DNA from: Campylobacterota bacterium | GTDB lineage: Bacteria > Campylobacterota > Campylobacteria > Campylobacterales > Thiovulaceae | DNA: 64,000 nucleotides | Reading direction: 5' to 3' | Assembly (NCBI GenBank): GCA_030152305.1 | Contig: JASKOM010000006.1 | Location: 11,515 to 75,514 of the forward strand | In this document: one piece after another, positions 1 through 64,000 of the stretch | How the letters are laid out: every line of letters begins with the position of its first letter | How positions within the stretch are numbered: position 1 is the first letter of the stretch | Program-made: the position numbers and the translations under genes | The notes under the pieces: generated by a model | Told to the model about the DNA's origin: nothing | The model's input: only the letters and a program-made list of their open reading frames with translations | Databases searched by the model: none

Positions 1-355
1 CAGCTAAAGCTCTATTTACGACATGTAAAACGATTGGTAATCTCATACCAGAAGCCTGATATAAAGTCTCAACCATAAGAGCATAACCTTGTGATGAGGT
101 AGCAGTTGCAACACGACCACCAGCAGCAGAAGCACCGATACAACCAGACATCGCAGCATGTTCTGATTCGACCATGACATATTCGCCATCAACATAGCCA
201 TTAGCTAAAAATCCTGCATAATTTTCAACAATTGGAGTCGATGGAGTAATTGGATAAGCAGCCACGACATCAACTTGAGCTTGTCTAAGCGAATGAGCAG
301 AAGCTAGATTTCCATCCCAAACTTCAACTTCTTTAAGTTCCATTTTATCAGCCAT
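1..355 (-). CDS. porA: pyruvate:ferredoxin oxidoreductase alpha subunit (5' part; runs off window)
   Basis: Manual translation from ATG at 355: MADKMELKEVEVWDGNLASAHSLRQAQVDVVAAYPITPST...ESEHAAMSGCIGA...ATSSQG. Has the YPITP and ESEH motifs and follows the delta and gamma subunit genes. Confidence 0.93.
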   Translation of the reverse strand, partial: MADKMELKEVEVWDGNLASAHSLRQAQVDVVAAYPITPSTPIVENYAGFLANGYVDGEYVMVESEHAAMSGCIGASAAGGRVATATSSQGYALMVETLYQASGMRLPIVLHVVNRALA

Positions 356-357
356 AA

Positions 358-777
358 TTAATTAGCCTCCTTATCTTTTTTGCTCTCTTTTTTAGGCCAG
401 TTGGCAAGAGCTTCATTTTCAGATTTTTTCTCTTCGAACATTAATAATGATTTTGGATTTGTTGGACAAACATCAACACAAATACCGCAACCTTTGCAAT
501 GGTCATAATCAACACCGACCATTTTTTCATTTCGAGATACGATACTCATATCTGGACAATAGATCCAACAGAATTGACAATCAATACAGAAATCGCGATT
601 AAAAACAGGTTTTTCAACTCGCCAATCAGCAACTGAAGCAGTATATGAATTCGATTGAGAATAAGCTCTATTTTCTGGTAAAGTCGTAGCTAAATTCGAA
701 ACTGTTGTTTCTTTGTTAAACGAAAATAGAATTGCACCAGCATCAAATTCGTTCCAACCTTTGGTTTCTTTTGCCAT
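358..777 (-). CDS. porD: pyruvate:ferredoxin oxidoreductase delta subunit (2x[4Fe-4S])
   Basis: CIDCQFCWIYCP and CKGCGICVDVCP ferredoxin motifs; operon context. Confidence 0.93.
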   Translation of the reverse strand: MAKETKGWNEFDAGAILFSFNKETTVSNLATTLPENRAYSQSNSYTASVADWRVEKPVFNRDFCIDCQFCWIYCPDMSIVSRNEKMVGVDYDHCKGCGICVDVCPTNPKSLLMFEEKKSENEALANWPKKESKKDKEAN

Positions 778-779
778 TA

Positions 780-1349
780 TTAACCTCTTTTATTATTAAC
801 TTCGTTATAAGCTCGTTCGATAGCAGTCATATTAGCATCGATAACTTTTTTTGGAAACTTAGATAAAACTTTGTGCATGTTATCTTTAAAAAATTCAATG
901 CTATACATTTCAGAAACTCGCATTAAGGCACCAAGCATTGGAGTATTTGGAATAGGTCGTCCGATTGTTTCTTGAGAAATTCTCATACAATCAACGACAT
1001 AAACATCTTTACCTTCTAATTTTGGTTGAGTTTTTAATAACTCATCAAGACTTAAATGTGTTGTTACGATATATTTAGTCGAATCTTTTTCATTCATCGT
1101 AATATCGTCTGTATAAGTCAAAGCAGGGTCGATAACAAGAACAAAATCAGGATTCATGAATTTTTCATGATTAATAATTTCTTCGTCATCAACTCGATTA
1201 TAAGCTGTCATTGCAGCCCCTCGCTTTGCAGAACCGTAAAAAGCAAAAGCTTGAACAAATTTACCCGTTGTGGCAATAACATCAGCTAGACCTTTAGCAC
1301 CTGTTACGGCACCTTGACCAGCTCGACTGTGCCAACGAATTTCTAACAT
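780..1349 (-). CDS. porG: pyruvate:ferredoxin oxidoreductase gamma subunit
   Basis: MLEIRWHSRAGQGAVT N-terminus; PIPNTPMLGA motif. Confidence 0.93.
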   Translation of the reverse strand: MLEIRWHSRAGQGAVTGAKGLADVIATTGKFVQAFAFYGSAKRGAAMTAYNRVDDEEIINHEKFMNPDFVLVIDPALTYTDDITMNEKDSTKYIVTTHLSLDELLKTQPKLEGKDVYVVDCMRISQETIGRPIPNTPMLGALMRVSEMYSIEFFKDNMHKVLSKFPKKVIDANMTAIERAYNEVNNKRG

Positions 1350-1599
1350 AGAAACTCCTCTTGTTTTAAATGAGCAATCATCTGAAAACTCTTTAAAAGT
1401 TATATTACCGAAAAAACTCTTATTTAAAAAATTTTGTTAATTTATTGTTATAAATCATGGCAACAATATTTAATAAATATCCATTTTAATATTTTTACTT
1501 GTTTTATTATATAATTAACAACCTTATTAATTTTGCCTATTATTATGATTTCAATAATTAATTTGTGTGCTAATTTGCATAAATACAAATAGGAATAAA

Positions 1600-2355
1600 A
1601 TGAATACAATTAATCCATTACTTAGACAAATCTTAGAACTCAACAGACCTCATGGTTCCATTGGAGAATCAAAACTTCTTGATATTATCAAATATAATAT
1701 TCCAAATATACAAAGTGATAATTATGGTAATCTTTATTTGTTAAATAATCAAAGTAACTTAGCATTTTGTGCTCATGTTGATACAGTTTCAAGAGATTCA
1801 AACACAGAAATACAAGAAATAGTTATTGACGATGGCATTGTTTCGTTGCCAAATACACTTAACAAATATACAAGTTTAGTTCTTGGTGCGGATAACGGAG
1901 CTGGAGTATATTTACTATTAATGTTATATAAATCAGGATTGAATGCTAATTTTTTCTTTTTTAGAAATGAAGAACATGGTCGAATTGGTTCAAGAGAATT
2001 TTTATCTAATCAATTGACTGAAATCAGCCATTTAACTCAAATGATTGCTTTTGACAGAAAAGATCAATATGAAATTATCATTGAACAAAGAAGTGAAATA
2101 TGTGCTTCTCGCGAATATGCTTTGGCATTGGCATCAGAATTAAACATGAATCATGAACCTTCACCTCATGGATCATTTACAGATTCATACACTTTTAAAG
2201 ATTACATAAATGAATGCTTAAATATTGCTGTTGGTTATTCCCATGCTCATAGTTCAAGCGAATCTCTTGATGTGAATTATCTCGAAACATTGCTCGATAA
2301 TTTAAAAAAAGTTAATTGGGAAAATTTACCTGTAATAAGACAATTAAGTAATTAA
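1600..2355 (+). CDS. M28/M20-like zinc metallopeptidase family protein
   Basis: AHVDTV, LGADNGAG, NEEHG, AFDRK and late His (HAHS) metal-ligand pattern; AGGA RBS favours ATG at 1600 over GTG at 1567. Confidence 0.7.
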   Translation: MNTINPLLRQILELNRPHGSIGESKLLDIIKYNIPNIQSDNYGNLYLLNNQSNLAFCAHVDTVSRDSNTEIQEIVIDDGIVSLPNTLNKYTSLVLGADNGAGVYLLLMLYKSGLNANFFFFRNEEHGRIGSREFLSNQLTEISHLTQMIAFDRKDQYEIIIEQRSEICASREYALALASELNMNHEPSPHGSFTDSYTFKDYINECLNIAVGYSHAHSSSESLDVNYLETLLDNLKKVNWENLPVIRQLSN

Positions 2356-2360
2356 ACTTA

Positions 2361-2390
2361 ACCTCATCAACATATTATTTTTGATGAGGT
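2361..2390. terminator. hairpin between convergent genes built from an inverted pair of the 8-mer
   Basis: ACCTCATCAA-catattattt-TTGATGAGGT: perfect 10-bp stem and 10-nt loop between stops at 2355 and 2401. Confidence 0.7.
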
Positions 2391-2400
2391 GATTTATAAA

Positions 2401-3630
2401 TTAATTTTTTATTGAAGTTTCTTCTGAATATTCTTTGAGGAATTGTTTAATATTTTTTGATGCTTGTTTAATTCGGTTTTTGTTTTCGATAAGTGCGATT
2501 CGAACATATTCGTCGCCATATTCACCAAAACCAATTCCCGGACTAACAGCAACTTGTGCTTCGAGAATTAATTTTTTGCTAAATTCTAAACTGCCAAGAT
2601 GTCTCATTTTTTCAGGAATTTTCGCCCAAACAAACATCGAAGCTCGAGGTTTATCCATTTGCCAACCAGCATTATTAAAACTTTTGATTAAAAAATCTCG
2701 TCGATCTTCATATGTTTTTCGAATGTCTTCTACACAACTTTGATCGCCATTTAAAGCAACTGTTGCGGCAATCTGAATTGGAGTAAACATTCCATAATCA
2801 ATCCAGCTTTTTATTTTTTCTAAAGCTCCAATTAATTTACGATTTCCAACGATAAAACCAACTCGCCAACCAGCCATGTTATAACTTTTTGACAAAGTAA
2901 AACTTTCGACAGCGACATCTTTTGCACCTTCAACTTCAAAAATCGAAGGAGTTCTATAACCGTCAAAAACTAAATCAGCATAAGCAATATCACTAATTAT
3001 ATAAAATCGCTCTTTTTTTGCTATTTCAACAAGTCGAACATAAAAATTTGGTGTTACCGTAACAGTTGTTGGATTATGAGGAAAATTGACAACAACATAT
3101 TTTGGTTTTGGAACAGATTCTTTAATAGCTGATTTCAAATCTATAAAAAATTGGTCTTCATCAAGTTCAAAGCTATTATTATATTTCATAGCCATTTTTC
3201 GAACTGTTCCACCTGCCAAAGTAAAAGCATAACTATGAATCGGATAAGTTGGATCTGGAACAATAGCCACATCGCCGACATTTGTAATCGCCTCGATGAG
3301 GTGAGTGTAACCTTCTTTTGATCCCATTGTTGCAACAGCTTCACCGTTTGGATCGATATCAACACCATATCTTCGTTTATACCAATCAGCAATTGCAAGT
3401 CTTAATTTATAAATACCTTTACTTGCTGAATAGCCATAATTTCCACTTTTTTGAGAAGCTTCGATTAATTTCGAAACGATATGTTTTGGTGTATTTCCGT
3501 CTGGATTTCCCATGCTGAAATCGATAACATCTTTGCCATTTCGTCGTTCGCTCATTTTAATTTCATTAACTGCTGCGAAGACATATTTAGGTAATCTAAT
3601 TATTTTTTCAAATTGAATCTCATCAAACAT
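2401..3630 (-). CDS. PLP-dependent class I/II aminotransferase (LL-diaminopimelate aminotransferase / AlaC-like)
   Basis: DFSMGNPD, NFPHNPT, SDIAY, TLSKSYNMAGWRVG motifs. Confidence 0.88.
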   Translation of the reverse strand: MFDEIQFEKIIRLPKYVFAAVNEIKMSERRNGKDVIDFSMGNPDGNTPKHIVSKLIEASQKSGNYGYSASKGIYKLRLAIADWYKRRYGVDIDPNGEAVATMGSKEGYTHLIEAITNVGDVAIVPDPTYPIHSYAFTLAGGTVRKMAMKYNNSFELDEDQFFIDLKSAIKESVPKPKYVVVNFPHNPTTVTVTPNFYVRLVEIAKKERFYIISDIAYADLVFDGYRTPSIFEVEGAKDVAVESFTLSKSYNMAGWRVGFIVGNRKLIGALEKIKSWIDYGMFTPIQIAATVALNGDQSCVEDIRKTYEDRRDFLIKSFNNAGWQMDKPRASMFVWAKIPEKMRHLGSLEFSKKLILEAQVAVSPGIGFGEYGDEYVRIALIENKNRIKQASKNIKQFLKEYSEETSIKN

Positions 3631-3654
3631 TGATGATTCCTATATAAATATAAG

Positions 3655-4221
3655 TTATTTAACTTTTTCCATATACTCGCCTTCAACCGTATTAACACGA
3701 ATACGATCTCCCTCGAGAATATGAAATGGAACTTGAACAACAGCACCAGAATTTAAAGTAGCTGGTTTTCGTCCGCCTTGAGTATCGCCTTTAAAGTTTG
3801 GTGGAGTTTCAACAACTTCTAATTCGATGACCTCATCAACATCAACAGAAATAGGTTTGCCATTATGTAAAACGACATTAACAGTCGAACCGTCGATTAA
3901 CCATTTAACAGTTTCGCCAACTTGTTCTTCAGCTAAACCAATTTGTTCATAAGTCGTTGTATCCATAAATTGAAGCATGTCGCCATCTAAATATAAAAAT
4001 TGCATAGTTTTATATTCTAACATTGGCTCTTGACATTTATCACCAGCATGAAAAGTTTTATCAACAACTCGACCGTTAATTAAACTTTTAATTTTTGTTC
4101 GAACGAAAGCTGCACCTTTACCAGGTTTAACATGTTGATATTCTGTAATTCTATAAGGAATACCATCCATCTCGATTTTTAGACCCTTTTTTAGATCTCC
4201 CATTCCATAGTTTAAAGCCAT
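3655..4221 (-). CDS. efp: translation elongation factor P
   Basis: [20 protein letters not shown] motifs. Confidence 0.97.
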
Positions 4222-4307
4222 GAATTATTGCTCCAGTTTTTGAAATAATTATAACCAATTAACAAATTTTAATGATTATATAACTAAGCGAATGATATTA
4301 ATAATTT

Positions 4308-4799
4308 TTAATTGTTAATATTTTTTTGAATAACTATTGTTCCAGCAATGATGTCATGAAGTGTTTTTCGTTGTTTATTTAATAATGGCATAAAAAATCC
4401 AATCAACGAAATCATTGATAAAAAATAGGCTAAATATCTAATAATTGCTTGAAATAAAGAGATTTTTTGCAATGTTTTATTATTGACTATTTCTAAATTT
4501 AAAGCTTTTTTACCAGGAGTTTGACCGCTAATTGTCCAAAATAAAACAGTAATAATTAATACGATAATCATTTGAATAATTCCAGCAGTTGGATGTAATT
4601 CAGGATTTTTCATAGATTCGTAGCCGTAAATTAATCCAACAACGATATTAACGGGCATAATAATCAAAAACATGTCCATTACAGTTGCAAAAAAACGACT
4701 TCCAAAAGAACCATAAATAACTTTATGATTAATTGAGTTTTCGATGTTATCAGGTCTGAATTTTGTTTTTTTACTATTTCGCCATCTTGTTTTTTGCAT
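4308..4799 (-). CDS. RDD family membrane protein
   Basis: SRFFATVMD...GQTPGKKALNL...LHDIIAGT. Confidence 0.88.
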   Translation of the reverse strand: MQKTRWRNSKKTKFRPDNIENSINHKVIYGSFGSRFFATVMDMFLIIMPVNIVVGLIYGYESMKNPELHPTAGIIQMIIVLIITVLFWTISGQTPGKKALNLEIVNNKTLQKISLFQAIIRYLAYFLSMISLIGFFMPLLNKQRKTLHDIIAGTIVIQKNINN

Positions 4800-4827
4800 T
4801 TAAATCCCTATTTTAAAATATGCGATA

Positions 4828-4836
4828 ATTATATCA
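4828..4836 (-). promoter_or_regulatory. extended -10 promoter (TGnTATAAT) for the RDD gene
   Basis: Minus-strand TGATATAAT about 30 nt upstream of the ATG; canonical Campylobacterota sigma70 element. Confidence 0.55.
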
Positions 4837-4881
4837 ACAGAATTTTTAATAATTCAGATCTCAAGATAAGCGAGATAATTC

Positions 4882-5961
4882 ATGAATAAAGAATTTAGTT
4901 TGCTCAAAAAATTGTTTGATGCTCAACCGATGATTTCGTTTGCAACATCTGGAGACTATAAATTAGTTAGCTGGAATCGTGGCTTTGAAAATTTCTTTGA
5001 AAGTAAATTAGCATATGATCGTGATATCAGAGATATTGTTCCAACAATTAATGATAAATGGATCGATGAAATGCTTCTTAAACCATATCAGCCTAAAAAA
5101 ATTAATTTTAGCAAAGGTCAAGATAATTATGTATTTAATGCATATTTTAATATTTCATATGTAGAACGAGCTTGTTTATATATTTATACTTTTGTTGATG
5201 TAACAGAACTTGAGGAATTAAAAGATCGGGAATATCTTCAGGCAAAAATGGTTTCAATCGGAGAACTGTCTTTAGGTTTAACTCACGAAGTTAATACACC
5301 TTTGACTTATATTCGTGGAAGTGCTGATTTAATGGAAATGGATTTATCTTTAATTGATGACATGAATCTTAAAGAATTATTTGAAGAAAATCTTAAAGCA
5401 ATTCAAAATGGTGTCGAACGAATTCAATTAATTATCGATCTATTACAAGAATATGGTTCTAATTGTAATGAAGTTTCGCAAGTTCTAGATTTAACAGATG
5501 TAATTTATGACATATATTTATTTTTATATCATAAATCGAAATACATAGCAAATATATATTTTAACGGTGAACTCTTAAATCAAGACTATAAACGAATTCA
5601 CTGTTTAGATGAGTCTAAATATGTAACTTTCCCTAAAAATCAATTAATTAAAATTTTATTAGTTATTCTTCAGAATTCTTTAGAACAGTTATCAATTTCA
5701 CATATATTATTCGAAGAAAGACGAATTGATATTTCGATAAAAAAACATGGATATTTTTCGGAAATATTAATCGAAGATAATGGTGGTGGAATTCCTGAAA
5801 ATATTTTAAAAAATTTATTTAAACCTTTTACAAGTGGTAAAAGTCAATCTGGTATGGGTTTAGGCTTAAATATTGCAAAAAAAATGATTGAAGGTAACGG
5901 TGGAAAAATATTTGCTGAAAACTCGCAAAACGGTGCTGTTTTTCATTTAATTATTCATTAA
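4882..5961 (+). CDS. cytoplasmic sensor histidine kinase
   Basis: H-box THEVNTPL, N-box QNS, G1 EDNGGGI, F-box FKPF, G2 GMGLGL. Confidence 0.9.
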   Translation: MNKEFSLLKKLFDAQPMISFATSGDYKLVSWNRGFENFFESKLAYDRDIRDIVPTINDKWIDEMLLKPYQPKKINFSKGQDNYVFNAYFNISYVERACLYIYTFVDVTELEELKDREYLQAKMVSIGELSLGLTHEVNTPLTYIRGSADLMEMDLSLIDDMNLKELFEENLKAIQNGVERIQLIIDLLQEYGSNCNEVSQVLDLTDVIYDIYLFLYHKSKYIANIYFNGELLNQDYKRIHCLDESKYVTFPKNQLIKILLVILQNSLEQLSISHILFEERRIDISIKKHGYFSEILIEDNGGGIPENILKNLFKPFTSGKSQSGMGLGLNIAKKMIEGNGGKIFAENSQNGAVFHLIIH

Positions 5962-5979
5962 GTCTATTTGATTTTTGAT

Positions 5980-6013
5980 ACCTCATCGTTAATTTTATAA
6001 ATATTGATGAGGC
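5980..6013. terminator. hairpin between convergent genes built from an inverted pair of the 8-mer (second copy GATGAGGC)
   Basis: ACCTCATC (5980) ... GATGAGGC (6006) followed by TATTTTTTT, between stops at 5961 and 6033. Confidence 0.6.
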
Positions 6014-6032
6014 TATTTTTTTATTTCGAAAA

Positions 6033-6407
6033 TTAATATAAAGTTGAATTATCTGGTGGTGGAACATCGAATTTATCTAAATAAAAAGCTAAATCTCCAC
6101 GATGATTAATTTCTATTTTTTTAAATTTTTTATTAAATACGAATCCTAAAATTAATCGTGGTTTAGATTTATATTTTTCGATATATTCAGTAGCATTTTC
6201 TTTTGATAAAATAATATGTTCTTTTAAAAAATGGGATTTTAATATCCATTTATATTGATATTTTCTTTCATCTCTATGAACAAAATGAAATCTAATTGAC
6301 CAATCTTGATCAAGAGTAAATTTATAATATAAAGTTTTTACTTCAAATATACGAAACGAATCAATTTCATTTGCTTTAGTTTCATTATTTAATTCTTCTA
6401 TACTCAT
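6033..6407 (-). CDS. hypothetical protein
   Basis: 124-aa ORF at the end of the pur/plsC run; no recognised motif. Confidence 0.6.
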   Translation of the reverse strand: MSIEELNNETKANEIDSFRIFEVKTLYYKFTLDQDWSIRFHFVHRDERKYQYKWILKSHFLKEHIILSKENATEYIEKYKSKPRLILGFVFNKKFKKIEINHRGDLAFYLDKFDVPPPDNSTLY

Positions 6408-6418
6408 TACTATCTTTA

Positions 6419-7120
6419 TTAATTAATTGTTTTAATTTCATCTAAAAGTCTATTTTGCATTTTATTTTTAATATCTTCGAGCCAATCATTATCTTTCGAA
6501 GCGATAAACGGTTCAAAAAATATTATTTTAACAACACCACGAGAAGAAACTAAATTTTTTACATCAAATCGTTTTCCACTATTTACTAATAAAACTGGTT
6601 GAACTTTTAGATTATATTTATTAGCGATCATTGATGCACCAGCTTTAAAAGGCAAAAACTTATCATTTGCATTTCTAGTTCCTTCAGGAAAAATAGCAAC
6701 GACTCTTTTTTTATCAATTTTATTTTTGACATCTTTTAATAATTTAATTATTCCGTTTTTATCTTCGCGATCGACATCGATCATATCAGTTAAAGACAAA
6801 GCTAAACCGAAATATTTTAATTTAAAAAGTTCTAATTTAGCAACCCAAGCGATATCTAAATCGATAACTGCCATTTCTAGAAGCATAATATCAAGCATAC
6901 TTTGATGATTTAAAACAAACATTTGAGTATCTGTTGCTCTTTGTCCTTCTATTTCAACTTTTACACCTGATAATTTTAAAATTGATATCGATGTCCATCG
7001 TCGTAAAACATGATCTTTGCCAAATTTTTTAAAAATTAAAACAAACGGAATCATTAATCCTACACAAAACATAACAACGAACATGACATAAAAGGCTCTA
7101 ATTTTTGCAAATATCTTCAT
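6419..7120 (-). CDS. plsC: 1-acyl-sn-glycerol-3-phosphate acyltransferase
   Basis: NHQSMLD and IFPEGTR motifs; start probably ATG 7120. Confidence 0.92.
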   Translation of the reverse strand: MKIFAKIRAFYVMFVVMFCVGLMIPFVLIFKKFGKDHVLRRWTSISILKLSGVKVEIEGQRATDTQMFVLNHQSMLDIMLLEMAVIDLDIAWVAKLELFKLKYFGLALSLTDMIDVDREDKNGIIKLLKDVKNKIDKKRVVAIFPEGTRNANDKFLPFKAGASMIANKYNLKVQPVLLVNSGKRFDVKNLVSSRGVVKIIFFEPFIASKDNDWLEDIKNKMQNRLLDEIKTIN

Positions 7121-8210
7121 TACTGACCCAACCTTCACTTTCTTCTTCTTCTGTAAATCTTATTTTTATAAAGCCATTTTTTTCATAAATTTTGTCAAAT
7201 ATCTGTTTTTCTTCGACTTGTCTAAATGCTGTTGATGAGGTCATTGGCAAAATTCGAACAACAGATCCATTATTTACACAAACACTTGGTTTTGGCATAA
7301 GCATATCAATAGAAAACCCGACACCGACGATCGAAATTAATAAATTAAAAAAATGTTGATAAAAATAAAATAAAATTATAAAAAACACGGCTACACCGAT
7401 AGCTATACCTAATTTTATTTTAGCGATATGATCGAGTCGTTTTGGTCGTAAATCTTTTGCAGTTGAAACCATATCATCACGAACATCAATCGGAATATCA
7501 ATTTTTGAGAACTGAAAAGTTTCAGTATTAAAATATTTAAAAGTAAAATTATCATAATGTCGAGGAACGACAATATAATAACTTAAATCAGAAAGTTGAA
7601 AACTATCTTTTACGATTCCTTCGATTCCCTGTTTTTTAATATAAGGCTCATCGAATTTAATATTTTTTAATATCGTTTCTTCAGCTTTGATATAAATCGT
7701 TAAGATATTATTTTCTTCATCGAATTTATTAGCAAGTGTTTTATAAATATCAAGATTTTTAGCAAGAATATTCGAAAATTGAGCTGTTTCTGGAAGAGTC
7801 ATAGCAGTTATTTTTTTGCCATTTAACGATGCTTCACTTCTTAATGTTGCATTGCCTTCTTTATATTTTATCGATGCATATAATCGTGGAGTTGTTATTT
7901 TAGTATCTTTTGCAACGAAATAAAATCGATCATAAACAGAAATAACACCGTCTTCATCAACGATTTCTCGTTTAGGTTCTTTATCTTTTGATAATTTTTC
8001 TACTCCGTTGCCACCTGAAAATTTATAAAATAATTTATCATAATTTTCAGATACAACAGTTGTTTTATATTCGATATAAAAAACTTGACCGACATAAACT
8101 CGATCGGGGACTTTATTATAATCGATATATAAATTCTGTCCAGAATTCTCTGATTCGGATCCCCATAAAAAGGGGAAGAGAATTAATAATATGAGATAAA
8201 TTTTTCTCAT
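7098..8210 (-). CDS. exported/membrane protein with C-terminal SH3-like segment
   Basis: Signal peptide, two C-terminal TM helices, VRILP...EGWV tail; lies between purQ and plsC as in Campylobacterota. Confidence 0.7.
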   Translation of the reverse strand: MRKIYLILLILFPFLWGSESENSGQNLYIDYNKVPDRVYVGQVFYIEYKTTVVSENYDKLFYKFSGGNGVEKLSKDKEPKREIVDEDGVISVYDRFYFVAKDTKITTPRLYASIKYKEGNATLRSEASLNGKKITAMTLPETAQFSNILAKNLDIYKTLANKFDEENNILTIYIKAEETILKNIKFDEPYIKKQGIEGIVKDSFQLSDLSYYIVVPRHYDNFTFKYFNTETFQFSKIDIPIDVRDDMVSTAKDLRPKRLDHIAKIKLGIAIGVAVFFIILFYFYQHFFNLLISIVGVGFSIDMLMPKPSVCVNNGSVVRILPMTSSTAFRQVEEKQIFDKIYEKNGFIKIRFTEEEESEGWVSNEDICKN

Positions 8211-8217
8211 TAATTAT

Positions 8218-8895
8218 TTATTTAAAAAAACCCTGCAACATACGAACACCGTCAGATGAGCCAAGAATCGATTCGATAGCTCTTTCAGGATGTGGCATTA
8301 AACCAAAAACATTTCGTTCTCGATTACAAATTCCAGCGATTGCTTCGATTGAACCGTTTGGATTTATTTTATTTCCGTTTTCATCGCAATAAGTCAAAAG
8401 AATTTGATTATTTTCTTTTAAATTATTTAAGCCGACCTCATCGATAAAAAATTTACCTTCAGCATGAGCAATTGGAGCTTTAACGATTTCGCCAACAGTC
8501 ATATCAGACAAAAACAAATTATTATTATTTTCGATTTTTAAATATTGCTGTTTAGAAATAAAATGAAGTCCGTCATTTCGCATCATTGCACCTGGTAATA
8601 AATGAGCTTCAACAAGAATCTGAAAACCGTTACAAATTCCAAGAACATTGCCACCGTTTTTAGCAAATTCAGAAACTTCTTTCATAATTGGAGCAAATCG
8701 TGCGATTGCACCACTTCGTAAATAATCGCCATAACTAAAACCACCAGGAACAACGATTAAATCGATATTTTCAGGTAATTTTTCGTTTTTATGCCAAACT
8801 ATTTCAGTTTCAGCTCCTAATTTTTTAAAAGCATATTCTGTATCAAATTCGCAGTTAGTTCCCGGAAATTGAAGAATCGCGACTCGTTTAGCCAT
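8218..8895 (-). CDS. purQ: phosphoribosylformylglycinamidine synthase glutaminase subunit
   Basis: [32 protein letters not shown]. Confidence 0.97.
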
Positions 8896-9856
8896 TTATA
8901 ATCTCGATATTATAATCTTCGATAACAGTATTAGCTAAAAGCGATTCACACATTTGTCGTGTTTGAGCTTCAGCATCAGATTTGCTATTTGCCGAAACTT
9001 TTAAAACGATTTGACGACCAATTCGGACATCATTAACAGTTTCACCAAAACCTAATGAACCAAGAGCATGATTAACAGCTTTTCCCGCTGAATCAAGAAC
9101 ACCTTCTTTTAAGAAAATATTAACGATAGCTTTATAGCCTTTTTTTAGAACTAAAATTCTATTTTTAACTTCTTCGTAAGCAACTTTTACACCGCCGATA
9201 TCTTGTCGGAATCGATCTTTGTCTAATTTTTCGCCTGTTGTGCTGTCCCAGAATCTGCAACTATCTGGTGAAATTTCATCAGCAAGAATAATTTCACCAT
9301 TTTGATCTTTGCCGAATTCAAGTTTAAAATCAATTAATCTTAAACCGACTTTTGCAAAAAACGGTTTTAAAATATCATTTACTTTTCGAGCTTGAACTTT
9401 GAGAGTTTCTAACTCTTCAGATTTATCAACAAGTCCCATAATTACGGCATGTTCGTCATTAATAATTGGATCATTCATTGCATCGTTTTTATAATAAAAC
9501 TCAACAATTGGAGTTGTCAGTTCTCGACCTTCTGGAATTCCAAGTCGTTTTGTTAATGAACCAGTTGCTACATTTCGAACAACAACTTCAATAGGAATGA
9601 TATTTACTCGTTTAACAAGCATATCTCGTTCGTTTAATTTTTTTAAAAAGTGTGTTTTGATTCCGTTGTCTGAAAGTTCGCCGAAAATAATTGTGCTAAT
9701 TTCGTTATTTAAAATCCCTTTGCCAAGCTCTTGAGATCGTTTTTGAGCATTAAATGCAGTTAAGTCATCTTTGAATTCAGCGATGAATTGATTTTTGTCG
9801 CTAGTTGAATAAAGCTTTTTGCCTTTGCCTTCGTAGAGCAATTCTAATTTTTCCAT
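8888..9856 (-). CDS. purC: SAICAR synthetase PurC fused in frame to PurS
   Basis: LYEGKGK...DFKLEFG...[14 protein letters not shown] (PurC), then [14 protein letters not shown]...VRIGR...[10 protein letters not shown] (PurS) with no stop between; GGAG RBS before ATG 9856. Confidence 0.92.
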
Positions 9857-10006
9857 TAAATTTCTCCATATCAATTTAAGATTATTGTGTCTTGAAATTT
9901 TAACAGTTTCTATTATTAAAAATAGTATTTCGATTATTGCGATAAAAATAAAGAATAATTTTGTTGATGAGGTGATTTTCATGTCGTCTTTGATTAAAAT
10001 TACAAA

Positions 10007-10882
10007 ATGAAATTTTTTATAAAAGAGAGCAAATTGTTAAAAACAAATAAGCAATTAATTTTAATAATATTAATTTTAAAAATTAATTTATATTCGTATG
10101 ATAATAGCAACGGTGGAAGAATTTATATCGAAGGAATTAATAATAAACAAAGAATTTATCCTTCTGGTTTTTTTAAAAATGAACAAATCGAAAATAATAA
10201 AGAAACTTCTAGTTTAAAATATAAACCTAAAATTAATATTGAAATTGGAATGGCATTTGTAAATGAAGCATATCTCGAAATTAATCCACAAATTGAATTT
10301 CCAACGATTAATCGAACAATGGAATTTTATTCAAAACAAATGTTGGCACCTGTTTTTAAAATTAATTTTCGAGATTTATCGATTTCCAAGAAAACTAATT
10401 TATTGTTTCGTAATAATTTGCAATTAAGTTATTTAAAATATAGCAGTCAAACACCTTTTTTACCAAATGGGTTTTTTCCATATGGCAAATCTCTACCGAT
10501 TGGTTCAGAGATAAATGCTCTTTCGTTTTCGTGGATTGGATCCGTTTTATATCGAGCTGGAATGTTTTATGTTGGTCCTTATTTTGGTGCAGGAGTAAAT
10601 ATTTTAAACGGTAAAGCAATGTATGTTACTTATGCAGGAGATTTAAATAATTCAATGGTTGAAAATATTGGTGTTTTTAAAAATAGTATTATCGAAAAAG
10701 GAGATACTATTATTCTTTCTGATACCTTTTCGATGTCTGGTAAATATGGAGCAGTTATTCATATAGATCTTTTACCATTTCGTTTTTCATTTGGTATTAA
10801 TTATTCTATAACAAATGAATCAAATCTATATTGGATCGAAAGATCTTATTTCTTGGAGGCTAAATATGTATTCTATTTTTAA
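10007..10882 (+). CDS. hypothetical, probable outer-membrane beta-barrel protein
   Basis: Amphipathic strands and aromatic C-terminus (AKYVFYF); start uncertain. Confidence 0.5.
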
Positions 10883-11744
10883 TGTTAATTTATTAATTGC
10901 TGTTATGATTTTTTCAGGTTGTTCAATGATAGAAATTGAAGAAAGCGATGAATCCGTTATTGAAAATGAAGCAAACGAAACCGCTGAATTTCTTCCTGTT
11001 GAAGTTGAAAGTGGTTTAATTGAAATGGAACGAAAAGATAACGGGATTTATATATCACCTGAAATGGTTTTAATTAACGGTGGAAATTTTATTATGAATG
11101 ATAAAATAAATAATAGTTCTGTTCAAATAAATATCAAATATGAATATTTTTTTAGTAAATATGAAATTACATTTGAAGAATATGATAAATTTGCCAGAAA
11201 TACAAAAAGAACTTTGCCAAATGATAGCGGTTGGGGACGAGGCAAACAACCAGTTATCAATATTAGTTATGAAGATGCAGTAGCTTATGCCGAATGGTTA
11301 AGTAAAAAAAGTGGCGATTATTATCGCTTACCTTCTGAAGCAGAATGGGAATTTGCATTTAGAGGCGGTTCAGATCCAGCTGTTTTTTTTAATGGTGGAG
11401 AAAATGGTTTAAGTTTATACGGTTGGTTTTCAGTTAATTCTGTCGAATCAACTCATCAAATCGGCAACAAAATGCCCAACGGTTGGAATATTTATGACAC
11501 TGTTGGCAATGTTTGGGAATGGTGTCAAGATATTTATCAGGCTGATTTAGTCGGTATTCCTAATGACGGCAAACCGCGACAAAACAAAAAAAGTGACGAA
11601 CGAGTTGTTAAAGGTGGTTCTTGGAATGATTCTTATCAAAATCTCAAACAAAGTAACAGATTAGGTTTTATTTCTTCATTAAAAATGAATGACACTGGTT
11701 TTCGTTTAGTCATGGAAACTCGTAAGAAATCTAAAAAGAAATAA
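10866..11744 (+). CDS. formylglycine-generating-enzyme (FGE-sulfatase) domain lipoprotein
   Basis: Lipobox FSGC; PVINISYEDA, RLPSEAEWEFA, GNVWEWC, KGGSW, GFRL; GGAGG RBS before ATG 10866. Confidence 0.88.
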   Translation: MYSIFNVNLLIAVMIFSGCSMIEIEESDESVIENEANETAEFLPVEVESGLIEMERKDNGIYISPEMVLINGGNFIMNDKINNSSVQINIKYEYFFSKYEITFEEYDKFARNTKRTLPNDSGWGRGKQPVINISYEDAVAYAEWLSKKSGDYYRLPSEAEWEFAFRGGSDPAVFFNGGENGLSLYGWFSVNSVESTHQIGNKMPNGWNIYDTVGNVWEWCQDIYQADLVGIPNDGKPRQNKKSDERVVKGGSWNDSYQNLKQSNRLGFISSLKMNDTGFRLVMETRKKSKKK

Positions 11745-11788
11745 ATAAAAAATTGATAAGATTTGTTAAAAATTAAAAAGGTCAAAAT

Positions 11789-13111
11789 TTGATTTTCAAA
11801 GATAAAATTATTAAAAAACCAGAATTACTTTCACCTGCTGGAAATCTCGAAAAATTAAAAATAGCTATTGATTATGGTGCTGATGCCGTTTATGGCGGAG
11901 TTAGTCATTTTTCACTTCGAATTCGAGCGGGAAAAGATTTTACGATGGAAGATTTCACATCTGGAATCGAATATGCTCATGCAAGAAATAAAAAAGTTTA
12001 TGTAACGATAAACGGTTTTCCTTTTAATTCGCAATTAAAATTATTAGAAAATCATATTGCAAAAATGCGAGATTTAAATCCAGATGCTTTTATCGTTTCG
12101 ACTCCAGGGGTTTTATCGATGGCTAGAAAAATCGCTCCAAATATGCCTATTCATCTTTCGACTCAAGCAAATGTTCTTAATTCGCTTGATGCCCGTTTTT
12201 ATTATGATTTAGGTGTATCTCGAATTATTTCAGCCCGAGAAATTTCACTTCGCGACCTCATCGCTATAAAAAATGATATTCCAAAATTAGAAATAGAAAT
12301 ATTTGTTCATGGTTCAATGTGTTTTGCTTACAGTGGAAGATGTTTAATAAGTTCGCTTCAAAATGGTCGTGTGCCAAATCGCGGAAGTTGTGCAAATGAT
12401 TGCCGTTTTCCATATATTTTATATGCCGAAAATCCAGAAACTGGAACTTTGTTAAAACTCGAAGAAGACGAAGGCATTGGAACTTATATTATGAATGCAA
12501 AAGATTTAAATCTTGTTTCATATGTTAAAGAAATCATGGAATCTGGAGCGGTTGATTCGATAAAAATCGAAGGTCGAACAAAAAGTCCATATTACACAGC
12601 GATTACTGCAAAAGCTTATCGTCAAGCTATCGATGATTCAATGGCTGGAAATTTCAAAGCTGAAATTTATCAAGCTGAATTAAACTCGACTCAAAGTCGC
12701 GGTTTTACAGATGGCTATTTAATTCATAAACCTTTTGAAAGAAATGACACTCAAACTACAAATGAAATGATGATTATGGGAACTCATCAAGTTTCTGGAA
12801 TCGTTTTAAAAGATGGTTTTTTCTTTTGTCGTTTTTCGATTTTTTTAGAAGATGAATTAGAAATCGTTTCGCCAAATGATAAAAATATCGATGAGGTCAG
12901 CAATGAAATTGGAGATATATATTTTCGAGATAATTTATGGAGAATTCGTTTTCATAAAATTATTCGAGAAGATGGCACAGAATTAAAAAGTGTTCATAGC
13001 GGAAATCCATATCCGATTAAGCTTCCAGCGAATTTGCCGTTAAATTCATTTTTTAGAGTTCCATTAAATGGACTTCCACCAATGCCTGAAGAAACAAGTT
13101 GCGGTGATTAA
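11789..13111 (+). CDS. peptidase U32 family protein (TrhP-like tRNA hydroxylase)
   Basis: PELLSPAG, GADAVY, HGSMCFAYSGRC, CANDCR, SIKIEGR. Confidence 0.9.
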   Translation: MIFKDKIIKKPELLSPAGNLEKLKIAIDYGADAVYGGVSHFSLRIRAGKDFTMEDFTSGIEYAHARNKKVYVTINGFPFNSQLKLLENHIAKMRDLNPDAFIVSTPGVLSMARKIAPNMPIHLSTQANVLNSLDARFYYDLGVSRIISAREISLRDLIAIKNDIPKLEIEIFVHGSMCFAYSGRCLISSLQNGRVPNRGSCANDCRFPYILYAENPETGTLLKLEEDEGIGTYIMNAKDLNLVSYVKEIMESGAVDSIKIEGRTKSPYYTAITAKAYRQAIDDSMAGNFKAEIYQAELNSTQSRGFTDGYLIHKPFERNDTQTTNEMMIMGTHQVSGIVLKDGFFFCRFSIFLEDELEIVSPNDKNIDEVSNEIGDIYFRDNLWRIRFHKIIREDGTELKSVHSGNPYPIKLPANLPLNSFFRVPLNGLPPMPEETSCGD

Positions 13112-13212
13112 AAATTTAAATAATTAACGAAACAAAAAAGTGTATTTAGCAATCAACAACGATGAGCAGACACGGGAGGCTGAAGCCTCTATAAATAAAA
13201 AATGAATGAAAG

Positions 13213-13863
13213 TTATTCTGAAATTTGTTTTAATGTTAAAATTGACTGTTCATTTAAGAAATTGCTATTTACCTCTATTCCTAATTTTTTAAATTTATTT
13301 AATACTCTTGATAAATGTTCTGGAGTAACATTTAATTGCAAAGCAATATCTTTTCGTTTTAAATCTTTGAAATTCTTCCAATTTTCTAACATATATTTTG
13401 CAATTCGTTGCTCACTTGATAAAAGAGCAATATTTTCAATTTGAGCATCTAATATTTTTATTTTTTTACTAAGCGAAGCTATAAATCGATATAAAATTTC
13501 TGGATATTTTTCAACTATTTTTTTAAAATTTTGACGAGAGAAAATTAAAACAACGGCTTCTTTGCTTTCAACTATTGCCGTAGCTGGATATTGACTATCT
13601 TCAAAAAAAGGCATTTCGGCAATACTGCTACCTTCTTCAAAAAAATTTATAACTATTTCTTCAAAACGAATATTGGTTTTATAAACTTTTATTCTACCGC
13701 TAAGCAAAATATGTAAATTATCGGCTTTATCCCCTTGAAAAAATAAAAAATTTCCATGGTTTAAATTTATAATTTTTCCTAATCCAGAAATATATTGTAA
13801 ATCTTGTTCAGATGTTTTGATGTTTTGAAAAAAAAGAATATTTTGTAAGTTAATTTTTTCCAT
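13213..13863 (-). CDS. Crp/Fnr family transcriptional regulator (HcpR/NssR/DNR-like)
   Basis: cNMP-like domain (LFFQGD...IAEMPFF...YPATA); HTH IALQLNVTPEHLSR; no N-terminal Cys cluster. Confidence 0.88.
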   Translation of the reverse strand: MEKINLQNILFFQNIKTSEQDLQYISGLGKIINLNHGNFLFFQGDKADNLHILLSGRIKVYKTNIRFEEIVINFFEEGSSIAEMPFFEDSQYPATAIVESKEAVVLIFSRQNFKKIVEKYPEILYRFIASLSKKIKILDAQIENIALLSSEQRIAKYMLENWKNFKDLKRKDIALQLNVTPEHLSRVLNKFKKLGIEVNSNFLNEQSILTLKQISE

Positions 13864-13969
13864 GTGATTAATTTAAACTCCGTTTTGTTTTTGAATTTTA
13901 TAGAAGGTTTGTTATCCCCATTCGTTAAAATGAAAAGGGAAAAACAAATATAATATTAAATTAGTATGT

Positions 13970-14983
13970 TTATTTAATTGAAGCTAAACTTGGTTCTCCG
14001 CCAAATTTTAAAATGGCACTTCCCCAAGTTAATCCACCACCAAAAGCATCTAATAAAACTAAATCACCTGAATTTAATCCGCCTTTTTCCCATAGGTCAT
14101 TCATTGCCATTGGAATTGAAGCTGAAGATGTATTTCCGTATTTATGCACAGTTAAAATAACTTGATCGTCTCGTAATGAGAGAGCATCACCAACGGCTTT
14201 TATTATTCGATAATTAGCTTGATGAGGTATAAAATGTTTAATATCTTCTGATTTAATATTATTTTTTTTGAGAATATCGATTACATCTTTTGTTAATGTT
14301 TTAACAGCTACTTTAAAAGTAGCATTGCCCTGCATTTTCATAAAATGTCTTCGATTTTCAATTGTTTGAATAGAACAAGGTTCAGCTGAACCACCACCTG
14401 GAGTAATTAAATAATCAGAATATGAGCCATCGGCACCAGTATGAACATCGATTATAGCTTTCTCTTTATCGTCGGTTCCGCTAATAATAGCTGCACCTGC
14501 TCCATCGCCAAATAATATACAAGTTGTTCTATCAGTATAATCAATAATTGTGCTTAATTTTTCGGCACCAATTATTAACACATTTTTAAAAGCTCCTGAT
14601 TCAACAAAAGATTTAGCGATATTTAAAGCATAAATAAAACCTGTGCAAGCGGCACTAATATCAAAAGAAGTAACATGATTAAGCCCTAATTTATGAGCTA
14701 TTAAATTTGCAGTTGAAGGCATACAAAAATGATCAGGTGAAATAGTTGCACAAATAACAGCATCTATATCTTTTTTAGTTAAACCAGATCGTTCAATTGC
14801 TATGAGACCAGCTTTAACACCTAAATCACTTGTTACCTCATCGTTATCAGCGATATGTCGTTCTTTGATACCAGTTCGTTGAAAGATCCATTCATCATCA
14901 GTATCAACCATCTTTTCTAAATCATTGTTAGTTAATACTTTCGCAGGTATATATGCACCTATCGATTTAAAAGAGGCATACAC
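13970..14983 (-). CDS. fabH: 3-oxoacyl-ACP synthase III
   Basis: AACTGF, FGDGAGA, PHQAN, GNTSSAS. Confidence 0.97.
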   Translation of the reverse strand: MYASFKSIGAYIPAKVLTNNDLEKMVDTDDEWIFQRTGIKERHIADNDEVTSDLGVKAGLIAIERSGLTKKDIDAVICATISPDHFCMPSTANLIAHKLGLNHVTSFDISAACTGFIYALNIAKSFVESGAFKNVLIIGAEKLSTIIDYTDRTTCILFGDGAGAAIISGTDDKEKAIIDVHTGADGSYSDYLITPGGGSAEPCSIQTIENRRHFMKMQGNATFKVAVKTLTKDVIDILKKNNIKSEDIKHFIPHQANYRIIKAVGDALSLRDDQVILTVHKYGNTSSASIPMAMNDLWEKGGLNSGDLVLLDAFGGGLTWGSAILKFGGEPSLASIK

Positions 14984-14989
14984 TGTTAT

Positions 14990-15991
14990 TTATCCTATAT
15001 TTTCAATCGTATTTTTTAACTGAAGTTCAATATCTGGTTCTATTTTAGCATCAACATATGTAATAGCCTGAAAAATAGCATTTTTCATAGCTTTAGAATT
15101 GCTTTTACCATGACTAATAATAACACATGATTTTAAACCCAATAAAGGAGCACCGCCGTATTCAGCATAATCAATTTCTTTTTTCAAAAGACGAAAAACT
15201 TTTTTCATTAATAAAGCTCCAGCAATAGCGATCGGAGATTTTTTAATTTTCTTTTTGATAAAATAATTAATCGTGTCGGCAACACCTTCACTGGTTTTTA
15301 AAACCAAATTTCCTACAAAGCCATCGCAAACAATAACATCAACTGAACCATCAAAAATATTATTTCCTTCGACGTTGCCTTTAAACGATTTTAATTTTTT
15401 TAATAATTTAAAGCTTTCTTTTGTCTGTTCATTACCTTTAGAATCTTCTTCACCGTTTGATAAAAGACCAACTCTAGGAAAATCTATTTTTAAAACTTTT
15501 CTCGCATAAGCTTCACCCATAACACCAAAATGATATAAATGTTCTGGTTTGCAATCAACATTAGCACCGACATCAAGAACGATTGATCTTTTACTATCTT
15601 TAGTTGGCATAAGTGCAACAATTGCAGGACGACTGACATTTTGAAGTCTTCCGATTCGTAAAGTAGCTAAAGACATTGTTGAACCGCTATGACCAGCTGA
15701 AACGATAGCTTGAGCTTTGCCATCTTTAACTAAATCAATAGCTTTATATATTGAACTTTCTCGTCGTTTAAATGCATCTGTTGCTGAATCGCTCATCGAG
15801 ATAACATCAGATGCTTCTATAATAGAAATCCTGTTTAATAACCCTTTTGGTAACAGAGGTTCAATTTCGTCTCGCTTACCAACAAGAGAGAGAGTAAAAT
15901 CGTCCCTCTCTAAAAGTGCTTGGATAGCACCAGTTACAATAGGTTCTGATCCGTAATCGCCACCCATTGCATCAAGGGCAATATTAATCAT
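14990..15991 (-). CDS. plsX: phosphate acyltransferase
   Basis: [26 protein letters not shown]. Confidence 0.97.
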
Positions 15992-16139
15992 TTAATCTGC
16001 TATACTCTCCGTTGCTATTCATTCTATGAGGCATTCTCCACTCACCATTTTCTTTAATTGGTTTCGCAAGAGTAATTTTATAATGTGTGCTTCTTTTTAA
16101 TCCTCGAGTTTTACTTAATCTTCGCTTTGGAACTGCCAT
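15984..16139 (-). CDS. rpmF: 50S ribosomal protein L32 (not in the ORF track)
   Basis: Manual translation [51 protein letters not shown]; upstream of plsX. Confidence 0.95.
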
Positions 16140-16171
16140 TTTCTTAACTTCCTATCTTATTAATTTTTATA

Positions 16172-16537
16172 TTAAATATCATTTTTATCGTAACAATTAT
16201 CGCATTTATAATAATCACTTTTAATAAGTTCAAGTTCACTTATTAGTATATTATTTAAATCGATATAACCTTCTAACATTTCATAGACATCGAAATTTTC
16301 GTCAAAACCATTGAAGATACCATTATTTATTAATAATTCTACTTTTTCATCTATTTCTAAAAGATTATCACTATTACAAATACTGCATGACATTTGTAAT
16401 TTGCCATGAAAATTCAATTCACAAAAAACAAGATCACCAGTTTTATTTTTAGGTTTTAATATAAAAACAGCATTAATATTTTCAAGATCAATTTGATACG
16501 AACTATCTCGTGTAACTTTACTAAATGGTATCTTCAT
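16172..16537 (-). CDS. YceD/DUF177-like protein
   Basis: CxxC pairs (CSIC, CDNC); canonical position upstream of rpmF. Confidence 0.75.
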   Translation of the reverse strand: MKIPFSKVTRDSSYQIDLENINAVFILKPKNKTGDLVFCELNFHGKLQMSCSICNSDNLLEIDEKVELLINNGIFNGFDENFDVYEMLEGYIDLNNILISELELIKSDYYKCDNCYDKNDI

Positions 16538-16543
16538 AATATT

Positions 16544-16963
16544 TTAGAGAATCTCTCTTTTGCTAAAAAAGAATGCTATTTCTTTAACAGCATTTTCATC
16601 TGAATCAGAACCGTGAACAGCATTTGCATCGATACTTTCAGCAAAATCCGCTCTAATTGTTCCAGCAACAGCATTTTTAGGATCTGTTGCACCCATGATC
16701 ATTCTATTTTCGATGACTGCATTTTCACCTTCAAGAACGATAGCAACAACAGGACCACTGATCATATATTTAACAAGATCTTTAAAAAATCCTCGTTCTT
16801 TATGAACAGCATAAAAAGCTTCGACATCTGCATTTGAAAGCTTAATTTTTTTCATAGCAGCTATTCTTAATCCTCGACTTTCAAATCTGTCGACTATTTT
16901 GCCAATAACACCTTTTGCCACTGCATCAGGTTTTAAAATTGATAAAGTTCTTTCGATTGCCAA
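16544..16963 (-). CDS. ndk: nucleoside diphosphate kinase
   Basis: [27 protein letters not shown]. Confidence 0.97.
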
Positions 16964-16990
16964 GACTATTCCTTTATGTAAAATTGTCGA

Positions 16991-16999
16991 ATTATATCA
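16991..16999 (-). promoter_or_regulatory. extended -10 promoter for the ndk-yceD-rpmF-plsX-fabH run
   Basis: TGATATAAT on the minus strand about 28 nt upstream of the ndk start. Confidence 0.6.
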
Positions 17000-17125
17000 A
17001 ACTGTTTAATCTCTTTTGTTTAAGGTTCATTTTCCATTAATAAATCAATAGTTTCAATGTTTGGGAAAAACCAACCAACTTATTTTATAATAATATAAGC
17101 ATAATTTACATATACATTTATATTA

Positions 17126-17596
17126 TTATTTATCTTTTTCGCTAAACAGTTCTTTATTTTTGCTTTTAAATAATTTAGCTCTGTCTATTTTATTGTCTTG
17201 ATTATTTATTATTTTAGGTTCTTCGGGAATATATTCCGAAAAATTTATTAACATAGGATTTTTTCCTATAAATATTTGATAAATATCTAATAAATTTATA
17301 GAAACTTCACTTTCTTTCATATTATTGTTATTTCCAAAACCAGCACGAAAAATAAACTTATTTTGAATAGAAATTGCCGTTTCAAAACTGTAACCGACGA
17401 TATCAAATCGCATGTGTGAATAATCTTTATTAATAACTCCGATGATTTCTGGGGTCATATTTACACCTGCTGTTTTAACGATTATCGAAAAAGTTGTTTG
17501 TGAATTTAATAATAAACTCAACACCTCATCGATATGTTTTTTTGATAAATCAGCAAAGTTTTCACTGGAAAAAATATTTGCATTCGTCAAAGTCAT
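17126..17596 (-). CDS. hypothetical protein
   Basis: 156-aa ORF coupled to the OsmC gene; FDIVGYSFET/FRAGFG segments. Confidence 0.65.
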   Translation of the reverse strand: MTLTNANIFSSENFADLSKKHIDEVLSLLLNSQTTFSIIVKTAGVNMTPEIIGVINKDYSHMRFDIVGYSFETAISIQNKFIFRAGFGNNNNMKESEVSINLLDIYQIFIGKNPMLINFSEYIPEEPKIINNQDNKIDRAKLFKSKNKELFSEKDK

Positions 17597-18084
17597 GTAT
17601 TACAAGCTCCACCGATTTCTTCAGGAATATCTGTTAAAACAGGAGAAATTATTCCACTTTCGATTTCGTTTTTAGAAGCTATTTCGATCCCATTATGAAT
17701 AATCGAAAAACTTATTTTAGAAACACCACGAACTGTATTAACGGTTGAACAATAAGTTTCGAGAGTTGATAAAACCCATCGTCTTGCAATTAAATCAGAA
17801 GAATCTGAATTAAATTTATAAATTAAATGAATTTCATTGAATTTGCGAGGAGCCGAATCATTTCTAACAACTTCACCAATAATTTGAAGTTCTGAAATTT
17901 TATAATTACCATTTTTTGGAAGCATAATCATATCAGTAGCGCTACAAGCTATTAAACCTGATAAAAAATATTCAACTGGTGAAATTACCGAAGGCATAAT
18001 AACAAAATGACTTTTTGATGTTTCGGCTAAAAATTTCATATCTTCTGAAGAATGACCACTTGAATGAGAAATCGTAATTTTCAA
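17593..18084 (-). CDS. OsmC family protein
   Basis: SPVEYFLSGLIAC...TYCSTV two-Cys pattern. Confidence 0.82.
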   Translation of the reverse strand: MKITISHSSGHSSEDMKFLAETSKSHFVIMPSVISPVEYFLSGLIACSATDMIMLPKNGNYKISELQIIGEVVRNDSAPRKFNEIHLIYKFNSDSSDLIARRWVLSTLETYCSTVNTVRGVSKISFSIIHNGIEIASKNEIESGIISPVLTDIPEEIGGACNT

Positions 18085-18100
18085 AACAAACCTTTCTAAT

Positions 18101-18922
18101 CTAATCTATTTTTTCTTCGCTGTTATCTTCGATAACTTGTTCGCTATTTCGCTGATACGGAATACCTCTTTTATTATTAATAACAAACATTAATAAATTA
18201 ATACTATGAATATTTTTTTCATCTTTTAATAAATTTGTAGCATTTTCAAGAAGAGGCAATTCACTTTTAAATAAATTAATATATATTTTTTTAATAGCAT
18301 CGATATCAGATCTATGTAATTTTCGTCTTAGTCCTGTAAAATTCAGACCTCTTAAATATGCACGATTGCCTTCAGCGAGACAATACGGAGGAATATCTTG
18401 AGCGACAGCGGAAGCACCACCGATCATTGCAAATTCGCCGATATGAACAAATTGATGAACAGGAGTTAAACCACCAATAACTGCATGATCTCCGATACGA
18501 ACATGTCCGCCAAGAGTAACACCGTTTGCCAATATCGTATTATTTTCAATAATACAATCGTGAGCGACATGAACATATGCCATTAAAAGATTTTTATTTC
18601 CTATGACTGTTTTACCGCCACCACCAGCTGTGCCAGGATTTAACATCGTAAATTCTCTTATTATATTTTCATTGCCAATAATTAATTCTACTTGTTCACC
18701 ACGATATTTTAAATCTTGAGGTTGAGAACCTAGAACAGCATATGAAAATATTTGATTTTTCTCGCCTATTTTTGTTTTACCGTAAATACAAACACCTTGA
18801 GCAAGAGTTGTATTGTCTCCAATTTCGGCATCTTTAGAAACAAAACAGAATGGAGCAATAGATACATTTTTGCCAATCTTTGCACCATCTTCAATAATTG
18901 CTAACGGAGAAATATAAATCAT
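18101..18922 (-). CDS. lpxA: UDP-N-acetylglucosamine acyltransferase
   Basis: Hexapeptide repeats, PQDLKY, HVAHDC, VHQF; RBS before ATG 18922. Confidence 0.96.
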   Translation of the reverse strand: MIYISPLAIIEDGAKIGKNVSIAPFCFVSKDAEIGDNTTLAQGVCIYGKTKIGEKNQIFSYAVLGSQPQDLKYRGEQVELIIGNENIIREFTMLNPGTAGGGGKTVIGNKNLLMAYVHVAHDCIIENNTILANGVTLGGHVRIGDHAVIGGLTPVHQFVHIGEFAMIGGASAVAQDIPPYCLAEGNRAYLRGLNFTGLRRKLHRSDIDAIKKIYINLFKSELPLLENATNLLKDEKNIHSINLLMFVINNKRGIPYQRNSEQVIEDNSEEKID

Positions 18923-18932
18923 TCCTACCTCT

Positions 18933-19379
18933 CTATTTATCAACGATCATTGCTTTTAATTCAGCTTCAGCAACAAGTTCCCCATTTACAAATGCCTTGC
19001 CATCTAAAACCCAAACTTTTCCACGATTCTTTATTACACTTATTAAATATTCTAATTTATCACCTGGTGTAACAGGTGTTCTAAATTTTGCTCGATCGAT
19101 ACTCATAAAATATACGACTTTGTTTTTAATATCTTCATGAGAAATATCCTTCATGCTTTTAAATGCTAAAACTCCACCAGCTTGAGCCATTCCTTCGATA
19201 ATCATTACACCAGGATATATTGGATGCCCAGGAAAATGTCCTTGAAAAATATGCTCTCCGATAGTTATATTTTTATAAGCACGGATACTTTCTTTTGGAA
19301 TAATTTCTTCAACTCGATCGATTAATAAAAATGGATATCGATGAGGTAATATTTTTTCTATCTCTCTAACATTCATCAA
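18933..19379 (-). CDS. fabZ: 3-hydroxyacyl-ACP dehydratase
   Basis: [24 protein letters not shown]. Confidence 0.97.
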
Positions 19380-19410
19380 ATCGGCTCCTAAAGTAGCTTT
19401 TACTTTAAAT

Positions 19411-19419
19411 ATTATATCA
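19411..19419 (-). promoter_or_regulatory. extended -10 promoter for fabZ-lpxA
   Basis: TGATATAAT on the minus strand about 32 nt upstream of fabZ. Confidence 0.55.
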
Positions 19420-19528
19420 GATCAATATATATTGGTTATATTCACAAAACTGTTACATTCGTTTATATTTTATTTACAAACTAATTTTAAAATTGCATTC
19501 GAAATAAAAAAATATCAAAGGATAAAAA

Positions 19529-20020
19529 ATGAAAAAAATTATTGCAGGACTTACAACAGTAGCTTTATTAACAGTTGGATTACAAGCTGGACACAGAGGT
19601 GGCGGAAAAGGTCAAGCGACAACAACATCGCTTTCTCAACCAATTTTTATGGGTGGAAAACATGGCGGACATCCAATTTTACGAGCTGTAACACAAATTA
19701 GCACAATCACAACAGCACAATTAACATCTATTTCTACAATTTTGTCAGACGAACGAACTGCAATGCAAAATCTTCATACAGAACGAGTAACAAATTCACC
19801 AATGTCAAAATTTATTTCGACAACAACTGGACTTGATCGAGAAGATTTTTTAACAGCTGAAGCTGAATTTTCGGCAAAAATGGCAACAATAAAAGCCGAT
19901 ACGATTTCAAGTATATTAGCTACACTTTTACCTGAACAAATAACAGAGTTAATTACTCTATTACAAGCTGTCGAGGTAACAAGTGCAACAACAACAACAG
20001 AAAGTAACACAACAAACTAA
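19529..20020 (+). CDS. periplasmic Spy/CpxP-like protein
   Basis: Signal peptide; ITTAQ and LLPEQ LTxxQ-like motifs; directly precedes a two-component pair. Confidence 0.6.
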   Translation: MKKIIAGLTTVALLTVGLQAGHRGGGKGQATTTSLSQPIFMGGKHGGHPILRAVTQISTITTAQLTSISTILSDERTAMQNLHTERVTNSPMSKFISTTTGLDREDFLTAEAEFSAKMATIKADTISSILATLLPEQITELITLLQAVEVTSATTTTESNTTN

Positions 20021-20711
20021 TATAAATAAAATCGCAATGATTGAAGATGATGAAGAAATTGCTGAATTACTGCTTCTTTATCTTCAACAATTTGGTTATT
20101 CCGCGGAGAACTTTTCTAATCCGTTAAATGGACTAAAAGCTCTTCAATCCAATAGTTATTCTCTTCTTATACTTGATCTTTCATTGCCAAAAATAGACGG
20201 TCTTGAATTATTAAAAGAAATTCGTAAATTTTCTAATATTCCTATTATTATCTCTTCTGCCCGAGGTTCAGTTCGCGATAAAGTCGAAGGATTAAATCTT
20301 GGAGCTGATGATTATCTTCCCAAACCTTACGAACCAATCGAATTAATTGCAAGAATAAAAGCTATTTTAAAGCGAATGTCAAATAACGAAATTAATAAAT
20401 TCAATTCGTATGTTCCTTTTTTTACGATCGATTCAAATCGTATTTTTAAAAATGGTGAATATATAAATCTGACTGGAGCCGAATATGAAATCATGAAAAT
20501 ATTCATCGAAAATAGCGGAAAAATATTATCTCGCGATGAAATTCTCGATCAGGCGAAATCGATAAGCTGGGATTCTATCGATCGAACTATTGATGTTATC
20601 GTTAGTCGGATTCGACATAAAATCGAAAACAATCCACGAACACCAGAATATATTTTATCAATCAGAGGAGTCGGCTATAAATTTGTTCAACCGTCATTCG
20701 ATAATCTTTAA
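19983..20711 (+). CDS. OmpR-family response regulator (start uncertain)
   Basis: IEDD, LDLSLP, GADDYLPKP, winged helix DRTIDVIVSRIR...SIRGVGY. Confidence 0.92.
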   Translation: MQQQQQKVTQQTNINKIAMIEDDEEIAELLLLYLQQFGYSAENFSNPLNGLKALQSNSYSLLILDLSLPKIDGLELLKEIRKFSNIPIIISSARGSVRDKVEGLNLGADDYLPKPYEPIELIARIKAILKRMSNNEINKFNSYVPFFTIDSNRIFKNGEYINLTGAEYEIMKIFIENSGKILSRDEILDQAKSISWDSIDRTIDVIVSRIRHKIENNPRTPEYILSIRGVGYKFVQPSFDNL

Positions 20712-22038
20712 GATTCAACTTCTTTTTTTATTTTCGGTTTCTGCAATTGGCATAACAACAACGATTATTCAAATTGATATTAATCGTTCTGAAAATGCTG
20801 AACTTTTTCATAAATTAATGACTAAAAGATATGATCAATTTGATGAACCACTCGAACGAGTTTCTCCAGAATTAGAAATTGAAATTTTAAAAAACGGTGA
20901 AAAAATCGAACCAAAACCGTTTCATAAATTAGATAAAAAAGATAAAGATTTTGATCGTTTTGATAAATTTGACAAACAGCATAAAATCGAATTTGAAAAA
21001 GAAAATAACAATTTAAATGACCAGAATGACGAATTTAAATTTCGGCAAAAGTTCAAACCTCATCGAGATCGTGATCATAAAAAACAAGAAATTATTTTAT
21101 ACGAATCTCATATATATTTTTTAATGCCAAATGGCAAAATATTTGATTCGCATGAAAATTTAATTACGAATTATCATCCGACATTTATCGGTTTAGCAAT
21201 TGCATTTTTGCTTTCAGCTCTTTTATTTTTTGTTCAGCGAAGTCTTCAACCATTGCGAAATCTTGAAATTGCAATTAGAAAATTTGGCGATCGCGAAGCT
21301 ATCCATGAAATAAAAAATATAAAATCTCACGATGAGGTCGGCAGAATTTGGAGTGAATTTTTGCGAACAGCTGAAAAAATAGACAGTCTTGAACGAGGTC
21401 GAGAGCTATTTTTAAGAAATATTTTGCATGAACTTAGAACACCGATTACAAAAGGCAAATTAGCTCTTGCACTTCTTGAACAGCGAGAACAACGACGAGA
21501 AACTGAAATTTTGAATCTTGTTTTCAATCGTCTTGATTCGCTTCTTGGCGAAATGGTAAATATCGAACGACTGGTTTCTCGAGCGGGAAATCAACAACCA
21601 ATGACAAAAGGCAATTTAAAAAATGTTATCGAAGAGGCTATCAAATTAGGTTTTATCGATATTAATAAAATAGAAATTTCTGGTGATGGCGATGCATATT
21701 TTGATCATTCATTATTATCGATTGGATTTAAAAATTTAATTGACAACGGAATAAAATATTCAGAAAATAATAAAATTAAAATAAAAATCATTAAAAATAA
21801 AATATATTTTATTTCAAAAGGTGATAAATTAAATAAAAGTTGGGATGAATATATTAGACCGTTTAATCATTCACAAATTACATCAAAACGAGGTTTTGGT
21901 TTAGGTTTATATATTACAAATGAAATAGCATTAAAACACGATTGGCTTTTAGTTTATAACTATATTTGCGGACATAATATTTTTATATTAAAAACAAACG
22001 GAATCGTTCAGACTCCGTCTGTTATCATGAAATATTAA
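20590..22038 (+). CDS. membrane sensor histidine kinase with HAMP domain (true start probably near 20680)
   Basis: Two TM helices, HAMP, LHELRTP, NLIDNGIKY, GFGLGL. Confidence 0.9.
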   Translation: MMLSLVGFDIKSKTIHEHQNIFYQSEESAINLFNRHSIIFKIQLLFLFSVSAIGITTTIIQIDINRSENAELFHKLMTKRYDQFDEPLERVSPELEIEILKNGEKIEPKPFHKLDKKDKDFDRFDKFDKQHKIEFEKENNNLNDQNDEFKFRQKFKPHRDRDHKKQEIILYESHIYFLMPNGKIFDSHENLITNYHPTFIGLAIAFLLSALLFFVQRSLQPLRNLEIAIRKFGDREAIHEIKNIKSHDEVGRIWSEFLRTAEKIDSLERGRELFLRNILHELRTPITKGKLALALLEQREQRRETEILNLVFNRLDSLLGEMVNIERLVSRAGNQQPMTKGNLKNVIEEAIKLGFIDINKIEISGDGDAYFDHSLLSIGFKNLIDNGIKYSENNKIKIKIIKNKIYFISKGDKLNKSWDEYIRPFNHSQITSKRGFGLGLYITNEIALKHDWLLVYNYICGHNIFILKTNGIVQTPSVIMKY

Positions 22039-23349
22039 CTATTTAATTAATAATTTTTCTAAGTCTTCTTTTGCTGTTGATGTCAAATGAAGATTAAATT
22101 GCTGAACAATAAAATTCGTGATATCTTCATTTAAAAATTGTGGAGCTTTTGGCCCAAGATAAATATTTTTAATTCCAAGTGAAAATAGAGCCAAAAGAAT
22201 AATTACAGCTTTTTGTTCCATCCACGAAAGAACTATCGAAATAGGCAATTCATTAATATTTTTATTAAGAGCATTTGCCAAAGCTACGGCAATTTGAATT
22301 GCACCGTTGCTATCGTTACATTGACCTAAATCTAAATATCGCGGAATATTCGTATCTGGAATATTTCCTAAATCTAAATCGTTAAATCTAAATTTTCCAC
22401 AACTTGAAGTTATGACAATACAGTCATTTGGCAATTGTTGAACAAATTCTCGATAATATTCTCCACCTTTACCAGGTGCATCGCAACCTGCAACAACAAA
22501 AAACTGTCGTATTTTTTTAGAATTCAAAGCATCTATAATTTCTCCAGCCATCGATAAAACAGTTCGATAATTATGTCCAGTTTGTAAAACCTCATCACTA
22601 ATAAAATCTACATCTGGCAACGATAAAGTCTGTTCGATAATTTCGTTAAAGTTTTCATTGTCTATTTTTTTAGCTCCTTCGACACCAACAATTTTATAAG
22701 TATATAAACGATCAAGATAATTTGCTGATTTTTTCGGCGGAACAATGCAATTCGTATTTACGATAATCGTTCCGTTCCAACTTTGAAATAATTTTGTTTG
22801 GTCAAACCAAGCTTCGCCAATATTGCCTTTTAAATGCGAATATTTTTTTAATTGCGGATAACCATGAGCTGGAAGCATTTCAGAATGTGTATAAATATTT
22901 ATATTTTTGCCGTTTGTTGCCTCGAGCAATTTTTCAAGCATAAATAAATTATGTCCGCTGACAAGAATTGCTTTGCCTGAAGCTGAATTTTGTGAAACAG
23001 TAATCGGTTTTGGAATGCCAAATTTTTCAACATGAGCATCACCAAGAAGATTCATAACTTCGACACCAGCTCGACCAACTCGCATAAGTTGAGCGATATG
23101 TTCATCAAAATTAAAATTAACATTTGTCAAAGTAAAATACAAAGTTTCGCTGATAACATCGTCTACATTTTTTGTCATTTCAGGTTTTAATTCATTTAAA
23201 TGTTCTCGATAAGCACTTAAACCTTTTAAACCAAAAATCATAATATCTTGAAGTCGAGCAAGATTTTCATCTTTTCCACAAGTTCCGACATGTTGTCCGC
23301 CGATTCCACAACCGCCAGACATACTCATTTCGCATTGATAACAAAACAT
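22039..23349 (-). CDS. hcp: hybrid cluster protein (hydroxylamine/NO reductase)
   Basis: MFCYQCE...GC...GTCGK N-terminus, YTHSEMLPAHGYP, GCD, GQCND, SWMEQKA. Confidence 0.95.
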   Translation of the reverse strand: MFCYQCEMSMSGGCGIGGQHVGTCGKDENLARLQDIMIFGLKGLSAYREHLNELKPEMTKNVDDVISETLYFTLTNVNFNFDEHIAQLMRVGRAGVEVMNLLGDAHVEKFGIPKPITVSQNSASGKAILVSGHNLFMLEKLLEATNGKNINIYTHSEMLPAHGYPQLKKYSHLKGNIGEAWFDQTKLFQSWNGTIIVNTNCIVPPKKSANYLDRLYTYKIVGVEGAKKIDNENFNEIIEQTLSLPDVDFISDEVLQTGHNYRTVLSMAGEIIDALNSKKIRQFFVVAGCDAPGKGGEYYREFVQQLPNDCIVITSSCGKFRFNDLDLGNIPDTNIPRYLDLGQCNDSNGAIQIAVALANALNKNINELPISIVLSWMEQKAVIILLALFSLGIKNIYLGPKAPQFLNEDITNFIVQQFNLHLTSTAKEDLEKLLIK

Positions 23350-23414
23350 TTCATATTCCTTTAAATAAATTATAAATTTAAAAGAAATATTACAAGTTAA
23401 GTTTTGCTTATATT

Positions 23415-23428
23415 TTAATCAGAATCAA
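23415..23428 (-). promoter_or_regulatory. FNR-type box upstream of hcp
   Basis: Minus strand TTGAT-TCTG-ATTAA (consensus TTGAT-N4-ATCAA, one mismatch), centred at -41.5 if TAATAT at 23387-23392 is the -10 element. Confidence 0.65.
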
Positions 23429-23469
23429 GAAATATTAAAAAAAAATTAGCTATGAATCAAAGTTTTTCG

Positions 23470-23491
23470 CTCCTCCGTTTGATTGGAGGAG
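23470..23491. terminator. GC-rich stem-loop downstream of the 1272-aa surface protein gene
   Basis: CTCCTCC-8 nt-GGAGGAG; no clean U-tract on the minus strand. Confidence 0.4.
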
Positions 23492-23531
23492 GAAATAGGG
23501 GTTTTAGAAGTTTGTGTTAAGCGAGAAAAGA

Positions 23532-26500
23532 TTAGTAAGCTATTACTTGACCTGTTGTCATATAAATATTTGAACTTGTGAAATTAATTGAACCACCATC
23601 TGCATTATGTAAAGCAGCTAAAGTTGTTCTATAAATAGCACCAGCATAATTAACAAATACATATTTTGACGAAGTTGAAGCATATAATCTACCATCAAAA
23701 TTAATTGTAGCTACATGAGTTCCATCAACTTTAACTTGAACGATTTTAATGTCATTTGGTGAAAGACCATCAGTAGCAATGCTTGTATTTGTTTCATAAG
23801 AAATTGTTACACTGTTACCGTTGTTTCCAACTAAAGTAAATCCTGTATTTCCATTATCAACAATTGTTGTGCTTTGGCAAGTTGCATCGTATGATTTTGA
23901 GACACTATTTGATGTTGTTGTCGCATCGACTCCAACTATTGAAGCATTTTTATAAATTGGATAGAAAACATCGTTATATGCATCACCAAATCTTCCACTT
24001 CCTGAAGCTGGGTTTTTGTTAAATTCGCCTGTTCCAGATACAGAAATCATTCTATATGCTCCAAGATCTGTTGAGAAGCTAGAAGCTTTAGCACATAAGT
24101 TATATCCTGTTGAGAAGTTGCTATCTAATTTATTTTTTGTTAAATCACTCTCATTAATATCTGTGCTGTATAGATAATTTGTTACACCAGTTGAACCAAC
24201 AATAGCTACAGTTCTTGTGTCGCCATTTGTTAATGATGTTGTTGGTTTAGCAGGTATTGATTTATCAAAGCTTGTAGAAGCAGTTGTATAGAAGTTTTCT
24301 TTTGTAAATAAAGTCGCAGTTACATTAAGTGTTCCACTTCCTAAATTACCTAAACTATATTCTGAAAAGTTTGCAGTCCATCTATTACCAGATGGAGTTA
24401 AAGAAATTTCTTTACCACCAATTGTTGCAATACCTCTATCAATGAATGAAGCATTTGCTAATCCTGTAACATCAACAGTGATAGCACCATCTCTAATTGC
24501 ATTAACTGTTGTATAATCATCTGTGTTAGATGCTGTATCGTTTAATATGTCGTGATCATATAAAATTCCACTAATAGTAACTTTTCCAGCTATATCTCCA
24601 GGTTGGCTACCGTCATTAATTAAATAAACCCAATAGCCTTTTTCTTTTTCAAATGAGAATAAATTATAACTATCTGTTGCATCAAACCATTCTGTATTGT
24701 CTTTTGTTAAATCAACAAAGTTCCAGCCTAAAGAACCTGAACTATTTTCGTTTGTAGAAAGAACTTTTTTAACTTTTAGATTTGTTTGTTCTTGAAGTGT
24801 AACAACTGGATTCGCTTGACTTACTGGAAGAACAGTAGCAAAAACTTTATTGTAACCTAAATCATCTACAAGAGTTTTGATTGTTGAAATATTCGACTCT
24901 GTTGAACCTTTTGTAATTGTTGAACCAGTTTGATCAACTCGTGTGTGAGTTGTTGATTTTGTTGAAGCTGGAGAGAATCTAATATTATCGTATGTTGCAT
25001 TTGTGTCATTACTTTCAAAGAAAAACTGTCCAGTAATAGTTACAGTTGTTTTTACAGTTGGTGTTGCTGTTGCTGTTGCTGTTGTTGTTGCTGTTGCTTT
25101 TAAATTAGATGTTGAGTATGTATCAAAATATCTGTTAATAACTTCTGATAAAGCAGTTGCATATGTTTCATTAGTTTCAGAAGCACCAGAAGCAATAGAT
25201 ACATTTACCTCTCTATTTGATAAAGAGTATGTTATATCACTATCTGTTGTTGTAGCAGAATATGAACCTGAAGTTAAACCTACACCTAATTTAATTGAAA
25301 CATTATAATCTCTGCCACTTGTTCCATTATAATCTATAGCAAGATTAGAAATATTAAGTTCAGCTACTTTGTCTGTAACAGAGATACCATTTGTTTCGTT
25401 GACTTCAACTACTAAAGTAACAGTTGTTGTATTGTAGTCTTCGTAATATTTGATACCTGCTCTTGCAAGATTTTCAAGTGTGTAAACTTCTTGAATTGTT
25501 CCTGAAGCATTAAAGTCAGCTATTGGATCAGTAATTAATTTAAGTCTGCTTGTGCCATAACTTTGATTGACTTTGAAGTCTTTAATATCTGTGTTAGATG
25601 AGCCAACATATAAATATCCTGAAGATACGGCAGAATAAAGTTTTAAACCGTTTCCAGCTGTGTTAATTTCTGTTGAGAAATTAGTAGTTGTATTTGATTC
25701 ATTAGCAGTTATGTTGATATCATAGCTACCATTTAAATCAATTACATATCTACCACTAACTGAACCACTAGTTTCAACAAGAGCTAAATACGGTTTAACA
25801 ATTGTTAAATCTCTAACATAGAAGTTTTCAGGTTCAACAACTAGAATAGTTTCAGCAAGACCGTCAAAGTTTGTGTCAATTCTAATTGTTGTTGTGTTAG
25901 TTTCTAAATTTGTTTGAGCTGTTGACATACTTGTTTTTAAACTAATATTATTAGTGCCGTTAAAGTCTATTTTTCCATCGTTGACTGCAAAGTAGTTATC
26001 AGTAAATGATGCATTATTTGAAGCAAGTCTTAAACCTAATACATATTGACCATATGTTGAAGTAACACCTGTGTCATTAACATCTAATCCAGAACTTCCA
26101 CTATAATTTAAATCCCAAGCTTGACTAACACCATCAGTCGTTCCAGATGAACCAACAATTTTAAATTGTTTATCTGAAATTAAAATAATATTGCTTTCTG
26201 TTGCTGATGGATATGCAACAAGGTTAAAGTTTTTAAAAAGAGCTCCATATGCTTTTGCTTGAGCGATTTTTTTATTGATACCTTGAGCAACTTGTGAAAT
26301 ATTATTATCGTGTCCTGTTACAGTATCAACTGTTATATTCACATCAACACTGTCAATTCCACCAAGATCTTTCAAAGCAATGTTAACAGAAGAGTTTCTA
26401 TCAATCTCAATAATTAAACCAGTTGCTCCAGCTTGAGTTAGCATTGCATCATTGAAAGAAAGCAAGTTCCAACCTTCAACAGGAGAAACATTTGTATAAT

Positions 26501-27350
26501 CTGTCGCAGAAATACCAACTTCACCTAAAATCAAACCAGCTTCATTTGTGTTTCCAGCATGGTCAAATTTAACCCAGTAAGCTTTACCTTTTTCAAGAGC
26601 TGAAAAATCATTTGCTAAAACTGTATTATTGCTTTTTACATATGCTTTCCATTGACCAGCATCTGCATCATACCAATAAATTCTAATAGCATCTGTTGTT
26701 GACATAGCATCTTGATGTGTAGCTTGAACATAATCATTTTTTATACCCGACTTACCAACTTGCCCTGGATTATTAGATATATTTCTATCTAATATATAAG
26801 AAACATTTAAATTTCCATCCACATTAGCTGTTGATGAAGATGTAGATGTAAGAGATTGAGGATTTGAATAAGTAGCATTTGACTCAAAAGTTCCAGAATA
26901 ATTATTTGTTCCAAGTGTCAAATAAAAAGTTGCACCTTCATAATTTGCTTGATATTTAATCCTAACATCTGGCAAATTACCTGCTTCATCTTTTACATAC
27001 ATTTCTCTCATCGCATATGTTGCACTATAATCACTCACAGCTGTATCAATAGTCATTACAGCACTTGTAAATTCGGAAGAAGATGTGTGGTTAATTACCA
27101 TAAAAGAAACAACTGGTAGTGCTGAATCTCCTTTTGGAATACTTGTGAATGAATTATCGTCAACAGTTTCAGTTGCACTTTCCATAGTTGATGTATTTAC
27201 TGCACCTGTTTCATTAAATCCGCCATTAACACCAATTAGTTTCCATGAATTATCAGGCAATTTAATATCAATTAGGTTGTTGGCTGAAACAGCTGAAGAC
27301 ATTAAGCCGAGTGCGGATAGAACCGCTAGGCTGAACTTTGAAGTTCTCAT
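23532..27350 (-). CDS. large secreted Thr/Ser/Asn-rich protein, S-layer/surface-protein-like
   Basis: Sec signal (AVSA), 1272 aa, low Cys, beta-rich composition, TATTTATATATPT linker, GWNL/WKAY/GYWV motifs. Confidence 0.65.
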   Translation of the reverse strand: MRTSKFSLAVLSALGLMSSAVSANNLIDIKLPDNSWKLIGVNGGFNETGAVNTSTMESATETVDDNSFTSIPKGDSALPVVSFMVINHTSSSEFTSAVMTIDTAVSDYSATYAMREMYVKDEAGNLPDVRIKYQANYEGATFYLTLGTNNYSGTFESNATYSNPQSLTSTSSSTANVDGNLNVSYILDRNISNNPGQVGKSGIKNDYVQATHQDAMSTTDAIRIYWYDADAGQWKAYVKSNNTVLANDFSALEKGKAYWVKFDHAGNTNEAGLILGEVGISATDYTNVSPVEGWNLLSFNDAMLTQAGATGLIIEIDRNSSVNIALKDLGGIDSVDVNITVDTVTGHDNNISQVAQGINKKIAQAKAYGALFKNFNLVAYPSATESNIILISDKQFKIVGSSGTTDGVSQAWDLNYSGSSGLDVNDTGVTSTYGQYVLGLRLASNNASFTDNYFAVNDGKIDFNGTNNISLKTSMSTAQTNLETNTTTIRIDTNFDGLAETILVVEPENFYVRDLTIVKPYLALVETSGSVSGRYVIDLNGSYDINITANESNTTTNFSTEINTAGNGLKLYSAVSSGYLYVGSSNTDIKDFKVNQSYGTSRLKLITDPIADFNASGTIQEVYTLENLARAGIKYYEDYNTTTVTLVVEVNETNGISVTDKVAELNISNLAIDYNGTSGRDYNVSIKLGVGLTSGSYSATTTDSDITYSLSNREVNVSIASGASETNETYATALSEVINRYFDTYSTSNLKATATTTATATATPTVKTTVTITGQFFFESNDTNATYDNIRFSPASTKSTTHTRVDQTGSTITKGSTESNISTIKTLVDDLGYNKVFATVLPVSQANPVVTLQEQTNLKVKKVLSTNENSSGSLGWNFVDLTKDNTEWFDATDSYNLFSFEKEKGYWVYLINDGSQPGDIAGKVTISGILYDHDILNDTASNTDDYTTVNAIRDGAITVDVTGLANASFIDRGIATIGGKEISLTPSGNRWTANFSEYSLGNLGSGTLNVTATLFTKENFYTTASTSFDKSIPAKPTTSLTNGDTRTVAIVGSTGVTNYLYSTDINESDLTKNKLDSNFSTGYNLCAKASSFSTDLGAYRMISVSGTGEFNKNPASGSGRFGDAYNDVFYPIYKNASIVGVDATTTSNSVSKSYDATCQSTTIVDNGNTGFTLVGNNGNSVTISYETNTSIATDGLSPNDIKIVQVKVDGTHVATINFDGRLYASTSSKYVFVNYAGAIYRTTLAALHNADGGSINFTSSNIYMTTGQVIAY

Positions 27351-27415
27351 TTTTTAAACCCCTATTTTTTTATTTTCTAAACTAAATTATCGTCTCTTTG
27401 AAACTTTTGTTTAAC

Positions 27416-28117
27416 CTATTTATTTTTCGGTTGTTCCAAAAATTCAATTTGAATATTACCAGTTTGAGATATTTTAATCTCTCTTACATCGCCCTTTTTT
27501 GTTTTTAACTTTATAGAGTCAAATTCGATTTTGATGATTTTTGAATTATCGACCTCATCGCCGACTCTATACCAACGACCTGAAAGTTTAGCTTGATCGT
27601 CAAAAATCATTTCTAAAACAGGATCGATCTGTTTTGCTGTGTTATTAGCTTTGTTTAATTTTTCGCTCTTTTCAAGAACTATTTCTTCATCAAGTCGTCT
27701 AAAACATTCTTCGCTTTCTTGAATATGATTAATAATAGATCTATAAACTTTATCGTTCATTCCTGAAATATTTTTTATATCTTCTATTTTTTTTATTCCG
27801 AAACTTGTGCGATAGCCAACGATTATTCTAGCAAGACGTCGATCAATGCCTTCTATTTCCATGAATTGATCTCTCGTTGCGAATTGTATATCAAATCTTT
27901 TACAATTTCCTTTTTGATCGATTTCAACTTGTGGAGCTGGTTCATCAACTTCAAGAATAAAAGGACATTCGACACCGTCAAACTTATTTTCATCTATTGG
28001 CTCACGGTGATTTTGAATTCCGTTCATAATATTATTTAATTTTGTTGTGAAATTATTAATATCAGCGAATAATAAAACGATTGATGATGAGGTAACTAAA
28101 ACAAAAAATTTTAACAA
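27416..28117 (-). CDS. ComEA-like helix-hairpin-helix DNA-binding domain fused to a PilP/GspB-like beta domain
   Basis: IQFATRDQFMEIEGIDRRLARIIVGYR...IEDIKNISGM (HhH pair); LEMIFDDQAKLSGRWYRVGDEV...IIKIEFDSI; N-terminal hydrophobic segment. Confidence 0.65.
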   Translation of the reverse strand: MLKFFVLVTSSSIVLLFADINNFTTKLNNIMNGIQNHREPIDENKFDGVECPFILEVDEPAPQVEIDQKGNCKRFDIQFATRDQFMEIEGIDRRLARIIVGYRTSFGIKKIEDIKNISGMNDKVYRSIINHIQESEECFRRLDEEIVLEKSEKLNKANNTAKQIDPVLEMIFDDQAKLSGRWYRVGDEVDNSKIIKIEFDSIKLKTKKGDVREIKISQTGNIQIEFLEQPKNK

Positions 28118-28139
28118 AATATTAACTCTGGATAAATGG

Positions 28140-28529
28140 TTATTTTTGTTTTTCGCTATCGAATTCGATCACTGTATGAACATTACCACGAGGATTAAAA
28201 TCGGCTCGTAATTTTAAATAATGTGGTTCTAATTTTTTTATTAAAACTCCATAGACCTCATCGGCACTTTCTTCATGTGAAATATAACGATTTCTAAACG
28301 AATTTATATATAATTTAAGAGCTTTTAATTCAACGACATATTTATTTGGAATATATTCGATATAAAATTTTGCATAATCAGGATAACCGCTTCTTGGACA
28401 TAAAGCCGAAAATTCGGGTAATTCAATCATGATTTTATATCGATTTTGACATCGATTTTCCCATAATTCTAAATCTTGCTCAACAGCAAAATGTTCAATT
28501 TCTATTTCACCATATTTTTTTTCTGTCAA
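28140..28529 (-). CDS. queF: NADPH-dependent 7-cyano-7-deazaguanine reductase
   Basis: PEFSALCPRSGYPD, VELKALKLY, SHE, PRG. Confidence 0.95.
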   Translation of the reverse strand: MTEKKYGEIEIEHFAVEQDLELWENRCQNRYKIMIELPEFSALCPRSGYPDYAKFYIEYIPNKYVVELKALKLYINSFRNRYISHEESADEVYGVLIKKLEPHYLKLRADFNPRGNVHTVIEFDSEKQK

Positions 28530-28554
28530 ACTTTTAAGTCTCCTTGTAATTAAT

Positions 28555-29982
28555 TTAACTATGAGATGAATTTTTTAATTCGCGAATAAATTGTATCTGT
28601 TTATTCGATAAATAATCAGATATTTTTATGTTATCGTTTGGCAAAGTTATCAACCGTAAATCAACATACGATAAATCTTTACCGTTTTCGATTTCAATGA
28701 TCGAACATTCACCAAAAATATTATGATTTTCCCCCCGAATATTTAACGAAAACGAAATAGTTAATTTTTCATTTAAGTCAAATAAAAACTGTTCTGTAAA
28801 TATCGAAGAAATTTCTTCAAGCGATAATTCGACAATTTTACCAATAACAGAAATTTTTTGATTACTAATCGTGATATTTACATCATCTTCAATAGCTAAT
28901 TTCATCATATTACTTTTTATAAACGACGAATCTATTATTTCGAAACTTGATAAAACAGCATGAGCTTTTTTTAAATCAATAGTTTCGATACCTGCTCGAA
29001 CAGTTTTATTAAGAGTTGCACTATGAAAATAAGTAGCTTTTTCGCTATTAATAATCGAAAGCTGAAGAGGACGAATATTATGAAGTTCTAATTTGCCATT
29101 AAATAATATCATATCCGAATCATGTGAAATTAACATGCCTTTATATCTATTAAATATTCTAATCGTTTTACCATCAAGAAATTCGGCAAATAATTCTTCT
29201 CGCCAAATATTAAAATCGATATCGCGATTAATATTATAATAATCTCCATTTAAAGCTTCACGAATCTTAGAAATAAAATCAACATCATTTTCGATTCGTT
29301 TAAAGCTAATTATCGTATTTTTCAGGGAAGTTATATCGATATTTAAATCTTCTGATATTTGAGTTGTTAAACGATTAGTTAATATTTCTGCACCATTCCA
29401 ACCTGTGTGAGGCAAAACCATACCAAATTTATTGCCACCTGCGATCCAAAGAGAATCGAATTCTCTAATTTTCGAAGCAAAAAATTTAATAACTTTATCT
29501 ATAAATTTTGTATCACTTAATTTAAATAAAACAACAACCAATGGATATCTATATCGTTTTGCTCGTCTAACTTCACTTGTAATCGAATCTTTAAAATTTT
29601 CAAAATCATAATAAATATTTGGACTTTTTTTTATTTTTACAGATTCTATTCCAATATCTTTTTTAGAATGATTAATATATTCTAATGATTTATTCTCATC
29701 AAGAATTATTCCGATTGAGCCATTATCATTATCGATAAATTTGCCTTCTCGTTCGATAAATACGATATCAGTAGATACTTTTCTTAATAATTCGAGTTCA
29801 TCATCGGATTCAATTTGATATGAGCCATCTATAATAAATAAATCGCCTCGTTCAAAATTCAAAAACTGAACTCCATTTGATAAAATCGTTGTAAAAAAAA
29901 TATTTTCTCCAAATCTCGTTAAAGTTTCACCAATATTAGAAATATTTCTAAAATCTTTATAAACAACAACTACATTTTTCAT
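28555..29982 (-). CDS. degenerate GGDEF domain protein with PilZ-like C-terminal region
   Basis: EVRRAKRYRYPL...IREFD...GGNKFGMVLPHT; C-terminal beta-barrel-like segment. Confidence 0.6.
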   Translation of the reverse strand: MKNVVVVYKDFRNISNIGETLTRFGENIFFTTILSNGVQFLNFERGDLFIIDGSYQIESDDELELLRKVSTDIVFIEREGKFIDNDNGSIGIILDENKSLEYINHSKKDIGIESVKIKKSPNIYYDFENFKDSITSEVRRAKRYRYPLVVVLFKLSDTKFIDKVIKFFASKIREFDSLWIAGGNKFGMVLPHTGWNGAEILTNRLTTQISEDLNIDITSLKNTIISFKRIENDVDFISKIREALNGDYYNINRDIDFNIWREELFAEFLDGKTIRIFNRYKGMLISHDSDMILFNGKLELHNIRPLQLSIINSEKATYFHSATLNKTVRAGIETIDLKKAHAVLSSFEIIDSSFIKSNMMKLAIEDDVNITISNQKISVIGKIVELSLEEISSIFTEQFLFDLNEKLTISFSLNIRGENHNIFGECSIIEIENGKDLSYVDLRLITLPNDNIKISDYLSNKQIQFIRELKNSSHS

Positions 29983-31049
29983 GTTAAAACCTCGTTATAA
30001 ACATTAATATATTTTTCAGCCATTTTTTCAGGCGAATAATTTTCGGCTCGAACTTTATTTTCAAGACCAAAATTTTTCACATCATCATTATTATCAATAA
30101 GCTTTAAAATTTTATTTTTTAACATTTCTGGATTTTTTGGTTCGATTAAATAGCCATTTTTATTATTTTCGATTAAATCAGGAATTCCACCAACGGCTGA
30201 AGCAATTATGGGTTTTCCATATCGCATAACATCAAGCAAAGTCGAACCTAATCCTTCATGATTGCTAGGAAAAATAAAAACATTAAATTTATTAATAAAT
30301 CTTTGAGGTTCTTCTCGAAAACCAAAAAAAGAGATATTTGATAAATATCGTGATCGTGCTTGACATAAACTTAAATCAATTCCATCGCCGATAATTATAA
30401 AATATATATCTTTTCTAATTTGTTCTAATAATTTTGCCGTTTCTAAAATCGTGCAAGTGCCTTTATGATTATCAACAATTGCTCCAATATGTCCAACTAT
30501 TTTTTTGCCATTTATTTTTTTAAATTCTTCGATTTCATCGCTATTTAAATCAACTTCATTTTTTAATTCTGACGAATATGCACTTGCGATTTTTATAATA
30601 TTTAAATTATTAAATATTTTTAATAAATCATTTTTAATAATTTCCGAAATCGCGACAACTTTTTTTGCATTTTTATAAATTAAATTATTAAAAAAATTAT
30701 TTGAAGGCAAATTTTGAACTCGTCGAGTAATAACATATGGAATATTATAAATTTTATAGATGAGGTAAGCGAGTTGATAAGCTTTTGCTTCATGTGCATG
30801 AATTAAATCAATATTTAGAAATTTATAAATATTAAAAAAATAAGGTTTAAAAATAGGGACAAAATCTAAATTTTGAACTTCTAATTTTTTAATATAATCT
30901 TTTAGGCTAGTTTCTCCTTTTTTATAAAAAAGAGTCTGTTTATATCCAAGTTTTGAAAGTTCAGCAATTAATAAAGCAGTTTGTCTTTCGCCACCTCGAA
31001 AACCTCTAGCCAAATTTATATGAGCTATATGTTTAATTTTAATGTTCAT
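29979..31049 (-). CDS. glycosyltransferase family 4
   Basis: RGGERQ, IHAH, PSNHEGLGSTLLDVM, VGGIPD. Confidence 0.9.
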   Translation of the reverse strand: MNIKIKHIAHINLARGFRGGERQTALLIAELSKLGYKQTLFYKKGETSLKDYIKKLEVQNLDFVPIFKPYFFNIYKFLNIDLIHAHEAKAYQLAYLIYKIYNIPYVITRRVQNLPSNNFFNNLIYKNAKKVVAISEIIKNDLLKIFNNLNIIKIASAYSSELKNEVDLNSDEIEEFKKINGKKIVGHIGAIVDNHKGTCTILETAKLLEQIRKDIYFIIIGDGIDLSLCQARSRYLSNISFFGFREEPQRFINKFNVFIFPSNHEGLGSTLLDVMRYGKPIIASAVGGIPDLIENNKNGYLIEPKNPEMLKNKILKLIDNNDDVKNFGLENKVRAENYSPEKMAEKYINVYNEVLT

Positions 31050-31090
31050 AATAAATAATTAATCAGATTATCTTTTGGAAATATAAAAAT

Positions 31091-31477
31091 TTATTTATCA
31101 CGACAAATTAAATTAAAAGTTAAATTATGAAAATCTTCTTGGTAACCGCGACCGCCATCTTCGGCATTTTCATTGCCTCGTTTGTAATACCAATTAACAA
31201 CGATTTTTTGACCTTTTTTATGTGCATCTTCGATAATATCAAACATATCAAAAAATAGTTTTGAGCTACTCGAATTAAAATAAACTAATTCAAACTCAAT
31301 TGTTGTTTGTAACGAAGATGAAATAGCGAAATATCTTTCAAGCCAATCGATTACAGGCGAATAAAATTCAAAAGTGTTTTCTGGATACGATTCACCAATA
31401 AATTTAATTATTCTTTTTGAAGCATCAAGTGAAATCTTTGGTGTAAATTTTGTGCCATCGATATATAAATTTTCCAT
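31091..31477 (-). CDS. SiaC family (DUF1987) regulatory phosphoprotein
   Basis: TPKI...GESYPEN...FYSPVIDW...YFNSSSSK...VNWYY. Confidence 0.85.
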   Translation of the reverse strand: MENLYIDGTKFTPKISLDASKRIIKFIGESYPENTFEFYSPVIDWLERYFAISSSLQTTIEFELVYFNSSSSKLFFDMFDIIEDAHKKGQKIVVNWYYKRGNENAEDGGRGYQEDFHNLTFNLICRDK

Positions 31478-31498
31478 TTTTATCCTTTTAATAAATTA

Positions 31499-32683
31499 TT
31501 AACAAACATGAAGCGAAGAAATTGCTTTGTTTAATCGTTCAAAACCAGTTTCGATTTCTTGTTCTGAAATCGTCAAAGGTGGCAGAAGTCTCAAAGTATT
31601 ATTACCAGATTTTAAAGTTAAAACTCGTTCTTTATTAGCTGTTTTAACAATTTGCATTAAATCTATATTTTCACTTAATGGCAAACCTCTCATTAAGCCA
31701 ATGCCAGAAATCGATTTAAAAACATGTGGAAATTCACGAGTTAATTCATCTAATTTATTATTAAAAAACGAAATAGTTTGTGAAAGTCGTCCAGATTTAT
31801 ATTCTTCTTCCAATATTTCAAGAGTTTTTAAACTTGCTCCAGTTGATAATGAATTGCCTCCAAATGTGCTACCGTGATCACCTGCAACAAAAACATCTTT
31901 ATGTTTTGTTAGCATTGCACCAATTGGAACACCACCAGCGAGACCTTTTGCAAGAGTTATAACATCTGGTTCAATTTGATATAAATTAGAAGCTAGAAAT
32001 TCGCCAGTTCGAAAAACACCACTTTGAACCTCATCAACAATTAATAATATATCTCGACTTTTTAATAAATTTACAAGATTTTGAACTTCGTCAATCGATA
32101 AAGCTTGAACACCGCCTTCACCTCGAACAAGTTCGATCATAACGGCAACAGTTTCATCATCAATTGCTGATTCGACATGCGATAAATCTTTAACATAAAC
32201 AAAACCGTCAAGAATTGGTTCGAAACCTTTATGAAAAGATTTTTGTGCGGTTGCCGAAAGTGAGCCATAAGTTCGACCATGAAATGAGTTATCGAGTGTG
32301 ATAATTTTCCACCGTTTTTTATCACCACGAGATCCATATTTTCTAGCTAATTTAATAGCTCCTTCATTTGCTTCAGCTCCTGAATTTGCAAAAAACGAAT
32401 AAATCGGTGTGCTGAAATTTGCCAATTTAGATAATTTTTCAGCTAATAATTCCTGATTTTTAATGTGATACAAATTTGATGTGTGAATTAAATTAGATGC
32501 TTGATCAAAAATGGCTCGAGATAAACCTTTCGAACCGTGTCCAATACTTGAAACTCCGATTCCTGATCCTAAATCGATATAATCTTTTCGATCTTCTGAA
32601 TATAAAGTTGCTCCTTCGCCATAAACAAAAGATTCTTCAAATCTACTGTAATTATTTAATAGATATTCTCCCCGTGTTTTCAT
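31499..32683 (-). CDS. argD: acetylornithine aminotransferase
   Basis: NSGAEANE, SFHGRT, DEVQSG, LAKGLAGG, HGSTFGGN. Confidence 0.92.
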   Translation of the reverse strand: MKTRGEYLLNNYSRFEESFVYGEGATLYSEDRKDYIDLGSGIGVSSIGHGSKGLSRAIFDQASNLIHTSNLYHIKNQELLAEKLSKLANFSTPIYSFFANSGAEANEGAIKLARKYGSRGDKKRWKIITLDNSFHGRTYGSLSATAQKSFHKGFEPILDGFVYVKDLSHVESAIDDETVAVMIELVRGEGGVQALSIDEVQNLVNLLKSRDILLIVDEVQSGVFRTGEFLASNLYQIEPDVITLAKGLAGGVPIGAMLTKHKDVFVAGDHGSTFGGNSLSTGASLKTLEILEEEYKSGRLSQTISFFNNKLDELTREFPHVFKSISGIGLMRGLPLSENIDLMQIVKTANKERVLTLKSGNNTLRLLPPLTISEQEIETGFERLNKAISSLHVC

Positions 32684-32954
32684 AGAGTTTTTAATTTCTC
32701 CTTTCTTATTTTTTTAGACATTAACATTTTACTGATCTATTTTACTTAACAAATTATACATTTCTATATCAATTGTAACTGCGAGTTTTAACTCGGGGGA
32801 GATCTCCCAAAGCTTTCAACATAATATTAAAAGCACCAGTAAAGTGTAGCATACTTACTACTTGTATTTTACCGTTTAATTTTTATTAAGACAAAACTAT
32901 AAAATAATTTGCTTACAATTTTAAACTAATATTTAACAAATAAAAGGATATGTT

Positions 32955-33773
32955 ATGAACATAAAAAAATTAATTTTAAAAGCAAAACGAGGCATTTTTG
33001 GCGATAAACTCGGTAATAATAGTTCTACATTACGAGGTCAAGGTGGAGATTTTATTGAATTACGAGAATATCAAACTGGCGATGATATTAGAAAAATCGA
33101 TTGGAATATCACAGCTAAATTAAATGAACCGTATGTAAAAATTTTCAAAGAAACTCGTGAATTAAATATCGTAACTGTTTCTATTTTAGGCGGTTCGACT
33201 TTTTTTGGAAGTGTGAAATTAAAAAAAGATCTTATTTCTGAAATCGTTGGAATAATAGGTTATTCTGCTGTAAAAAATGGAGATCCTTTTTCTTCGCACA
33301 TTTTTGCTGATTCAGAACATATTTTTCGCAAACCATCAAAATTAAGTTTTGGAATTGAACGAGATGTTAATAAAATCAATGATTTTAATCCAATCGGTAA
33401 AAAAGTTGATGCAAATTTTATTGAACAAAAATTAATTAAAACGATAAAACGAAAAAGTTTGATTTTTATAATTTCTGATTTTTATACACCAATTAACATG
33501 AAATATCTTTCAAAACATAGTGATGTTATTGCAATTATTGTTCGAGATCGTTTGGAAGAAAATCCGCCACAATTTGGCAATATAGTTTTAATTGATAGTT
33601 CAAATGGAGCGAGACAAGAAGGCTTTTTTAATGATTGGACAGATTATTCATCGAAAATAAATGAACACGATTTAAATTTAATGTTTGATTTTAATAAACT
33701 TGGTGTTAGAGCTTTAAAAATTTACACAGATCAAAATCCTATTATTGAGTTAAAAAAAATGTTTTACCGTTAA
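32955..33773 (+). CDS. DUF58 (vWA-associated) protein
   Basis: DFIELREYQTGDDIRKIDWNITA, IISDF. Confidence 0.9.
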   Translation: MNIKKLILKAKRGIFGDKLGNNSSTLRGQGGDFIELREYQTGDDIRKIDWNITAKLNEPYVKIFKETRELNIVTVSILGGSTFFGSVKLKKDLISEIVGIIGYSAVKNGDPFSSHIFADSEHIFRKPSKLSFGIERDVNKINDFNPIGKKVDANFIEQKLIKTIKRKSLIFIISDFYTPINMKYLSKHSDVIAIIVRDRLEENPPQFGNIVLIDSSNGARQEGFFNDWTDYSSKINEHDLNLMFDFNKLGVRALKIYTDQNPIIELKKMFYR

Positions 33774-33938
33774 AAATAATAATTTATGAATTTGTGTATT
33801 TTTGACTCATAATAATTTAAAATGTGAAAATTAGAAAATAGATATATAAATTCGTTATATATTGTTTATATTCTAAACAGTTTTGAACTCTCTTTCTGTT
33901 AATATTTTTTAAATTTTAAATATATTGACAGGGACAAA

Positions 33939-36488
33939 ATGAGTTTCTTAGAAAAATATAATCAACATGTGAAAGAACGAGAAGCTTTAGGAGTTCCTCC
34001 ACTTTCTCTAACAAAAGAACAAACAGCTGAAGTTGTTTCGTTAATTAAAAATAATGATGAAAATAGTAATTTTTATGCTGACCTCATCATTAATAGAGTT
34101 TTTCCGGGGGTCGATGATTCGGCTTATGTAAAAGCTGATTTTTTAAATGCAATTGTTACAGGTGATATAAATATCACAGCAATTTCACCAGTTAAAGCAG
34201 TTGAAGCTCTTGGAAAAATGCTTGGTGGATTTAATATTAATCCATTAATTAATGCTTTAAAAATCGGTGGCGAAATCGCTGAAGCATCTGTAAAAGAATT
34301 AAGCAACACTCTTTTAGTATATGATTCATTTAATGATATCGTTGAATTAAATAATTCTGGAAATATTTATGCGACTAAAATTTTAAATTCATGGGCAAAT
34401 GCTGAATGGTTTTTGAATAAACCAAAATTAGCTGAAAAAATAGATTTAATCGTTTTTAAAGTTGCAGGTGAGACAAATACTGATGATCTTTCTCCAGCAA
34501 GTGAAGCTTTCACTCGAAGTGATATTCCACTTCATGCTAATTCGATGTTACGATCAAAAATGGAAAAACCGCTCGATAAAATTGCTGAATTAAAAAAATC
34601 AGGTTATGGAGTTGCTTTCGTTGGCGATGTTGTTGGAACAGGTTCAAGCCGAAAATCAGGAATTAACTCTGTTCAATGGCATATTGGCGACGACATCGAA
34701 GGAGTTCCAAATAAACGAAGTGGCGGTTATGTTCTTGGTGGAATTATCGCTCCGATATTTTTTGCAACAGCCGAAGATAGCGGTGCTTTACCAATTGAAC
34801 TTGATGTCTCAAAAATGGAAACAGGCGATTTAATCACAATTTATCCATACGAAGGACGAGCTGAAAAAAATGGCGAAACAATCGCTACTTTTAAATTAAA
34901 TCCAAATACGATTGTTGATGAATTCAGAGCTGGTGGTCGAATTCCGCTTATTATTGGTCGAGGTTTAACTAAAAAAGCTAGAGACTTTTTAAATATGGGC
35001 GAAGATTCAATTTTTGAAAGAGCTGAACAACCTGTTGATACTGGCAAAGGTTACACACTTGCTCAAAAAATGGTTGGTAAAGCTTGTGGTGTTGAAGGTG
35101 TTCGGGCTGGAATGTATGTTGAACCTGTTACTTTAACTGTTGGTTCTCAAGATACAACTGGAGCAATGACTCGAGATGAGGTAAAAGAATTATCAGCTTT
35201 AGGTTTTTCAGCTGATCTTGTTATGCAATCTTTCTGTCATACTGCGGCTTATCCAAAACCAGCTGATATTAAATTACATAATTCACTTCCTGAATTTATT
35301 GAAAAACGAGGCGGAGTTTCATTACGACCTGGTGATGGAGTTGTTCATTCATGGTTAAATCGAATGGTTCTTCCTGATTCAGTCGGAACTGGTGGAGATT
35401 CGCATACTCGATTCCCGATCGGTATATCTTTCCCAGGTGGATCAGGTTTAGTTGCTTTTGCAGCTGTAACAGGATCAATGCCGTTAAATATGCCTGAATC
35501 TGTTCTTGTTCGATTCAAAGGCGAAATTCAACAAGGTGTTACTTTGCGAGATCTAGTAAATGCGATTCCATATGTTGCAATTAAAAAAGGCTTATTAACA
35601 GTTGCGAAAAAAGGCAAAAAAAATATTTTTGCAGGTCGAATTCTTGAAATCGAAGGTCTTCCAAATTTAAAAGTTGAACAAGCTTTTGAATTAACAGATG
35701 CTTCAGCTGAACGAAGTGCCGCAGCATGTACAGTTCGATTAAATCCTGAACCAGTTATCGAATATGTAAATTCTAATATTAAATTATTAGAAGCGATGAT
35801 AAAAGACGGTTACGGCGATGAACGAACTATTCAACGACGAGTCGATAAATTTAAAGAATGGTTGAAAAATCCAGTTCTTTTACAACATGACGAAAATGCA
35901 GAATATGCTGAAATTATCGAAATTGATCTTAATGAAATCAAAGAGCCAATCGTTGCTTGTCCAAATGATCCTGATGATGTTGCGACATTGTCAGAAGTTC
36001 TAAATGATCCAAAACGACCGAAAAAAATCGATGAGGTTTTCGTTGGTTCATGTATGACAAATATTGGACATTATCGAGCTTTAGGTGAAGTTTTATCAGG
36101 AAATGGTCAAGCTCCAGTTCGATTATGGATTGTTCCACCAACACGAATGGATGAAAAACAGCTTAAAAACGAAGGTTATTATTCGATATTTGGCGAAGCA
36201 GGAGCTAGAACTGAAGTTCCAGGTTGTTCGCTATGTATGGGTAATCAGGCTCAAGTTGCTGAAAAAGCGGTTGTTTTCTCAACATCGACAAGAAATTTCG
36301 ATAACCGAATGGGTAAAAATTCTCAAGTTTATTTAGGTTCAGCAGAACTTGCCGCTGTTTGTGCATTACTTGGACGAATTCCAACTCTTGAAGAATATAT
36401 GAAAATCGTTCCACAAAAAATATCTGGTAAAGCTAATAAAATTTACAAATATTTAAACTTCCACGAAATTAAAAATTACAAACTTTAA
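33939..36488 (+). CDS. acnB: aconitate hydratase B
   Basis: [47 protein letters not shown]. Confidence 0.97.
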
Positions 36489-36508
36489 TTAATCTACCTC
36501 ATCAATTA

Positions 36509-36543
36509 TCAAAACGGTCAAATAAATATTTTGGCTGTTTTGA
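36509..36543. terminator. hairpin between convergent acnB and comEC
   Basis: TCAAAACGGTCAAA ... TTTGGCTGTTTTGA stem with G-U pairs; an ACCTCATC copy lies just upstream at 36496. Confidence 0.55.
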
Positions 36544-36559
36544 CATATTAAAATTAATT

Positions 36560-37855
36560 TTATGTTTTTTTATTTTTTATTTCGCTCCAAATTGCCAAAA
36601 TTATTGATAATAAAATAAATATTATTGTTTCGATATTTGAAAAATAAAATTGATAATGTCCCCAAAAATTTAAAGATAAAAAATTTATTAATATCTCATC
36701 AAAAATATCGCCGATTCCTAATAAATGAACGATAACCATTATTGGATAAATAAATTCAAATAAAATTGTCCAAATTGGTGATAATAATTGCATAATATAA
36801 AAATCGTTAAAAAATAGATGAATTATTGGAATCATTGCAAAAAATACAAAAAAATTAATTACTATTAAATCGATAATTATTCCAAATTTAAATAAAGACA
36901 TATATAATAAAATATAAAAAACTCCAGCAACTGAAAACCAAAAACTAACTGAAAAAAATAATCTCGGATCAAAAGCAATTAAAATAATAATTGTGATTAA
37001 CAAAGTGTCAAATTTTCCTCGAGAAACATTTCTGTCAAATAATACAAAACCTATTATAAACATAAATATTGATCTTAAAAATGGTGGAGGCGACTGCAAA
37101 AATAAATTATAAATTAATGCAATAACGATTCCAACGATTAAACTATCTTTTATTCGATTTCGATACGGAAAAAATTTACCGTGAAAAAACATATAAATAA
37201 TATAAAAAAGAAATGTCGAAAATATAACAACAAGCGAAACATGAAAACCACTTAATACGGCAAGATGATTTATTCCCAAACGAGTTAAATCATTTCGTAA
37301 TTCGCCTCTAATTGGTGTTGCAAAAAGTAAAGCCGAATATAAATCAGCTATTTTTTTATTAGCATGTATTTCGTTTAGTTTATTCGATAATTCGAATCTC
37401 ATTTCACGATCGCAATTATCGATAATAGAAAGTGCTGATAAAATTAAATATGAACCTTTTAGAAAATTAATAAAGTTAAATTTTTCTGGAATAATAATTT
37501 CAGCTTGAACACGAAGTCCAAGTAAATTTTTATATTTATATCTTGATGAGGTATAAAAAAAGAACCCGTTATCAGCTTGAAGTTTAAAAATTGTATTTGG
37601 TGTTTTTTGATATTGATCAATTATTATAAAATCGCCTTTATAAGTTGAAAATCTTGAAAATTCTAAATATTGAAAATAATTTATTATTATCGAAATTAAA
37701 AATATAAAAAAAACAGTTCCAAGAAATATTAAATATTCTTGAACTGTGTAAAAAAGTCTTAATGTAAAGTTTTGATTAATCTCTCGTTTTGAGATCTCTT
37801 TTTTAATTTGCCTCCACTCGATTTCTGCCTCCTCGTTTCGCACGATAAAGAGCAT
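36560..37855 (-). CDS. comEC: ComEC/Rec2 competence membrane channel (start uncertain)
   Basis: LGINHLAVLSGFHV, PPFLRS, SVSFWFSVAGV competence-domain motifs. Confidence 0.9.
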   Translation of the reverse strand: MLFIVRNEEAEIEWRQIKKEISKREINQNFTLRLFYTVQEYLIFLGTVFFIFLISIIINYFQYLEFSRFSTYKGDFIIIDQYQKTPNTIFKLQADNGFFFYTSSRYKYKNLLGLRVQAEIIIPEKFNFINFLKGSYLILSALSIIDNCDREMRFELSNKLNEIHANKKIADLYSALLFATPIRGELRNDLTRLGINHLAVLSGFHVSLVVIFSTFLFYIIYMFFHGKFFPYRNRIKDSLIVGIVIALIYNLFLQSPPPFLRSIFMFIIGFVLFDRNVSRGKFDTLLITIIILIAFDPRLFFSVSFWFSVAGVFYILLYMSLFKFGIIIDLIVINFFVFFAMIPIIHLFFNDFYIMQLLSPIWTILFEFIYPIMVIVHLLGIGDIFDEILINFLSLNFWGHYQFYFSNIETIIFILLSIILAIWSEIKNKKT

Positions 37856-40511
37856 CGTCGCATCGTTTTATTAATGTTGAAACAGAATCATTTTTCATAA
37901 CTTCAGTAACTCCGCAACTTATAGAAATATTTTTTACTACTGGAAAATCAGATTCTTCAACGGTTGTTCGAAGTTTTTCAGCAAGTTGCATTGATTGAGT
38001 TAATCGTGTGTGAGTTGTTAAAACAACAAATTCTTCACCGCCCCATCTTGCAAAAATATCACTTTCTCGAATTAATGATTTAACTATGGCTGAAAGAGTT
38101 ATTAATGTTGTATCGCCAACAAGATGTCCATAAGTATCATTAACTTTTTTAAAATGATCAATATCAAAAATAATAACAGAAAAATGTTCATCATATCTAT
38201 GAAAATTAGAAATATGATGTTGAAGCATGTCATTAAAATATGATTTATTATAACTATCAGTTAAAATATCGTGAGTAGCTTGATATTTATAATGAACTTT
38301 ATCTTGAAATAAGCCTGTAATATTTGTAAAAGATATAACATAAGATATTGAATAATTATCATGAATAAAACTCACATCAATATTAAATACCTCATCGATA
38401 TTTTTAAAATTGTTTCTCATTTTTACTATTACATCACGATCATGATTATCAGCAATTAATTTATGAATACAATCTTTTGTATCAAGATCTTCTGATGGAG
38501 ACAATAAATCATTTCCATTAATAAATAATTTAGCAATCGATGAAACATTTTTATTAAATTCAATGACATTTTCATAGCCAACAAATTCTAAAAATTTGCG
38601 ATTCGCCATTGTTACTTCTCGTTTTTTTATCATAACAATCATGCTTGATTGAGCATCAAAAATAGTTTTAACAGCTCTAGAAAGTTCTTCGAATTTAACT
38701 TGAGTTGTAATATCATAAGAAATATCTGTAAAACCTATTATTTCACCATTTTTATAATCAGGTGAAACACTTTTTTTAAGCCAGAATTCAGTGCCATCTT
38801 TTGCAATGTTTTTCACAACACCTTGAAATTCTCGACCATGAAAAATTGTTTGCCATAAATTTTCATAAAAAGAGATATCTGTATCTTTAGATCTAACAAT
38901 ATTATGTTTACTTCCGATTAATTCATGTTTAGAAAAACCAGAAATCGTAACAAATTTATGACTTGCGAAATTAATTAAACCGTTAAGATCTGTTTTTGAA
39001 ACAATTACATTATTATCAATAACTTTTAATAAATTTTCTATTTCAAGTTGATACTGTTTTTCTTTTGTGATATCACTAAAAATAATATATAAAATCTTTT
39101 CATCGCCGTCGATATCAAGTTTTGATTTTCCTTCAATAGTAATTTGTTCATTATTTTTATTAACTAAACAATTAAATTTTCTTGATTCTTGACTATTATT
39201 TATAATCGAAACAAATTCTTTTAAAGCTCGAAAATTGCCTCTTGCAAACTTTTTAATAATCCATTTAAAATCATTAATAGGTTCATCGATAACTTTTTCG
39301 GTAATTCCAAATATTTCTCGTGCTTGACTATTCATTGAAACAGTCTTTGTATTTAAATTATAAATAATAATTGCTAGATTGCTAATTTCTTCTAATTTTT
39401 CAAAAGTGCTGTTTTTGATTTTTAATTTATTTTCTTGTTTTACAGCGATATTAAGCTTATTAATTAAAAATAAAATTATTAACATGCTTATAAATATTAA
39501 ACTTATAGCAAAAGTAATTCGTTCATAATAAATCGATTCTCTGATATTAAAAACATCTTCTTGTTTAAAAAAAACCATGTAACCTAAATTATTTTTTTCT
39601 AAATCTTTTAATGGAAAAAACGATAAAAAATATTTATCATCTAAATAATGCATTAATTTATAAAAAGATTGATTTTGTTCTAAATCATCTTGAAAAATAT
39701 TATCTTTTGATAATTGATCTGTAATGTTTAAAAAACAATTTTTTATTGTTAAATGTTCGTTATTATTAATAATATTTATTTCATCTTTAAAATGATAAAA
39801 ATTTTTACTTAAAAATGCATTTTCAACTTTTGCAGAACCAAAAACTTTATCTCGAAAAATAAAATAAACATGTCCGTCTAAACTTTTTTCAACATTTTCT
39901 CTAATTTGTTTAAAACTAACACATATTTCAACAGAACCAACAAGTTGATTATTTTGATTAATAATTGGATAAACAGATCTTAATCCTGTTTCTATGGCAC
40001 GAATAATTTTTTTATTTTTTTGAACTTCGATTACTGTTTTTCTAAATTTAGATAAATCATCTCCGTAAGAATCTTTTTTATGCATTCTTAAAAAAGAGGT
40101 TGCATTTGGCAAATGAAAATTAATTCTTTCGATAAAACCTTGTGTTTTTAAATTTTCAAAATAAGGATTTATATAATTAAATAATTCGTTACGAATGTTT
40201 TGTAGCTCTTCATGATTATTAATATTAACAAATGCATTTGTCATTATATTAATTACTTTTTCATTTCCAACGAGAGTCTGAAACAAAATATCAGCTTTTT
40301 TATGATATTCACCAAAAGTTAAAGATAATGTTTCTGTTCTGTTTGAATGTAAAGTATCTTCAGTTAAAAATATAATTTCGCTGTGTTCGGTTGCTATATA
40401 TTTAGTTGTAAAATACATTAATATAATTGATAAAATTACATAAATTAAATTATAAGTTATTTTCATATTTTTTATTATAAACCTTAATAATAAGTTGTTT
40501 AATTCTAACAT
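37803..40511 (-). CDS. diguanylate cyclase with periplasmic Cache-like and PAS domains
   Basis: Two TM helices, SFLRMHK, PAS (SKTDLNG...HNIVR...FWL), FDIDHFK, RWGGEEF. Confidence 0.92.
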   Translation of the reverse strand: MLELNNLLLRFIIKNMKITYNLIYVILSIILMYFTTKYIATEHSEIIFLTEDTLHSNRTETLSLTFGEYHKKADILFQTLVGNEKVINIMTNAFVNINNHEELQNIRNELFNYINPYFENLKTQGFIERINFHLPNATSFLRMHKKDSYGDDLSKFRKTVIEVQKNKKIIRAIETGLRSVYPIINQNNQLVGSVEICVSFKQIRENVEKSLDGHVYFIFRDKVFGSAKVENAFLSKNFYHFKDEINIINNNEHLTIKNCFLNITDQLSKDNIFQDDLEQNQSFYKLMHYLDDKYFLSFFPLKDLEKNNLGYMVFFKQEDVFNIRESIYYERITFAISLIFISMLIILFLINKLNIAVKQENKLKIKNSTFEKLEEISNLAIIIYNLNTKTVSMNSQAREIFGITEKVIDEPINDFKWIIKKFARGNFRALKEFVSIINNSQESRKFNCLVNKNNEQITIEGKSKLDIDGDEKILYIIFSDITKEKQYQLEIENLLKVIDNNVIVSKTDLNGLINFASHKFVTISGFSKHELIGSKHNIVRSKDTDISFYENLWQTIFHGREFQGVVKNIAKDGTEFWLKKSVSPDYKNGEIIGFTDISYDITTQVKFEELSRAVKTIFDAQSSMIVMIKKREVTMANRKFLEFVGYENVIEFNKNVSSIAKLFINGNDLLSPSEDLDTKDCIHKLIADNHDRDVIVKMRNNFKNIDEVFNIDVSFIHDNYSISYVISFTNITGLFQDKVHYKYQATHDILTDSYNKSYFNDMLQHHISNFHRYDEHFSVIIFDIDHFKKVNDTYGHLVGDTTLITLSAIVKSLIRESDIFARWGGEEFVVLTTHTRLTQSMQLAEKLRTTVEESDFPVVKNISISCGVTEVMKNDSVSTLIKRCDDALYRAKRGGRNRVEAN

Positions 40512-40537
40512 AATTATTTCCTTAAAATTTAAAATTA

Positions 40538-40960
40538 TTAAATATTGTTTTTAGATTTAAATAACATAACAGCTATTTCATCAAGTTCTTTAGCTTCAGC
40601 TTTTTGAAGTTCTATTCTATAAGCTTCAAGAACTTCGGATTCAAGATATTTAAACTTTTCTATTTCACGATTTGCTTCAATCATTTTTTTATGGATATTT
40701 CCAATTTTATCTGACAAATTTAATTTCTTATGCTTTAAATCTTCTATTTCATTTTTCATGTTATGCATTGCAATATTATATTGCTGAAGAATAGAAAAAA
40801 CACCTGATATTGGATATTCAATTTTTATGATTTCAGCCTCTTTTTGAATAATCATTTCGTTAGTTTTTTCGATTTCAGCTTTTATAGAACCTAATTCTCG
40901 CTCAAGAGTTTGAAGTTTATTTTTTGCAATTTTTACTAAATCACTAAATTGTGTTTTCAT
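40538..40960 (-). CDS. fliJ: flagellar export protein FliJ-like
   Basis: Coiled coil ending EIEKFKYLE...EAKELDEIA. Confidence 0.7.
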   Translation of the reverse strand: MKTQFSDLVKIAKNKLQTLERELGSIKAEIEKTNEMIIQKEAEIIKIEYPISGVFSILQQYNIAMHNMKNEIEDLKHKKLNLSDKIGNIHKKMIEANREIEKFKYLESEVLEAYRIELQKAEAKELDEIAVMLFKSKNNI

Positions 40961-40963
40961 GAA

Positions 40964-41419
40964 TTATATTTGATTTTCGTTGGATGACCAGAAAAAAGTG
41001 ATCCAATTTGAAGTTTTTCTTATCCAAAAATCAGGTTCAAAACTTGATTTTTCACTTAAAAAAATAGTTGCTGAATAAATTTTAATTTCTGGATATTCTC
41101 GAGAAAATATTTTTGATATTTCCGAGAAAGTTCTTCCACTATCAGAAATATCATCAACGATTAAAATCTTGTTATTTTTTATATGAGACAAATCTGGTAA
41201 ACTAGAAATCGTAATCGTGTCTAATTTTTGATCACCAAAATATGAAAAAGCTCTAACAGTGTAAAGCTCTCGAATATTTAATTTTTCTGATAAAAAATGG
41301 GCAAAAGTTATTCCGCCTCTTGCTATTCCAACGATTGCTTTGAAATCTTTTGGCAATCGTTCAGATAATAAATTTATATCTTTCGCGAAATTTTCATAAC
41401 TATAAAATTCTTTTGTCAT
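40964..41419 (-). CDS. phosphoribosyltransferase (xanthine/hypoxanthine PRT-like)
   Basis: GIARGG, ILIVDDISDSGRT PRPP loop, WITFFW. Confidence 0.88.
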   Translation of the reverse strand: MTKEFYSYENFAKDINLLSERLPKDFKAIVGIARGGITFAHFLSEKLNIRELYTVRAFSYFGDQKLDTITISSLPDLSHIKNNKILIVDDISDSGRTFSEISKIFSREYPEIKIYSATIFLSEKSSFEPDFWIRKTSNWITFFWSSNENQI

Positions 41420-42553
41420 TTATTTTTGAACCCAAAAACCTGTAAATTCTGGCACTTTTGTAAAAACTTCGACATTACTATTTATTAACATTGTTCTAAT
41501 TTTTGCATACGGCGAATAACCTTTCCAAATGCCATTGACATGAATCCAAACGACTTTTGCACTGCTAAATACAGATAAATCTGTAATTTCTCCACCAAAA
41601 CCGACAAGATAATTTCCATTTGCTGGTAAAGAATTTATATAAGTTTTGAGTTGAGCTAATGATGTTGAAATTGTTGCTGATGAGGTCGAAGAAGTTGTTG
41701 TGTTATTTGTTTCTGTTGTTGTTGGAGTTGTCGCTGTTGTATTTGTTTCTGTTTTCGGTGCATCAAGAACAATTTGATCGCAACTTTTTCCACCTGAATC
41801 AACTGGAGTATATTTAAAATAATCAACGGCTAATTCAACTGGAAAATCTTTTGTTGTTATGCTATATTGATTTTCTCTTTTTAACCAATTTTTAAATACA
41901 ACTTTCATTTTTTGAGAAGACGGTGTTATTTTTACACTATTTGCAAATTCTTCTCTAAATAAAGTTCCATCAAAATACCAACTAACCGAATCTTTAAAAT
42001 AATCAATTCGATAAACATGTTGTTTTGCACTTAATTTTTCTGTTGCTGTTGCTAACATGTGATATGAACTATATAAATTATCAACTTCAGGCGATGTAGA
42101 AAAAACGGCCATATATGCTGTTGCTAATAAATCAAAGCCCATATATTCGTGATGTGTTGCATAATCGTTTCCATCCCAAATTATCGAAACTCCTTCGGCG
42201 ATTGCTTCTAAACCTCTTGATTTAATTTTGAATTCATATTTTCCATAGCCAAATTCCAAAGTTGAAGCTAATTCACTTCCTGTTGAAGTATAAGAATTTC
42301 CTTCAGAATCAGTTGTTACAACTTTTTTAACTGATAAAACAGCGGAGCCTTTTGACAATGTAATATTTTTTGATGAAAATAACGAAGCACTTACATCAAA
42401 CGAAACATTATCTGTTCCTTTCCAAGCTGAAGATAATTCTGATGAGGTAAATTCTTCAACAAAAGTTGGACTAGAACATAATTTAACGGTTTCACTATGT
42501 GCAAAAATATTTAATACTGAACCAACTAAAACTAATTTATAAAACTTTTTCAT
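41420..42553 (-). CDS. secreted GH16/concanavalin-like protein with Thr-rich linker and 65-aa C-terminal domain
   Basis: Signal peptide; FGYGKYEFKIK, HVYRIDY...WYFDG, VDYFKY strands typical of GH16; T/S linker. Confidence 0.65.
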   Translation of the reverse strand: MKKFYKLVLVGSVLNIFAHSETVKLCSSPTFVEEFTSSELSSAWKGTDNVSFDVSASLFSSKNITLSKGSAVLSVKKVVTTDSEGNSYTSTGSELASTLEFGYGKYEFKIKSRGLEAIAEGVSIIWDGNDYATHHEYMGFDLLATAYMAVFSTSPEVDNLYSSYHMLATATEKLSAKQHVYRIDYFKDSVSWYFDGTLFREEFANSVKITPSSQKMKVVFKNWLKRENQYSITTKDFPVELAVDYFKYTPVDSGGKSCDQIVLDAPKTETNTTATTPTTTETNNTTTSSTSSATISTSLAQLKTYINSLPANGNYLVGFGGEITDLSVFSSAKVVWIHVNGIWKGYSPYAKIRTMLINSNVEVFTKVPEFTGFWVQK

Positions 42554-42576
42554 TATTCAAACTTTCCTTTATATAA

Positions 42577-43083
42577 TTAAACTAATTTTGCTAATTTTAA
42601 AGCAAATTCAACTTCTGTTCGAGAAATATGTAATTCTCTAGAAATATCTTCAATTGAACGACCAGTTTTGTGAATAGCGATAATTTGTTGTGTTTTATCT
42701 ACCGAACTATTTCTATTTAAAACTGCATTTTTTAAACCATTTTCAAGAGTTAAAACTCGTGAATTTAAAGTTTTTAATTCTTCGAAATCTTTTTTCAACT
42801 GTTCAAGACTTTCTTTAAATTCAACTAATTTAAATACATCATCTTTATGTTGTTTTTCGTTATTTGTTATAAATTCTTCGATGTCATGTAAAATATCTTG
42901 TTTTTGAGATTCAAGTTCTTTACTAAAATTTTTGTTCATCGTAAAAATTTGACGATTAACAAGATCTATTTTCGAAGCAACGATTTTAAATTTTCTATTA
43001 AATTCTGTTTCTTTTAGATATATATATATTATTAAAAGAATTAATATAACACCTAGAATGACTATTAAAACTTCAGCAAACAT
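42577..43083 (-). CDS. membrane-anchored coiled-coil protein with C-terminal HTH (DUF2802/DUF6115-like)
   Basis: N-terminal TM; GRSIEDISRELHISRTEVEFALKL. Confidence 0.7.
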   Translation of the reverse strand: MFAEVLIVILGVILILLIIYIYLKETEFNRKFKIVASKIDLVNRQIFTMNKNFSKELESQKQDILHDIEEFITNNEKQHKDDVFKLVEFKESLEQLKKDFEELKTLNSRVLTLENGLKNAVLNRNSSVDKTQQIIAIHKTGRSIEDISRELHISRTEVEFALKLAKLV

Positions 43084-43596
43084 TTATTTTTTTCCTTCTC
43101 TGATCATGATTCGTTCTTTTGCTCGAAAATAGGAAGCCCAATCTTTTTCATCTCGTTCATGCATTCGTTCGATATAACATAAGCCATTTTCTAAAAATCT
43201 GAAAAAAACAGGAAATTCTCGAGGAGGATAAGTTTGTAAATTTATTCGTCCATAATATAAATTATCAACTTTTAAATTTGTGGTTTCTTGTAATTGAAAA
43301 TGTTCAAAACCGATAAAAATTACCTCATCTAAAAAATCTAATTCTTCTAACTTTTTGTCATGATTTTGATTTAAAGAATGTTCAAGTCGTTCAATTTTAC
43401 GATTTAATTCAACAAGCATATCAACAACAACTTTAAGAGAATTGTCAATTTCACCACTAGCTTTTTTTAATTTAACCCAATGACCAATAGAATCAACTTC
43501 AGCCTCACTTAGATTTAAAAATTCTTTTTCAAAAATAGTTTTATAAATAGAATACATAATTTTAATATGTGTTTTAACTAAATATGGTTTATCCAT
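43084..43596 (-). CDS. hypothetical protein
   Basis: AAGGA RBS before ATG 43596; coupled to the downstream gene. Confidence 0.65.
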   Translation of the reverse strand: MDKPYLVKTHIKIMYSIYKTIFEKEFLNLSEAEVDSIGHWVKLKKASGEIDNSLKVVVDMLVELNRKIERLEHSLNQNHDKKLEELDFLDEVIFIGFEHFQLQETTNLKVDNLYYGRINLQTYPPREFPVFFRFLENGLCYIERMHERDEKDWASYFRAKERIMIREGKK

Positions 43597-43618
43597 ATAA
43601 TAAAGATCCTTTATATAA

Positions 43619-45370
43619 TTAATTTCTTTTTTTAAGAAGATGATCTTCAAGCATTGTTTCAACAATTGATTTAAAAATAGGAACAGCTGATTGAGAAGCG
43701 AAATAATTTTCAACGATATCAACAACTGTTACACCAATTGTATAGTTTTGTTGTTCGTCATTGGCAAAACCAAAAAACGAAGAGTGATATCTTTTTACAT
43801 ATTTACCATTTTCAGCAATATGAGCAGTTCCAGTTTTACCACCAATTTCTAAACCGATAATATCAGCTCCGCTACCAGTGCCAATTTTAACAGTATCAAC
43901 AAGAATACTTTTTATTTTACGACTTGTGGCGACATCGATAATTTGGCTATTTTCAATAGTTGTAGTTTCTCGAGGAAAATCAGTAGCTATTTCATCTTTA
44001 TTTTTTAAATAGGCTACAACTTTAGGATCAACGATTTTGCCATCATTATTAAAAATATTATAAGCTCGCATCATTTGCATAAAATTGGTAGTCATTCCAT
44101 AGCCATACGATGCAGCAGTTCGATAAATATGTCGTTGTAATTCTAAAAGAGGATTAACAGAACCAACAACTTCGCGACCGATTTCAAGACCTGATTTTTT
44201 AGAAAAACCAAATTTCTGTAAGCCATTATAAAAATTCATTGGATCAAAATCTTTAACTAATTTTGCCATACCAATATTAGAACTATGAATAACAACATCT
44301 TCAACTGGAACAAGTTTCATTGGATGTTCATCGGTAATGATTCGAGTTCCAATTTTATATTTACCGTTTTCACAATTAACATATTGACCTCGCCAAATTA
44401 ATTTTTCATCTAACATAAGGGCGAAAACGATTGGTTTCATAACAGATCCAGGTTCAAAAATATATTCAACAGAACTAACATTTAAGAAGCTAATATCTCT
44501 TAAATCTTTGCGAGTGAATCGATTGCTAGTTGCAAGAGCGATAACATTTCCAGAATCACTTTCCATAACAGAAACAATAATTTCTTTAGCTCGTAAGTCT
44601 TTTTTATATTTTGAAGCTAACATTTCTAATTTTTTTTGAAGACTTAAATTTATATTTAAATAAAGATCATCACCATCAACTCGATCTTCTTTTTTTAGAT
44701 CGCCATCTAAAATGGGCATACCGCGAACATCTTTTGAACCCATTAAATAGCCATCTCGTTGAGGAGTTAAATATTCTTCGAATCGTTTTTCAAGACCTTT
44801 AACACCACGAACACGGCTATATTTGCCTTCATAAAATTCATCTGTGTAGCCAATCAAAGGAGTTAAGACATCATCATATGGATAAACTCGTTCGGCTCCA
44901 CTTTCATAAACTGAAAGACCTACATATATATTTTCTCCATTATGAACTCTGCTTGTTAATATTTTAGAAGATCTAAATTCTTCAGCTAATTTTTTTAAAC
45001 CTTGAAATTGCTGAAAAGATAATTCTTTACCAAGAATAACATTACCTTTTCGGGATCTTATTTTCTCAAGAATTTCACCTTGATCGATGCCACTATAAAT
45101 CGAAAACATTTTTGCAAAAACAGTTTCATTTTCTTTTGGAATATCTCTAGTATCGATACTAGCAGTATAAACTTTTGTTGTATAAGCTATTCGATAACCA
45201 TCAGAAGTAATAATTCCGCCTCGTTTTGCTTTATCTTTTTCTTTAATTTGAGTATTAGCTAAATCCCTTTGTCCAGTAGCAACATAAAAAAATCTACCAA
45301 ATAAAATAGATAAAAGCAATATAAATATAGAAAAAATAATCACAACTTTAGTAGATTGTTGAAGTCCCAT
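43619..45370 (-). CDS. ftsI: class B penicillin-binding protein (peptidoglycan transpeptidase)
   Basis: EPGSVMK (SxxK), HSSNIG (SxN), GGKTGTA (KTG). Confidence 0.88.
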   Translation of the reverse strand: MGLQQSTKVVIIFSIFILLLSILFGRFFYVATGQRDLANTQIKEKDKAKRGGIITSDGYRIAYTTKVYTASIDTRDIPKENETVFAKMFSIYSGIDQGEILEKIRSRKGNVILGKELSFQQFQGLKKLAEEFRSSKILTSRVHNGENIYVGLSVYESGAERVYPYDDVLTPLIGYTDEFYEGKYSRVRGVKGLEKRFEEYLTPQRDGYLMGSKDVRGMPILDGDLKKEDRVDGDDLYLNINLSLQKKLEMLASKYKKDLRAKEIIVSVMESDSGNVIALATSNRFTRKDLRDISFLNVSSVEYIFEPGSVMKPIVFALMLDEKLIWRGQYVNCENGKYKIGTRIITDEHPMKLVPVEDVVIHSSNIGMAKLVKDFDPMNFYNGLQKFGFSKKSGLEIGREVVGSVNPLLELQRHIYRTAASYGYGMTTNFMQMMRAYNIFNNDGKIVDPKVVAYLKNKDEIATDFPRETTTIENSQIIDVATSRKIKSILVDTVKIGTGSGADIIGLEIGGKTGTAHIAENGKYVKRYHSSFFGFANDEQQNYTIGVTVVDIVENYFASQSAVPIFKSIVETMLEDHLLKKRN

Positions 45371-45375
45371 ATATT

Positions 45376-45471
45376 AAAAAAGGGCAAAACCCCGAATTAG
45401 CAAGAGATTTGCAAAGGGGAGAAGCACATCTCCTTTCATGAATTAATCAATTCAGCTTATTATCGCCTTAT
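45376..45471 (-). ncRNA. candidate structured sRNA or ftsI leader (contains a 21-codon uORF)
   Basis: TGCTATAAT promoter at 45478-45486; hairpins TGAATT/AATTCA, AAAGGAGA/TCTCCCCTTT, GCAA/TTGC; then GGGGTTTTGCCC-T6. Confidence 0.45.
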
Positions 45472-45477
45472 CGAAAA

Positions 45478-45486
45478 ATTATAGCA
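45478..45486 (-). promoter_or_regulatory. extended -10 promoter
   Basis: TGCTATAAT on the minus strand. Confidence 0.6.
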
Positions 45487-45667
45487 TGTGTGTTTCTTTG
45501 AACATTTGGTGAATCAAACAAAATTATTAACACGATTATGTTAAATAATATTTATTTTTTATAAATAATTAACATGCATTTTTTATTTAATTGATTTTTT
45601 TAATAGACATTGTTATAGTTTCGTTCTTTAATATTAAAAATTAAGAAAGTAGAGTAGATTATACATA

Positions 45668-45934
45668 ATGAAAATAATCTTTTTTGGGAGTGAAATTGAC
45701 CCCAAATCGATAACAAAAGTTTACCCCGTTGCAAATATTCAATATGATAATGAAATCACAGAAATATCTTTGCAATGGCTTGATCAAAATAGCTCAAAAG
45801 TAACTATATTAAGTTATGACCTAGTTATTTATATGCAATCTAAAAGAATAAAAATAAATTTTTTAACTTTTGAACATCTAATTTCTGCTATGGAGGAGTT
45901 AAATGATCTCTTATTTAAACTCAACACACATTAA
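45668..45934 (+). CDS. hypothetical protein
   Basis: 88-aa ORF heading the ribF-lpxL run. Confidence 0.6.
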   Translation: MKIIFFGSEIDPKSITKVYPVANIQYDNEITEISLQWLDQNSSKVTILSYDLVIYMQSKRIKINFLTFEHLISAMEELNDLLFKLNTH

Positions 45935-46757
45935 AAATCATATCTATTCTCTTGCTATTGGTAGATTTAACGGTTTTCATCTTGGACATCAAACACTTTT
46001 TCGTAACCTCATCGGTAACGGTGGCATCATGATGATCGAACGAGAAAGTAAAGAATATATCTTACCTCGAGAATATTCTTACAGATTTATTGACCTGCCT
46101 ATTTTTAAATATAATTTAAATAGTGTTCGAGAATTAAGTGGTGAAGAATTTGTTAAAAAGATTTCCGAAGAGTTTCCAAATTTAAAAAGAATTGTTGTTG
46201 GTTATGATTTTCGTTTTGCCAAAAATCGCGATTCATCAGCTCTTGATTTATCTAAATTATCTAATTGTGAAGTTTTTATCGTTGATGAGGTTCTTATTGA
46301 AGGCATTTCTGTTCATTCCGCTGAAATCGTAAAAAGAATTCGATGTGGCGAAATCGAAATAGCTAATAAACTTCTTGGACGAAATTATTTAATTATTGGA
46401 CATCAAATAAAAGGTCAGGGTCTTGGCAATAAATCACTTTTGCCTACGATTAATATAAATATTGGTTCTTTTACTAAACCTATGGCTGGTTCCTATTTTT
46501 CAACAACGATTATTAATAATTATCGTTTTTCATCTGTAACTTTTGTTGGTGTTCGTAGCACCGATGGAATTGAAACTGTTGAAACTCATTTGATCGATTT
46601 TAATTATGACGAAGAAAAAAATATAAAATTTAATTTTAATGATGAGGTCCAAATAGAATTTATAAAATTTATAAGAGCAAGAGAATTATTTAATAATTTA
46701 GAAGATTTAAAAAAATCGATAATTGGAGATATAAAATTTGCAAGAAATTATTTATAG
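45903..46757 (+). CDS. ribF: bifunctional riboflavin kinase/FAD synthetase
   Basis: IGRFNGFHLGHQ, VVGYDFRF, GQGLG...PTIN, ETHL. Confidence 0.92.
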   Translation: MISYLNSTHIKNHIYSLAIGRFNGFHLGHQTLFRNLIGNGGIMMIERESKEYILPREYSYRFIDLPIFKYNLNSVRELSGEEFVKKISEEFPNLKRIVVGYDFRFAKNRDSSALDLSKLSNCEVFIVDEVLIEGISVHSAEIVKRIRCGEIEIANKLLGRNYLIIGHQIKGQGLGNKSLLPTININIGSFTKPMAGSYFSTTIINNYRFSSVTFVGVRSTDGIETVETHLIDFNYDEEKNIKFNFNDEVQIEFIKFIRARELFNNLEDLKKSIIGDIKFARNYL

Positions 46758-47607
46758 ATTAGAACAAGGAATATTTTATATTTATTGGATAATTATTAAA
46801 TTATTCGATGAAAAAGCTATTCCGTATGTAAGATTTGTTATATCAATGTTTTTTACAAGATATAAAAAAATAGTTAAAATAAATCTTGAAATAGCATTCG
46901 GAAAAGAATATTCAGAACAAAATTGGAAATTTATATTTAATAGTTGCATCGATAATTTATTATTAAATATAGCAACAGTTATAAAAAACGGTTATAAAAA
47001 TACAACAGAAAATGATATTTTACAAAAAGTTGAATTCGAAAATAAAGAAATTATTGATGAACTTTTAAATAAAGGTGAATCACTGATTTTTACTTCAGGA
47101 CATTTTAATAATTGGGAATTAATGGCAACAGCAATTTCTTTATTTATTACTCCCGCTTATGCAGTTGTTGAAAAATTAAAAAACCCTTTTTTAGATAATT
47201 TATTAGATTCAAATCGAAAAAAAATGAAAGTAAAAACTGTTCCAATGAAAGGAGCGATAAAAACATTAGTTTCAGCGATCAAACGAAAAGAATCTATTAT
47301 GTTACTTAATGACCAATCATTAAATAAAGGCTACGGAGTTGAAAAAAAATTCTTTGGCAAAGAAGCAATTCACAGTGAAACATCATCGTTTTTATCAAAA
47401 AAATATAATTCTTATATTGTGCCAACATATATATTTAAAATAGATAATAAATATAAAATAATTTTTGAAAAACCATTTAAAGCTGAAAGCATAAACGATC
47501 CTTTAGATTATGAATTAAAAATATTAGAAAGTAAAATAAAAGACAAACCAGATAATTGGCTTTGGTGTCATAGAAGATGGAAAAATAATGATGGGATATA
47601 TCGATGA
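46738..47607 (+). CDS. lipid A lauroyl/myristoyl acyltransferase (LpxL/HtrB family)
   Basis: GHFNNWE, LNDQ, PDNWLWCHRRWK. Confidence 0.88.
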   Translation: MQEIIYRLEQGIFYIYWIIIKLFDEKAIPYVRFVISMFFTRYKKIVKINLEIAFGKEYSEQNWKFIFNSCIDNLLLNIATVIKNGYKNTTENDILQKVEFENKEIIDELLNKGESLIFTSGHFNNWELMATAISLFITPAYAVVEKLKNPFLDNLLDSNRKKMKVKTVPMKGAIKTLVSAIKRKESIMLLNDQSLNKGYGVEKKFFGKEAIHSETSSFLSKKYNSYIVPTYIFKIDNKYKIIFEKPFKAESINDPLDYELKILESKIKDKPDNWLWCHRRWKNNDGIYR

Positions 47608-47703
47608 ATATTAATAAATTAATAATTAATTCGTTAATAATTATGAAATTGAAAAATATATAGAATGTGATATCATTCTTTATAACCATTTCTAGGATAG
47701 ATT

Positions 47704-47952
47704 ATGAAAACTCCAATTCGTATGTGTATCAACTGCAGAAACCGTTTTGAACAGCAAAAACTTATCAGAATGCAATGTATTCAAAAGAGATTAACGGCTT
47801 TCTCGAATAATGGCAGAAGTTTTTACATATGCAAAGAGTGTTCATCTCTAACTATAACATTAAAAAAACTAGATAAACTTTGTGGTAGTGCAAAAAATCA
47901 AAATTCTACTAGGGAGGTTTTGTTGAATATAATTGAGGAGATAAATAATTAA
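47704..47952 (+). CDS. YlxR/DUF448 family protein
   Basis: PIRMCINCR...GRSFYICKEC; directly upstream of infB. Confidence 0.85.
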   Translation: MKTPIRMCINCRNRFEQQKLIRMQCIQKRLTAFSNNGRSFYICKECSSLTITLKKLDKLCGSAKNQNSTREVLLNIIEEINN

Positions 47953-50900
47953 TGTCAAACAGAGTAAAAATAAGTGAGATAGCAAAAGAAGCTGGAAAAA
48001 ATTGGCGAGAAGTTATCTCAAAAGCTCAAGAATTAGGCATTGAAACAGTTGATAATCAACTCGTTTCCGTTGAAGATGCTGGAAAAATATTCGAAGGACT
48101 AAGAAATAATATCAAAAGTTTTAATACTAATAACAACAATAATAGAGAGTATAAAACTTATAGAACAAGAAACGACGATCGAACACCACAAGATTCAACT
48201 TCTACTTTACCAAATGGCGAACGACCAGTTAGACAAGAAAGATTCAATCGAGATGATAATCGCGGATATCGATCTGATCGACCGCAACTAGATCCAACTT
48301 CAACTTTGCCAAATGGCGAACGACCAGTTAGACAAGAAAGATTCAATCGAGATGATAATCGCGGATATAGATCTGATCGAACAGCTCAAGATCCAACTTC
48401 TACTTTACCAAATGGCGAACGACCAGTTAGACAAGAAAGATTCAATCGAGATGATAATCGCGGATATCGATCCGATCGACCGCAACTAGATCCAACTTCA
48501 ACTTTGCCAAATGGCGAACGACCAGTTAGACAAGAAAGATTCAATCGAGATGATAATCGCGGATATAGATCTGATCGAACAGCTCAAGATTCAACTTCTA
48601 CTTTACCAAATGGCGAACGACCAGTTAGACAAGAAAGATTCAATCGAGATGATAATCGCGGATATCGATCTGATCGAACAGCTCAAGATCCAACTTCTAC
48701 TTTACCAAATGGCGAACGACCAGTTAGACAAGAAAGATTCAATCGAGATGATAATCGCGGATATCGATCCGATCGACCGCAACTAGATCCAACTTCAACT
48801 TTGCCAAATGGCGAACGACCAGTTAGACAAGAAAGATTCAATCGGGATGATAGAAATCAAAACAGATTCAGAGACGACAGAAAAACTACTATTCAACAAA
48901 ACAGCGATCAACCAACATATGCTCCAGTTAAATCTGTGCTTTATGTCAAAAGTCAAGCAACATCAACCGTATCAGTTAATAACGATCCAGCAAATTCTCA
49001 ACAACTAGCTTCAGACGGTGGTCCAAAAGGTCTTAGAATTATTAAAAAAAGAAGATCTTCACTTATTTCAAAAGATGACAGTCTTGAAAATATTGTTTAT
49101 GGTAAATTATCTGAAAGTGCAAGACAAGAATTAAATCAAAAACGAGCATTAGCTAAAAAAACTTCAACAGTATCATCTTCTTCAAATAATAAAAAGAAAA
49201 ATAGTGGTGCAGAATTAAATATTTTTGAACGAGATTTTGATCATTCTAATAAATACGAAGACGATCACGAACATGAAATAGTTCTTTTAGATTATCGAGA
49301 TCCGTCTTTATTTGCTGATGAGTCTATTGATAAAAAAGATGTTGATTTAGAAGCAAAAAAAGATAAACTTAAAAAAATCGCATCAGCTAATAAAGCTCCT
49401 AAAAAAAGTAGAAATCAGCAAGAACTTGTAAAAGAGACTCGAAAAAAACGAAAACGAGTTAAAGTCGAAGAAGAAAATGTAACTAATGTTGAAGTTCCTG
49501 AAAATATTCGAGTTTATGAATTTGCTGAAATGATTAAAAAACCGCTTGGCGATGTAATTAAATCTTTATTTACTCTTGGTGTCATGGTTACAAAAAATGA
49601 CTTCTTAGATGGTGAAACTATTGAAATTCTCGCTGAAGAATATGGTATCGAAGTTGTTACAGTTGATATGACCGATGAATTTAATTATGTTCGAGATTAC
49701 GATGATATCGAAGAAAATCAAGAAGAATTTGTAATTCGTGCACCTGTTATTACGATTATGGGACATGTCGATCACGGTAAAACTTCTTTATTAGACAAAA
49801 TCAGAAGTTCAAAAGTTGCACTTGGCGAAGCTGGTGGAATTACTCAACATATTGGAGCTTACACGATTCAACACGAAGGCAATCCAATTACTTTTATTGA
49901 CACACCAGGGCATTCAGCATTTTCTGAAATGCGAAAACGAGGAGCTAGAATTACTGATATCGTTGTTATCGTAGTTGCTGGAGATGATGGTGTAAAACCA
50001 CAAACTCGAGAAGCTATTAAACATGCTCAAGATGCGGGAGTTCCTATTATTGTTGCAATGAATAAAATGGATAAAGAAGGTGCAAATGCTGATATGGTTC
50101 GTGCTCAAGTTGCTGAAACTGGTTTAACTCCTGTTGAATGGGGTGGCGAAACTGAATTTATTCCTGTTTCTGCAAAAACTGGCGATGGAATTGATACTCT
50201 TCTTGAAACTATTTTAATTCAGGCTGAAGTCTTAGAATTATCTGCTAATCCAAATCGAAATGCTAAAGCCGTTGTTATCGAAAGCACACTTGAAAAAGGT
50301 CGTGGTCCTGTTGCAACTGTTATTGTTCATAATGGAACTTTAAAAATTGGTGATAGTGTCGTCGTTGGCGAACATTACGGAAAAGTTAAGGCTCTTTTAG
50401 ATTATAATAAAAAAGCTATTTCTCAAATTGCTCCAGGTGAAACTGGTGTTGTTGTTGGTTTAAGTGGTATTCCTGCATCAGGTGAAGATTTAGTTGTAAC
50501 TGACACAGAAACTGAAGCTCGAGAACTTGCTGATAAACGACGAATTTATGAACGAAATGTTGCTCTTTCTAAAACTACAAAAGCATCTCTTGATGAATTA
50601 AGTTCGATGATTGCCGAAGGTAAATTAAAAGTTCTTAAAATTATTCTTAAAACTGATGTTCATGGAACTCTTGAAGCTATTAAACATTCACTTGAAGCTC
50701 TCAAAAATGAAGAAGTCAAAGTTTCGATAATTAGCGAAGGTGTCGGTGGAATTACTGAAAATGATGTTGTAATGGCTTCAGATTCTGAAAATATAATGAT
50801 TATCGGCTTTAATGTTCGTCCAACTGGTGTCGTAAAAAGTTTGGCTGAAAAAAATAATGTTAAGTTAAAAACTTATACGATTATTTATGAAATTCTTGAT

Positions 50901-51239
50901 GATGTTACGAACATATTAACTGGTATGATGAAACCAATCGAAGAAGAAAAACATACTGGACAAGCCGAAATTCGACAAATATTTAAAGTTCGCGATGGTG
51001 TTGTTGCTGGTTGTGTTGTTGTTGATGGTGCAATTCAAAAAGGTATTCTCGCTCGTGTTATTCGTAATGGTGTTGTTTTAGGAAATACAAATGTTGAAAG
51101 TCTAAAACGATTCAAAGATGAGGTCATGGAAGTTAAACGAGGTTTTGAATGTGGAATTTTATTAAAGAATTTTGATAATATCGCTGAAGGTGATGTTATT
51201 GAAACTTATGAAAAAGTTACTCGACAGGCTAAATTTTAA
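47952..51239 (+). CDS. infB: translation initiation factor IF-2 with expanded N-terminal repeat region
   Basis: [17 protein letters not shown]; C-terminal [19 protein letters not shown]. Confidence 0.97.
48177..48851 (+). repeat. 99-bp (33-aa) in-frame tandem repeat, about 6.8 copies
   Basis: CCAAATGGCGAACG recurs at 48210, 48309, 48408, 48507, 48606, 48705, 48804; unit DR(TA/TP/PQ)(Q/L)D(S/P)[26 protein letters not shown]. Confidence 0.97.
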
Positions 51240-51241
51240 CA

Positions 51242-51628
51242 ATGGTTAGAGATCGCAAACAAGAAGAAAAGATAAAAAGAGAGAGAACTGAAAGTATTCT
51301 CAAGGAATTAATTCCAGAGGCTATTTCAACTCTTTCTGATGAACGAATTAGTGGAATTGGTGTCGTTAATGTTGTTTGTTCAAAAGGACGAGATGATGCA
51401 AGAGTTTATCTTGACCCTGTTGCAGTTTCTAAAGAAGAACGAGGAGCAGTTATCAGACAACTTTCAAAAGCTAGAGGTTTAATCGAAGAATATTGTGCAT
51501 CTGAACAGGGGTGGTTTCGAACCCCTCAATTAACTTTTTTATTTGATGAAACTTTACAACATGAAAGACGAATGGATAAACTTTTTAAAAAAGCAAGAAA
51601 GGAAATCAATGGCATTAACAAAGATTGA
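51242..51628 (+). CDS. rbfA: ribosome-binding factor A
   Basis: ERTESILKELIPEA...DARVYL...RTPQLTFLFD; follows infB. Confidence 0.92.
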   Translation: MVRDRKQEEKIKRERTESILKELIPEAISTLSDERISGIGVVNVVCSKGRDDARVYLDPVAVSKEERGAVIRQLSKARGLIEEYCASEQGWFRTPQLTFLFDETLQHERRMDKLFKKARKEINGINKD

Positions 51629-52076
51629 AGAATCTCTTCAGAAAATAATCGAAGCTGATAATGAAATTATATTTTATGACACAGCCGTATTAAAAGAAAA
51701 TGAAACAACGATTTTTCGAGTTATGATAAAACGGAAAAATGGCAATGTTTCGATTGAAGATTGTGTAAAAGTTCATGATTTAATTAGCCCTTTTTTAGAT
51801 GTCGAAGAACCTTTAAACGGAAATTATAATCTTGAAGTTAGTTCTCCAGGTTTAGAAAGAAAACTAGAAAAACTTATACATTGGAGTTTATCAATTGGTG
51901 AAGATTTAGAAATTACATTAAAAGATAAAACACAATTATCAGGCAAATTAATATCTTATAACAACGAAAATTACACAGCCAGAATTATTCAAGAAGATGG
52001 CAATGAACAAGAAATTATATTAGCTAATATAAAAAAAGCTTTAGTTATATATAAATTTTTAGGAGCAAAAAAATGA
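51609..52076 (+). CDS. rimP: ribosome maturation factor RimP
   Basis: VSIEDC...LEVSSPGLERKL; AAGGA RBS before ATG 51609. Confidence 0.93.
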   Translation: MALTKIEESLQKIIEADNEIIFYDTAVLKENETTIFRVMIKRKNGNVSIEDCVKVHDLISPFLDVEEPLNGNYNLEVSSPGLERKLEKLIHWSLSIGEDLEITLKDKTQLSGKLISYNNENYTARIIQEDGNEQEIILANIKKALVIYKFLGAKK

Positions 52077-52324
52077 GTATAAAATGTAAAACAGCGGTTA
52101 TTTTATCAGCAATCTTATTTTTCTCAACTGGTTGTGGTGGAGGCGGTGGAGGAAGTTCAACACCTTCAACTGAAACAAACACAACAGGCAATAACACAGA
52201 TAATAATGGTAATAGTTCAAATGGATCAACTAACACAGATAGTGGTGATTTACCTCCTAGTTTTACAGATGATCCTGATCTAGCTGAAAAATTATCTGAT
52301 ACTCCTTTACCTAAAGCCGAGTAA
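52073..52324 (+). CDS. small Gly/Ser/Asn-rich lipoprotein
   Basis: Lipobox STGC then GGGGGGSS; GGAG RBS. Confidence 0.7.
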   Translation: MSIKCKTAVILSAILFFSTGCGGGGGGSSTPSTETNTTGNNTDNNGNSSNGSTNTDSGDLPPSFTDDPDLAEKLSDTPLPKAE

Positions 52325-52331
52325 TTAATTT

Positions 52332-52481
52332 ATGAAATTATTAACAACTGTTTTAACGGTTTTATTTTTGTTTGTTGGTTGTGGAAGCGATGGAACGGCA
52401 ACTATTACTGTTGAAGATAACAATTCAAATTCAACTTCGAATAATTTGCCTCCATCTATTCCAGATTTTGCTAATAAATAA
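52332..52481 (+). CDS. small lipoprotein, 49 aa (not in the ORF track)
   Basis: Manual translation MKLLTTVLTVLFLFVGCGSDGTATITVEDNNSNSTSNNLPPSIPDFANK; stop overlaps the rsmH start (TAATG). Confidence 0.7.
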   Translation: MKLLTTVLTVLFLFVGCGSDGTATITVEDNNSNSTSNNLPPSIPDFANK

Positions 52482-53416
52482 TGGACTCGCCACATATTCC
52501 TGTTCTTCTCGATGAGGTCGTAAAAGAGTTCAGTTCAACTGAATTTGATAAAGTTTTTTTTATTGATGCAACGATCGGATACGGCGGACATTCAAAAGCT
52601 ATTTTGGAAAGTTCGCAAAATATCCACCTCATCGGCATAGATCGAGATTCTGAAGCTGTTGAATTTTCAAAAAAAAGATTAAATAGTTTCGGTTCTCGAA
52701 TAAATATTTTACACGGAACTTTTTCAGAAAAAATAAACGAAGCAATAAAATTAGCTGGAGATAATAAAATTATCGGAATCTTAGCTGATATTGGAGTTTC
52801 GAGTTTGCAACTTGATAAAATTGACCGCGGTTTTAGTTTTGATTCGCCAAATTTAGATATGCGAATGAATCAAAATGATGAATTAACGGCTTATAAAATT
52901 ATAAATAATTATTCGCAATATAAATTAGAACAGATTTTTAAAGATTTTGGTGAAATTAGAAATAGTAAAAAAATTGCAACTGCGATTATAAATAATCGTC
53001 CTATTGAAAGCGGTTTAGAATTGGCTAATTTGATAGAAAAAACTGAAGGTCGTTGGAGTGGAACTCATCCAGCAACTCAAATTTTTCAGGCTATTCGAAT
53101 TGAAGTAAATGGCGAATTGAATCAATTAGAAAATTTATTAAAAGAAATTGAATTATTTGCTAGAAATAATAAATTAAACGGTTCGAAAATTGCAATAATT
53201 ACTTTTCATTCGCTTGAAGACCGAATTGTGAAAGATAAATTTCGAGATTGGGCAAATAGCTGTATCTGTCCGCCTGAAGTAATGAAATGTAGCTGTGGCG
53301 ATAATCACGATATTGGCGAGATATTAACAAAAAAGCCAATTATCGCAACAGAAAAAGAAATATCAAAAAATAGACGAAGTCGCAGTGCAAAATTAAGACT
53401 CTTTCAAATTAATTAA
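52481..53416 (+). CDS. rsmH: 16S rRNA m4C1402 methyltransferase
   Basis: HIPVLL, DATIGYGGHS, DIGVSSLQLD, FHSLEDR, RSRSAKLR. Confidence 0.96.
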   Translation: MDSPHIPVLLDEVVKEFSSTEFDKVFFIDATIGYGGHSKAILESSQNIHLIGIDRDSEAVEFSKKRLNSFGSRINILHGTFSEKINEAIKLAGDNKIIGILADIGVSSLQLDKIDRGFSFDSPNLDMRMNQNDELTAYKIINNYSQYKLEQIFKDFGEIRNSKKIATAIINNRPIESGLELANLIEKTEGRWSGTHPATQIFQAIRIEVNGELNQLENLLKEIELFARNNKLNGSKIAIITFHSLEDRIVKDKFRDWANSCICPPEVMKCSCGDNHDIGEILTKKPIIATEKEISKNRRSRSAKLRLFQIN

Positions 53417-53437
53417 TAAAAAAATATAGGAGATTTT

Positions 53438-54433
53438 TTGAGAGATTTTATAAATAAAATTAGAGACTGTCAAGATAAAAATGAATTAGAAAATATTCGA
53501 ATTTCGATTCTTGGCAAAAAAGGGGAACTTGCAAAAGCCTTTGCTGATATGAAAAATTTATCAGGTGATCAAAAAAAAGAACGAGCAAAAGAGCTTAACG
53601 AATTAAAAGATATTTTTACGGTTGAGTTAGAAAAACGAGAATCTGAACTTTCAGAAATTGAACTTGATAATAAAATGTTAAGTGAAAAAATTGATATTTC
53701 GTTGTTGTCTCCAAAAGTTGAAATTGGCGGTTATCATCCAGTTGTCGAAACGATGAATCGAATAATTAGCTATTTTAATAATATGAATTTCTCGATTGAA
53801 GAAGGAAATATGGTCGAAGATGATTGGCATAATTTTGAAGCTTTAAATTTGCCAAAAAGCCATCCAGCTCGAGATATGCAAGATACTTTTTATTTTGGCG
53901 ACGGACGACTTTTGAGAACTCATACTTCGCCAGTTCAAATTCGAACAATGATGCGAGAAAAACCGCCAATTCGAATGATTGCACCTGGAACTGTTTTTCG
54001 AAGAGATTTCGATTTGACTCACACTCCGATGTTTCATCAAGTTGAAGGTTTAGTTATCGAAAACGGCGATAAAGTTTCGTTTGCAAATTTAAAATTTATT
54101 TTAGAAGATTTCTTAAAATATATGTTTGGCGATGTAAAAGTTCGATTTAGACCAAGTTTTTTCCCATTTACTGAACCGTCGGCTGAAGCTGATATTTCAT
54201 GTTTATTTTGTGGTGGCAACGGCTGTCGAGTATGTTCTCATACTGGTTGGCTCGAAGTTCTTGGTTGCGGAATGGTTGATCCAAATGTATTTAAATCAGT
54301 AAATTATGAAAATGTTAGCGGTTATGCTTTCGGTCTCGGAGTTGAAAGATTTGCAATGTTAATTCACAGAGTTCCAGATTTAAGATCAATGTTTGAAGGT
54401 GATTTAAGACTTTTAGAACAATTCAGAGTTTGA
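53438..54433 (+). CDS. pheS: phenylalanyl-tRNA synthetase alpha subunit
   Basis: [35 protein letters not shown]. Confidence 0.97.
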
Positions 54434-54465
54434 TATATTAAAATGTCAGAAAATTTAACTGGAGT

Positions 54466-55098
54466 ATGAACAAAATGAACAAGTTCAGTTTTAATATAGC
54501 AAATAAATTCGGAATTGTTTCGACATTTTTTGCTTTGGTATTAAGTGGTTGTGGAAGCGATAACAACGAAATAAAAGAGACTAACGAAACAAAAAGTCAA
54601 AAAAATATCTCGCAAAATCTTGTAGCTAAAAAAGATTATTCATTACGAATTGTTAATGGCAGAACAATAAAAGCTTCTCGTGAAGGCACAAGTTTTAAAT
54701 TTGAAAATGAACCTCGACTTGTTTTATTAGATTTTTTTACAACTTGGTGTCCAGCTTGTCGTTCTGTTGCTCCGCATTTGACAAATTTGCAAAATAAACA
54801 TAAAGGCGAATTGTCAATAATTGGTGTTCTCGTTGAAAATGGCAGATCTGATGATGCAGTTCGAGATTTTCAAGAAAAATACAGTGCAAAATATGATATT
54901 GCTAATTCGACAACAGCTAGTGATGATTCTAATTTTAAACTTTCAAATGATGTAGCATCGCTTTTGCGAATGCCTCGATCTTATCCGATTCCGCTTTTAG
55001 TTTTATTTAAAGATGGCGAATATTATCGACATTATGTTGGTGCAGTTCCTGAAGAAATGATCGAAAGCGATTTATTAGATGCTCTTGGAAAGAGATAA
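54466..55098 (+). CDS. TlpA/ResA-like thioredoxin lipoprotein
   Basis: Lipobox LSGC; FFTTWCPAC. Confidence 0.88.
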   Translation: MNKMNKFSFNIANKFGIVSTFFALVLSGCGSDNNEIKETNETKSQKNISQNLVAKKDYSLRIVNGRTIKASREGTSFKFENEPRLVLLDFFTTWCPACRSVAPHLTNLQNKHKGELSIIGVLVENGRSDDAVRDFQEKYSAKYDIANSTTASDDSNFKLSNDVASLLRMPRSYPIPLLVLFKDGEYYRHYVGAVPEEMIESDLLDALGKR

Positions 55099-55104
55099 TA
55101 ATTA

Positions 55105-55995
55105 ATGTTTGGTTTTTTCGAACGAGGCTTTAAAAAGACTCTTGAAGTTATAAAAGCACTTGATAAATCGCTTATGGTCGAAGCGATTCATCATATTAAA
55201 AAAGATAGATTAGAAGAAATATTAATCGAAAGCGATGTTACTTATGATTTAATCGAAGAGATTTTAGAGAATTTGCCTGATGAGGTATCTCGAGAAGATT
55301 TAGAACCACGATTATTAAAATGTTTTGAAACACAAAAAAAAGACTGGATTCACAAAAGACCTGTTGTTCAATTAATTATTGGTGTCAATGGTGCAGGAAA
55401 AACGACAACGATTGCAAAACTTGCATCAAAATATCGCAAACAGGGCAAACGAGTTATTTTAGGAGCTTCTGATACTTTTAGAGCGGCCGCTATTGAACAG
55501 CTTAGATTATGGGCTGATCGTCTTGATATTCCAGTCATTTTTTCAAAACAGGGACACGATCCGTCAGGTGTTACTTTTGATGCAATTAGATCAGGAGTTG
55601 CGAGAAACATGGATTATATAATAATCGATACGGCTGGTCGTTTGCATAATCAAAGCAATTTATCAGAAGAGCTGAAAAAAATCGTTCGAGTTGCTGATAA
55701 AGCTCATGCTGGATCACCTCATCAAAAAATTTTAATTTTAGATGGAACTCAAGGAACTTCGGCAATTGTTCAAGCTGAAAAATTTAACGAAATGATAGGA
55801 ATTGACGGAATAATTATCACAAAATTAGATGGCACAGCAAAAGGTGGAGCGATTTTTTCGATAGCAGAAGCTTTAAAAGTTCCAATTTTATATATTGGAA
55901 TTGGAGAAAAACCCGACGATTTAATCGAGTTTGTTCCAAAAGAATTTGTCAAAGGTCTTTTAGATAAATTATATAAAGGCGAATCGAAATTATAA
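55105..55995 (+). CDS. ftsY: signal recognition particle receptor
   Basis: GVNGAGKTTT, DTFRAAA, DTAGR, TKLDGTAKGG. Confidence 0.96.
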   Translation: MFGFFERGFKKTLEVIKALDKSLMVEAIHHIKKDRLEEILIESDVTYDLIEEILENLPDEVSREDLEPRLLKCFETQKKDWIHKRPVVQLIIGVNGAGKTTTIAKLASKYRKQGKRVILGASDTFRAAAIEQLRLWADRLDIPVIFSKQGHDPSGVTFDAIRSGVARNMDYIIIDTAGRLHNQSNLSEELKKIVRVADKAHAGSPHQKILILDGTQGTSAIVQAEKFNEMIGIDGIIITKLDGTAKGGAIFSIAEALKVPILYIGIGEKPDDLIEFVPKEFVKGLLDKLYKGESKL

Positions 55996-56871
55996 AATTT
56001 TTACAAGTCCAGAACTTATTATAATAGCTTTTAAGCGAATTCCATCGGTTGTTTCAACCTGAATAGAATCATTGAATCCTCCATTTTGGAGGGCTTTCAC
56101 TTCAGTTTCCATATAAACATTTCCATCACGAATAAAACCTTTTAACATTTGTCCTTTTAATACGACACTATTTTTTTCAATATTTCGATTAAAAAGTTCG
56201 CGATCTTTTGGAATATAGCCTTTTGCAACAATATCATTTAAATCTTGAACTGATAAATAATCTCCCCGAAATCGTTCAAATTTCATTTTTTGAACAACCG
56301 TATTTGATGAGGTCAAAGCTTCACCTTTTTGAATATTCGTTGAGCTTTTTACAATTTCAATATATGCTTCGATATTAAATTTAAAATGAATTCTATTGCC
56401 ATCCGAGTCTTCAATATAAAATAAGCCATTTGATTTTTGAATATCACTGTCATTAATTACAATTTCATATTTATCAGGCAATGAATCAATATTATTTTTT
56501 GGAGTAACAATAACATTGACTATATCCATATCTGGATATTTTTTTTGAAACTCTTTCTGTAAAGAATCGGCGATACAATTAATACACAAAGTTGCAGGAA
56601 CATATGTAAATTTAATTTGACGAATATTTGTTTTATCAACAGATATATTATTTTTATTAAATTGTTCTATTAAATCCATAGTTGAAATATAAAACTTTGT
56701 TGAATCGTGTTCAAAATTACCAATTAAAAAATTATTTTTTTTTGAAATTGATTTATATATATCTTTTGCATAAATAGATTTGTTATTAACGATATATTCG
56801 TCATTTAATATTAAAGATAATGCAAATGTTGGAAACACAATTAATAATGTAGAAATAGATATTTTTTTCAA
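55990..56871 (-). CDS. flgA: flagellar basal body P-ring formation chaperone
   Basis: Signal peptide, SAF-like domain, VLKG...VKALQNG...IQV C-terminus. Confidence 0.75.
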   Translation of the reverse strand: MKKISISTLLIVFPTFALSLILNDEYIVNNKSIYAKDIYKSISKKNNFLIGNFEHDSTKFYISTMDLIEQFNKNNISVDKTNIRQIKFTYVPATLCINCIADSLQKEFQKKYPDMDIVNVIVTPKNNIDSLPDKYEIVINDSDIQKSNGLFYIEDSDGNRIHFKFNIEAYIEIVKSSTNIQKGEALTSSNTVVQKMKFERFRGDYLSVQDLNDIVAKGYIPKDRELFNRNIEKNSVVLKGQMLKGFIRDGNVYMETEVKALQNGGFNDSIQVETTDGIRLKAIIISSGLVKIL

Positions 56872-56897
56872 TTTTGTAGTCGTTATTTATAAATTTG

Positions 56898-56983
56898 TGG
56901 TACCACAGGTCGGACTCGAACCGACACGATATTGCTATCACCAGATTTTGAGTCTAGCGTGTCTGCCATTTCACCACTGTGGC
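56898..56983 (-). tRNA. tRNA-Leu (CAA)
   Basis: GCCACAG acceptor stem, CTAGA-CT-CAA-AA-TCTGG anticodon arm, long variable arm, GGTTCGAGTCC T-arm, encoded CCA. Confidence 0.96.
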
Positions 56984-56996
56984 TTTTTATATAAAA

Positions 56997-57018
56997 GACT
57001 AAAGAAACCTCTTTAGTC
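56997..57018 (-). terminator. hairpin between hup and tRNA-Leu
   Basis: GACTAAAG-N6-CTTTAGTC followed by TTTT on the minus strand; a TGATATAAT element lies at 57026-57034. Confidence 0.55.
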
Positions 57019-57041
57019 CAAGAGGATTATATCATAAATTA

Positions 57042-57455
57042 CTATGATTTTTTTGTTTTCGCAGTAGTTTTTTTAACTTTTGAAGGTGTTTCAACAACTG
57101 GCTCTCGTTCTTTTTTAACAACTTTCACCACTTTTTTAACAACTTTTTTAGCTCTTGTTTTTTTCACAGTTTTTGGTTTAACTTTAAGAACTGCTTCTTT
57201 TAAATTTTTACCAACTTTAAATTTAACACTTGTTCTTGCAGGAACTTTAACTTTATCTTGTTTACCTGGAAGTGTTGTTTCTCTTTCACTTCTTTCGATA
57301 ACATCAAAAGTGCCGAAGCCCATAAATGTAATTGAATCGCCATCTACCAAAATATCCTGCACAGTTTTGATAGCTACATTCAAAACATTTTCAGCATCTT
57401 TTTTTGAAACAGAGGCTTTGTCTGCAACTACTCTAATAAAATCAGCTTTTTTCAT
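57042..57455 (-). CDS. hup: HU family DNA-binding protein with Lys-rich C-terminal tail
   Basis: MKKADFI...FMGFGTF...KVPARTSVKFKVGKNLKEAV plus about 45-aa K/V/T-rich tail. Confidence 0.9.
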   Translation of the reverse strand: MKKADFIRVVADKASVSKKDAENVLNVAIKTVQDILVDGDSITFMGFGTFDVIERSERETTLPGKQDKVKVPARTSVKFKVGKNLKEAVLKVKPKTVKKTRAKKVVKKVVKVVKKEREPVVETPSKVKKTTAKTKKS

Positions 57456-57570
57456 TTGGTAAGTCCCTTGAAACTTAAAATTATTGCAAATAATTTTTAC
57501 ACTATTGTATTCAAAAAAATAGTTTAAGTCAATAGATATGAATTAAATTGCTAAGCTAATTTTAAACATT

Positions 57571-58692
57571 TTACCAGCCTATTGTTAAATTAAATAAATA
57601 TCGCCGATCAGAATCTTGTCCGCTATATGCTCCCAATTCTTCAGTATATGTAACTAAGCTTAACTGAACAATTGCAAATCTCATATCTAAACCTGCTGTA
57701 TAGTTTCCTTGATAAAAACCTAAACCACCTTTTAAAGTCAGCATTGTTGAATCATAAAAAAGTCCTTCGACACCGATTCTGCTTTTTGTAATAAAATCAG
57801 AATTATTAGTTATATCAATATAATCAAGTCCTGCTTTCCAACTTTTTAAAAATTTGTTATTTAAATTTTTTTCATAACCTAAACCAAAATTTAAAGTTTC
57901 TGGAATATAGCTTTGACTATTTTTATAACCGATTCCACCAATATTTAAAAAACTTGCACCAACTTTATAACCTGTTTTAGTTAGCCATAACAAACCTAAA
58001 TCAAAAACAGTTGAAGTTCCACGATGTGAGATGTCATCAATTAAATAGGAGTCGATATTATCGCGATGTTCAACTAATTTATCAATAGTAAAATTTTCAT
58101 GAACTGATATATATTTAATATATTTTGTTGCAATTCCGAATGATAAAGCTTGAGACCAATCATAAGAAATTCCGAAAACTCCGCCACCAATAACAGAACC
58201 ATCAACATCGAAAAAGCCATTACTACCTAATCCGCGATGAGTTGAGAAATTTAAATTTATATTTGTCAAAGCACCGATCGAAAAAGCTAAATTTTTAATA
58301 CCTTTTGCAACATATGAAAAATTTGAAATTTCAAAATTGTTATTTGAACCCAAATATTCTCGAGTTATTCGCAATAATTCAAGATTTCTTTCATCTTCGT
58401 TTTCGATATCTTGCAAGTCAAGACCATCTTTACCAATATTAATTACATTTTTATTAGCTGAAAGCGATAAATTAATTAATTTTATTTCGGCTCCATTGCT
58501 ACGATTAATCGTAGAAAGTCCAGCTGGATTATAAAAAACGGCTGTTCCACTACCACCTAGACCGATGTTCGCTCCACCCATTTTGATAATCGAAATATCT
58601 TTATATAATTGATAATTTTCATAAGTTGTTGAATTTAAATTATTAATAAATGCAAATAAATTTATATAAATAATATTTTTTTTAGAAATCAA
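57571..58692 (-). CDS. outer-membrane beta-barrel, TraF/FadL/PorV-like
   Basis: MGGANIG...AVFYNPAGL N-terminal motif; amphipathic strands; C-terminal aromatic W. Confidence 0.7.
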   Translation of the reverse strand: MISKKNIIYINLFAFINNLNSTTYENYQLYKDISIIKMGGANIGLGGSGTAVFYNPAGLSTINRSNGAEIKLINLSLSANKNVINIGKDGLDLQDIENEDERNLELLRITREYLGSNNNFEISNFSYVAKGIKNLAFSIGALTNINLNFSTHRGLGSNGFFDVDGSVIGGGVFGISYDWSQALSFGIATKYIKYISVHENFTIDKLVEHRDNIDSYLIDDISHRGTSTVFDLGLLWLTKTGYKVGASFLNIGGIGYKNSQSYIPETLNFGLGYEKNLNNKFLKSWKAGLDYIDITNNSDFITKSRIGVEGLFYDSTMLTLKGGLGFYQGNYTAGLDMRFAIVQLSLVTYTEELGAYSGQDSDRRYLFNLTIGW

Positions 58693-59300
58693 AAGCGATA
58701 CCTTAGACCTGTGTAAATGCCGTCGCTATCGAAATATAAAAATAGCGGTTTTTCACGAGAATGACTTAACCAACCAATTGTTCCGCCAAGAATTGCACCT
58801 GTTAAAACATCAGTTTGCCAATGGGCTCCAGCATTAACTCGACCAGCCATTTGTTGAATCGGTAATAATAAAAGAACATAAGCCCAATACGAGTCTTTTT
58901 TATATTCTAAAAAATACGGTGTAATTATCGATGTCATCGATGAAACATGACCACTTGGAAAACTATCGTTATCAACGACATCACTGCCAACAAACCATTC
59001 ATTTGGTGTTTCTGCTTTTCGTGGGCGAACTCGTCGAAAACTATTTTTTAAAATTTCTGTTGATAAATTTGTCCAAATAAACGAATCAAGAGCTTTTAAT
59101 GTTGTTTTTCCAAAACGAGTTTCGCTGTTGCCTTCGATTAATGCCGTTGCCAAAAGTGAATAACCTGCGATATAAGGCAATTCATAATGAGAAGTCAAAA
59201 TATAATTATTGCTTTTATCAACTTTTTTATCAATTGTAAAGGCATGTAAATTATTTGACGAAAATAATATCGAACTTGTTAATAATATTTTTTTTATCAT
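58689..59300 (-). CDS. PAP2 family phosphatase
   Basis: KNSFRRVRP, SFPSGH, GRVNAGAHWQTDV. Confidence 0.9.
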   Translation of the reverse strand: MIKKILLTSSILFSSNNLHAFTIDKKVDKSNNYILTSHYELPYIAGYSLLATALIEGNSETRFGKTTLKALDSFIWTNLSTEILKNSFRRVRPRKAETPNEWFVGSDVVDNDSFPSGHVSSMTSIITPYFLEYKKDSYWAYVLLLLPIQQMAGRVNAGAHWQTDVLTGAILGGTIGWLSHSREKPLFLYFDSDGIYTGLRYRF

Positions 59301-59312
59301 TTTTTATTTATT

Positions 59313-59717
59313 TTAACTTCCTCCACCATCATTCCAAGTATCTCGTGGAGATCTATATTTATTATTTAATTCTATTTTTTTTAGATTTTCAAGAGCTATC
59401 GAAATAGCTTCGATTTCTTGATCGGATAAACTTTTTGCAAAAGGAATCATTATTAATGATTGTTGATTATTTTCGATTCCTTTTTTATATTTTAATAATC
59501 TTCTTTTTAAATCCCAAGACGATCTTCCAGAAAGTGAAGGATAATTATGTAGTCCTTTGCCGTCAATTCCATGACAGCTTGAACAACCTTTTGAGAAATA
59601 TAAATCTTCTCCCATTTTACTTAAATTATTATCATTGGCTAATAAAAAATTAAATATTAATGGAACTGATATATATATATTAAGCGAAGGCTTTAATTTT
59701 TTCAAGAACTTTTGCAA
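59313..59717 (-). CDS. class I cytochrome c (c553-like; start uncertain)
   Basis: CSSCHG haem motif, YPSLSG, distal Met (LIMIPF). Confidence 0.88.
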   Translation of the reverse strand: MQKFLKKLKPSLNIYISVPLIFNFLLANDNNLSKMGEDLYFSKGCSSCHGIDGKGLHNYPSLSGRSSWDLKRRLLKYKKGIENNQQSLIMIPFAKSLSDQEIEAISIALENLKKIELNNKYRSPRDTWNDGGGS

Positions 59718-60039
59718 GACTTTTAAACGGTTTTAATAAATAATCGTTTGCACCTAATTGATGACTATTTAAAACTCGATCAAGAGTTGAATGAGCAGTC
59801 ATCATAATTATTTTTGTTCTTTTATTTTGCATTCGAACAGTTTTTAAAAAATCCATACCGTCCATTTGAGGCATCATAATATCTAATAAAACGATATCAA
59901 AAGTTCCAGCTTTAACTTCTTCAAGTGCATTCGCAGGATTCGAAAAAACTCTAACTTCAAAGCCTTTTTCTCTACCGATTAATCTTTCCAACATCGAAAG
60001 AATCTCAAGTTCATTATCGACAATTGCTATTTTTGCCAT
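59680..60039 (-). CDS. single-domain response regulator
   Basis: IVDNE, LDIMMPQMDG, MMTA, LLKPF. Confidence 0.9.
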   Translation of the reverse strand: MAKIAIVDNELEILSMLERLIGREKGFEVRVFSNPANALEEVKAGTFDIVLLDIMMPQMDGMDFLKTVRMQNKRTKIIMMTAHSTLDRVLNSHQLGANDYLLKPFKSLAKVLEKIKAFA

Positions 60040-60103
60040 TGTTTCTCCTTAATTTAATTCGAATGAAATTATATTCCTATTTCTGAATAACTTATTAAAG
60101 ATA

Positions 60104-63085
60104 TTATTTATATAACCAAATACCTGCATTTTTTGGAACTCGATTAAATACTTCAAAATGAGCATTAGCGATTTTTCGTCTAATTTCTGGATTCGAACTA
60201 TATCCTTTAAAAGTTCCATCTGAAAAAATCCAAACAACTTTAAACCCTTCAAAAATCGAAATATCATTTATTTCTGCAAGGGTGCCCAATAAAGACCAAC
60301 CTTTATCTAGACTATTTAACATTTGTTTGTTAACTCTAATGCCATATTTCGAAGGATCTTCTTGTATTTTTAATGTCAATTTTTGCATTTCACTTTGCAA
60401 TTCAGACATACTCATTAAATTAAATTCTTTCGGATTACTAATAACTTTTTCACGACCTTCGATATATGCATTATCAACATTTTTTTTGTGAGTTAAATTA
60501 TATTCATCAAGATGAGTTAAAATATGTTCTTGAATTTCAACAATAATTTCTTCATAATTTTTAAATGTTGTTAAATTAAATTCTTGTGGATTTTCCAGAA
60601 TATATTTTTTGGCATTTTCAATAGTTTCTTTTGAATTTGACTTATCGCTATTCATTTCTTCTAAATTATTTAATATATAATCTTTAACTTCATTAATTCC
60701 ATTATTAAATTGAATCATTCTAGACATATTATATTCGTTTGCTTCTGTTTCTTCTGTTTTGAGTTCTTCAAGTAATTTACTATAATTTTCGTTTAAATCT
60801 TTATAATCCCGAGTTATATTTTGATCTAAATCAGACCCGATAGCATCGCTATATTTTGTTGCTTTTTGATTTTCTGCAATATTTACAACACCTTTACTAA
60901 TACTTTCAAGATATGCTCTACTTTTTTTATCTTTTAATAATTCTCTAAATTCATCTTGAGAAAGTTCATAAAGATCAACTGGAAAAGTTTTTTCAGCAAT
61001 TTTGCCTTCTGTATCAACTATTTTTACTTTTATATCTTTTATTCCAGCTTCATGAAAACGATGAGTTGTTGCATTATTTTGCAATTCTTCGTAGCCGTTA
61101 TTTTCATCAAAATTTATAAAATATTTATCAACGGGATTTTTACCATTTCTAGTTACGATAATAAAATACATTTCTTTATAAATTTTATGATCCCCTTCGA
61201 TTATTAAATCACTGATGTCAGCATACAACGAATTTCTCAATTGATGTTCTTTCTGGCGATTTTCTATTGAATCAAAAGTTTCATCAGCTTCTTTCTTTTG
61301 ACGAATCAATGAACTTCCAACAGCTTGGTCATAAGCTTTTGAAACATTATAAATATCCATACAATTTTTATTCATATCTGGAGTCAATCCAACTTTTATT
61401 AATGCTGAATTATTTTCAAAAATTTTATTCATATCAGCTGATTTTGTTAAATTTGTTAAAGGTAAATTACCAGCTTTTTCTAATTTATAAAATTGATAAT
61501 TATAAATATTACTTAAATTAAGAAAATTATTTTCTAATTGAACATCACCAGTCATAAAAATTTCTTCAGAAACGATATCAGGACCAGTTTCATTTTTGAT
61601 TATATTATTTATAATTGCACCTTTGCCATAAAGAGACATTCCTTTGCCTCTATTATTTAAAAGTAATGAATTAAATAATTTTACATTGCCAAAAATTGCA
61701 CCACCTTGATTGGCTTGATTTTGCATAAATAACGATGAGGTAATATCTAATTTAGCTGTATGAATTCCATGAATTGCACCACCGCGATTGCTAATATTTT
61801 TGGCAAGATTTGAATTTGTTACTGTAACTGCTACACCGTCGATGGCACCGCCAACATTTGAAGAAGCATTTTCGCAAAGAGCTGTGTATCTAATTTTTAA
61901 ATCATAACCTTTAACTGCTCCACCACTAACAACTGCATAGTTTTTATATAAATATGAATTCGTTAATGATAATGATTTTGATAAAATCGCTCCACCTTTT
62001 TCACTTTTATTTTTTATAAAAGAACTACCAATAATTGAAGTCATAACAGTTTCTATTGCTCCACCAGTTTTCGAACTTGAATTTGCTGTGAAATTGCTAT
62101 CTTTTACAAGTCCGTCAATACTTTTAATTGCTCCGCCACTATAGATTGCTGAATTATTATTAAATATTGATTCTCTAATTTGAACTTTTTCTCCAAATAA
62201 ACCACCGCCATATTTTGCACTATTTTTATCAAATTTTGAACCAATAATATTAATATCACGACTATATAAACCACCGCCGTAGTTATCGGCACTGTTATTA
62301 ATGATACTTGAATCGATGATTTTTGCACTTTCTGTTTTTATGGCTCCGCCATCATATTTTGAACTATTATTAGAAATAATGCAATTTGTGATTTTAACTT
62401 TGCTTACTCCGTATAACATTCCGCCGTAGCTACTATTATTATATGAAAGATTAGAATCCTTAAGAAGGGCTGTTTTGATGCTATAAATACCACCGCCATG
62501 TCTTTGAGCTTTATTGTAAGAAATATTTGAAAGCTTAACGATTGTATTTCCGCTACTGAAAATAGCACCTCCAACCCCTCGTAAAGATTCATTTTTACTG
62601 ATTGTTGATTCGTTGATAAATGTTGAACCTAAATTATAAACTCCTGCACCGTCATATTGAGATTTATTGTATATAACGGCAATATTATTTAAATTTAATT
62701 CGCCTAGATTTTCAACTCTTAAACCACCACCATTAATTTTACTGTGTCCATTTTGAACAGTTACTCTAGACACTGTAATAGATATTTTATGTTGAGAATT
62801 TGATAGAAAAAGTGTTGAAGATAATCCGTTGCCATCGATTATAACTTCGTTTCGTTTTGCTCCAGTTTCACCTTGAATTATTAAATCAAAATTTTCATCT
62901 GATTGATAGGAGAAGATTTGTCTTGATGATGCGACATATCTTCCCCGTTTTAAAATAATTTTGTCATCTTCACTGTTATTCTCCGCACTTCTTAAAGCTA
63001 AATAAAACTCATCACTATTTGAGACAGTAAAATCTTTGCCTAATAATAATGACGAAGCAACGAGAGATAAAAGTATGTGTCGCAA
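60104..63085 (-). CDS. secreted beta-helix (Pmp-like GGAI repeat) protein with PKD-like domain and 65-aa C-terminal domain
   Basis: Signal peptide; many N-x-A-xx-GGAI/GGGL repeats; THRFHEAGIKDIKVKIVD; helical region; terminal GWSLLG...GIWLYK. Confidence 0.75.
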   Translation of the reverse strand: MRHILLSLVASSLLLGKDFTVSNSDEFYLALRSAENNSEDDKIILKRGRYVASSRQIFSYQSDENFDLIIQGETGAKRNEVIIDGNGLSSTLFLSNSQHKISITVSRVTVQNGHSKINGGGLRVENLGELNLNNIAVIYNKSQYDGAGVYNLGSTFINESTISKNESLRGVGGAIFSSGNTIVKLSNISYNKAQRHGGGIYSIKTALLKDSNLSYNNSSYGGMLYGVSKVKITNCIISNNSSKYDGGAIKTESAKIIDSSIINNSADNYGGGLYSRDINIIGSKFDKNSAKYGGGLFGEKVQIRESIFNNNSAIYSGGAIKSIDGLVKDSNFTANSSSKTGGAIETVMTSIIGSSFIKNKSEKGGAILSKSLSLTNSYLYKNYAVVSGGAVKGYDLKIRYTALCENASSNVGGAIDGVAVTVTNSNLAKNISNRGGAIHGIHTAKLDITSSLFMQNQANQGGAIFGNVKLFNSLLLNNRGKGMSLYGKGAIINNIIKNETGPDIVSEEIFMTGDVQLENNFLNLSNIYNYQFYKLEKAGNLPLTNLTKSADMNKIFENNSALIKVGLTPDMNKNCMDIYNVSKAYDQAVGSSLIRQKKEADETFDSIENRQKEHQLRNSLYADISDLIIEGDHKIYKEMYFIIVTRNGKNPVDKYFINFDENNGYEELQNNATTHRFHEAGIKDIKVKIVDTEGKIAEKTFPVDLYELSQDEFRELLKDKKSRAYLESISKGVVNIAENQKATKYSDAIGSDLDQNITRDYKDLNENYSKLLEELKTEETEANEYNMSRMIQFNNGINEVKDYILNNLEEMNSDKSNSKETIENAKKYILENPQEFNLTTFKNYEEIIVEIQEHILTHLDEYNLTHKKNVDNAYIEGREKVISNPKEFNLMSMSELQSEMQKLTLKIQEDPSKYGIRVNKQMLNSLDKGWSLLGTLAEINDISIFEGFKVVWIFSDGTFKGYSSNPEIRRKIANAHFEVFNRVPKNAGIWLYK

Positions 63086-63100
63086 GATGAGTCCTTTATT

Positions 63101-64000
63101 TTAAAAAATTACTGGTATTGAACCAGTTCCGCTTGAGCTATTTAAATTTGTAGTTGTTGGAGTTGTATATTGATCTTCCCAAGAACCTATTGTTCCGCCA
63201 TCAATTGTGTCAATATATCCAAAATTTCGTTTTTCACAAACAATAGTATTTTTATCTTCATCGTAATATTTAACATAATATCTTATACCTTGAAGATGTT
63301 TAGCAAAATATACAGTTGCGATTCTATCACCAGTATTTAAATTTCTTATATATTCTTTGCCATAATTATCATAACTATATTGTTGTCCATTTGTTGGATG
63401 GAAAATCATAACAGTTGAAAATTTGTTACCAATATCATAATCCATTTCGTGAGTTGATTTTAAATAAACAGCATTATCAGAACTATAAACTCCATCAGGC
63501 GATAAAGGAGTATTTGTATCCGTTGTTATTTCATAAGTTTTACTTAAATTTTCATTACATTCATATAAATCAACATAAAACTGTGTGTTTCTTTTTGCAG
63601 ATTCAATCGTAATATAAATACTTTCAACTGTTCCAGTTGTTCTATCTTTAACTTTTATTTGTATTTCTCGTTGATCTTCTTTCATTCCACGAGCTGAAAA
63701 TTTAAATGTAACTCCGTTTGCTGTATTTGTTGGAAAAATCTTAGAGCCATTAACAACAAGACTTATTTTGCCTTCTTCGTTAATAACTGATTGATTAACA
63801 ATTTCGAATTCAAGAGGATTACCTAATGTGTTATAAGCCGTAATTGAAATATTTTGTTCATCACCACCCATAACAAGCGAATAATTATCTCGAACTCCAG
63901 CTAATTTTATTTGATTAATAACTTCAACATTTACATAAACACTGTCTGTAAAACCGTTTTCATTTTCAACATATAATTTAAATTCATCTTTACCAGTTGC
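63101..64000 (-). CDS. Ig/cadherin-like secreted protein (3' part; frame is open to the window end)
   Basis: Frame stays open upstream of ATG 63871 (ATGKDEFKLYVENENGFTDSVYVNVEV...); beta-sandwich-like strands. Confidence 0.55.
   Translation of the reverse strand, partial: ATGKDEFKLYVENENGFTDSVYVNVEVINQIKLAGVRDNYSLVMGGDEQNISITAYNTLGNPLEFEIVNQSVINEEGKISLVVNGSKIFPTNTANGVTFKFSARGMKEDQREIQIKVKDRTTGTVESIYITIESAKRNTQFYVDLYECNENLSKTYEITTDTNTPLSPDGVYSSDNAVYLKSTHEMDYDIGNKFSTVMIFHPTNGQQYSYDNYGKEYIRNLNTGDRIATVYFAKHLQGIRYYVKYYDEDKNTIVCEKRNFGYIDTIDGGTIGSWEDQYTTPTTTNLNSSSGTGSIPVIF

Follow-up and report, generated by a model that had tools for sequence, protein, structure and literature searches.

An over-represented octamer with strand-specific spacing in a family of Campylobacterales: a putative self-DNA tag

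The octamer and its copies in the window

The window, the whole 64-kb stretch of DNA analysed, belongs to a 2.01-Mb genome of the order Campylobacterales (G000), for which five other members of the family (G001-G005) are available. It contains comEC, the sole match of the genome to the Pfam family Competence; ComEC is the inner-membrane DNA channel in natural transformation. An earlier note had also placed a ComEA-like gene here, for which the domain match is marginal; three clearer ComEA-like genes are located elsewhere in the genome. The competence set, examined in G000 alone, includes eight prepilin-type proteins, two secretins, ComEC, four HHH_3 proteins, DprA, two PilB/GspE-like ATPases and one PilT-like ATPase. 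Such a set is common across the order and so does not single out the family. The number of ComEA-type genes is not family-specific either, which counts against reading the octamer described below as an uptake tag.

The window contains the exact octamer GATGAGGT 42 times, with 24 copies forward and 18 reverse (Table 1), where at least 41 (23 and 18) had been claimed; the outermost copies, at 93-100 and 61734-61741, agree with the span given before. In 100 shuffles that preserved dinucleotide composition, the mean was 0.88 copies (maximum 3), close to the chance value of about 0.8 in the earlier note. The base on the 5' side was C or T in 38 of the 42 copies, A in 4 and never G, and the pyrimidine bias counted previously (37 of 41) was thus reproduced. 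By ORF reading, the contexts were D-E-V in sense (19), T-S-S (8), x-L-I (6) and P-H-Q/R (4, not 3 as claimed) in antisense, and non-coding (5). Among the genes named as carriers, efp, a purQ-like GATase, fabH, acnB, rsmH/MraW and ftsY were recovered with Pfam, and infB has one copy inside; for fabZ, the single ORF tried (17126-17596) gave no Pfam match.

Table 1. Copies of GATGAGGT and two genes of the window
Feature	Position	Strand	Context
copy	93..100	+	intergenic
copy, left arm of hairpin pair ACCTCATC...GATGAGGT	2361..2368	-	between convergent ORFs 1567-2355(+) and 2401-3630(-)
copy, right arm, with 2361..2368	2383..2390	+	intergenic pair
copy	3295..3302	+	antisense in ORF 2401-3630(-), H-L-I
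copy	3830..3837	-	sense in efp (3655-4221, -), D-E-V
copy	5980..5987	-	intergenic
copy	7234..7241	+	antisense in ORF 7098-8210(-), T-S-S
copy	8435..8442	-	sense in GATase_5 (purQ-like) ORF 8218-8895(-), D-E-V
copy	9966..9973	+	antisense in ORF 8888-9982(-), T-S-S
copy	12255..12262	-	antisense in ORF 11789-13111(+), D-L-I
copy	12890..12897	+	sense in ORF 11789-13111(+), D-E-V
copy	14221..14228	+	antisense in fabH (13970-14983, -), P-H-Q
copy	14835..14842	-	sense in fabH (13970-14983, -), D-E-V
copy	17523..17530	-	sense in ORF 17126-17596(-), D-E-V
copy	19340..19347	+	antisense in ORF 18933-19379(-), P-H-R
copy	21057..21064	-	antisense in ORF 20590-22038(+), P-H-R
copy	21331..21338	+	sense in ORF 20590-22038(+), D-E-V
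copy	22589..22596	-	sense in ORF 22039-23349(-), D-E-V
233-aa protein, marginal HHH_3 (ComEA-type) domain	27416..28117	-	29.6 bits against a cut-off of 27
copy	27552..27559	-	sense in HHH_3 (ComEA-like) ORF 27416-28117(-), D-E-V
copy	28086..28093	+	antisense in HHH_3 (ComEA-like) ORF 27416-28117(-), T-S-S
copy	28255..28262	-	sense in ORF 28140-28529(-), D-E-V
copy	30759..30766	+	antisense in ORF 29979-31049(-), Y-L-I
copy	32028..32035	-	sense in ORF 31499-32683(-), D-E-V
copy	34081..34088	-	antisense in acnB (33939-36488, +), D-L-I; site also in G004
copy	35175..35182	+	sense in acnB, D-E-V; also in G001; D-E-I in other four family members
copy	36030..36037	+	sense in acnB, D-E-V; also in G004 and G005
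copy	36496..36503	-	intergenic, acnB/comEC spacer
comEC	36560..37855	-	Pfam Competence, 72.9 bits
copy	37545..37552	+	antisense in comEC, T-S-S
copy	38389..38396	-	sense in GGDEF/PAS ORF 37803-40511(-), D-E-V
copy	41679..41686	+	antisense in ORF 41420-42553(-), T-S-S
copy	42441..42448	+	antisense in ORF 41420-42553(-), T-S-S; same orientation as 41679..41686, 762 bp away (few such)
copy	43322..43329	-	sense in ORF 43084-43725(-), D-E-V
copy	46006..46013	-	antisense in ORF 45903-46757(+), N-L-I
copy	46284..46291	+	sense in ORF 45903-46757(+), D-E-V
copy	46641..46648	+	sense in ORF 45903-46757(+), D-E-V; 357 bp from 46284..46291, rare same-orientation pair
copy	51117..51124	+	sense in infB (47952-51239, +), D-E-V
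copy	52511..52518	+	sense in rsmH/MraW (52481-53416, +), D-E-V
copy	52626..52633	-	antisense in rsmH/MraW, H-L-I
copy	55279..55286	+	sense in ftsY (55105-55995, +), D-E-V
copy	55716..55723	-	antisense in ftsY, P-H-Q
copy	56306..56313	+	antisense in ORF 55990-56871(-), T-S-S
copy	61734..61741	+	antisense in PMP-repeat ORF 60104-63085(-), T-S-S

Selection of the exact word in genes and genomes

In the whole genome, GATGAGGT was the top-ranked 8-mer, with 1,205 copies against 37.7 expected from an order-3 Markov model (32-fold); under the same model the 9-mer CGATGAGGT was found 743 times against 10.4 (71-fold). The density of (Y)GATGAGGT is approximately one per 1.7 kb. The words ranked next all overlap GATGAGGT, and the G000 ranking showed no independent 8-mer of comparable enrichment. 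A single-base change at any of the eight positions led to the background level: one-mismatch variants were not enriched but mildly depleted (628 against 955 expected), as seen for GATGAAGT (64 against 127). This lack of enrichment counts against an uptake tag.

The codons needed for the word are minority codons, as had been supposed: GAG makes up 9.7% of Glu, ACC 4.1% of Thr and CTC 3.8% of Leu codons in G000. ORFs of this genome carry 552 sense and 501 antisense copies, whereas 30 within-gene synonymous shuffles over the whole genome gave means of 55 and 30, in line with the claim that protein sequence alone cannot explain the word. D-E-V tripeptides were spelled with GATGAGGT in 524 of 578 cases (91%), against 8.3% expected. 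In addition, D-E-V and T-S-S were 3.6-fold and 1.9-fold in excess over a dipeptide model, and in acnB the word needed amino-acid changes from D-E-I or D-E-F to D-E-V. Selection thus acts on the precise DNA word, at the expense of codon usage and even of amino-acid sequence.

All six family genomes, from four genera, are rich in GATGAGGT (743-1,565 copies each), compared with 45-222 copies in 35 genomes from 25 other families of the order. It was the top 8-mer in samples of G001-G004, with flanks that vary among genomes; dialects of this kind had been anticipated. Depletion in mobile DNA had also been expected, and the longest stretch of G000 free of the word (16.8 kb) is an island between two PDDEXK_2 transposase genes with Bro-N/Rha and tail-fibre-like genes; this phage-like island is the one clearly mobile segment on which the comparison rests. 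Further long gaps are found in the ribosomal-protein, rpoB-tuf and ATP-synthase operons and in a polysaccharide locus. When G000 and G001 were compared, 93 sites were shared, 101 were specific to G000 and 68 to G001, and 25 lay opposite gaps; control 8-column windows were identical in 20.7%. Non-shared sites had a mode of three base differences. The turnover between species thus exceeds that predicted from point mutation alone.

Orientation and spacing of the copies

The absence of strand polarity described earlier was confirmed for the genome, with 600 forward and 605 reverse copies and no link between orientation and GC skew in G000. In the closed genome G001, the strands differed by at most 3 copies in 21 of 21 20-kb samples around the chromosome. 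Neither clustering nor replichore polarity was observed in these two genomes; therefore, a chromosome-organising element of the parS, matS or KOPS kind, as the earlier note had also considered, is unsupported.

The new finding is the near-absence of same-orientation copies within 500 bp. Only 14 such pairs were present in G000 against 180 expected (ratio 0.08), whereas opposite-orientation pairs showed no depletion (ratio about 1). Ratios for 23 control 8-mers of similar copy number were 1.06-1.97. The exclusion reaches approximately 1 kb and was seen again in G001, G003 and G004; in G002 the sites are too few for a judgement (4 pairs against 7 expected). As for the overall arrangement in G000, spacing on each strand is even (median 2.8 kb), counts per 20 kb are under-dispersed (variance/mean 0.49), and neighbouring copies tend to alternate (844 of 1,192 opposite in orientation). 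Pairs of the form ACCTCATC...GATGAGGT at 250-750 bp were 1.5-fold enriched in G000; this excess was not seen in G001 or G003.

The hairpin pairing claimed before was also found. All 57 pairs within 60 bp were inverted, and of 32 intergenic ACCTCATC...GATGAGGT pairs, 17 were in convergent, 14 in tandem and 1 in divergent spacers, although just 16% of the spacers overall are of the convergent type. Close inverted pairs accordingly form hairpins at gene 3' ends; the pair at 2361..2390 has a 10-bp stem (-13.1 kcal/mol, z -3.8).

Possible roles of the octamer

The extreme enrichment, both orientations, multiple reading frames and gene-end hairpins are shared with neisserial DUS and Pasteurellaceae USS, and (Y)GATGAGGT is best explained as their putative functional analogue. 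The reading of the earlier note is thus partly supported: the sequence-level traits expected of such a signal are all present, including family-wide retention with flank dialects, absence from an island and an accompanying set of competence genes, but the word departs from the Neisseria model in its same-orientation exclusion and its unenriched one-mismatch variants. USS and DUS genomes have many near-miss copies. A USS-rich comparator also showed the same-orientation rule at 30-250 bp (2 pairs against 18.9 expected; opposite orientation, 20 against 18.9), but there it stops at 250 bp. In a DUS-rich comparator, the ratios at 100-250 and 250-500 bp were 0.79 and 0.72 for the same and 0.77 and 0.74 for the opposite orientation. 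This lack of an orientation effect in the closest textbook system counts against the analogy. The surface receptor ComP binds double-stranded DNA regardless of orientation; with a ComP-like receptor, opposite-orientation neighbours should be redundant too, which is not the case for GATGAGGT. For HIP1, another hyper-abundant octamer, published work reports a boost to transformation, a once-proposed role in nucleoid structure and, from the authors of one study, a proposed Chi-like component. It also describes decades without an agreed function, which calls for caution in deducing function from abundance.

The strongest alternative is a Chi-like signal, which an AddAB-type helicase-nuclease would recognise on one strand during end resection. 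At the word, the enzyme would change from degrading DNA to loading RecA, and self DNA would be marked; incoming or broken DNA would be protected, each orientation serving ends approached from one side. Such directional reading accounts for redundancy of same-orientation copies only, and the pairs at 250-750 bp might shield the enclosed segment from both ends, although their excess is missing in G001 and G003. GATGAGGT is G-rich, purine-rich and without C, like known Chi sequences, the genome has an AddB-like ORF (785 aa) with a PDDEXK_1 domain, and the HIP1 proposal is a precedent. Nevertheless, this role seems unlikely. To our knowledge, all Chi sequences characterised so far have a leading-strand skew, in contrast to the lack of polarity here; Chi is enriched only few-fold under weak per-site selection, far below the enrichment and the codon and amino-acid override of GATGAGGT; and gene-end hairpin pairs are a DUS/USS trait. 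RecC was searched for and not found, and the word is restricted to one family although AddAB is present throughout the order. A little more doubtful is a role as the site of an enzyme that modifies or nicks DNA, retained for a reason other than uptake. A methyl mark or nick on one strand could, for example, serve to tell the strands apart in repair or to control a restriction system, and regularly spaced sites would be required on each strand separately. In favour of this reading, the family is very rich in restriction-modification genes of asymmetric specificity (Eco57I/MmeI-like, Type ISP-like and Type III Mod in G000). All eight positions are as sharp as in a restriction site, and a one-strand mark would account for the strand-specific spacing. 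However, such sites are usually avoided or neutral in hosts, not amplified 30-fold; the enzymes usually specify 5-7 bases rather than eight contiguous ones, and second-order selection for repair could not override codons at 91% of D-E-V sites. For the Type ISP-like methyltransferase-specificity protein L264, orthologues with 58-69% identity are present in G002, G004 and G005, and outgroup matches are limited to paralogues of 30-35% in 4 of 35 genomes. In G001, however, six stops interrupt the orthologue, and in G003 (81% complete) none was found, although GATGAGGT has its full density in both genomes. No N6_N4 methyltransferase common to all six genomes was found.

The under-dispersion and alternating orientation, and the similar grounds once given for HIP1, would also suit a protein of the chromosome, nucleoid-organising or other, whose binding sites must be evenly spaced and alternate in orientation, for example to allow bridging or looping, with no link to gene transfer. 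We consider this improbable: regional clustering and polarity are lacking, a structural site is not expected to be absent from a mobile island and highly expressed core operons, and half of the sites turn over within the genus, for which drive fits better than fixed architecture. A very limited search found no family-specific DNA-binding candidate. It is most improbable that the word is a functionless by-product of family-specific biased mutation or repair of the very-short-patch kind. Conversion of near-misses would give the mild depletion of one-mismatch variants, but the three-base mode argues against single conversions, and the amino-acid changes, the exclusion over hundreds of bases, the independence of opposite copies and the free island are left unexplained.

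We give about an even chance that (Y)GATGAGGT is a transformation-linked self-DNA tag with strand- or direction-specific action. Transformation with biased transmission might have amplified it to about one copy per 1.7 kb, if word-bearing DNA is better taken up, protected or recombined, so as to cause molecular drive of new copies. The word might be read by a competence protein of the pilin-like or ComEA-like type, by a factor that handles the single strand as it enters, or by a receptor that recognises a methyl mark on the word, and this reading would be strand- or direction-specific. A further same-orientation copy within approximately 0.5-1.5 kb would then add nothing and would not be driven, whereas an opposite-orientation copy would be driven independently. 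As a result, each strand would acquire its own evenly spaced set.

Abundance, sequence and coding of the word

The 8-mer GATGAGGT (the word; ACCTCATC on the opposite strand) is present in the window in 42 exact copies, 24 forward and 18 reverse, which agrees within one copy with the count in the earlier note. In 100 dinucleotide-preserving shuffles of the window, its mean number was 0.88 and the maximum was 3. In the source genome G000 (2.01 Mb, 13 contigs, 29% GC), of which the window is C10:11515-75514, the word was counted 1,205 times (600 forward, 605 reverse), whereas an order-3 Markov model predicts 37.7; the enrichment noticed in the window thus holds genome-wide under this model. The word is the most deviant 8-mer in G000, and the words ranked below it overlap it without exception, so that no independent 8-mer rivals it. 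The 9-mer CGATGAGGT occurs 743 times against 10.4 expected.

All eight core positions are invariant in the logo of all G000 sites, and any single change within them brings the frequency to background. The 24 one-mismatch words sum to 628 against 955 expected, a slight depletion. At position -1, C accounts for 62% of the sites, T for 29%, A for 7% and G for 2%, in line with the preceding pyrimidine and rare G reported for the window; apart from a weak C at +8, the flanks are featureless.

Among 1,809 crude ORF calls, which cover 90% of G000, 524 sites encode D-E-V in frame, 28 lie in another sense frame, and the antisense sites are distributed over the three frames as 199, 184 and 118; the remaining 152 lie between genes or at gene margins. 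The use of several frames described for the window is therefore seen genome-wide. Within-gene synonymous shuffles (n=30) yielded means of 55 for sense and 30 for antisense copies, in comparison with 552 and 501 observed. This shortfall (85 against 1,053 in ORFs), together with the coding of D-E-V, rejects a codon or peptide artefact: 524 of the 578 D-E-V tripeptides (91%) are written as GATGAGGT, whereas 8.3% is expected from GAT and GAG usage. In the proteome, D-E-V is 3.6-fold and T-S-S, an antisense-frame tripeptide, 1.9-fold above the dipeptide expectation, and the controls D-E-I, D-E-L and D-K-V are near 1. At orthologous positions of acnB, some members of the host family have D-E-I or D-E-F and others have D-E-V with the word. 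The word ends in GAGGT; an mRNA or Shine-Dalgarno-like role was rejected, since sense and antisense sites are equally common.

Orientation is balanced throughout G000, bin by bin at 20 kb, and the GC-skew classes do not differ in this respect (183 forward and 176 reverse in G-rich bins; 200 and 218 in C-rich bins). In the closed genome of the congener G001, a circle of 1.72 Mb, the strand difference was at most 3 copies in 21 of 21 spaced 20-kb samples. At about 6 + 6 copies per 20 kb, the density is even across the 13 contigs of G000 and also in G001, and the copies per 20 kb are under-dispersed in G000 (variance/mean 0.49). Neither the replichore skew nor the ori/ter clustering that the earlier note had proposed to look for was thus found in G000 or G001. 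A chromosome-polar motif of the Chi or KOPS type was rejected on the G000 bins and the 21 samples from G001, and a site of the KOPS, parS or matS type is not supported, with neither polarity towards dif nor clustering at ori or ter.

The longest stretch free of the word is a 16.8-kb island (L081), with 0 copies against about 10 expected. Two nearly identical PDDEXK_2 transposase genes (276 aa) flank it, and it carries genes for a Bro-N/Rha regulator, a YadA-head and Peptidase_S74 (tail-fibre-like) protein and a 1,082-aa Ig-domain protein (adhesin). As the sole phage-like island examined, it shows the depletion that had been anticipated for such elements. A polysaccharide locus is a further gap in variable DNA, and the gaps in constrained operons are those of the ribosomal proteins with SecY, rpoB-tuf-tRNAs and ATP synthase. 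In viral contigs, the extended hairpin described below gave 58 matches, which look like chance: the best 20 of the 58 lie at 41-69% GC, and 27 of the 58 consist of the seeding pair alone. They are uninformative on phages of the host family.

Features with their coordinates
Feature	Location	Description
Hairpin pair	window 2361-2390	Between convergent ORFs; 10-bp stem, -13.1 kcal/mol, z -3.8
902-aa ORF adjoining comEC	window 37803-40511(-)	dCache/PAS/GGDEF sensor; rejected as infB
infB	window 47952-51239	
Word-free island (L081)	G000:C6:26563-43326	
Tandem ComEA-like genes (L103)	G000:C5:45159-46063	123 and 141 aa, between an RNase Y-like gene and gyrB; GATGAGGT hairpin pair about 100 bp upstream of the first gene
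Type ISP-like gene (L264)	G000:C13:43117-45681	
L264 orthologue	G001:C1:1622195-1624780	Six in-frame stops
CRISPR-like arrays	G000:C5:132398-133026; C6:about 210300; C13; C4:about 14200	
USS-rich sample (L285-L296)	G530:C1:1-220000 and C2:1-20000	

Orientation and spacing of neighbouring copies

Of 1,192 pairs of adjacent sites in G000, 844 are oppositely oriented (z = 14); among the 239 pairs that are at most 500 bp apart, 228 are. In the full pair correlation, 14 same-orientation pairs closer than 500 bp were found against 180 expected. The same-orientation ratio is 0.35 at 500-750 bp and about 0.7 up to 1.5 kb, and reaches 1 from 2 kb, whereas that of opposite pairs is at least 1 at every distance. 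Gaps on the same strand have a median of 2,769 bp (CV 0.70), and 1.2% of them are below 500 bp, compared with 14% for a Poisson process. Chance creation alone is estimated to give about 11 pairs, close to the 14 that remain, so a second copy pointing the same way within 500 bp seems to get no drive.

The rule is seen again in the relatives, where same-orientation pairs within 500 bp number 7 against 32 (G001), 14 against 47.5 (G004), 15 against 32 (G003) and 4 against 7 expected (G002, whose sites are too few to be telling), with opposite pairs at expectation. Twenty-three control 8-mers with 900-1,500 copies gave same-orientation ratios of 1.06-1.97, in contrast to 0.08 for GATGAGGT. This clustering of the controls, together with the lack of exclusion for the longer DUS, rejects direct-repeat instability as the cause. 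Coding constraint was also rejected, because sense-sense and antisense-antisense doubles are both depleted within genes. The two orientations would appear to be functionally independent, as the spacing suggests, with one copy serving about 0.5-1.5 kb.

The same analysis was applied to two comparators, which were found by sampling the orders of two named loci for the DUS and USS cores. The DUS-rich genome G320 is closed and has 3,841 DUS copies in 2.6 Mb, of which one 200-kb sample was used; the USS-rich genome G530 has 1,455 USS copies in 1.8 Mb, and its single 240-kb sample contains 203 copies of the 9-base USS core.

Observed/expected numbers of site pairs by relative orientation and distance
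Genome	Orientation	30-100 bp	100-250 bp	250-500 bp
G000, whole genome	same	0.00	0.11	0.09
G000, whole genome	opposite	1.42	1.00	1.17
G320, DUS-rich	same	1.01	0.79	0.72
G320, DUS-rich	opposite	1.64	0.77	0.74
G530, USS-rich	same	0.00 (0 vs 6.0)	0.16 (2 vs 12.9)	0.70
G530, USS-rich	opposite	1.83	0.70	0.89

In G320, only a mild depletion at 100-500 bp, blind to orientation, is seen. In G530, exclusion is specific to orientation and extends only to about 250 bp: at 30-250 bp, same-orientation pairs number 2 and opposite pairs 20, against 18.9 expected for each. As far as single samples go, one bona fide uptake-signal system thus offers a precedent for this kind of exclusion rule, which is much stronger and longer-ranged in the host family than in the G530 sample. 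In the available portions of the literature on spacing by orientation, no mention of same-orientation exclusion of USS was found; Figure S9 of PMC7811141 may bear on the orientation of USS pairs.

At the shortest distances the copies are paired. All 57 neighbour pairs within 60 bp in G000 are inverted, with a peak at 20-40 bp; 41 are ACCTCATC...GATGAGGT and 16 are the converse. Of the former, 32 are intergenic: 17 lie between convergent, 14 between tandem and 1 between divergent genes, although convergent spacers make up 16% of all spacers, and the 3' end of a gene adjoins 31 of the 32. The hairpin loops are AT-rich and 4-26 nt long. These hairpins look like putative bidirectional terminators, in the way described for pairs of USS and DUS (PMC7811141, section 19; bioRxiv 10.1101/2025.10.24.684340). 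An Rfam scan and a terminator scan of the window did not flag the hairpin there, whose 10-nt loop is above the limit of the terminator scan.

At 250-750 bp, ACCTCATC...GATGAGGT pairs are 1.5-fold enriched in G000 and the converse arrangement is not; this excess gives loose divergent dyads of sites, 2-4 kb apart. It is also seen in G004 and is absent from G001 and G003.

Distribution in the order and gene content of the host

The six genomes below, from four genera, are every host-family genome in the collection searched. Strand balance holds in each of them, and GATGAGGT is again the top 8-mer in G001-G004 (samples of 130-420 kb). In 35 genomes from 25 other families of the order, 45-222 copies were found. 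The 80 named acnB loci related to the acnB of the window belong to Campylobacterales MAGs, have at most 73% identity and include none that is motif-rich.

Copies of the word and of its reversed control in the host family
Genome	GATGAGGT	Reversed control word
G000	1,205	27
G001	993	42
G002	743	123
G003	1,314	135
G004	1,565	204
G005	1,406	62

The flanks differ among the members, with T at +8 in G001 and G004, G at +9 in G003, and a base at -1 that is predominantly T in G004 and predominantly C in G005; dialects, which the earlier note had suggested seeking in related genomes, are thus present. When G000 was aligned to 344 kb of G001 (77% identity), 93 sites were common, 101 were specific to G000 and 68 to G001, and 25 lay opposite gaps. 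Random 8-column windows of this alignment are identical in 20.7%. Compared with this control, the common sites indicate that sites are kept 2.3- to 2.8-fold above background while about half turn over. The non-shared sites differ most often by 3 bases, against 1-2 under neutral divergence. New DUS are likewise too divergent for single point mutations (Treangen et al., PMC2397512).

Two single-contig genomes of another family of the order, G014 and G035, have 54 and 52 copies, a background number. These are almost perfectly replichore-skewed, forward in one half of the chromosome and reverse in the other, opposite to the host family. Other iterated words were also encountered in the order. GATTCCA occurs 56 times in 22.6 kb of the acnB locus of Helicobacteraceae bacterium HGM09004 (L026; 32 forward, 24 reverse), with A or G at -1 in 87% and without same-orientation exclusion. 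It is also raised, by mononucleotide expectation only, in four Helicobacter-type loci (L045, L034, L051 and L032), and may be another lineage-specific hyper-abundant word. Two palindromes were noticed in a 22.5-kb Sulfurimonadaceae MAG locus (L002), CGACGTCG with 24 copies and CGTCGACG with 18, and a Helicobacter sp. TUL locus (L062) contains AGATTCTA (30 copies) and AGAATCTA (24 copies), which are strand-skewed.

G000 encodes eight prepilin-type proteins, including a T2SSG-type pseudopilin and a neighbouring pilin-like gene, two secretins, two PilB/GspE-type ATPases, one PilT-like ATPase and DprA. Its one ComEC is located in the window, as the earlier note stated; the ComEA-like gene claimed there is only a marginal HHH_3 match, in addition to which the genome has three clear ComEA-like HHH_3 proteins, two of them tandem. 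Pfam confirms the genes named in the window with the exception of fabZ. The same competence gene set is common across the order and is therefore not discriminating. In the search for a receptor, the copy number of ComEA-type (HHH_3) proteins was not family-specific, and no protein emerged as a ComP-type receptor. One AddB-like ORF with PDDEXK_1 is present in G000, where RecC was not found.

Restriction-modification genes with asymmetric specificity abound in the host family. L264 encodes a Type ISP-like protein that consists of coupler, methyltransferase and specificity parts and lacks nuclease and motor, and has orthologues of 58-69% identity in G002, G004 and G005. A second Type ISP-like methyltransferase, L262, is not family-specific.

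Three further repeats are present in these genomes. A CRISPR-like repeat containing CCCTTATAGGGA recurs every 65-73 bp in G000, 27 copies in total. A REP-like element, ATCCCGAA-loop-TTCGGGATGAC, often tandem, occupies 58 places in G000, 55 of them intergenic and 6 on C10. A GC-rich 18-mer repeat of another kind is found in G001, at 34-36 copies in 420 kb.

Comparison with known signals and interpretation

All of the genomic hallmarks of DUS and USS that were tested are seen with GATGAGGT. Like USS, it is a short non-palindromic word with hundreds to thousands of copies at a similar density (0.6 per kb in G000; 0.85 per kb in the G530 sample), balanced strands and several reading frames. The over-represented tripeptides (PMC2817400), the close inverted pairs at gene ends (PMC7811141, section 19) and the relatively even spacing (PMC7811141) are also shared with USS, as is same-orientation exclusion, with a reach of about 1-1.5 kb in the host family against about 250 bp in the USS-rich sample. 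The word differs from USS in sequence, phylum and GC setting, and in lacking an AT-rich flanking consensus and enriched one-mismatch variants. With DUS it shares family-wide conservation with dialect-like flank differences (PMC3630211), inverted pairs as terminators (here putative), spacing at the scale of recombination tracts and new sites beyond single point mutations (PMC2397512), and absence from mobile elements. It is shorter and sharper than the 10-12 bases of DUS, shows an orientation-specific exclusion that DUS-rich G320 does not, and forms hairpins with AT-rich loops of 4-26 nt, whereas a DUS pair is defined by spacings of at most 21 nt (PMC2397512).

Two other systems are comparable in part. 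HIP1 (GCGATCGC) of cyanobacteria is also a hyper-abundant octamer conserved across a large clade and found in all frames. It is 15- to 300-fold over-represented; its function was long unknown, and more recently it has been reported to increase natural transformation, with a role in uptake recognition proposed for it (PMC5861425; bioRxiv 2024.09.10.611283; PMC13756078). HIP1 is palindromic, hence without orientation, whereas GATGAGGT differs from its own reverse complement; HIP1 is recognised by two known orphan methyltransferases, while the many methyltransferases of the host include none assigned to GATGAGGT. Within the same order, the CtsM mark of C. jejuni (methylated RAATTY) serves self-DNA discrimination at the first uptake step (PMC8468864). 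RAATTY is a short, degenerate palindrome, frequent by chance and dependent on methylation, in contrast to the amplified exact 8-mer of the host family.

The exact 8-mer in 91% of D-E-V sites, together with the amino-acid changes, seems to leave only biased transmission as a strong enough force, and the known process of this kind is sequence-biased natural transformation. GATGAGGT may well be a transformation-linked tag, a reading that we hold with about even confidence. The classical signals have a dedicated receptor in ComP of Neisseria and a predicted one, ComN, in Pasteurellaceae. A double-strand receptor blind to orientation predicts redundancy both ways, as in DUS-rich G320; hence we infer a reading of one strand or one coupled to direction. 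The word may be recognised on the entering single strand; alternatively, a step at the word might fix which strand is transported and in which direction. The copies of GATGAGGT on each strand would then form a separate lattice, spaced at a median of 2.8 kb and with exclusion over about 1 kb. More tentatively, and with a probability well short of even, this would be a strand-specific or directional uptake-type tag, the first known outside Neisseriaceae, Pasteurellaceae and possibly the HIP1 case, with a mechanism unlike double-strand binding by a surface pilin.

A signal that attenuates a nuclease in the manner of Chi would equally yield the same-orientation rule, and Chi (RecBCD/AddAB) is likewise a non-palindromic, G-rich word of 8 bases that is read directionally on a single strand. 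Such a signal fits poorly with the absent replication-strand skew, with an enrichment an order of magnitude higher than that of Chi and with the pairing into terminator-like hairpins, and we consider it unlikely. A modification or nick site serving another purpose is a rather improbable explanation. L264, being nearly family-restricted, is a weak lead to it, but the gene is broken in G001 and no orthologue was found in G003. As with HIP1 or RAATTY, a methyl mark on GATGAGGT could be part of the tag or of a Chi-like mechanism. We regard a structural binding site as improbable and a neutral repair bias as very improbable indeed, and leave the rest to something else.

In a survey of 2025 (bioRxiv 10.1101/2025.10.24.684340), sequence-specific uptake signals (DUES) are ascribed to two families, Neisseriaceae and Pasteurellaceae, and a paper of 2026 proposes HIP1 as a cyanobacterial uptake recognition sequence, a third case. 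The literature searched contained no report of an uptake sequence for Campylobacterota, Epsilonproteobacteria, Campylobacterales, Sulfurimonas, Sulfurovum or Arcobacter, and among the matches listed for the letters of GATGAGGT only primer lists appeared. What is new in the host family is the phylum, the word and the orientation rule, the uptake function being putative.

The orientation rule offers a purely genomic read-out of how such a signal is used, in which the orientations are not interchangeable and the length scale is about 1 kb; a short-range version of it is hinted at in USS-rich G530 by the same analysis. If the tag for transformation is true, it would represent a third or fourth independent origin, in another phylum, so that such tags would evolve repeatedly, and it would provide a fresh system for the discovery of receptors. 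Addition of the word to donor DNA might then render this uncultured or little-studied family genetically tractable.

What the first reader, a model, noticed from the sequence alone, without database searches (positions are those of the whole stretch)
2361..2390. Terminator-like hairpin whose stem is an inverted pair of the 8-mer
Seen: ACCTCATCAA-N10-TTGATGAGGT, a perfect 10-bp stem filling most of the 45-bp gap between convergent stop codons. Established: inverted DUS/USS pairs acting as intrinsic terminators are a hallmark of Neisseria and Haemophilus uptake sequences. This copy is non-coding, so it is independent evidence that the motif is selected at the DNA level.
Basis: partly seen in the sequence, partly recalled or inferred. 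Interest (0 to 1): 0.75.

Follow-up and report, generated by a model that had tools for sequence, protein, structure and literature searches.

The report
Gene-end hairpin built from uptake-like motif
The hairpin between two converging genes is real and is made of two inverted copies of a short DNA word that this bacterial family carries about a thousand times per genome, the pattern known from the DNA-uptake sequences of Neisseria and Haemophilus, though neither uptake nor termination has been tested.

Summary
Observation confirmed. ACCTCATCAA (2361-2370), a 10-nt loop and TTGATGAGGT (2381-2390) fill 30 of the 45 bp between two convergent stop codons. The RNA folds at about -13 kcal/mol on either strand.

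The core 8-mer GATGAGGT occurs 1205 times in the 2.01-Mb genome against 37.7 expected. It is split 600/605 between strands, sits in every open reading frame, and overrides codon usage. It is the top over-represented 8-mer in all 5 other genomes of the same Campylobacterales family. It is near background in most of the 25 other families sampled from the order.

Intergenic inverted pairs number 34 against about 2 expected. Of these, 17 lie in convergent gaps and 2 in divergent gaps, and close direct pairs number 0 against 16 expected. A second genome of the genus repeats the pattern.

Best reading: a co-opted 3'-end or terminator hairpin built from a DNA-uptake-sequence-like word, undescribed in the literature searched. 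No RNA data were found, so termination and uptake remain inference. This scan has noted similar words, but not this one, in many other genomes.

The parts
2361..2370 (.). Left arm ACCTCATCAA. Bases 2361-2368 are the reverse complement of the core 8-mer GATGAGGT.
2371..2380 (.). Loop CATATTATTT, 10 nt and A/T-rich.
2381..2390 (.). Right arm TTGATGAGGT. The core 8-mer is at 2383-2390, preceded by T, the minority Y at position -1 in this genome.
2391..2400 (+). Tail after the stem on the + strand (GATTTATAAA): 4 T in the first 8 nt, a weak U-tract.
2351..2360 (-). Tail after the stem on the - strand (TAAGTTTAAT): 4 T in the first 8 nt. It overlaps the + gene's stop codon.
1567..2355 (+). Upstream convergent gene, 262 aa, weak Peptidase_M28 match (E 3.4e-6). 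Its stop codon is at 2353-2355, 5 nt before the hairpin.
2401..3630 (-). Convergent gene, 409 aa, class I/II aminotransferase (E 9.9e-65). Its stop codon is at 2401-2403, 10 nt from the hairpin.

Best explanation
The hairpin is a functional 3'-end element shared by the two convergent genes. It is most likely a bidirectional intrinsic terminator or a 3'-end stabiliser. It was assembled from two inverted copies of a family-specific, hyper-abundant DNA word, YGATGAGGT.

Shown: the word is maintained by a force acting on the DNA itself. It is strand-symmetric, evenly spaced, present in every open frame, overrides codon usage, and is conserved across species.

Inferred: that force is biased DNA uptake during natural transformation, as for the DUS of Neisseriaceae and the USS of Pasteurellaceae. 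Uptake bias plus recombination would spread perfect copies through the genome. At gene ends, where a stem-loop is useful, one copy would favour fixation of its complement, so pairs accumulate just past stop codons.
For: Abundance and symmetry:
- The core occurs 1205 times against 37.7 expected and is the top-ranked 8-mer. The strand split is 600 + and 605 -, and no 20-kb block is skewed.
- In the closed genome G001 the split is 501/492. The cumulative orientation walk has a range of 29, against 27-55 in permutations.
- Spacing is under-dispersed, with a variance/mean ratio of 0.49-0.65.

DNA-level force:
- Frame counts are sense frame 0: 529, frame 2: 30, frame 1: 0 (frame 1 would contain TGA). 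Antisense frames hold 198, 183 and 118.
- 529 of 584 DEV tripeptides are spelt GATGAGGT, against 8.3% expected. DEV itself is 4.3-fold in excess.
- 386 of 808 aligned sites are intact in G001, against 1271 of 6127 control 8-mers.

Family specificity:
- All 5 of 5 family genomes carry 145-1081 copies of CGATGAGGT, against 16-51 for the reversed control. Most of the 25 other families are near their control.
- It is the top, or overlaps the top, 8-mer in unbiased rankings of all 5. Flank 'dialects' differ between species: C..C or T..T.

Hairpins:
- Genome-wide close pairs number 41 (ACCTCATC..GATGAGGT), 14 (the reverse order) and 0 direct. The null gives 8.0, 8.1 and 16.0, and 0 of 2000 simulations reach 41.
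- Of the 34 intergenic pairs, 17 are in convergent gaps, 15 in tandem gaps and 2 in divergent gaps.
- The median distance from stop codon to hairpin is about 16 nt. T frequency after the stem is 0.50 against 0.35 background. 19 of 47 tails have at least 5 T in 8, against 14.8% of background windows. Mean dG is -14.3 kcal/mol.
- 16 of 73 GC-containing perfect hairpins in convergent gaps are motif-built.
- 70 of 147 non-coding copies have a perfect inverted partner, against 40 of 1058 coding copies.

This locus in relatives:
- A contig of a close relative (run X4) has ACCTCATCG, a different 9-nt loop and CGATGAGGT at the same place.
- G001 has an unrelated 12-bp hairpin in the orthologous gap, so a hairpin is kept there.

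Uptake machinery: ComEC, DprA and two secretins are present in 6 of 6 family genomes. The window's own genome also has 7 prepilin-type proteins over cut-off, 4 HHH_3 (ComEA-like) matches and 3 T2SSE ATPases.

Match to known systems: Table 5 of Kingsford 2007 shows balanced strands, 0-2 close direct pairs and one preferred inverted configuration in Neisseria and Pasteurellaceae.
Against: - No uptake, transformation or transcript 3'-end data exist for this organism.
- This copy's loop is 10 nt and its tails carry only 4 T in 8. The consensus scan did not list it, and it found no excess of canonical terminators in the first 20 kb (6 against 8.0 in shuffles).
- Single-mismatch variants of the core are not enriched: summing the rows gives 171 observed against about 233 expected. 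Passages of Bakkali 2007 say that some mismatched forms are over-represented in H. influenzae.
- Genes without a G001 counterpart are only mildly poorer in the word (0.50 against 0.64-0.67 per kb).
- In the other three genera of the family, close inverted pairs are not clearly in excess over direct ones: G003 13 to 5, G004 17 to 9, G002 2 to 0, G005 11 to 2 with none in the order used here.
- Competence genes are widespread in bacteria that have no uptake sequences.
- This scan has noted comparable hyper-abundant words in at least 124 other genomes. Abundance alone may therefore have another general cause.
Confidence: 0.6

Rival explanations
1. The word is read inside the cell, not at the surface. 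It could be a site for a sequence-specific repair, gene-conversion, nucleoid-organising or self-marking system. The gene-end hairpins would be a side use of an abundant word.
For: - Specificity is all-or-none. One-off variants sit at or below expectation.
- At orthologous sites the one-mismatch state is rare, 12% against 30% in controls. This suggests efficient conversion of near-matches.
- Accessory genes are nearly as rich in the word as core genes.
- Similar words occur in many unrelated genomes of this scan (unchecked notes).
Against: - No candidate protein was found or sought.
- Strand symmetry and the lack of replichore skew exclude the known intracellular polar words, Chi and KOPS.
- Every statistical hallmark matches the two experimentally proven uptake sequences.
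- Uptake machinery is present.
Confidence: 0.25
2. The inverted pairs are not terminators. They are tolerated by-products, placed where an inverted repeat does no harm, or they are mRNA-stabilising or processing hairpins.
For: - This copy and about 60% of the tails lack a T-rich run.
- Canonical terminator-like sites are not in excess.
- Loops between the two 8-mers reach 27 nt.
Against: - 32 of 34 intergenic pairs lie in convergent or tandem gaps and 2 in divergent gaps, which hold more DNA than convergent ones.
- Most pairs sit within 50 nt of a stop codon (41 of 47 distances).
- T is enriched after the stem.
- A hairpin of unrelated sequence occupies the orthologous gap in G001.
- An RNA-stabilising 3' hairpin would still be a functional 3'-end element.
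Confidence: 0.25
3. The hairpin is a copy of a small mobile or REP-like repeat element.
For: It is a short intergenic palindromic unit. Some G001 pairs share loops and flanks and belong to repeated segments.
Against: - In this genome the loops and flanks of the 34 intergenic pairs all differ. Only the 8-10 nt arms are shared.
- 88% of copies of the word are single and lie inside genes.
Confidence: 0.03
4. Chance inverted repeat in A/T-rich spacer DNA.
For: A/T-rich intergenic DNA forms many weak hairpins. 91 of 148 convergent gaps hold some perfect stem of 8 bp or more.
Against: - 1 of 200 shuffles folds as well on each strand.
- The arms are the genome's most over-represented word.
- Pair counts exceed every one of 2000 simulations.
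Confidence: 0.01

Closest known systems
DNA uptake sequence (DUS) of Neisseriaceae. From recall: a 10-12-mer read by the minor pilin ComP.
   Same: - Density is about one copy per 1-2 kb, with equal numbers on both strands.
- Conservation is family-wide, with species 'dialects'.
- Copies lie inside genes.
- Close inverted pairs sit in tail-to-tail gaps, one configuration is preferred, and close direct pairs are almost absent (passages of PMC1852404).
   Different: - The sequence is unrelated and the core is shorter (8-9 nt).
- The host is a different phylum (Campylobacterota).
- Dialects here lie in the flanks, not the core.
- Only about 9% of copies are in pairs, and 88% are in genes (35% in N. 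gonorrhoeae per PMC1939737).
- No uptake assay exists and no receptor is known.
Uptake signal sequence (USS) of Pasteurellaceae (9-mer core with A/T-rich flanks)
   Same: - The core length, copy number and fraction in genes are similar (65% in H. influenzae).
- About 10% of copies occur as inverted repeats (PMC1939737).
- The bias towards one hairpin configuration is moderate: 50 to 25 there, 41 to 14 here.
- The proteome is reshaped by the word, as in the abstract of PMC2817400 seen in the listing.
   Different: - One-mismatch forms are not enriched here.
- Hairpin use is clear in only one genus of the family.
- Function is untested.
Canonical intrinsic (Rho-independent) terminator
   Same: - The stem-loop lies 5-10 nt past two stop codons, with dG about -13 kcal/mol.
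- As a class, the motif hairpins have T-enriched tails.
   Different: - This copy has a 10-nt loop, only 4 G-C pairs in 10, and 4 T in the first 8 nt of the tail.
- It was not called by the consensus scan.
Polar genome words (Chi, KOPS/AIMS) and HIP1 of cyanobacteria
   Same: Short words that are highly over-represented genome-wide, including inside genes.
   Different: - Chi and KOPS are skewed towards the leading strand (recalled). This word shows no skew.
- HIP1 is a palindrome (recalled). This word is not.

Membership tests
DNA uptake sequence (DUS/USS type) | Hundreds to thousands of copies, far above compositional expectation | tested here: met
   1205 copies against 37.7 expected; 42 against 0.88 in the window
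DNA uptake sequence (DUS/USS type) | Equal numbers on both strands and no replication-related skew | tested here: met
   600/605; balanced in every 20-kb block; G001 501/492 with an orientation walk inside the permutation range
DNA uptake sequence (DUS/USS type) | Shared by a whole family, near background outside it, with dialects | tested here: met
   5 of 5 family genomes are enriched, and most of 25 other families are near their control. It is the top 8-mer in samples of all 5, with flank dialects C..C or T..T.
DNA uptake sequence (DUS/USS type) | Maintained at the DNA level inside genes, in all usable frames | tested here: met
DNA uptake sequence (DUS/USS type) | Excess of close inverted pairs at gene ends, one configuration preferred, close direct pairs rare | tested here: met
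   compared with Table 5 of PMC1852404. Met in this genus only.
DNA uptake sequence (DUS/USS type) | DNA carrying the word is preferentially taken up or transforms better | not testable with these tools
   The organism is uncultured and no assay exists.
DNA uptake sequence (DUS/USS type) | A surface receptor that binds the word (ComP in Neisseria) | not tested
   Seven prepilin-type proteins are over cut-off in the genome. None was examined for DNA binding.
DNA uptake sequence (DUS/USS type) | Mismatched forms also over-represented (reported for H. influenzae) | tested here: not met
   171 observed against about 233 expected for single-mismatch core variants (summed by me). This is a reported property, not a defining one (PMC1939737).
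Intrinsic terminator | Stable G+C-containing stem with a short loop directly after a gene | tested here: inconclusive
   The 10-bp stem has 4 G-C pairs and folds at -13 kcal/mol, 5 and 10 nt from the stops. The loop is 10 nt, beyond the 3-8 of the scan.
Intrinsic terminator | U-rich tract directly after the stem | tested here: inconclusive
   This copy has 4 T in 8 on each strand. As a class, 19 of 47 tails have at least 5 T in 8, against 14.8% of background.
Intrinsic terminator | Transcript 3' ends at the tail | not testable with these tools
   No RNA run is listed for this DNA.
Chi / KOPS-type polar word | Strong bias to the leading strand | tested here: not met
REP / MITE-type mobile repeat | Conserved sequence beyond the stem and mostly intergenic copies | tested here: not met
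   Loops and flanks differ between copies. 1058 of 1205 copies lie inside ORFs.
Rfam RNA families | Match at gathering score | tested here: not met
   The best matches score 21.1 and 11.4 bits, far below gathering.

The most novel reading that the evidence does not exclude
YGATGAGGT is not an uptake tag. It would instead be the footprint of an undescribed intracellular, sequence-specific conversion or self-marking system that drives near-matches to the perfect word. The basis is that one-off forms are depleted genome-wide and at orthologous sites. Such a mechanism could also explain the many clade-specific hyper-abundant words that this scan keeps finding in unrelated bacteria. In this reading the gene-end hairpins are secondary recruits.
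Probability: 0.2. Interest if true: 0.85.

Novelty: new member of a known kind. Interest (0 to 1): 0.6.

Why it matters
Sequence-specific DNA uptake is experimentally established in only two bacterial families, according to the abstracts and passages of PMC1939737 and PMC7811141. This genome belongs to a Campylobacterales family that earlier notes of this scan call Thiovulum; I did not check that name. The family shows every genomic hallmark of an uptake sequence: abundance, symmetry, family specificity with dialects, a reshaped proteome, and gene-end hairpins with a preferred configuration.

If the word is an uptake sequence, three things would follow:
- It would be the first one in this phylum.
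- It would give a function to test for the type IV pili reported in all Thiovulum genomes (PMC9938260, passages).
- It would give a simple marker of 'self' DNA for tracing gene flow in uncultured sulfur bacteria.

For annotation, the inverted pairs mark about 30 operon ends in this genome.

Tried and rejected
It told nothing.
- The 80 loci found with the aminotransferase contain at most 2 copies of the word each. None is from the family, so the organism could not be named from them.
- Ranking k-mers by raw count returns only A/T runs.
- GC skew is too weak in both genomes to define replichores. I used local balance and an orientation walk instead.
- Orthologous gaps in the other three genera were not comparable because gene order differs.
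- RNA evidence: no RNA holder is listed. The runs laid are DNA contigs and say nothing about transcript ends.
- Rfam: nothing near gathering score.
- Motif 'deserts' over 10 kb (6 observed against about 2.7 expected on an exponential model, my arithmetic): three are core operons for ribosomal proteins/SecY, rpoB/EF-Tu and ATP synthase. Three look accessory: Big/YadA/Peptidase_S74 surface proteins, astacin-like, and one protein with no Pfam match. This fits selection against the word in constrained or foreign genes. However, the genome-wide contrast between shared and unshared genes is small, so I do not lean on it.
- Literature searches found nothing describing this word or an uptake sequence in this group. 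Thiovulum + 'uptake sequence': 0 papers. The word and its complement as whole words: 2 papers, unrelated by title and abstract. 'DNA uptake sequence' + Campylobacterota: 0. 'Uptake sequence' + Epsilonproteobacteria: 1 paper, a 2009 review seen as a listing only. PMC9938260 holds no 'competence', 'transformation' or 'motif'. Supplements are closed, so gene tables there were not seen.

Full report
**The observation**

One search shows ACCTCATCAA at 2361-2370, the loop CATATTATTT at 2371-2380 and TTGATGAGGT at 2381-2390. One search places the stop of a + ORF (1567..2355) at 2353-2355 and the stop of a - ORF (2401..3630) at 2401-2403. The non-coding gap is therefore 45 bp, and the hairpin takes 30 of it.

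Pfam calls the left gene a weak M28-peptidase relative (E 3.4e-6). It calls the right gene a class I/II aminotransferase (E 9.9e-65).

As RNA the stem folds at -13.1 kcal/mol on the + strand and -13.5 on the - strand, with z-scores of -4.0 and -3.5. On each strand 1 of 200 shuffles folds as well. The arms extend imperfectly to 19 nt. No Rfam family comes near its gathering score.

**The 8-mer**

The window lies in a 2,010,811-bp assembly of 13 contigs with 29.4% G+C.

Abundance and flanks:
- Ranked against a third-order Markov expectation, the most over-represented 8-mer is GATGAGGT/ACCTCATC, with 1205 copies against 37.7 expected. The window holds 42 against 0.88 in shuffles.
- The base before the core is C in 743 copies, T in 353, A in 88 and G in 21. 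The word is therefore YGATGAGGT, and this hairpin uses the minority T form.

Distribution:
- Copies split 600 to 605 between strands.
- They are balanced at about 6 and 6 in every 20-kb block.
- They are spaced more evenly than a Poisson process, with a variance/mean ratio of 0.49-0.65.

Gene calls: I made a crude call of non-overlapping ORFs of at least 90 aa. It gave 1768 ORFs covering 90.8% of the genome. Smaller genes are missed, so some 'intergenic' DNA may be coding.

Position relative to genes:

| Location of copy | Copies |
|---|---|
| Sense, frame GAT-GAG-GT | 529 |
| Sense, frame that needs AGG | 30 |
| Sense, frame that would contain TGA | 0 |
| Antisense, three frames | 198, 183, 118 |
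| Not inside an ORF | 147 |

**A force on the DNA, not on proteins**

- GAG makes up 10% of Glu codons. Yet 529 of 584 Asp-Glu-Val tripeptides are spelt GATGAGGT, against 8.3% expected. DEV itself is 4.3 times commoner than amino-acid frequencies predict.
- On the other strand, 57% of Thr-Ser-Ser is spelt ACCTCATC, against 0.8% expected.
- Single-mismatch variants of the core are not enriched. Summing the rows gives 171 observed against about 233 expected.
- I compared this genome with the closed genome of another species of the same genus (G001). After dropping HSPs that overlapped better ones by more than 10%, 733 blocks remained, covering 1.37 Mb at 77.9% identity. In them, 386 of 808 sites are intact at the orthologous place, against 1271 of 6127 same-frame control 8-mers.
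- The one-mismatch state is rare among motif sites, 12% against 30% in controls. A 400-kb sample had given 92 of 187 against 287 of 1409.

**Family specificity**

CGATGAGGT counts in relatives:

| Genomes | Copies | Reversed control |
|---|---|---|
| This genome | 743 | 12 |
| The 5 other genomes of the family (4 genera in all) | 375, 145, 614, 418, 1081 | 16-51 |
| 25 genomes from 25 other families of the order | mostly below 30; three reach 63-81 | 9-24 for those three |

In unbiased 8-mer rankings of sequence samples, the same core, or an 8-mer overlapping it, comes first in all five relatives. The samples were 400 kb of G001 and 52-114 kb of the others. Densities are 0.5-1.05 copies per kb.

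Flank preference differs between species, even within a genus. It is C..C here and in G005, and T..T in G001, G002 and G004.

The aminotransferase places the genome in Campylobacterota, with at most 74% identity to named relatives. Earlier notes of this scan call it Thiovulum; I did not check that.

Neighbouring copies with 0-45 nt between them (null = 2000 uniform placements with random orientation):

| Arrangement | Observed | Null mean | Null extreme |
|---|---|---|---|
| ACCTCATC..GATGAGGT | 41 | 8.0 | maximum 20 |
| GATGAGGT..ACCTCATC | 14 | 8.1 | maximum 18 |
| Direct | 0 | 16.0 | minimum 5 |

Within intergenic DNA there are 31, 3 and 0 such pairs. The same 138 sites placed at random in intergenic space give 1.0, 1.1 and 2.1.

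By type of gap (overlapping gene pairs dropped):

| Gap type | Gaps | DNA (bp) | Pairs |
|---|---|---|---|
| Convergent | 148 | 23,022 | 17 |
| Tandem | 1084 | 109,697 | 15 |
| Divergent | 159 | 45,414 | 2 |

Further properties of the motif hairpins:
- Of 47 distances from a stop codon to a hairpin, 41 are 50 nt or less, and the median is about 16 nt.
- After the stem, T frequency is 0.50 against 0.35 in comparable DNA. 19 of 47 tails have at least 5 T in 8, against 14.8% of background windows. Mean dG is -14.3 kcal/mol.
- 70 of 147 non-coding copies have a perfect inverted partner within 45 nt, against 40 of 1058 coding copies.
- Motif hairpins are 16 of 73 perfect hairpins with at least 3 G/C per arm in convergent gaps. 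They appeared to be the largest single class when I read the list.

In G001 the pattern repeats. It has 993 copies. Close pairs number 33, 26 and 1 direct. Of these, 22 lie in 122 convergent gaps, 25 in tandem gaps and 2 in divergent gaps.

In the other genera the excess is unclear. Pairs in the order -+, +- and direct number 7/6/5 in G003, 7/10/9 in G004, 0/11/2 in G005 and 0/2/0 in G002.

**This locus in relatives**

A contig from a metagenome run (X4) is about 97% identical to the window over the aminotransferase. It stops matching at 2383. Before that point it carries ACCTCATCG, a different 9-nt loop and C, followed by GATGAGGT. The pair of words is therefore kept while the loop and the inner base pair differ. 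This rests on one contig at depth 4.5.

In G001 the orthologous convergent gap holds an unrelated 12-bp hairpin. A stem-loop therefore seems wanted at this gene junction whatever its sequence. That argues for an RNA-level role and for recruitment of the word, not dependence on it.

**How it most likely works**

Shown:
- The word is kept by a DNA-level force.
- It is strand-symmetric and family-specific.
- Its inverted pairs sit at gene ends.

Inferred:
- The pairs act as bidirectional terminators or 3'-end stabilisers.
- The word spreads because DNA that carries it is preferentially taken up and recombined.

Passages of Kingsford et al. 2007 (PMC1852404) report the same set of features for Neisseria and Pasteurellaceae. 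These are hairpins of paired uptake sequences enriched in tail-to-tail regions, one preferred configuration (226 to 5 and 50 to 25), and 0-2 close direct pairs. Passages of Bakkali 2007 (PMC1939737) give about 10% of copies in inverted repeats and no orientation bias. Here (41+14)x2 of 1205 copies, or 9%, are in such pairs.

The parts list for transformation is present. ComEC, DprA and two secretins occur in 6 of 6 family genomes. This genome also has prepilins, ComEA-like HHH_3 proteins and T2SSE ATPases. These genes are common in bacteria without uptake sequences, so they only permit the reading. Passages of PMC9938260 report type IV pilus genes in all Thiovulum genomes and do not mention competence.

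**Against, and rivals**

Points against the best reading:
- Nothing functional is known, and no RNA run was listed.
- This copy has a 10-nt loop and weak tails, and the consensus scan did not call it.
- One-off forms are not enriched, unlike H. influenzae.
- Unshared genes are only slightly poorer in the word (0.50 against 0.64-0.67 per kb).
- Hairpin use is confined to one genus.

An intracellular conversion or marking system is the main rival for the word. 'Tolerated by-product or RNA-stability hairpin' is the main rival for the hairpin. Chi/KOPS-type, mobile-repeat and chance readings fail their tests.

**Novelty**

Searches of the held library found no description of this word, nor of an uptake sequence in this group. 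The kind of feature is well known, so I file it as a new member of a known kind.

This scan's earlier notes list uptake-sequence-like words in at least 124 other genomes, none with this word or from this family. That lowers the surprise. It also raises the possibility of a more general cause.

Noticed in passing
genome-wide (G000); for example hairpins in convergent gaps listed: A second over-represented word, TTCGGGAT/ATCCCGAA, has 165 copies against 17.6 expected. It forms its own family of gene-end hairpins, ATCCCGAA-loop-TTCGGGAT. The related 10-mer TCGGGATGAC occurs 60 times.
   Followed up: no
genome-wide (G000), convergent gaps: Further recurrent hairpin families sit at gene ends: CCCGCGAC..GTCGCGGG, GGAAYGGTC..GACCRTTCC and ATTCCGTG..CACGGAAT. 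The Ssn paper is PMC11893778, seen as a listing only.
   Followed up: no
window 36659-37309 (-) and 27722-27907 (-): The genome's single ComEC (Competence domain) match and one of its four HHH_3 (ComEA-like) matches lie inside this window (coordinates converted from contig C10).
   Followed up: partly
G000 contig C5, 45160-45179 and 45355-45877: A motif hairpin with a 4-nt spacer sits about 180 bp upstream of two tandem ComEA-like (HHH_3) genes. This may be coincidence.
   Followed up: no
genome-wide, G000 and G001: Close direct pairs of the word are absent: 0 against 16 expected in G000, and 1 in G001. This holds inside genes too, where close inverted pairs occur at about the expected rate, 9 and 11. 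'One copy is enough' spacing would not by itself spare inverted pairs in genes.
   Followed up: partly
G000 contig C6, 26562-43326: The longest stretch without the word (16.8 kb) encodes large surface-type proteins. One has bacterial Ig domains. Another has YadA-head repeats and a Peptidase_S74 (endosialidase-chaperone) domain, as in phage tail fibres.
   Followed up: partly
G001 contig C1, around 288931, 292448, 921547, 922726, 923898, 930996: Several motif hairpins in the sister genome share loops and flanks (TTTTCA..TTTTCAAGACT). They therefore travel with a repeated segment and did not arise independently.
   Followed up: no
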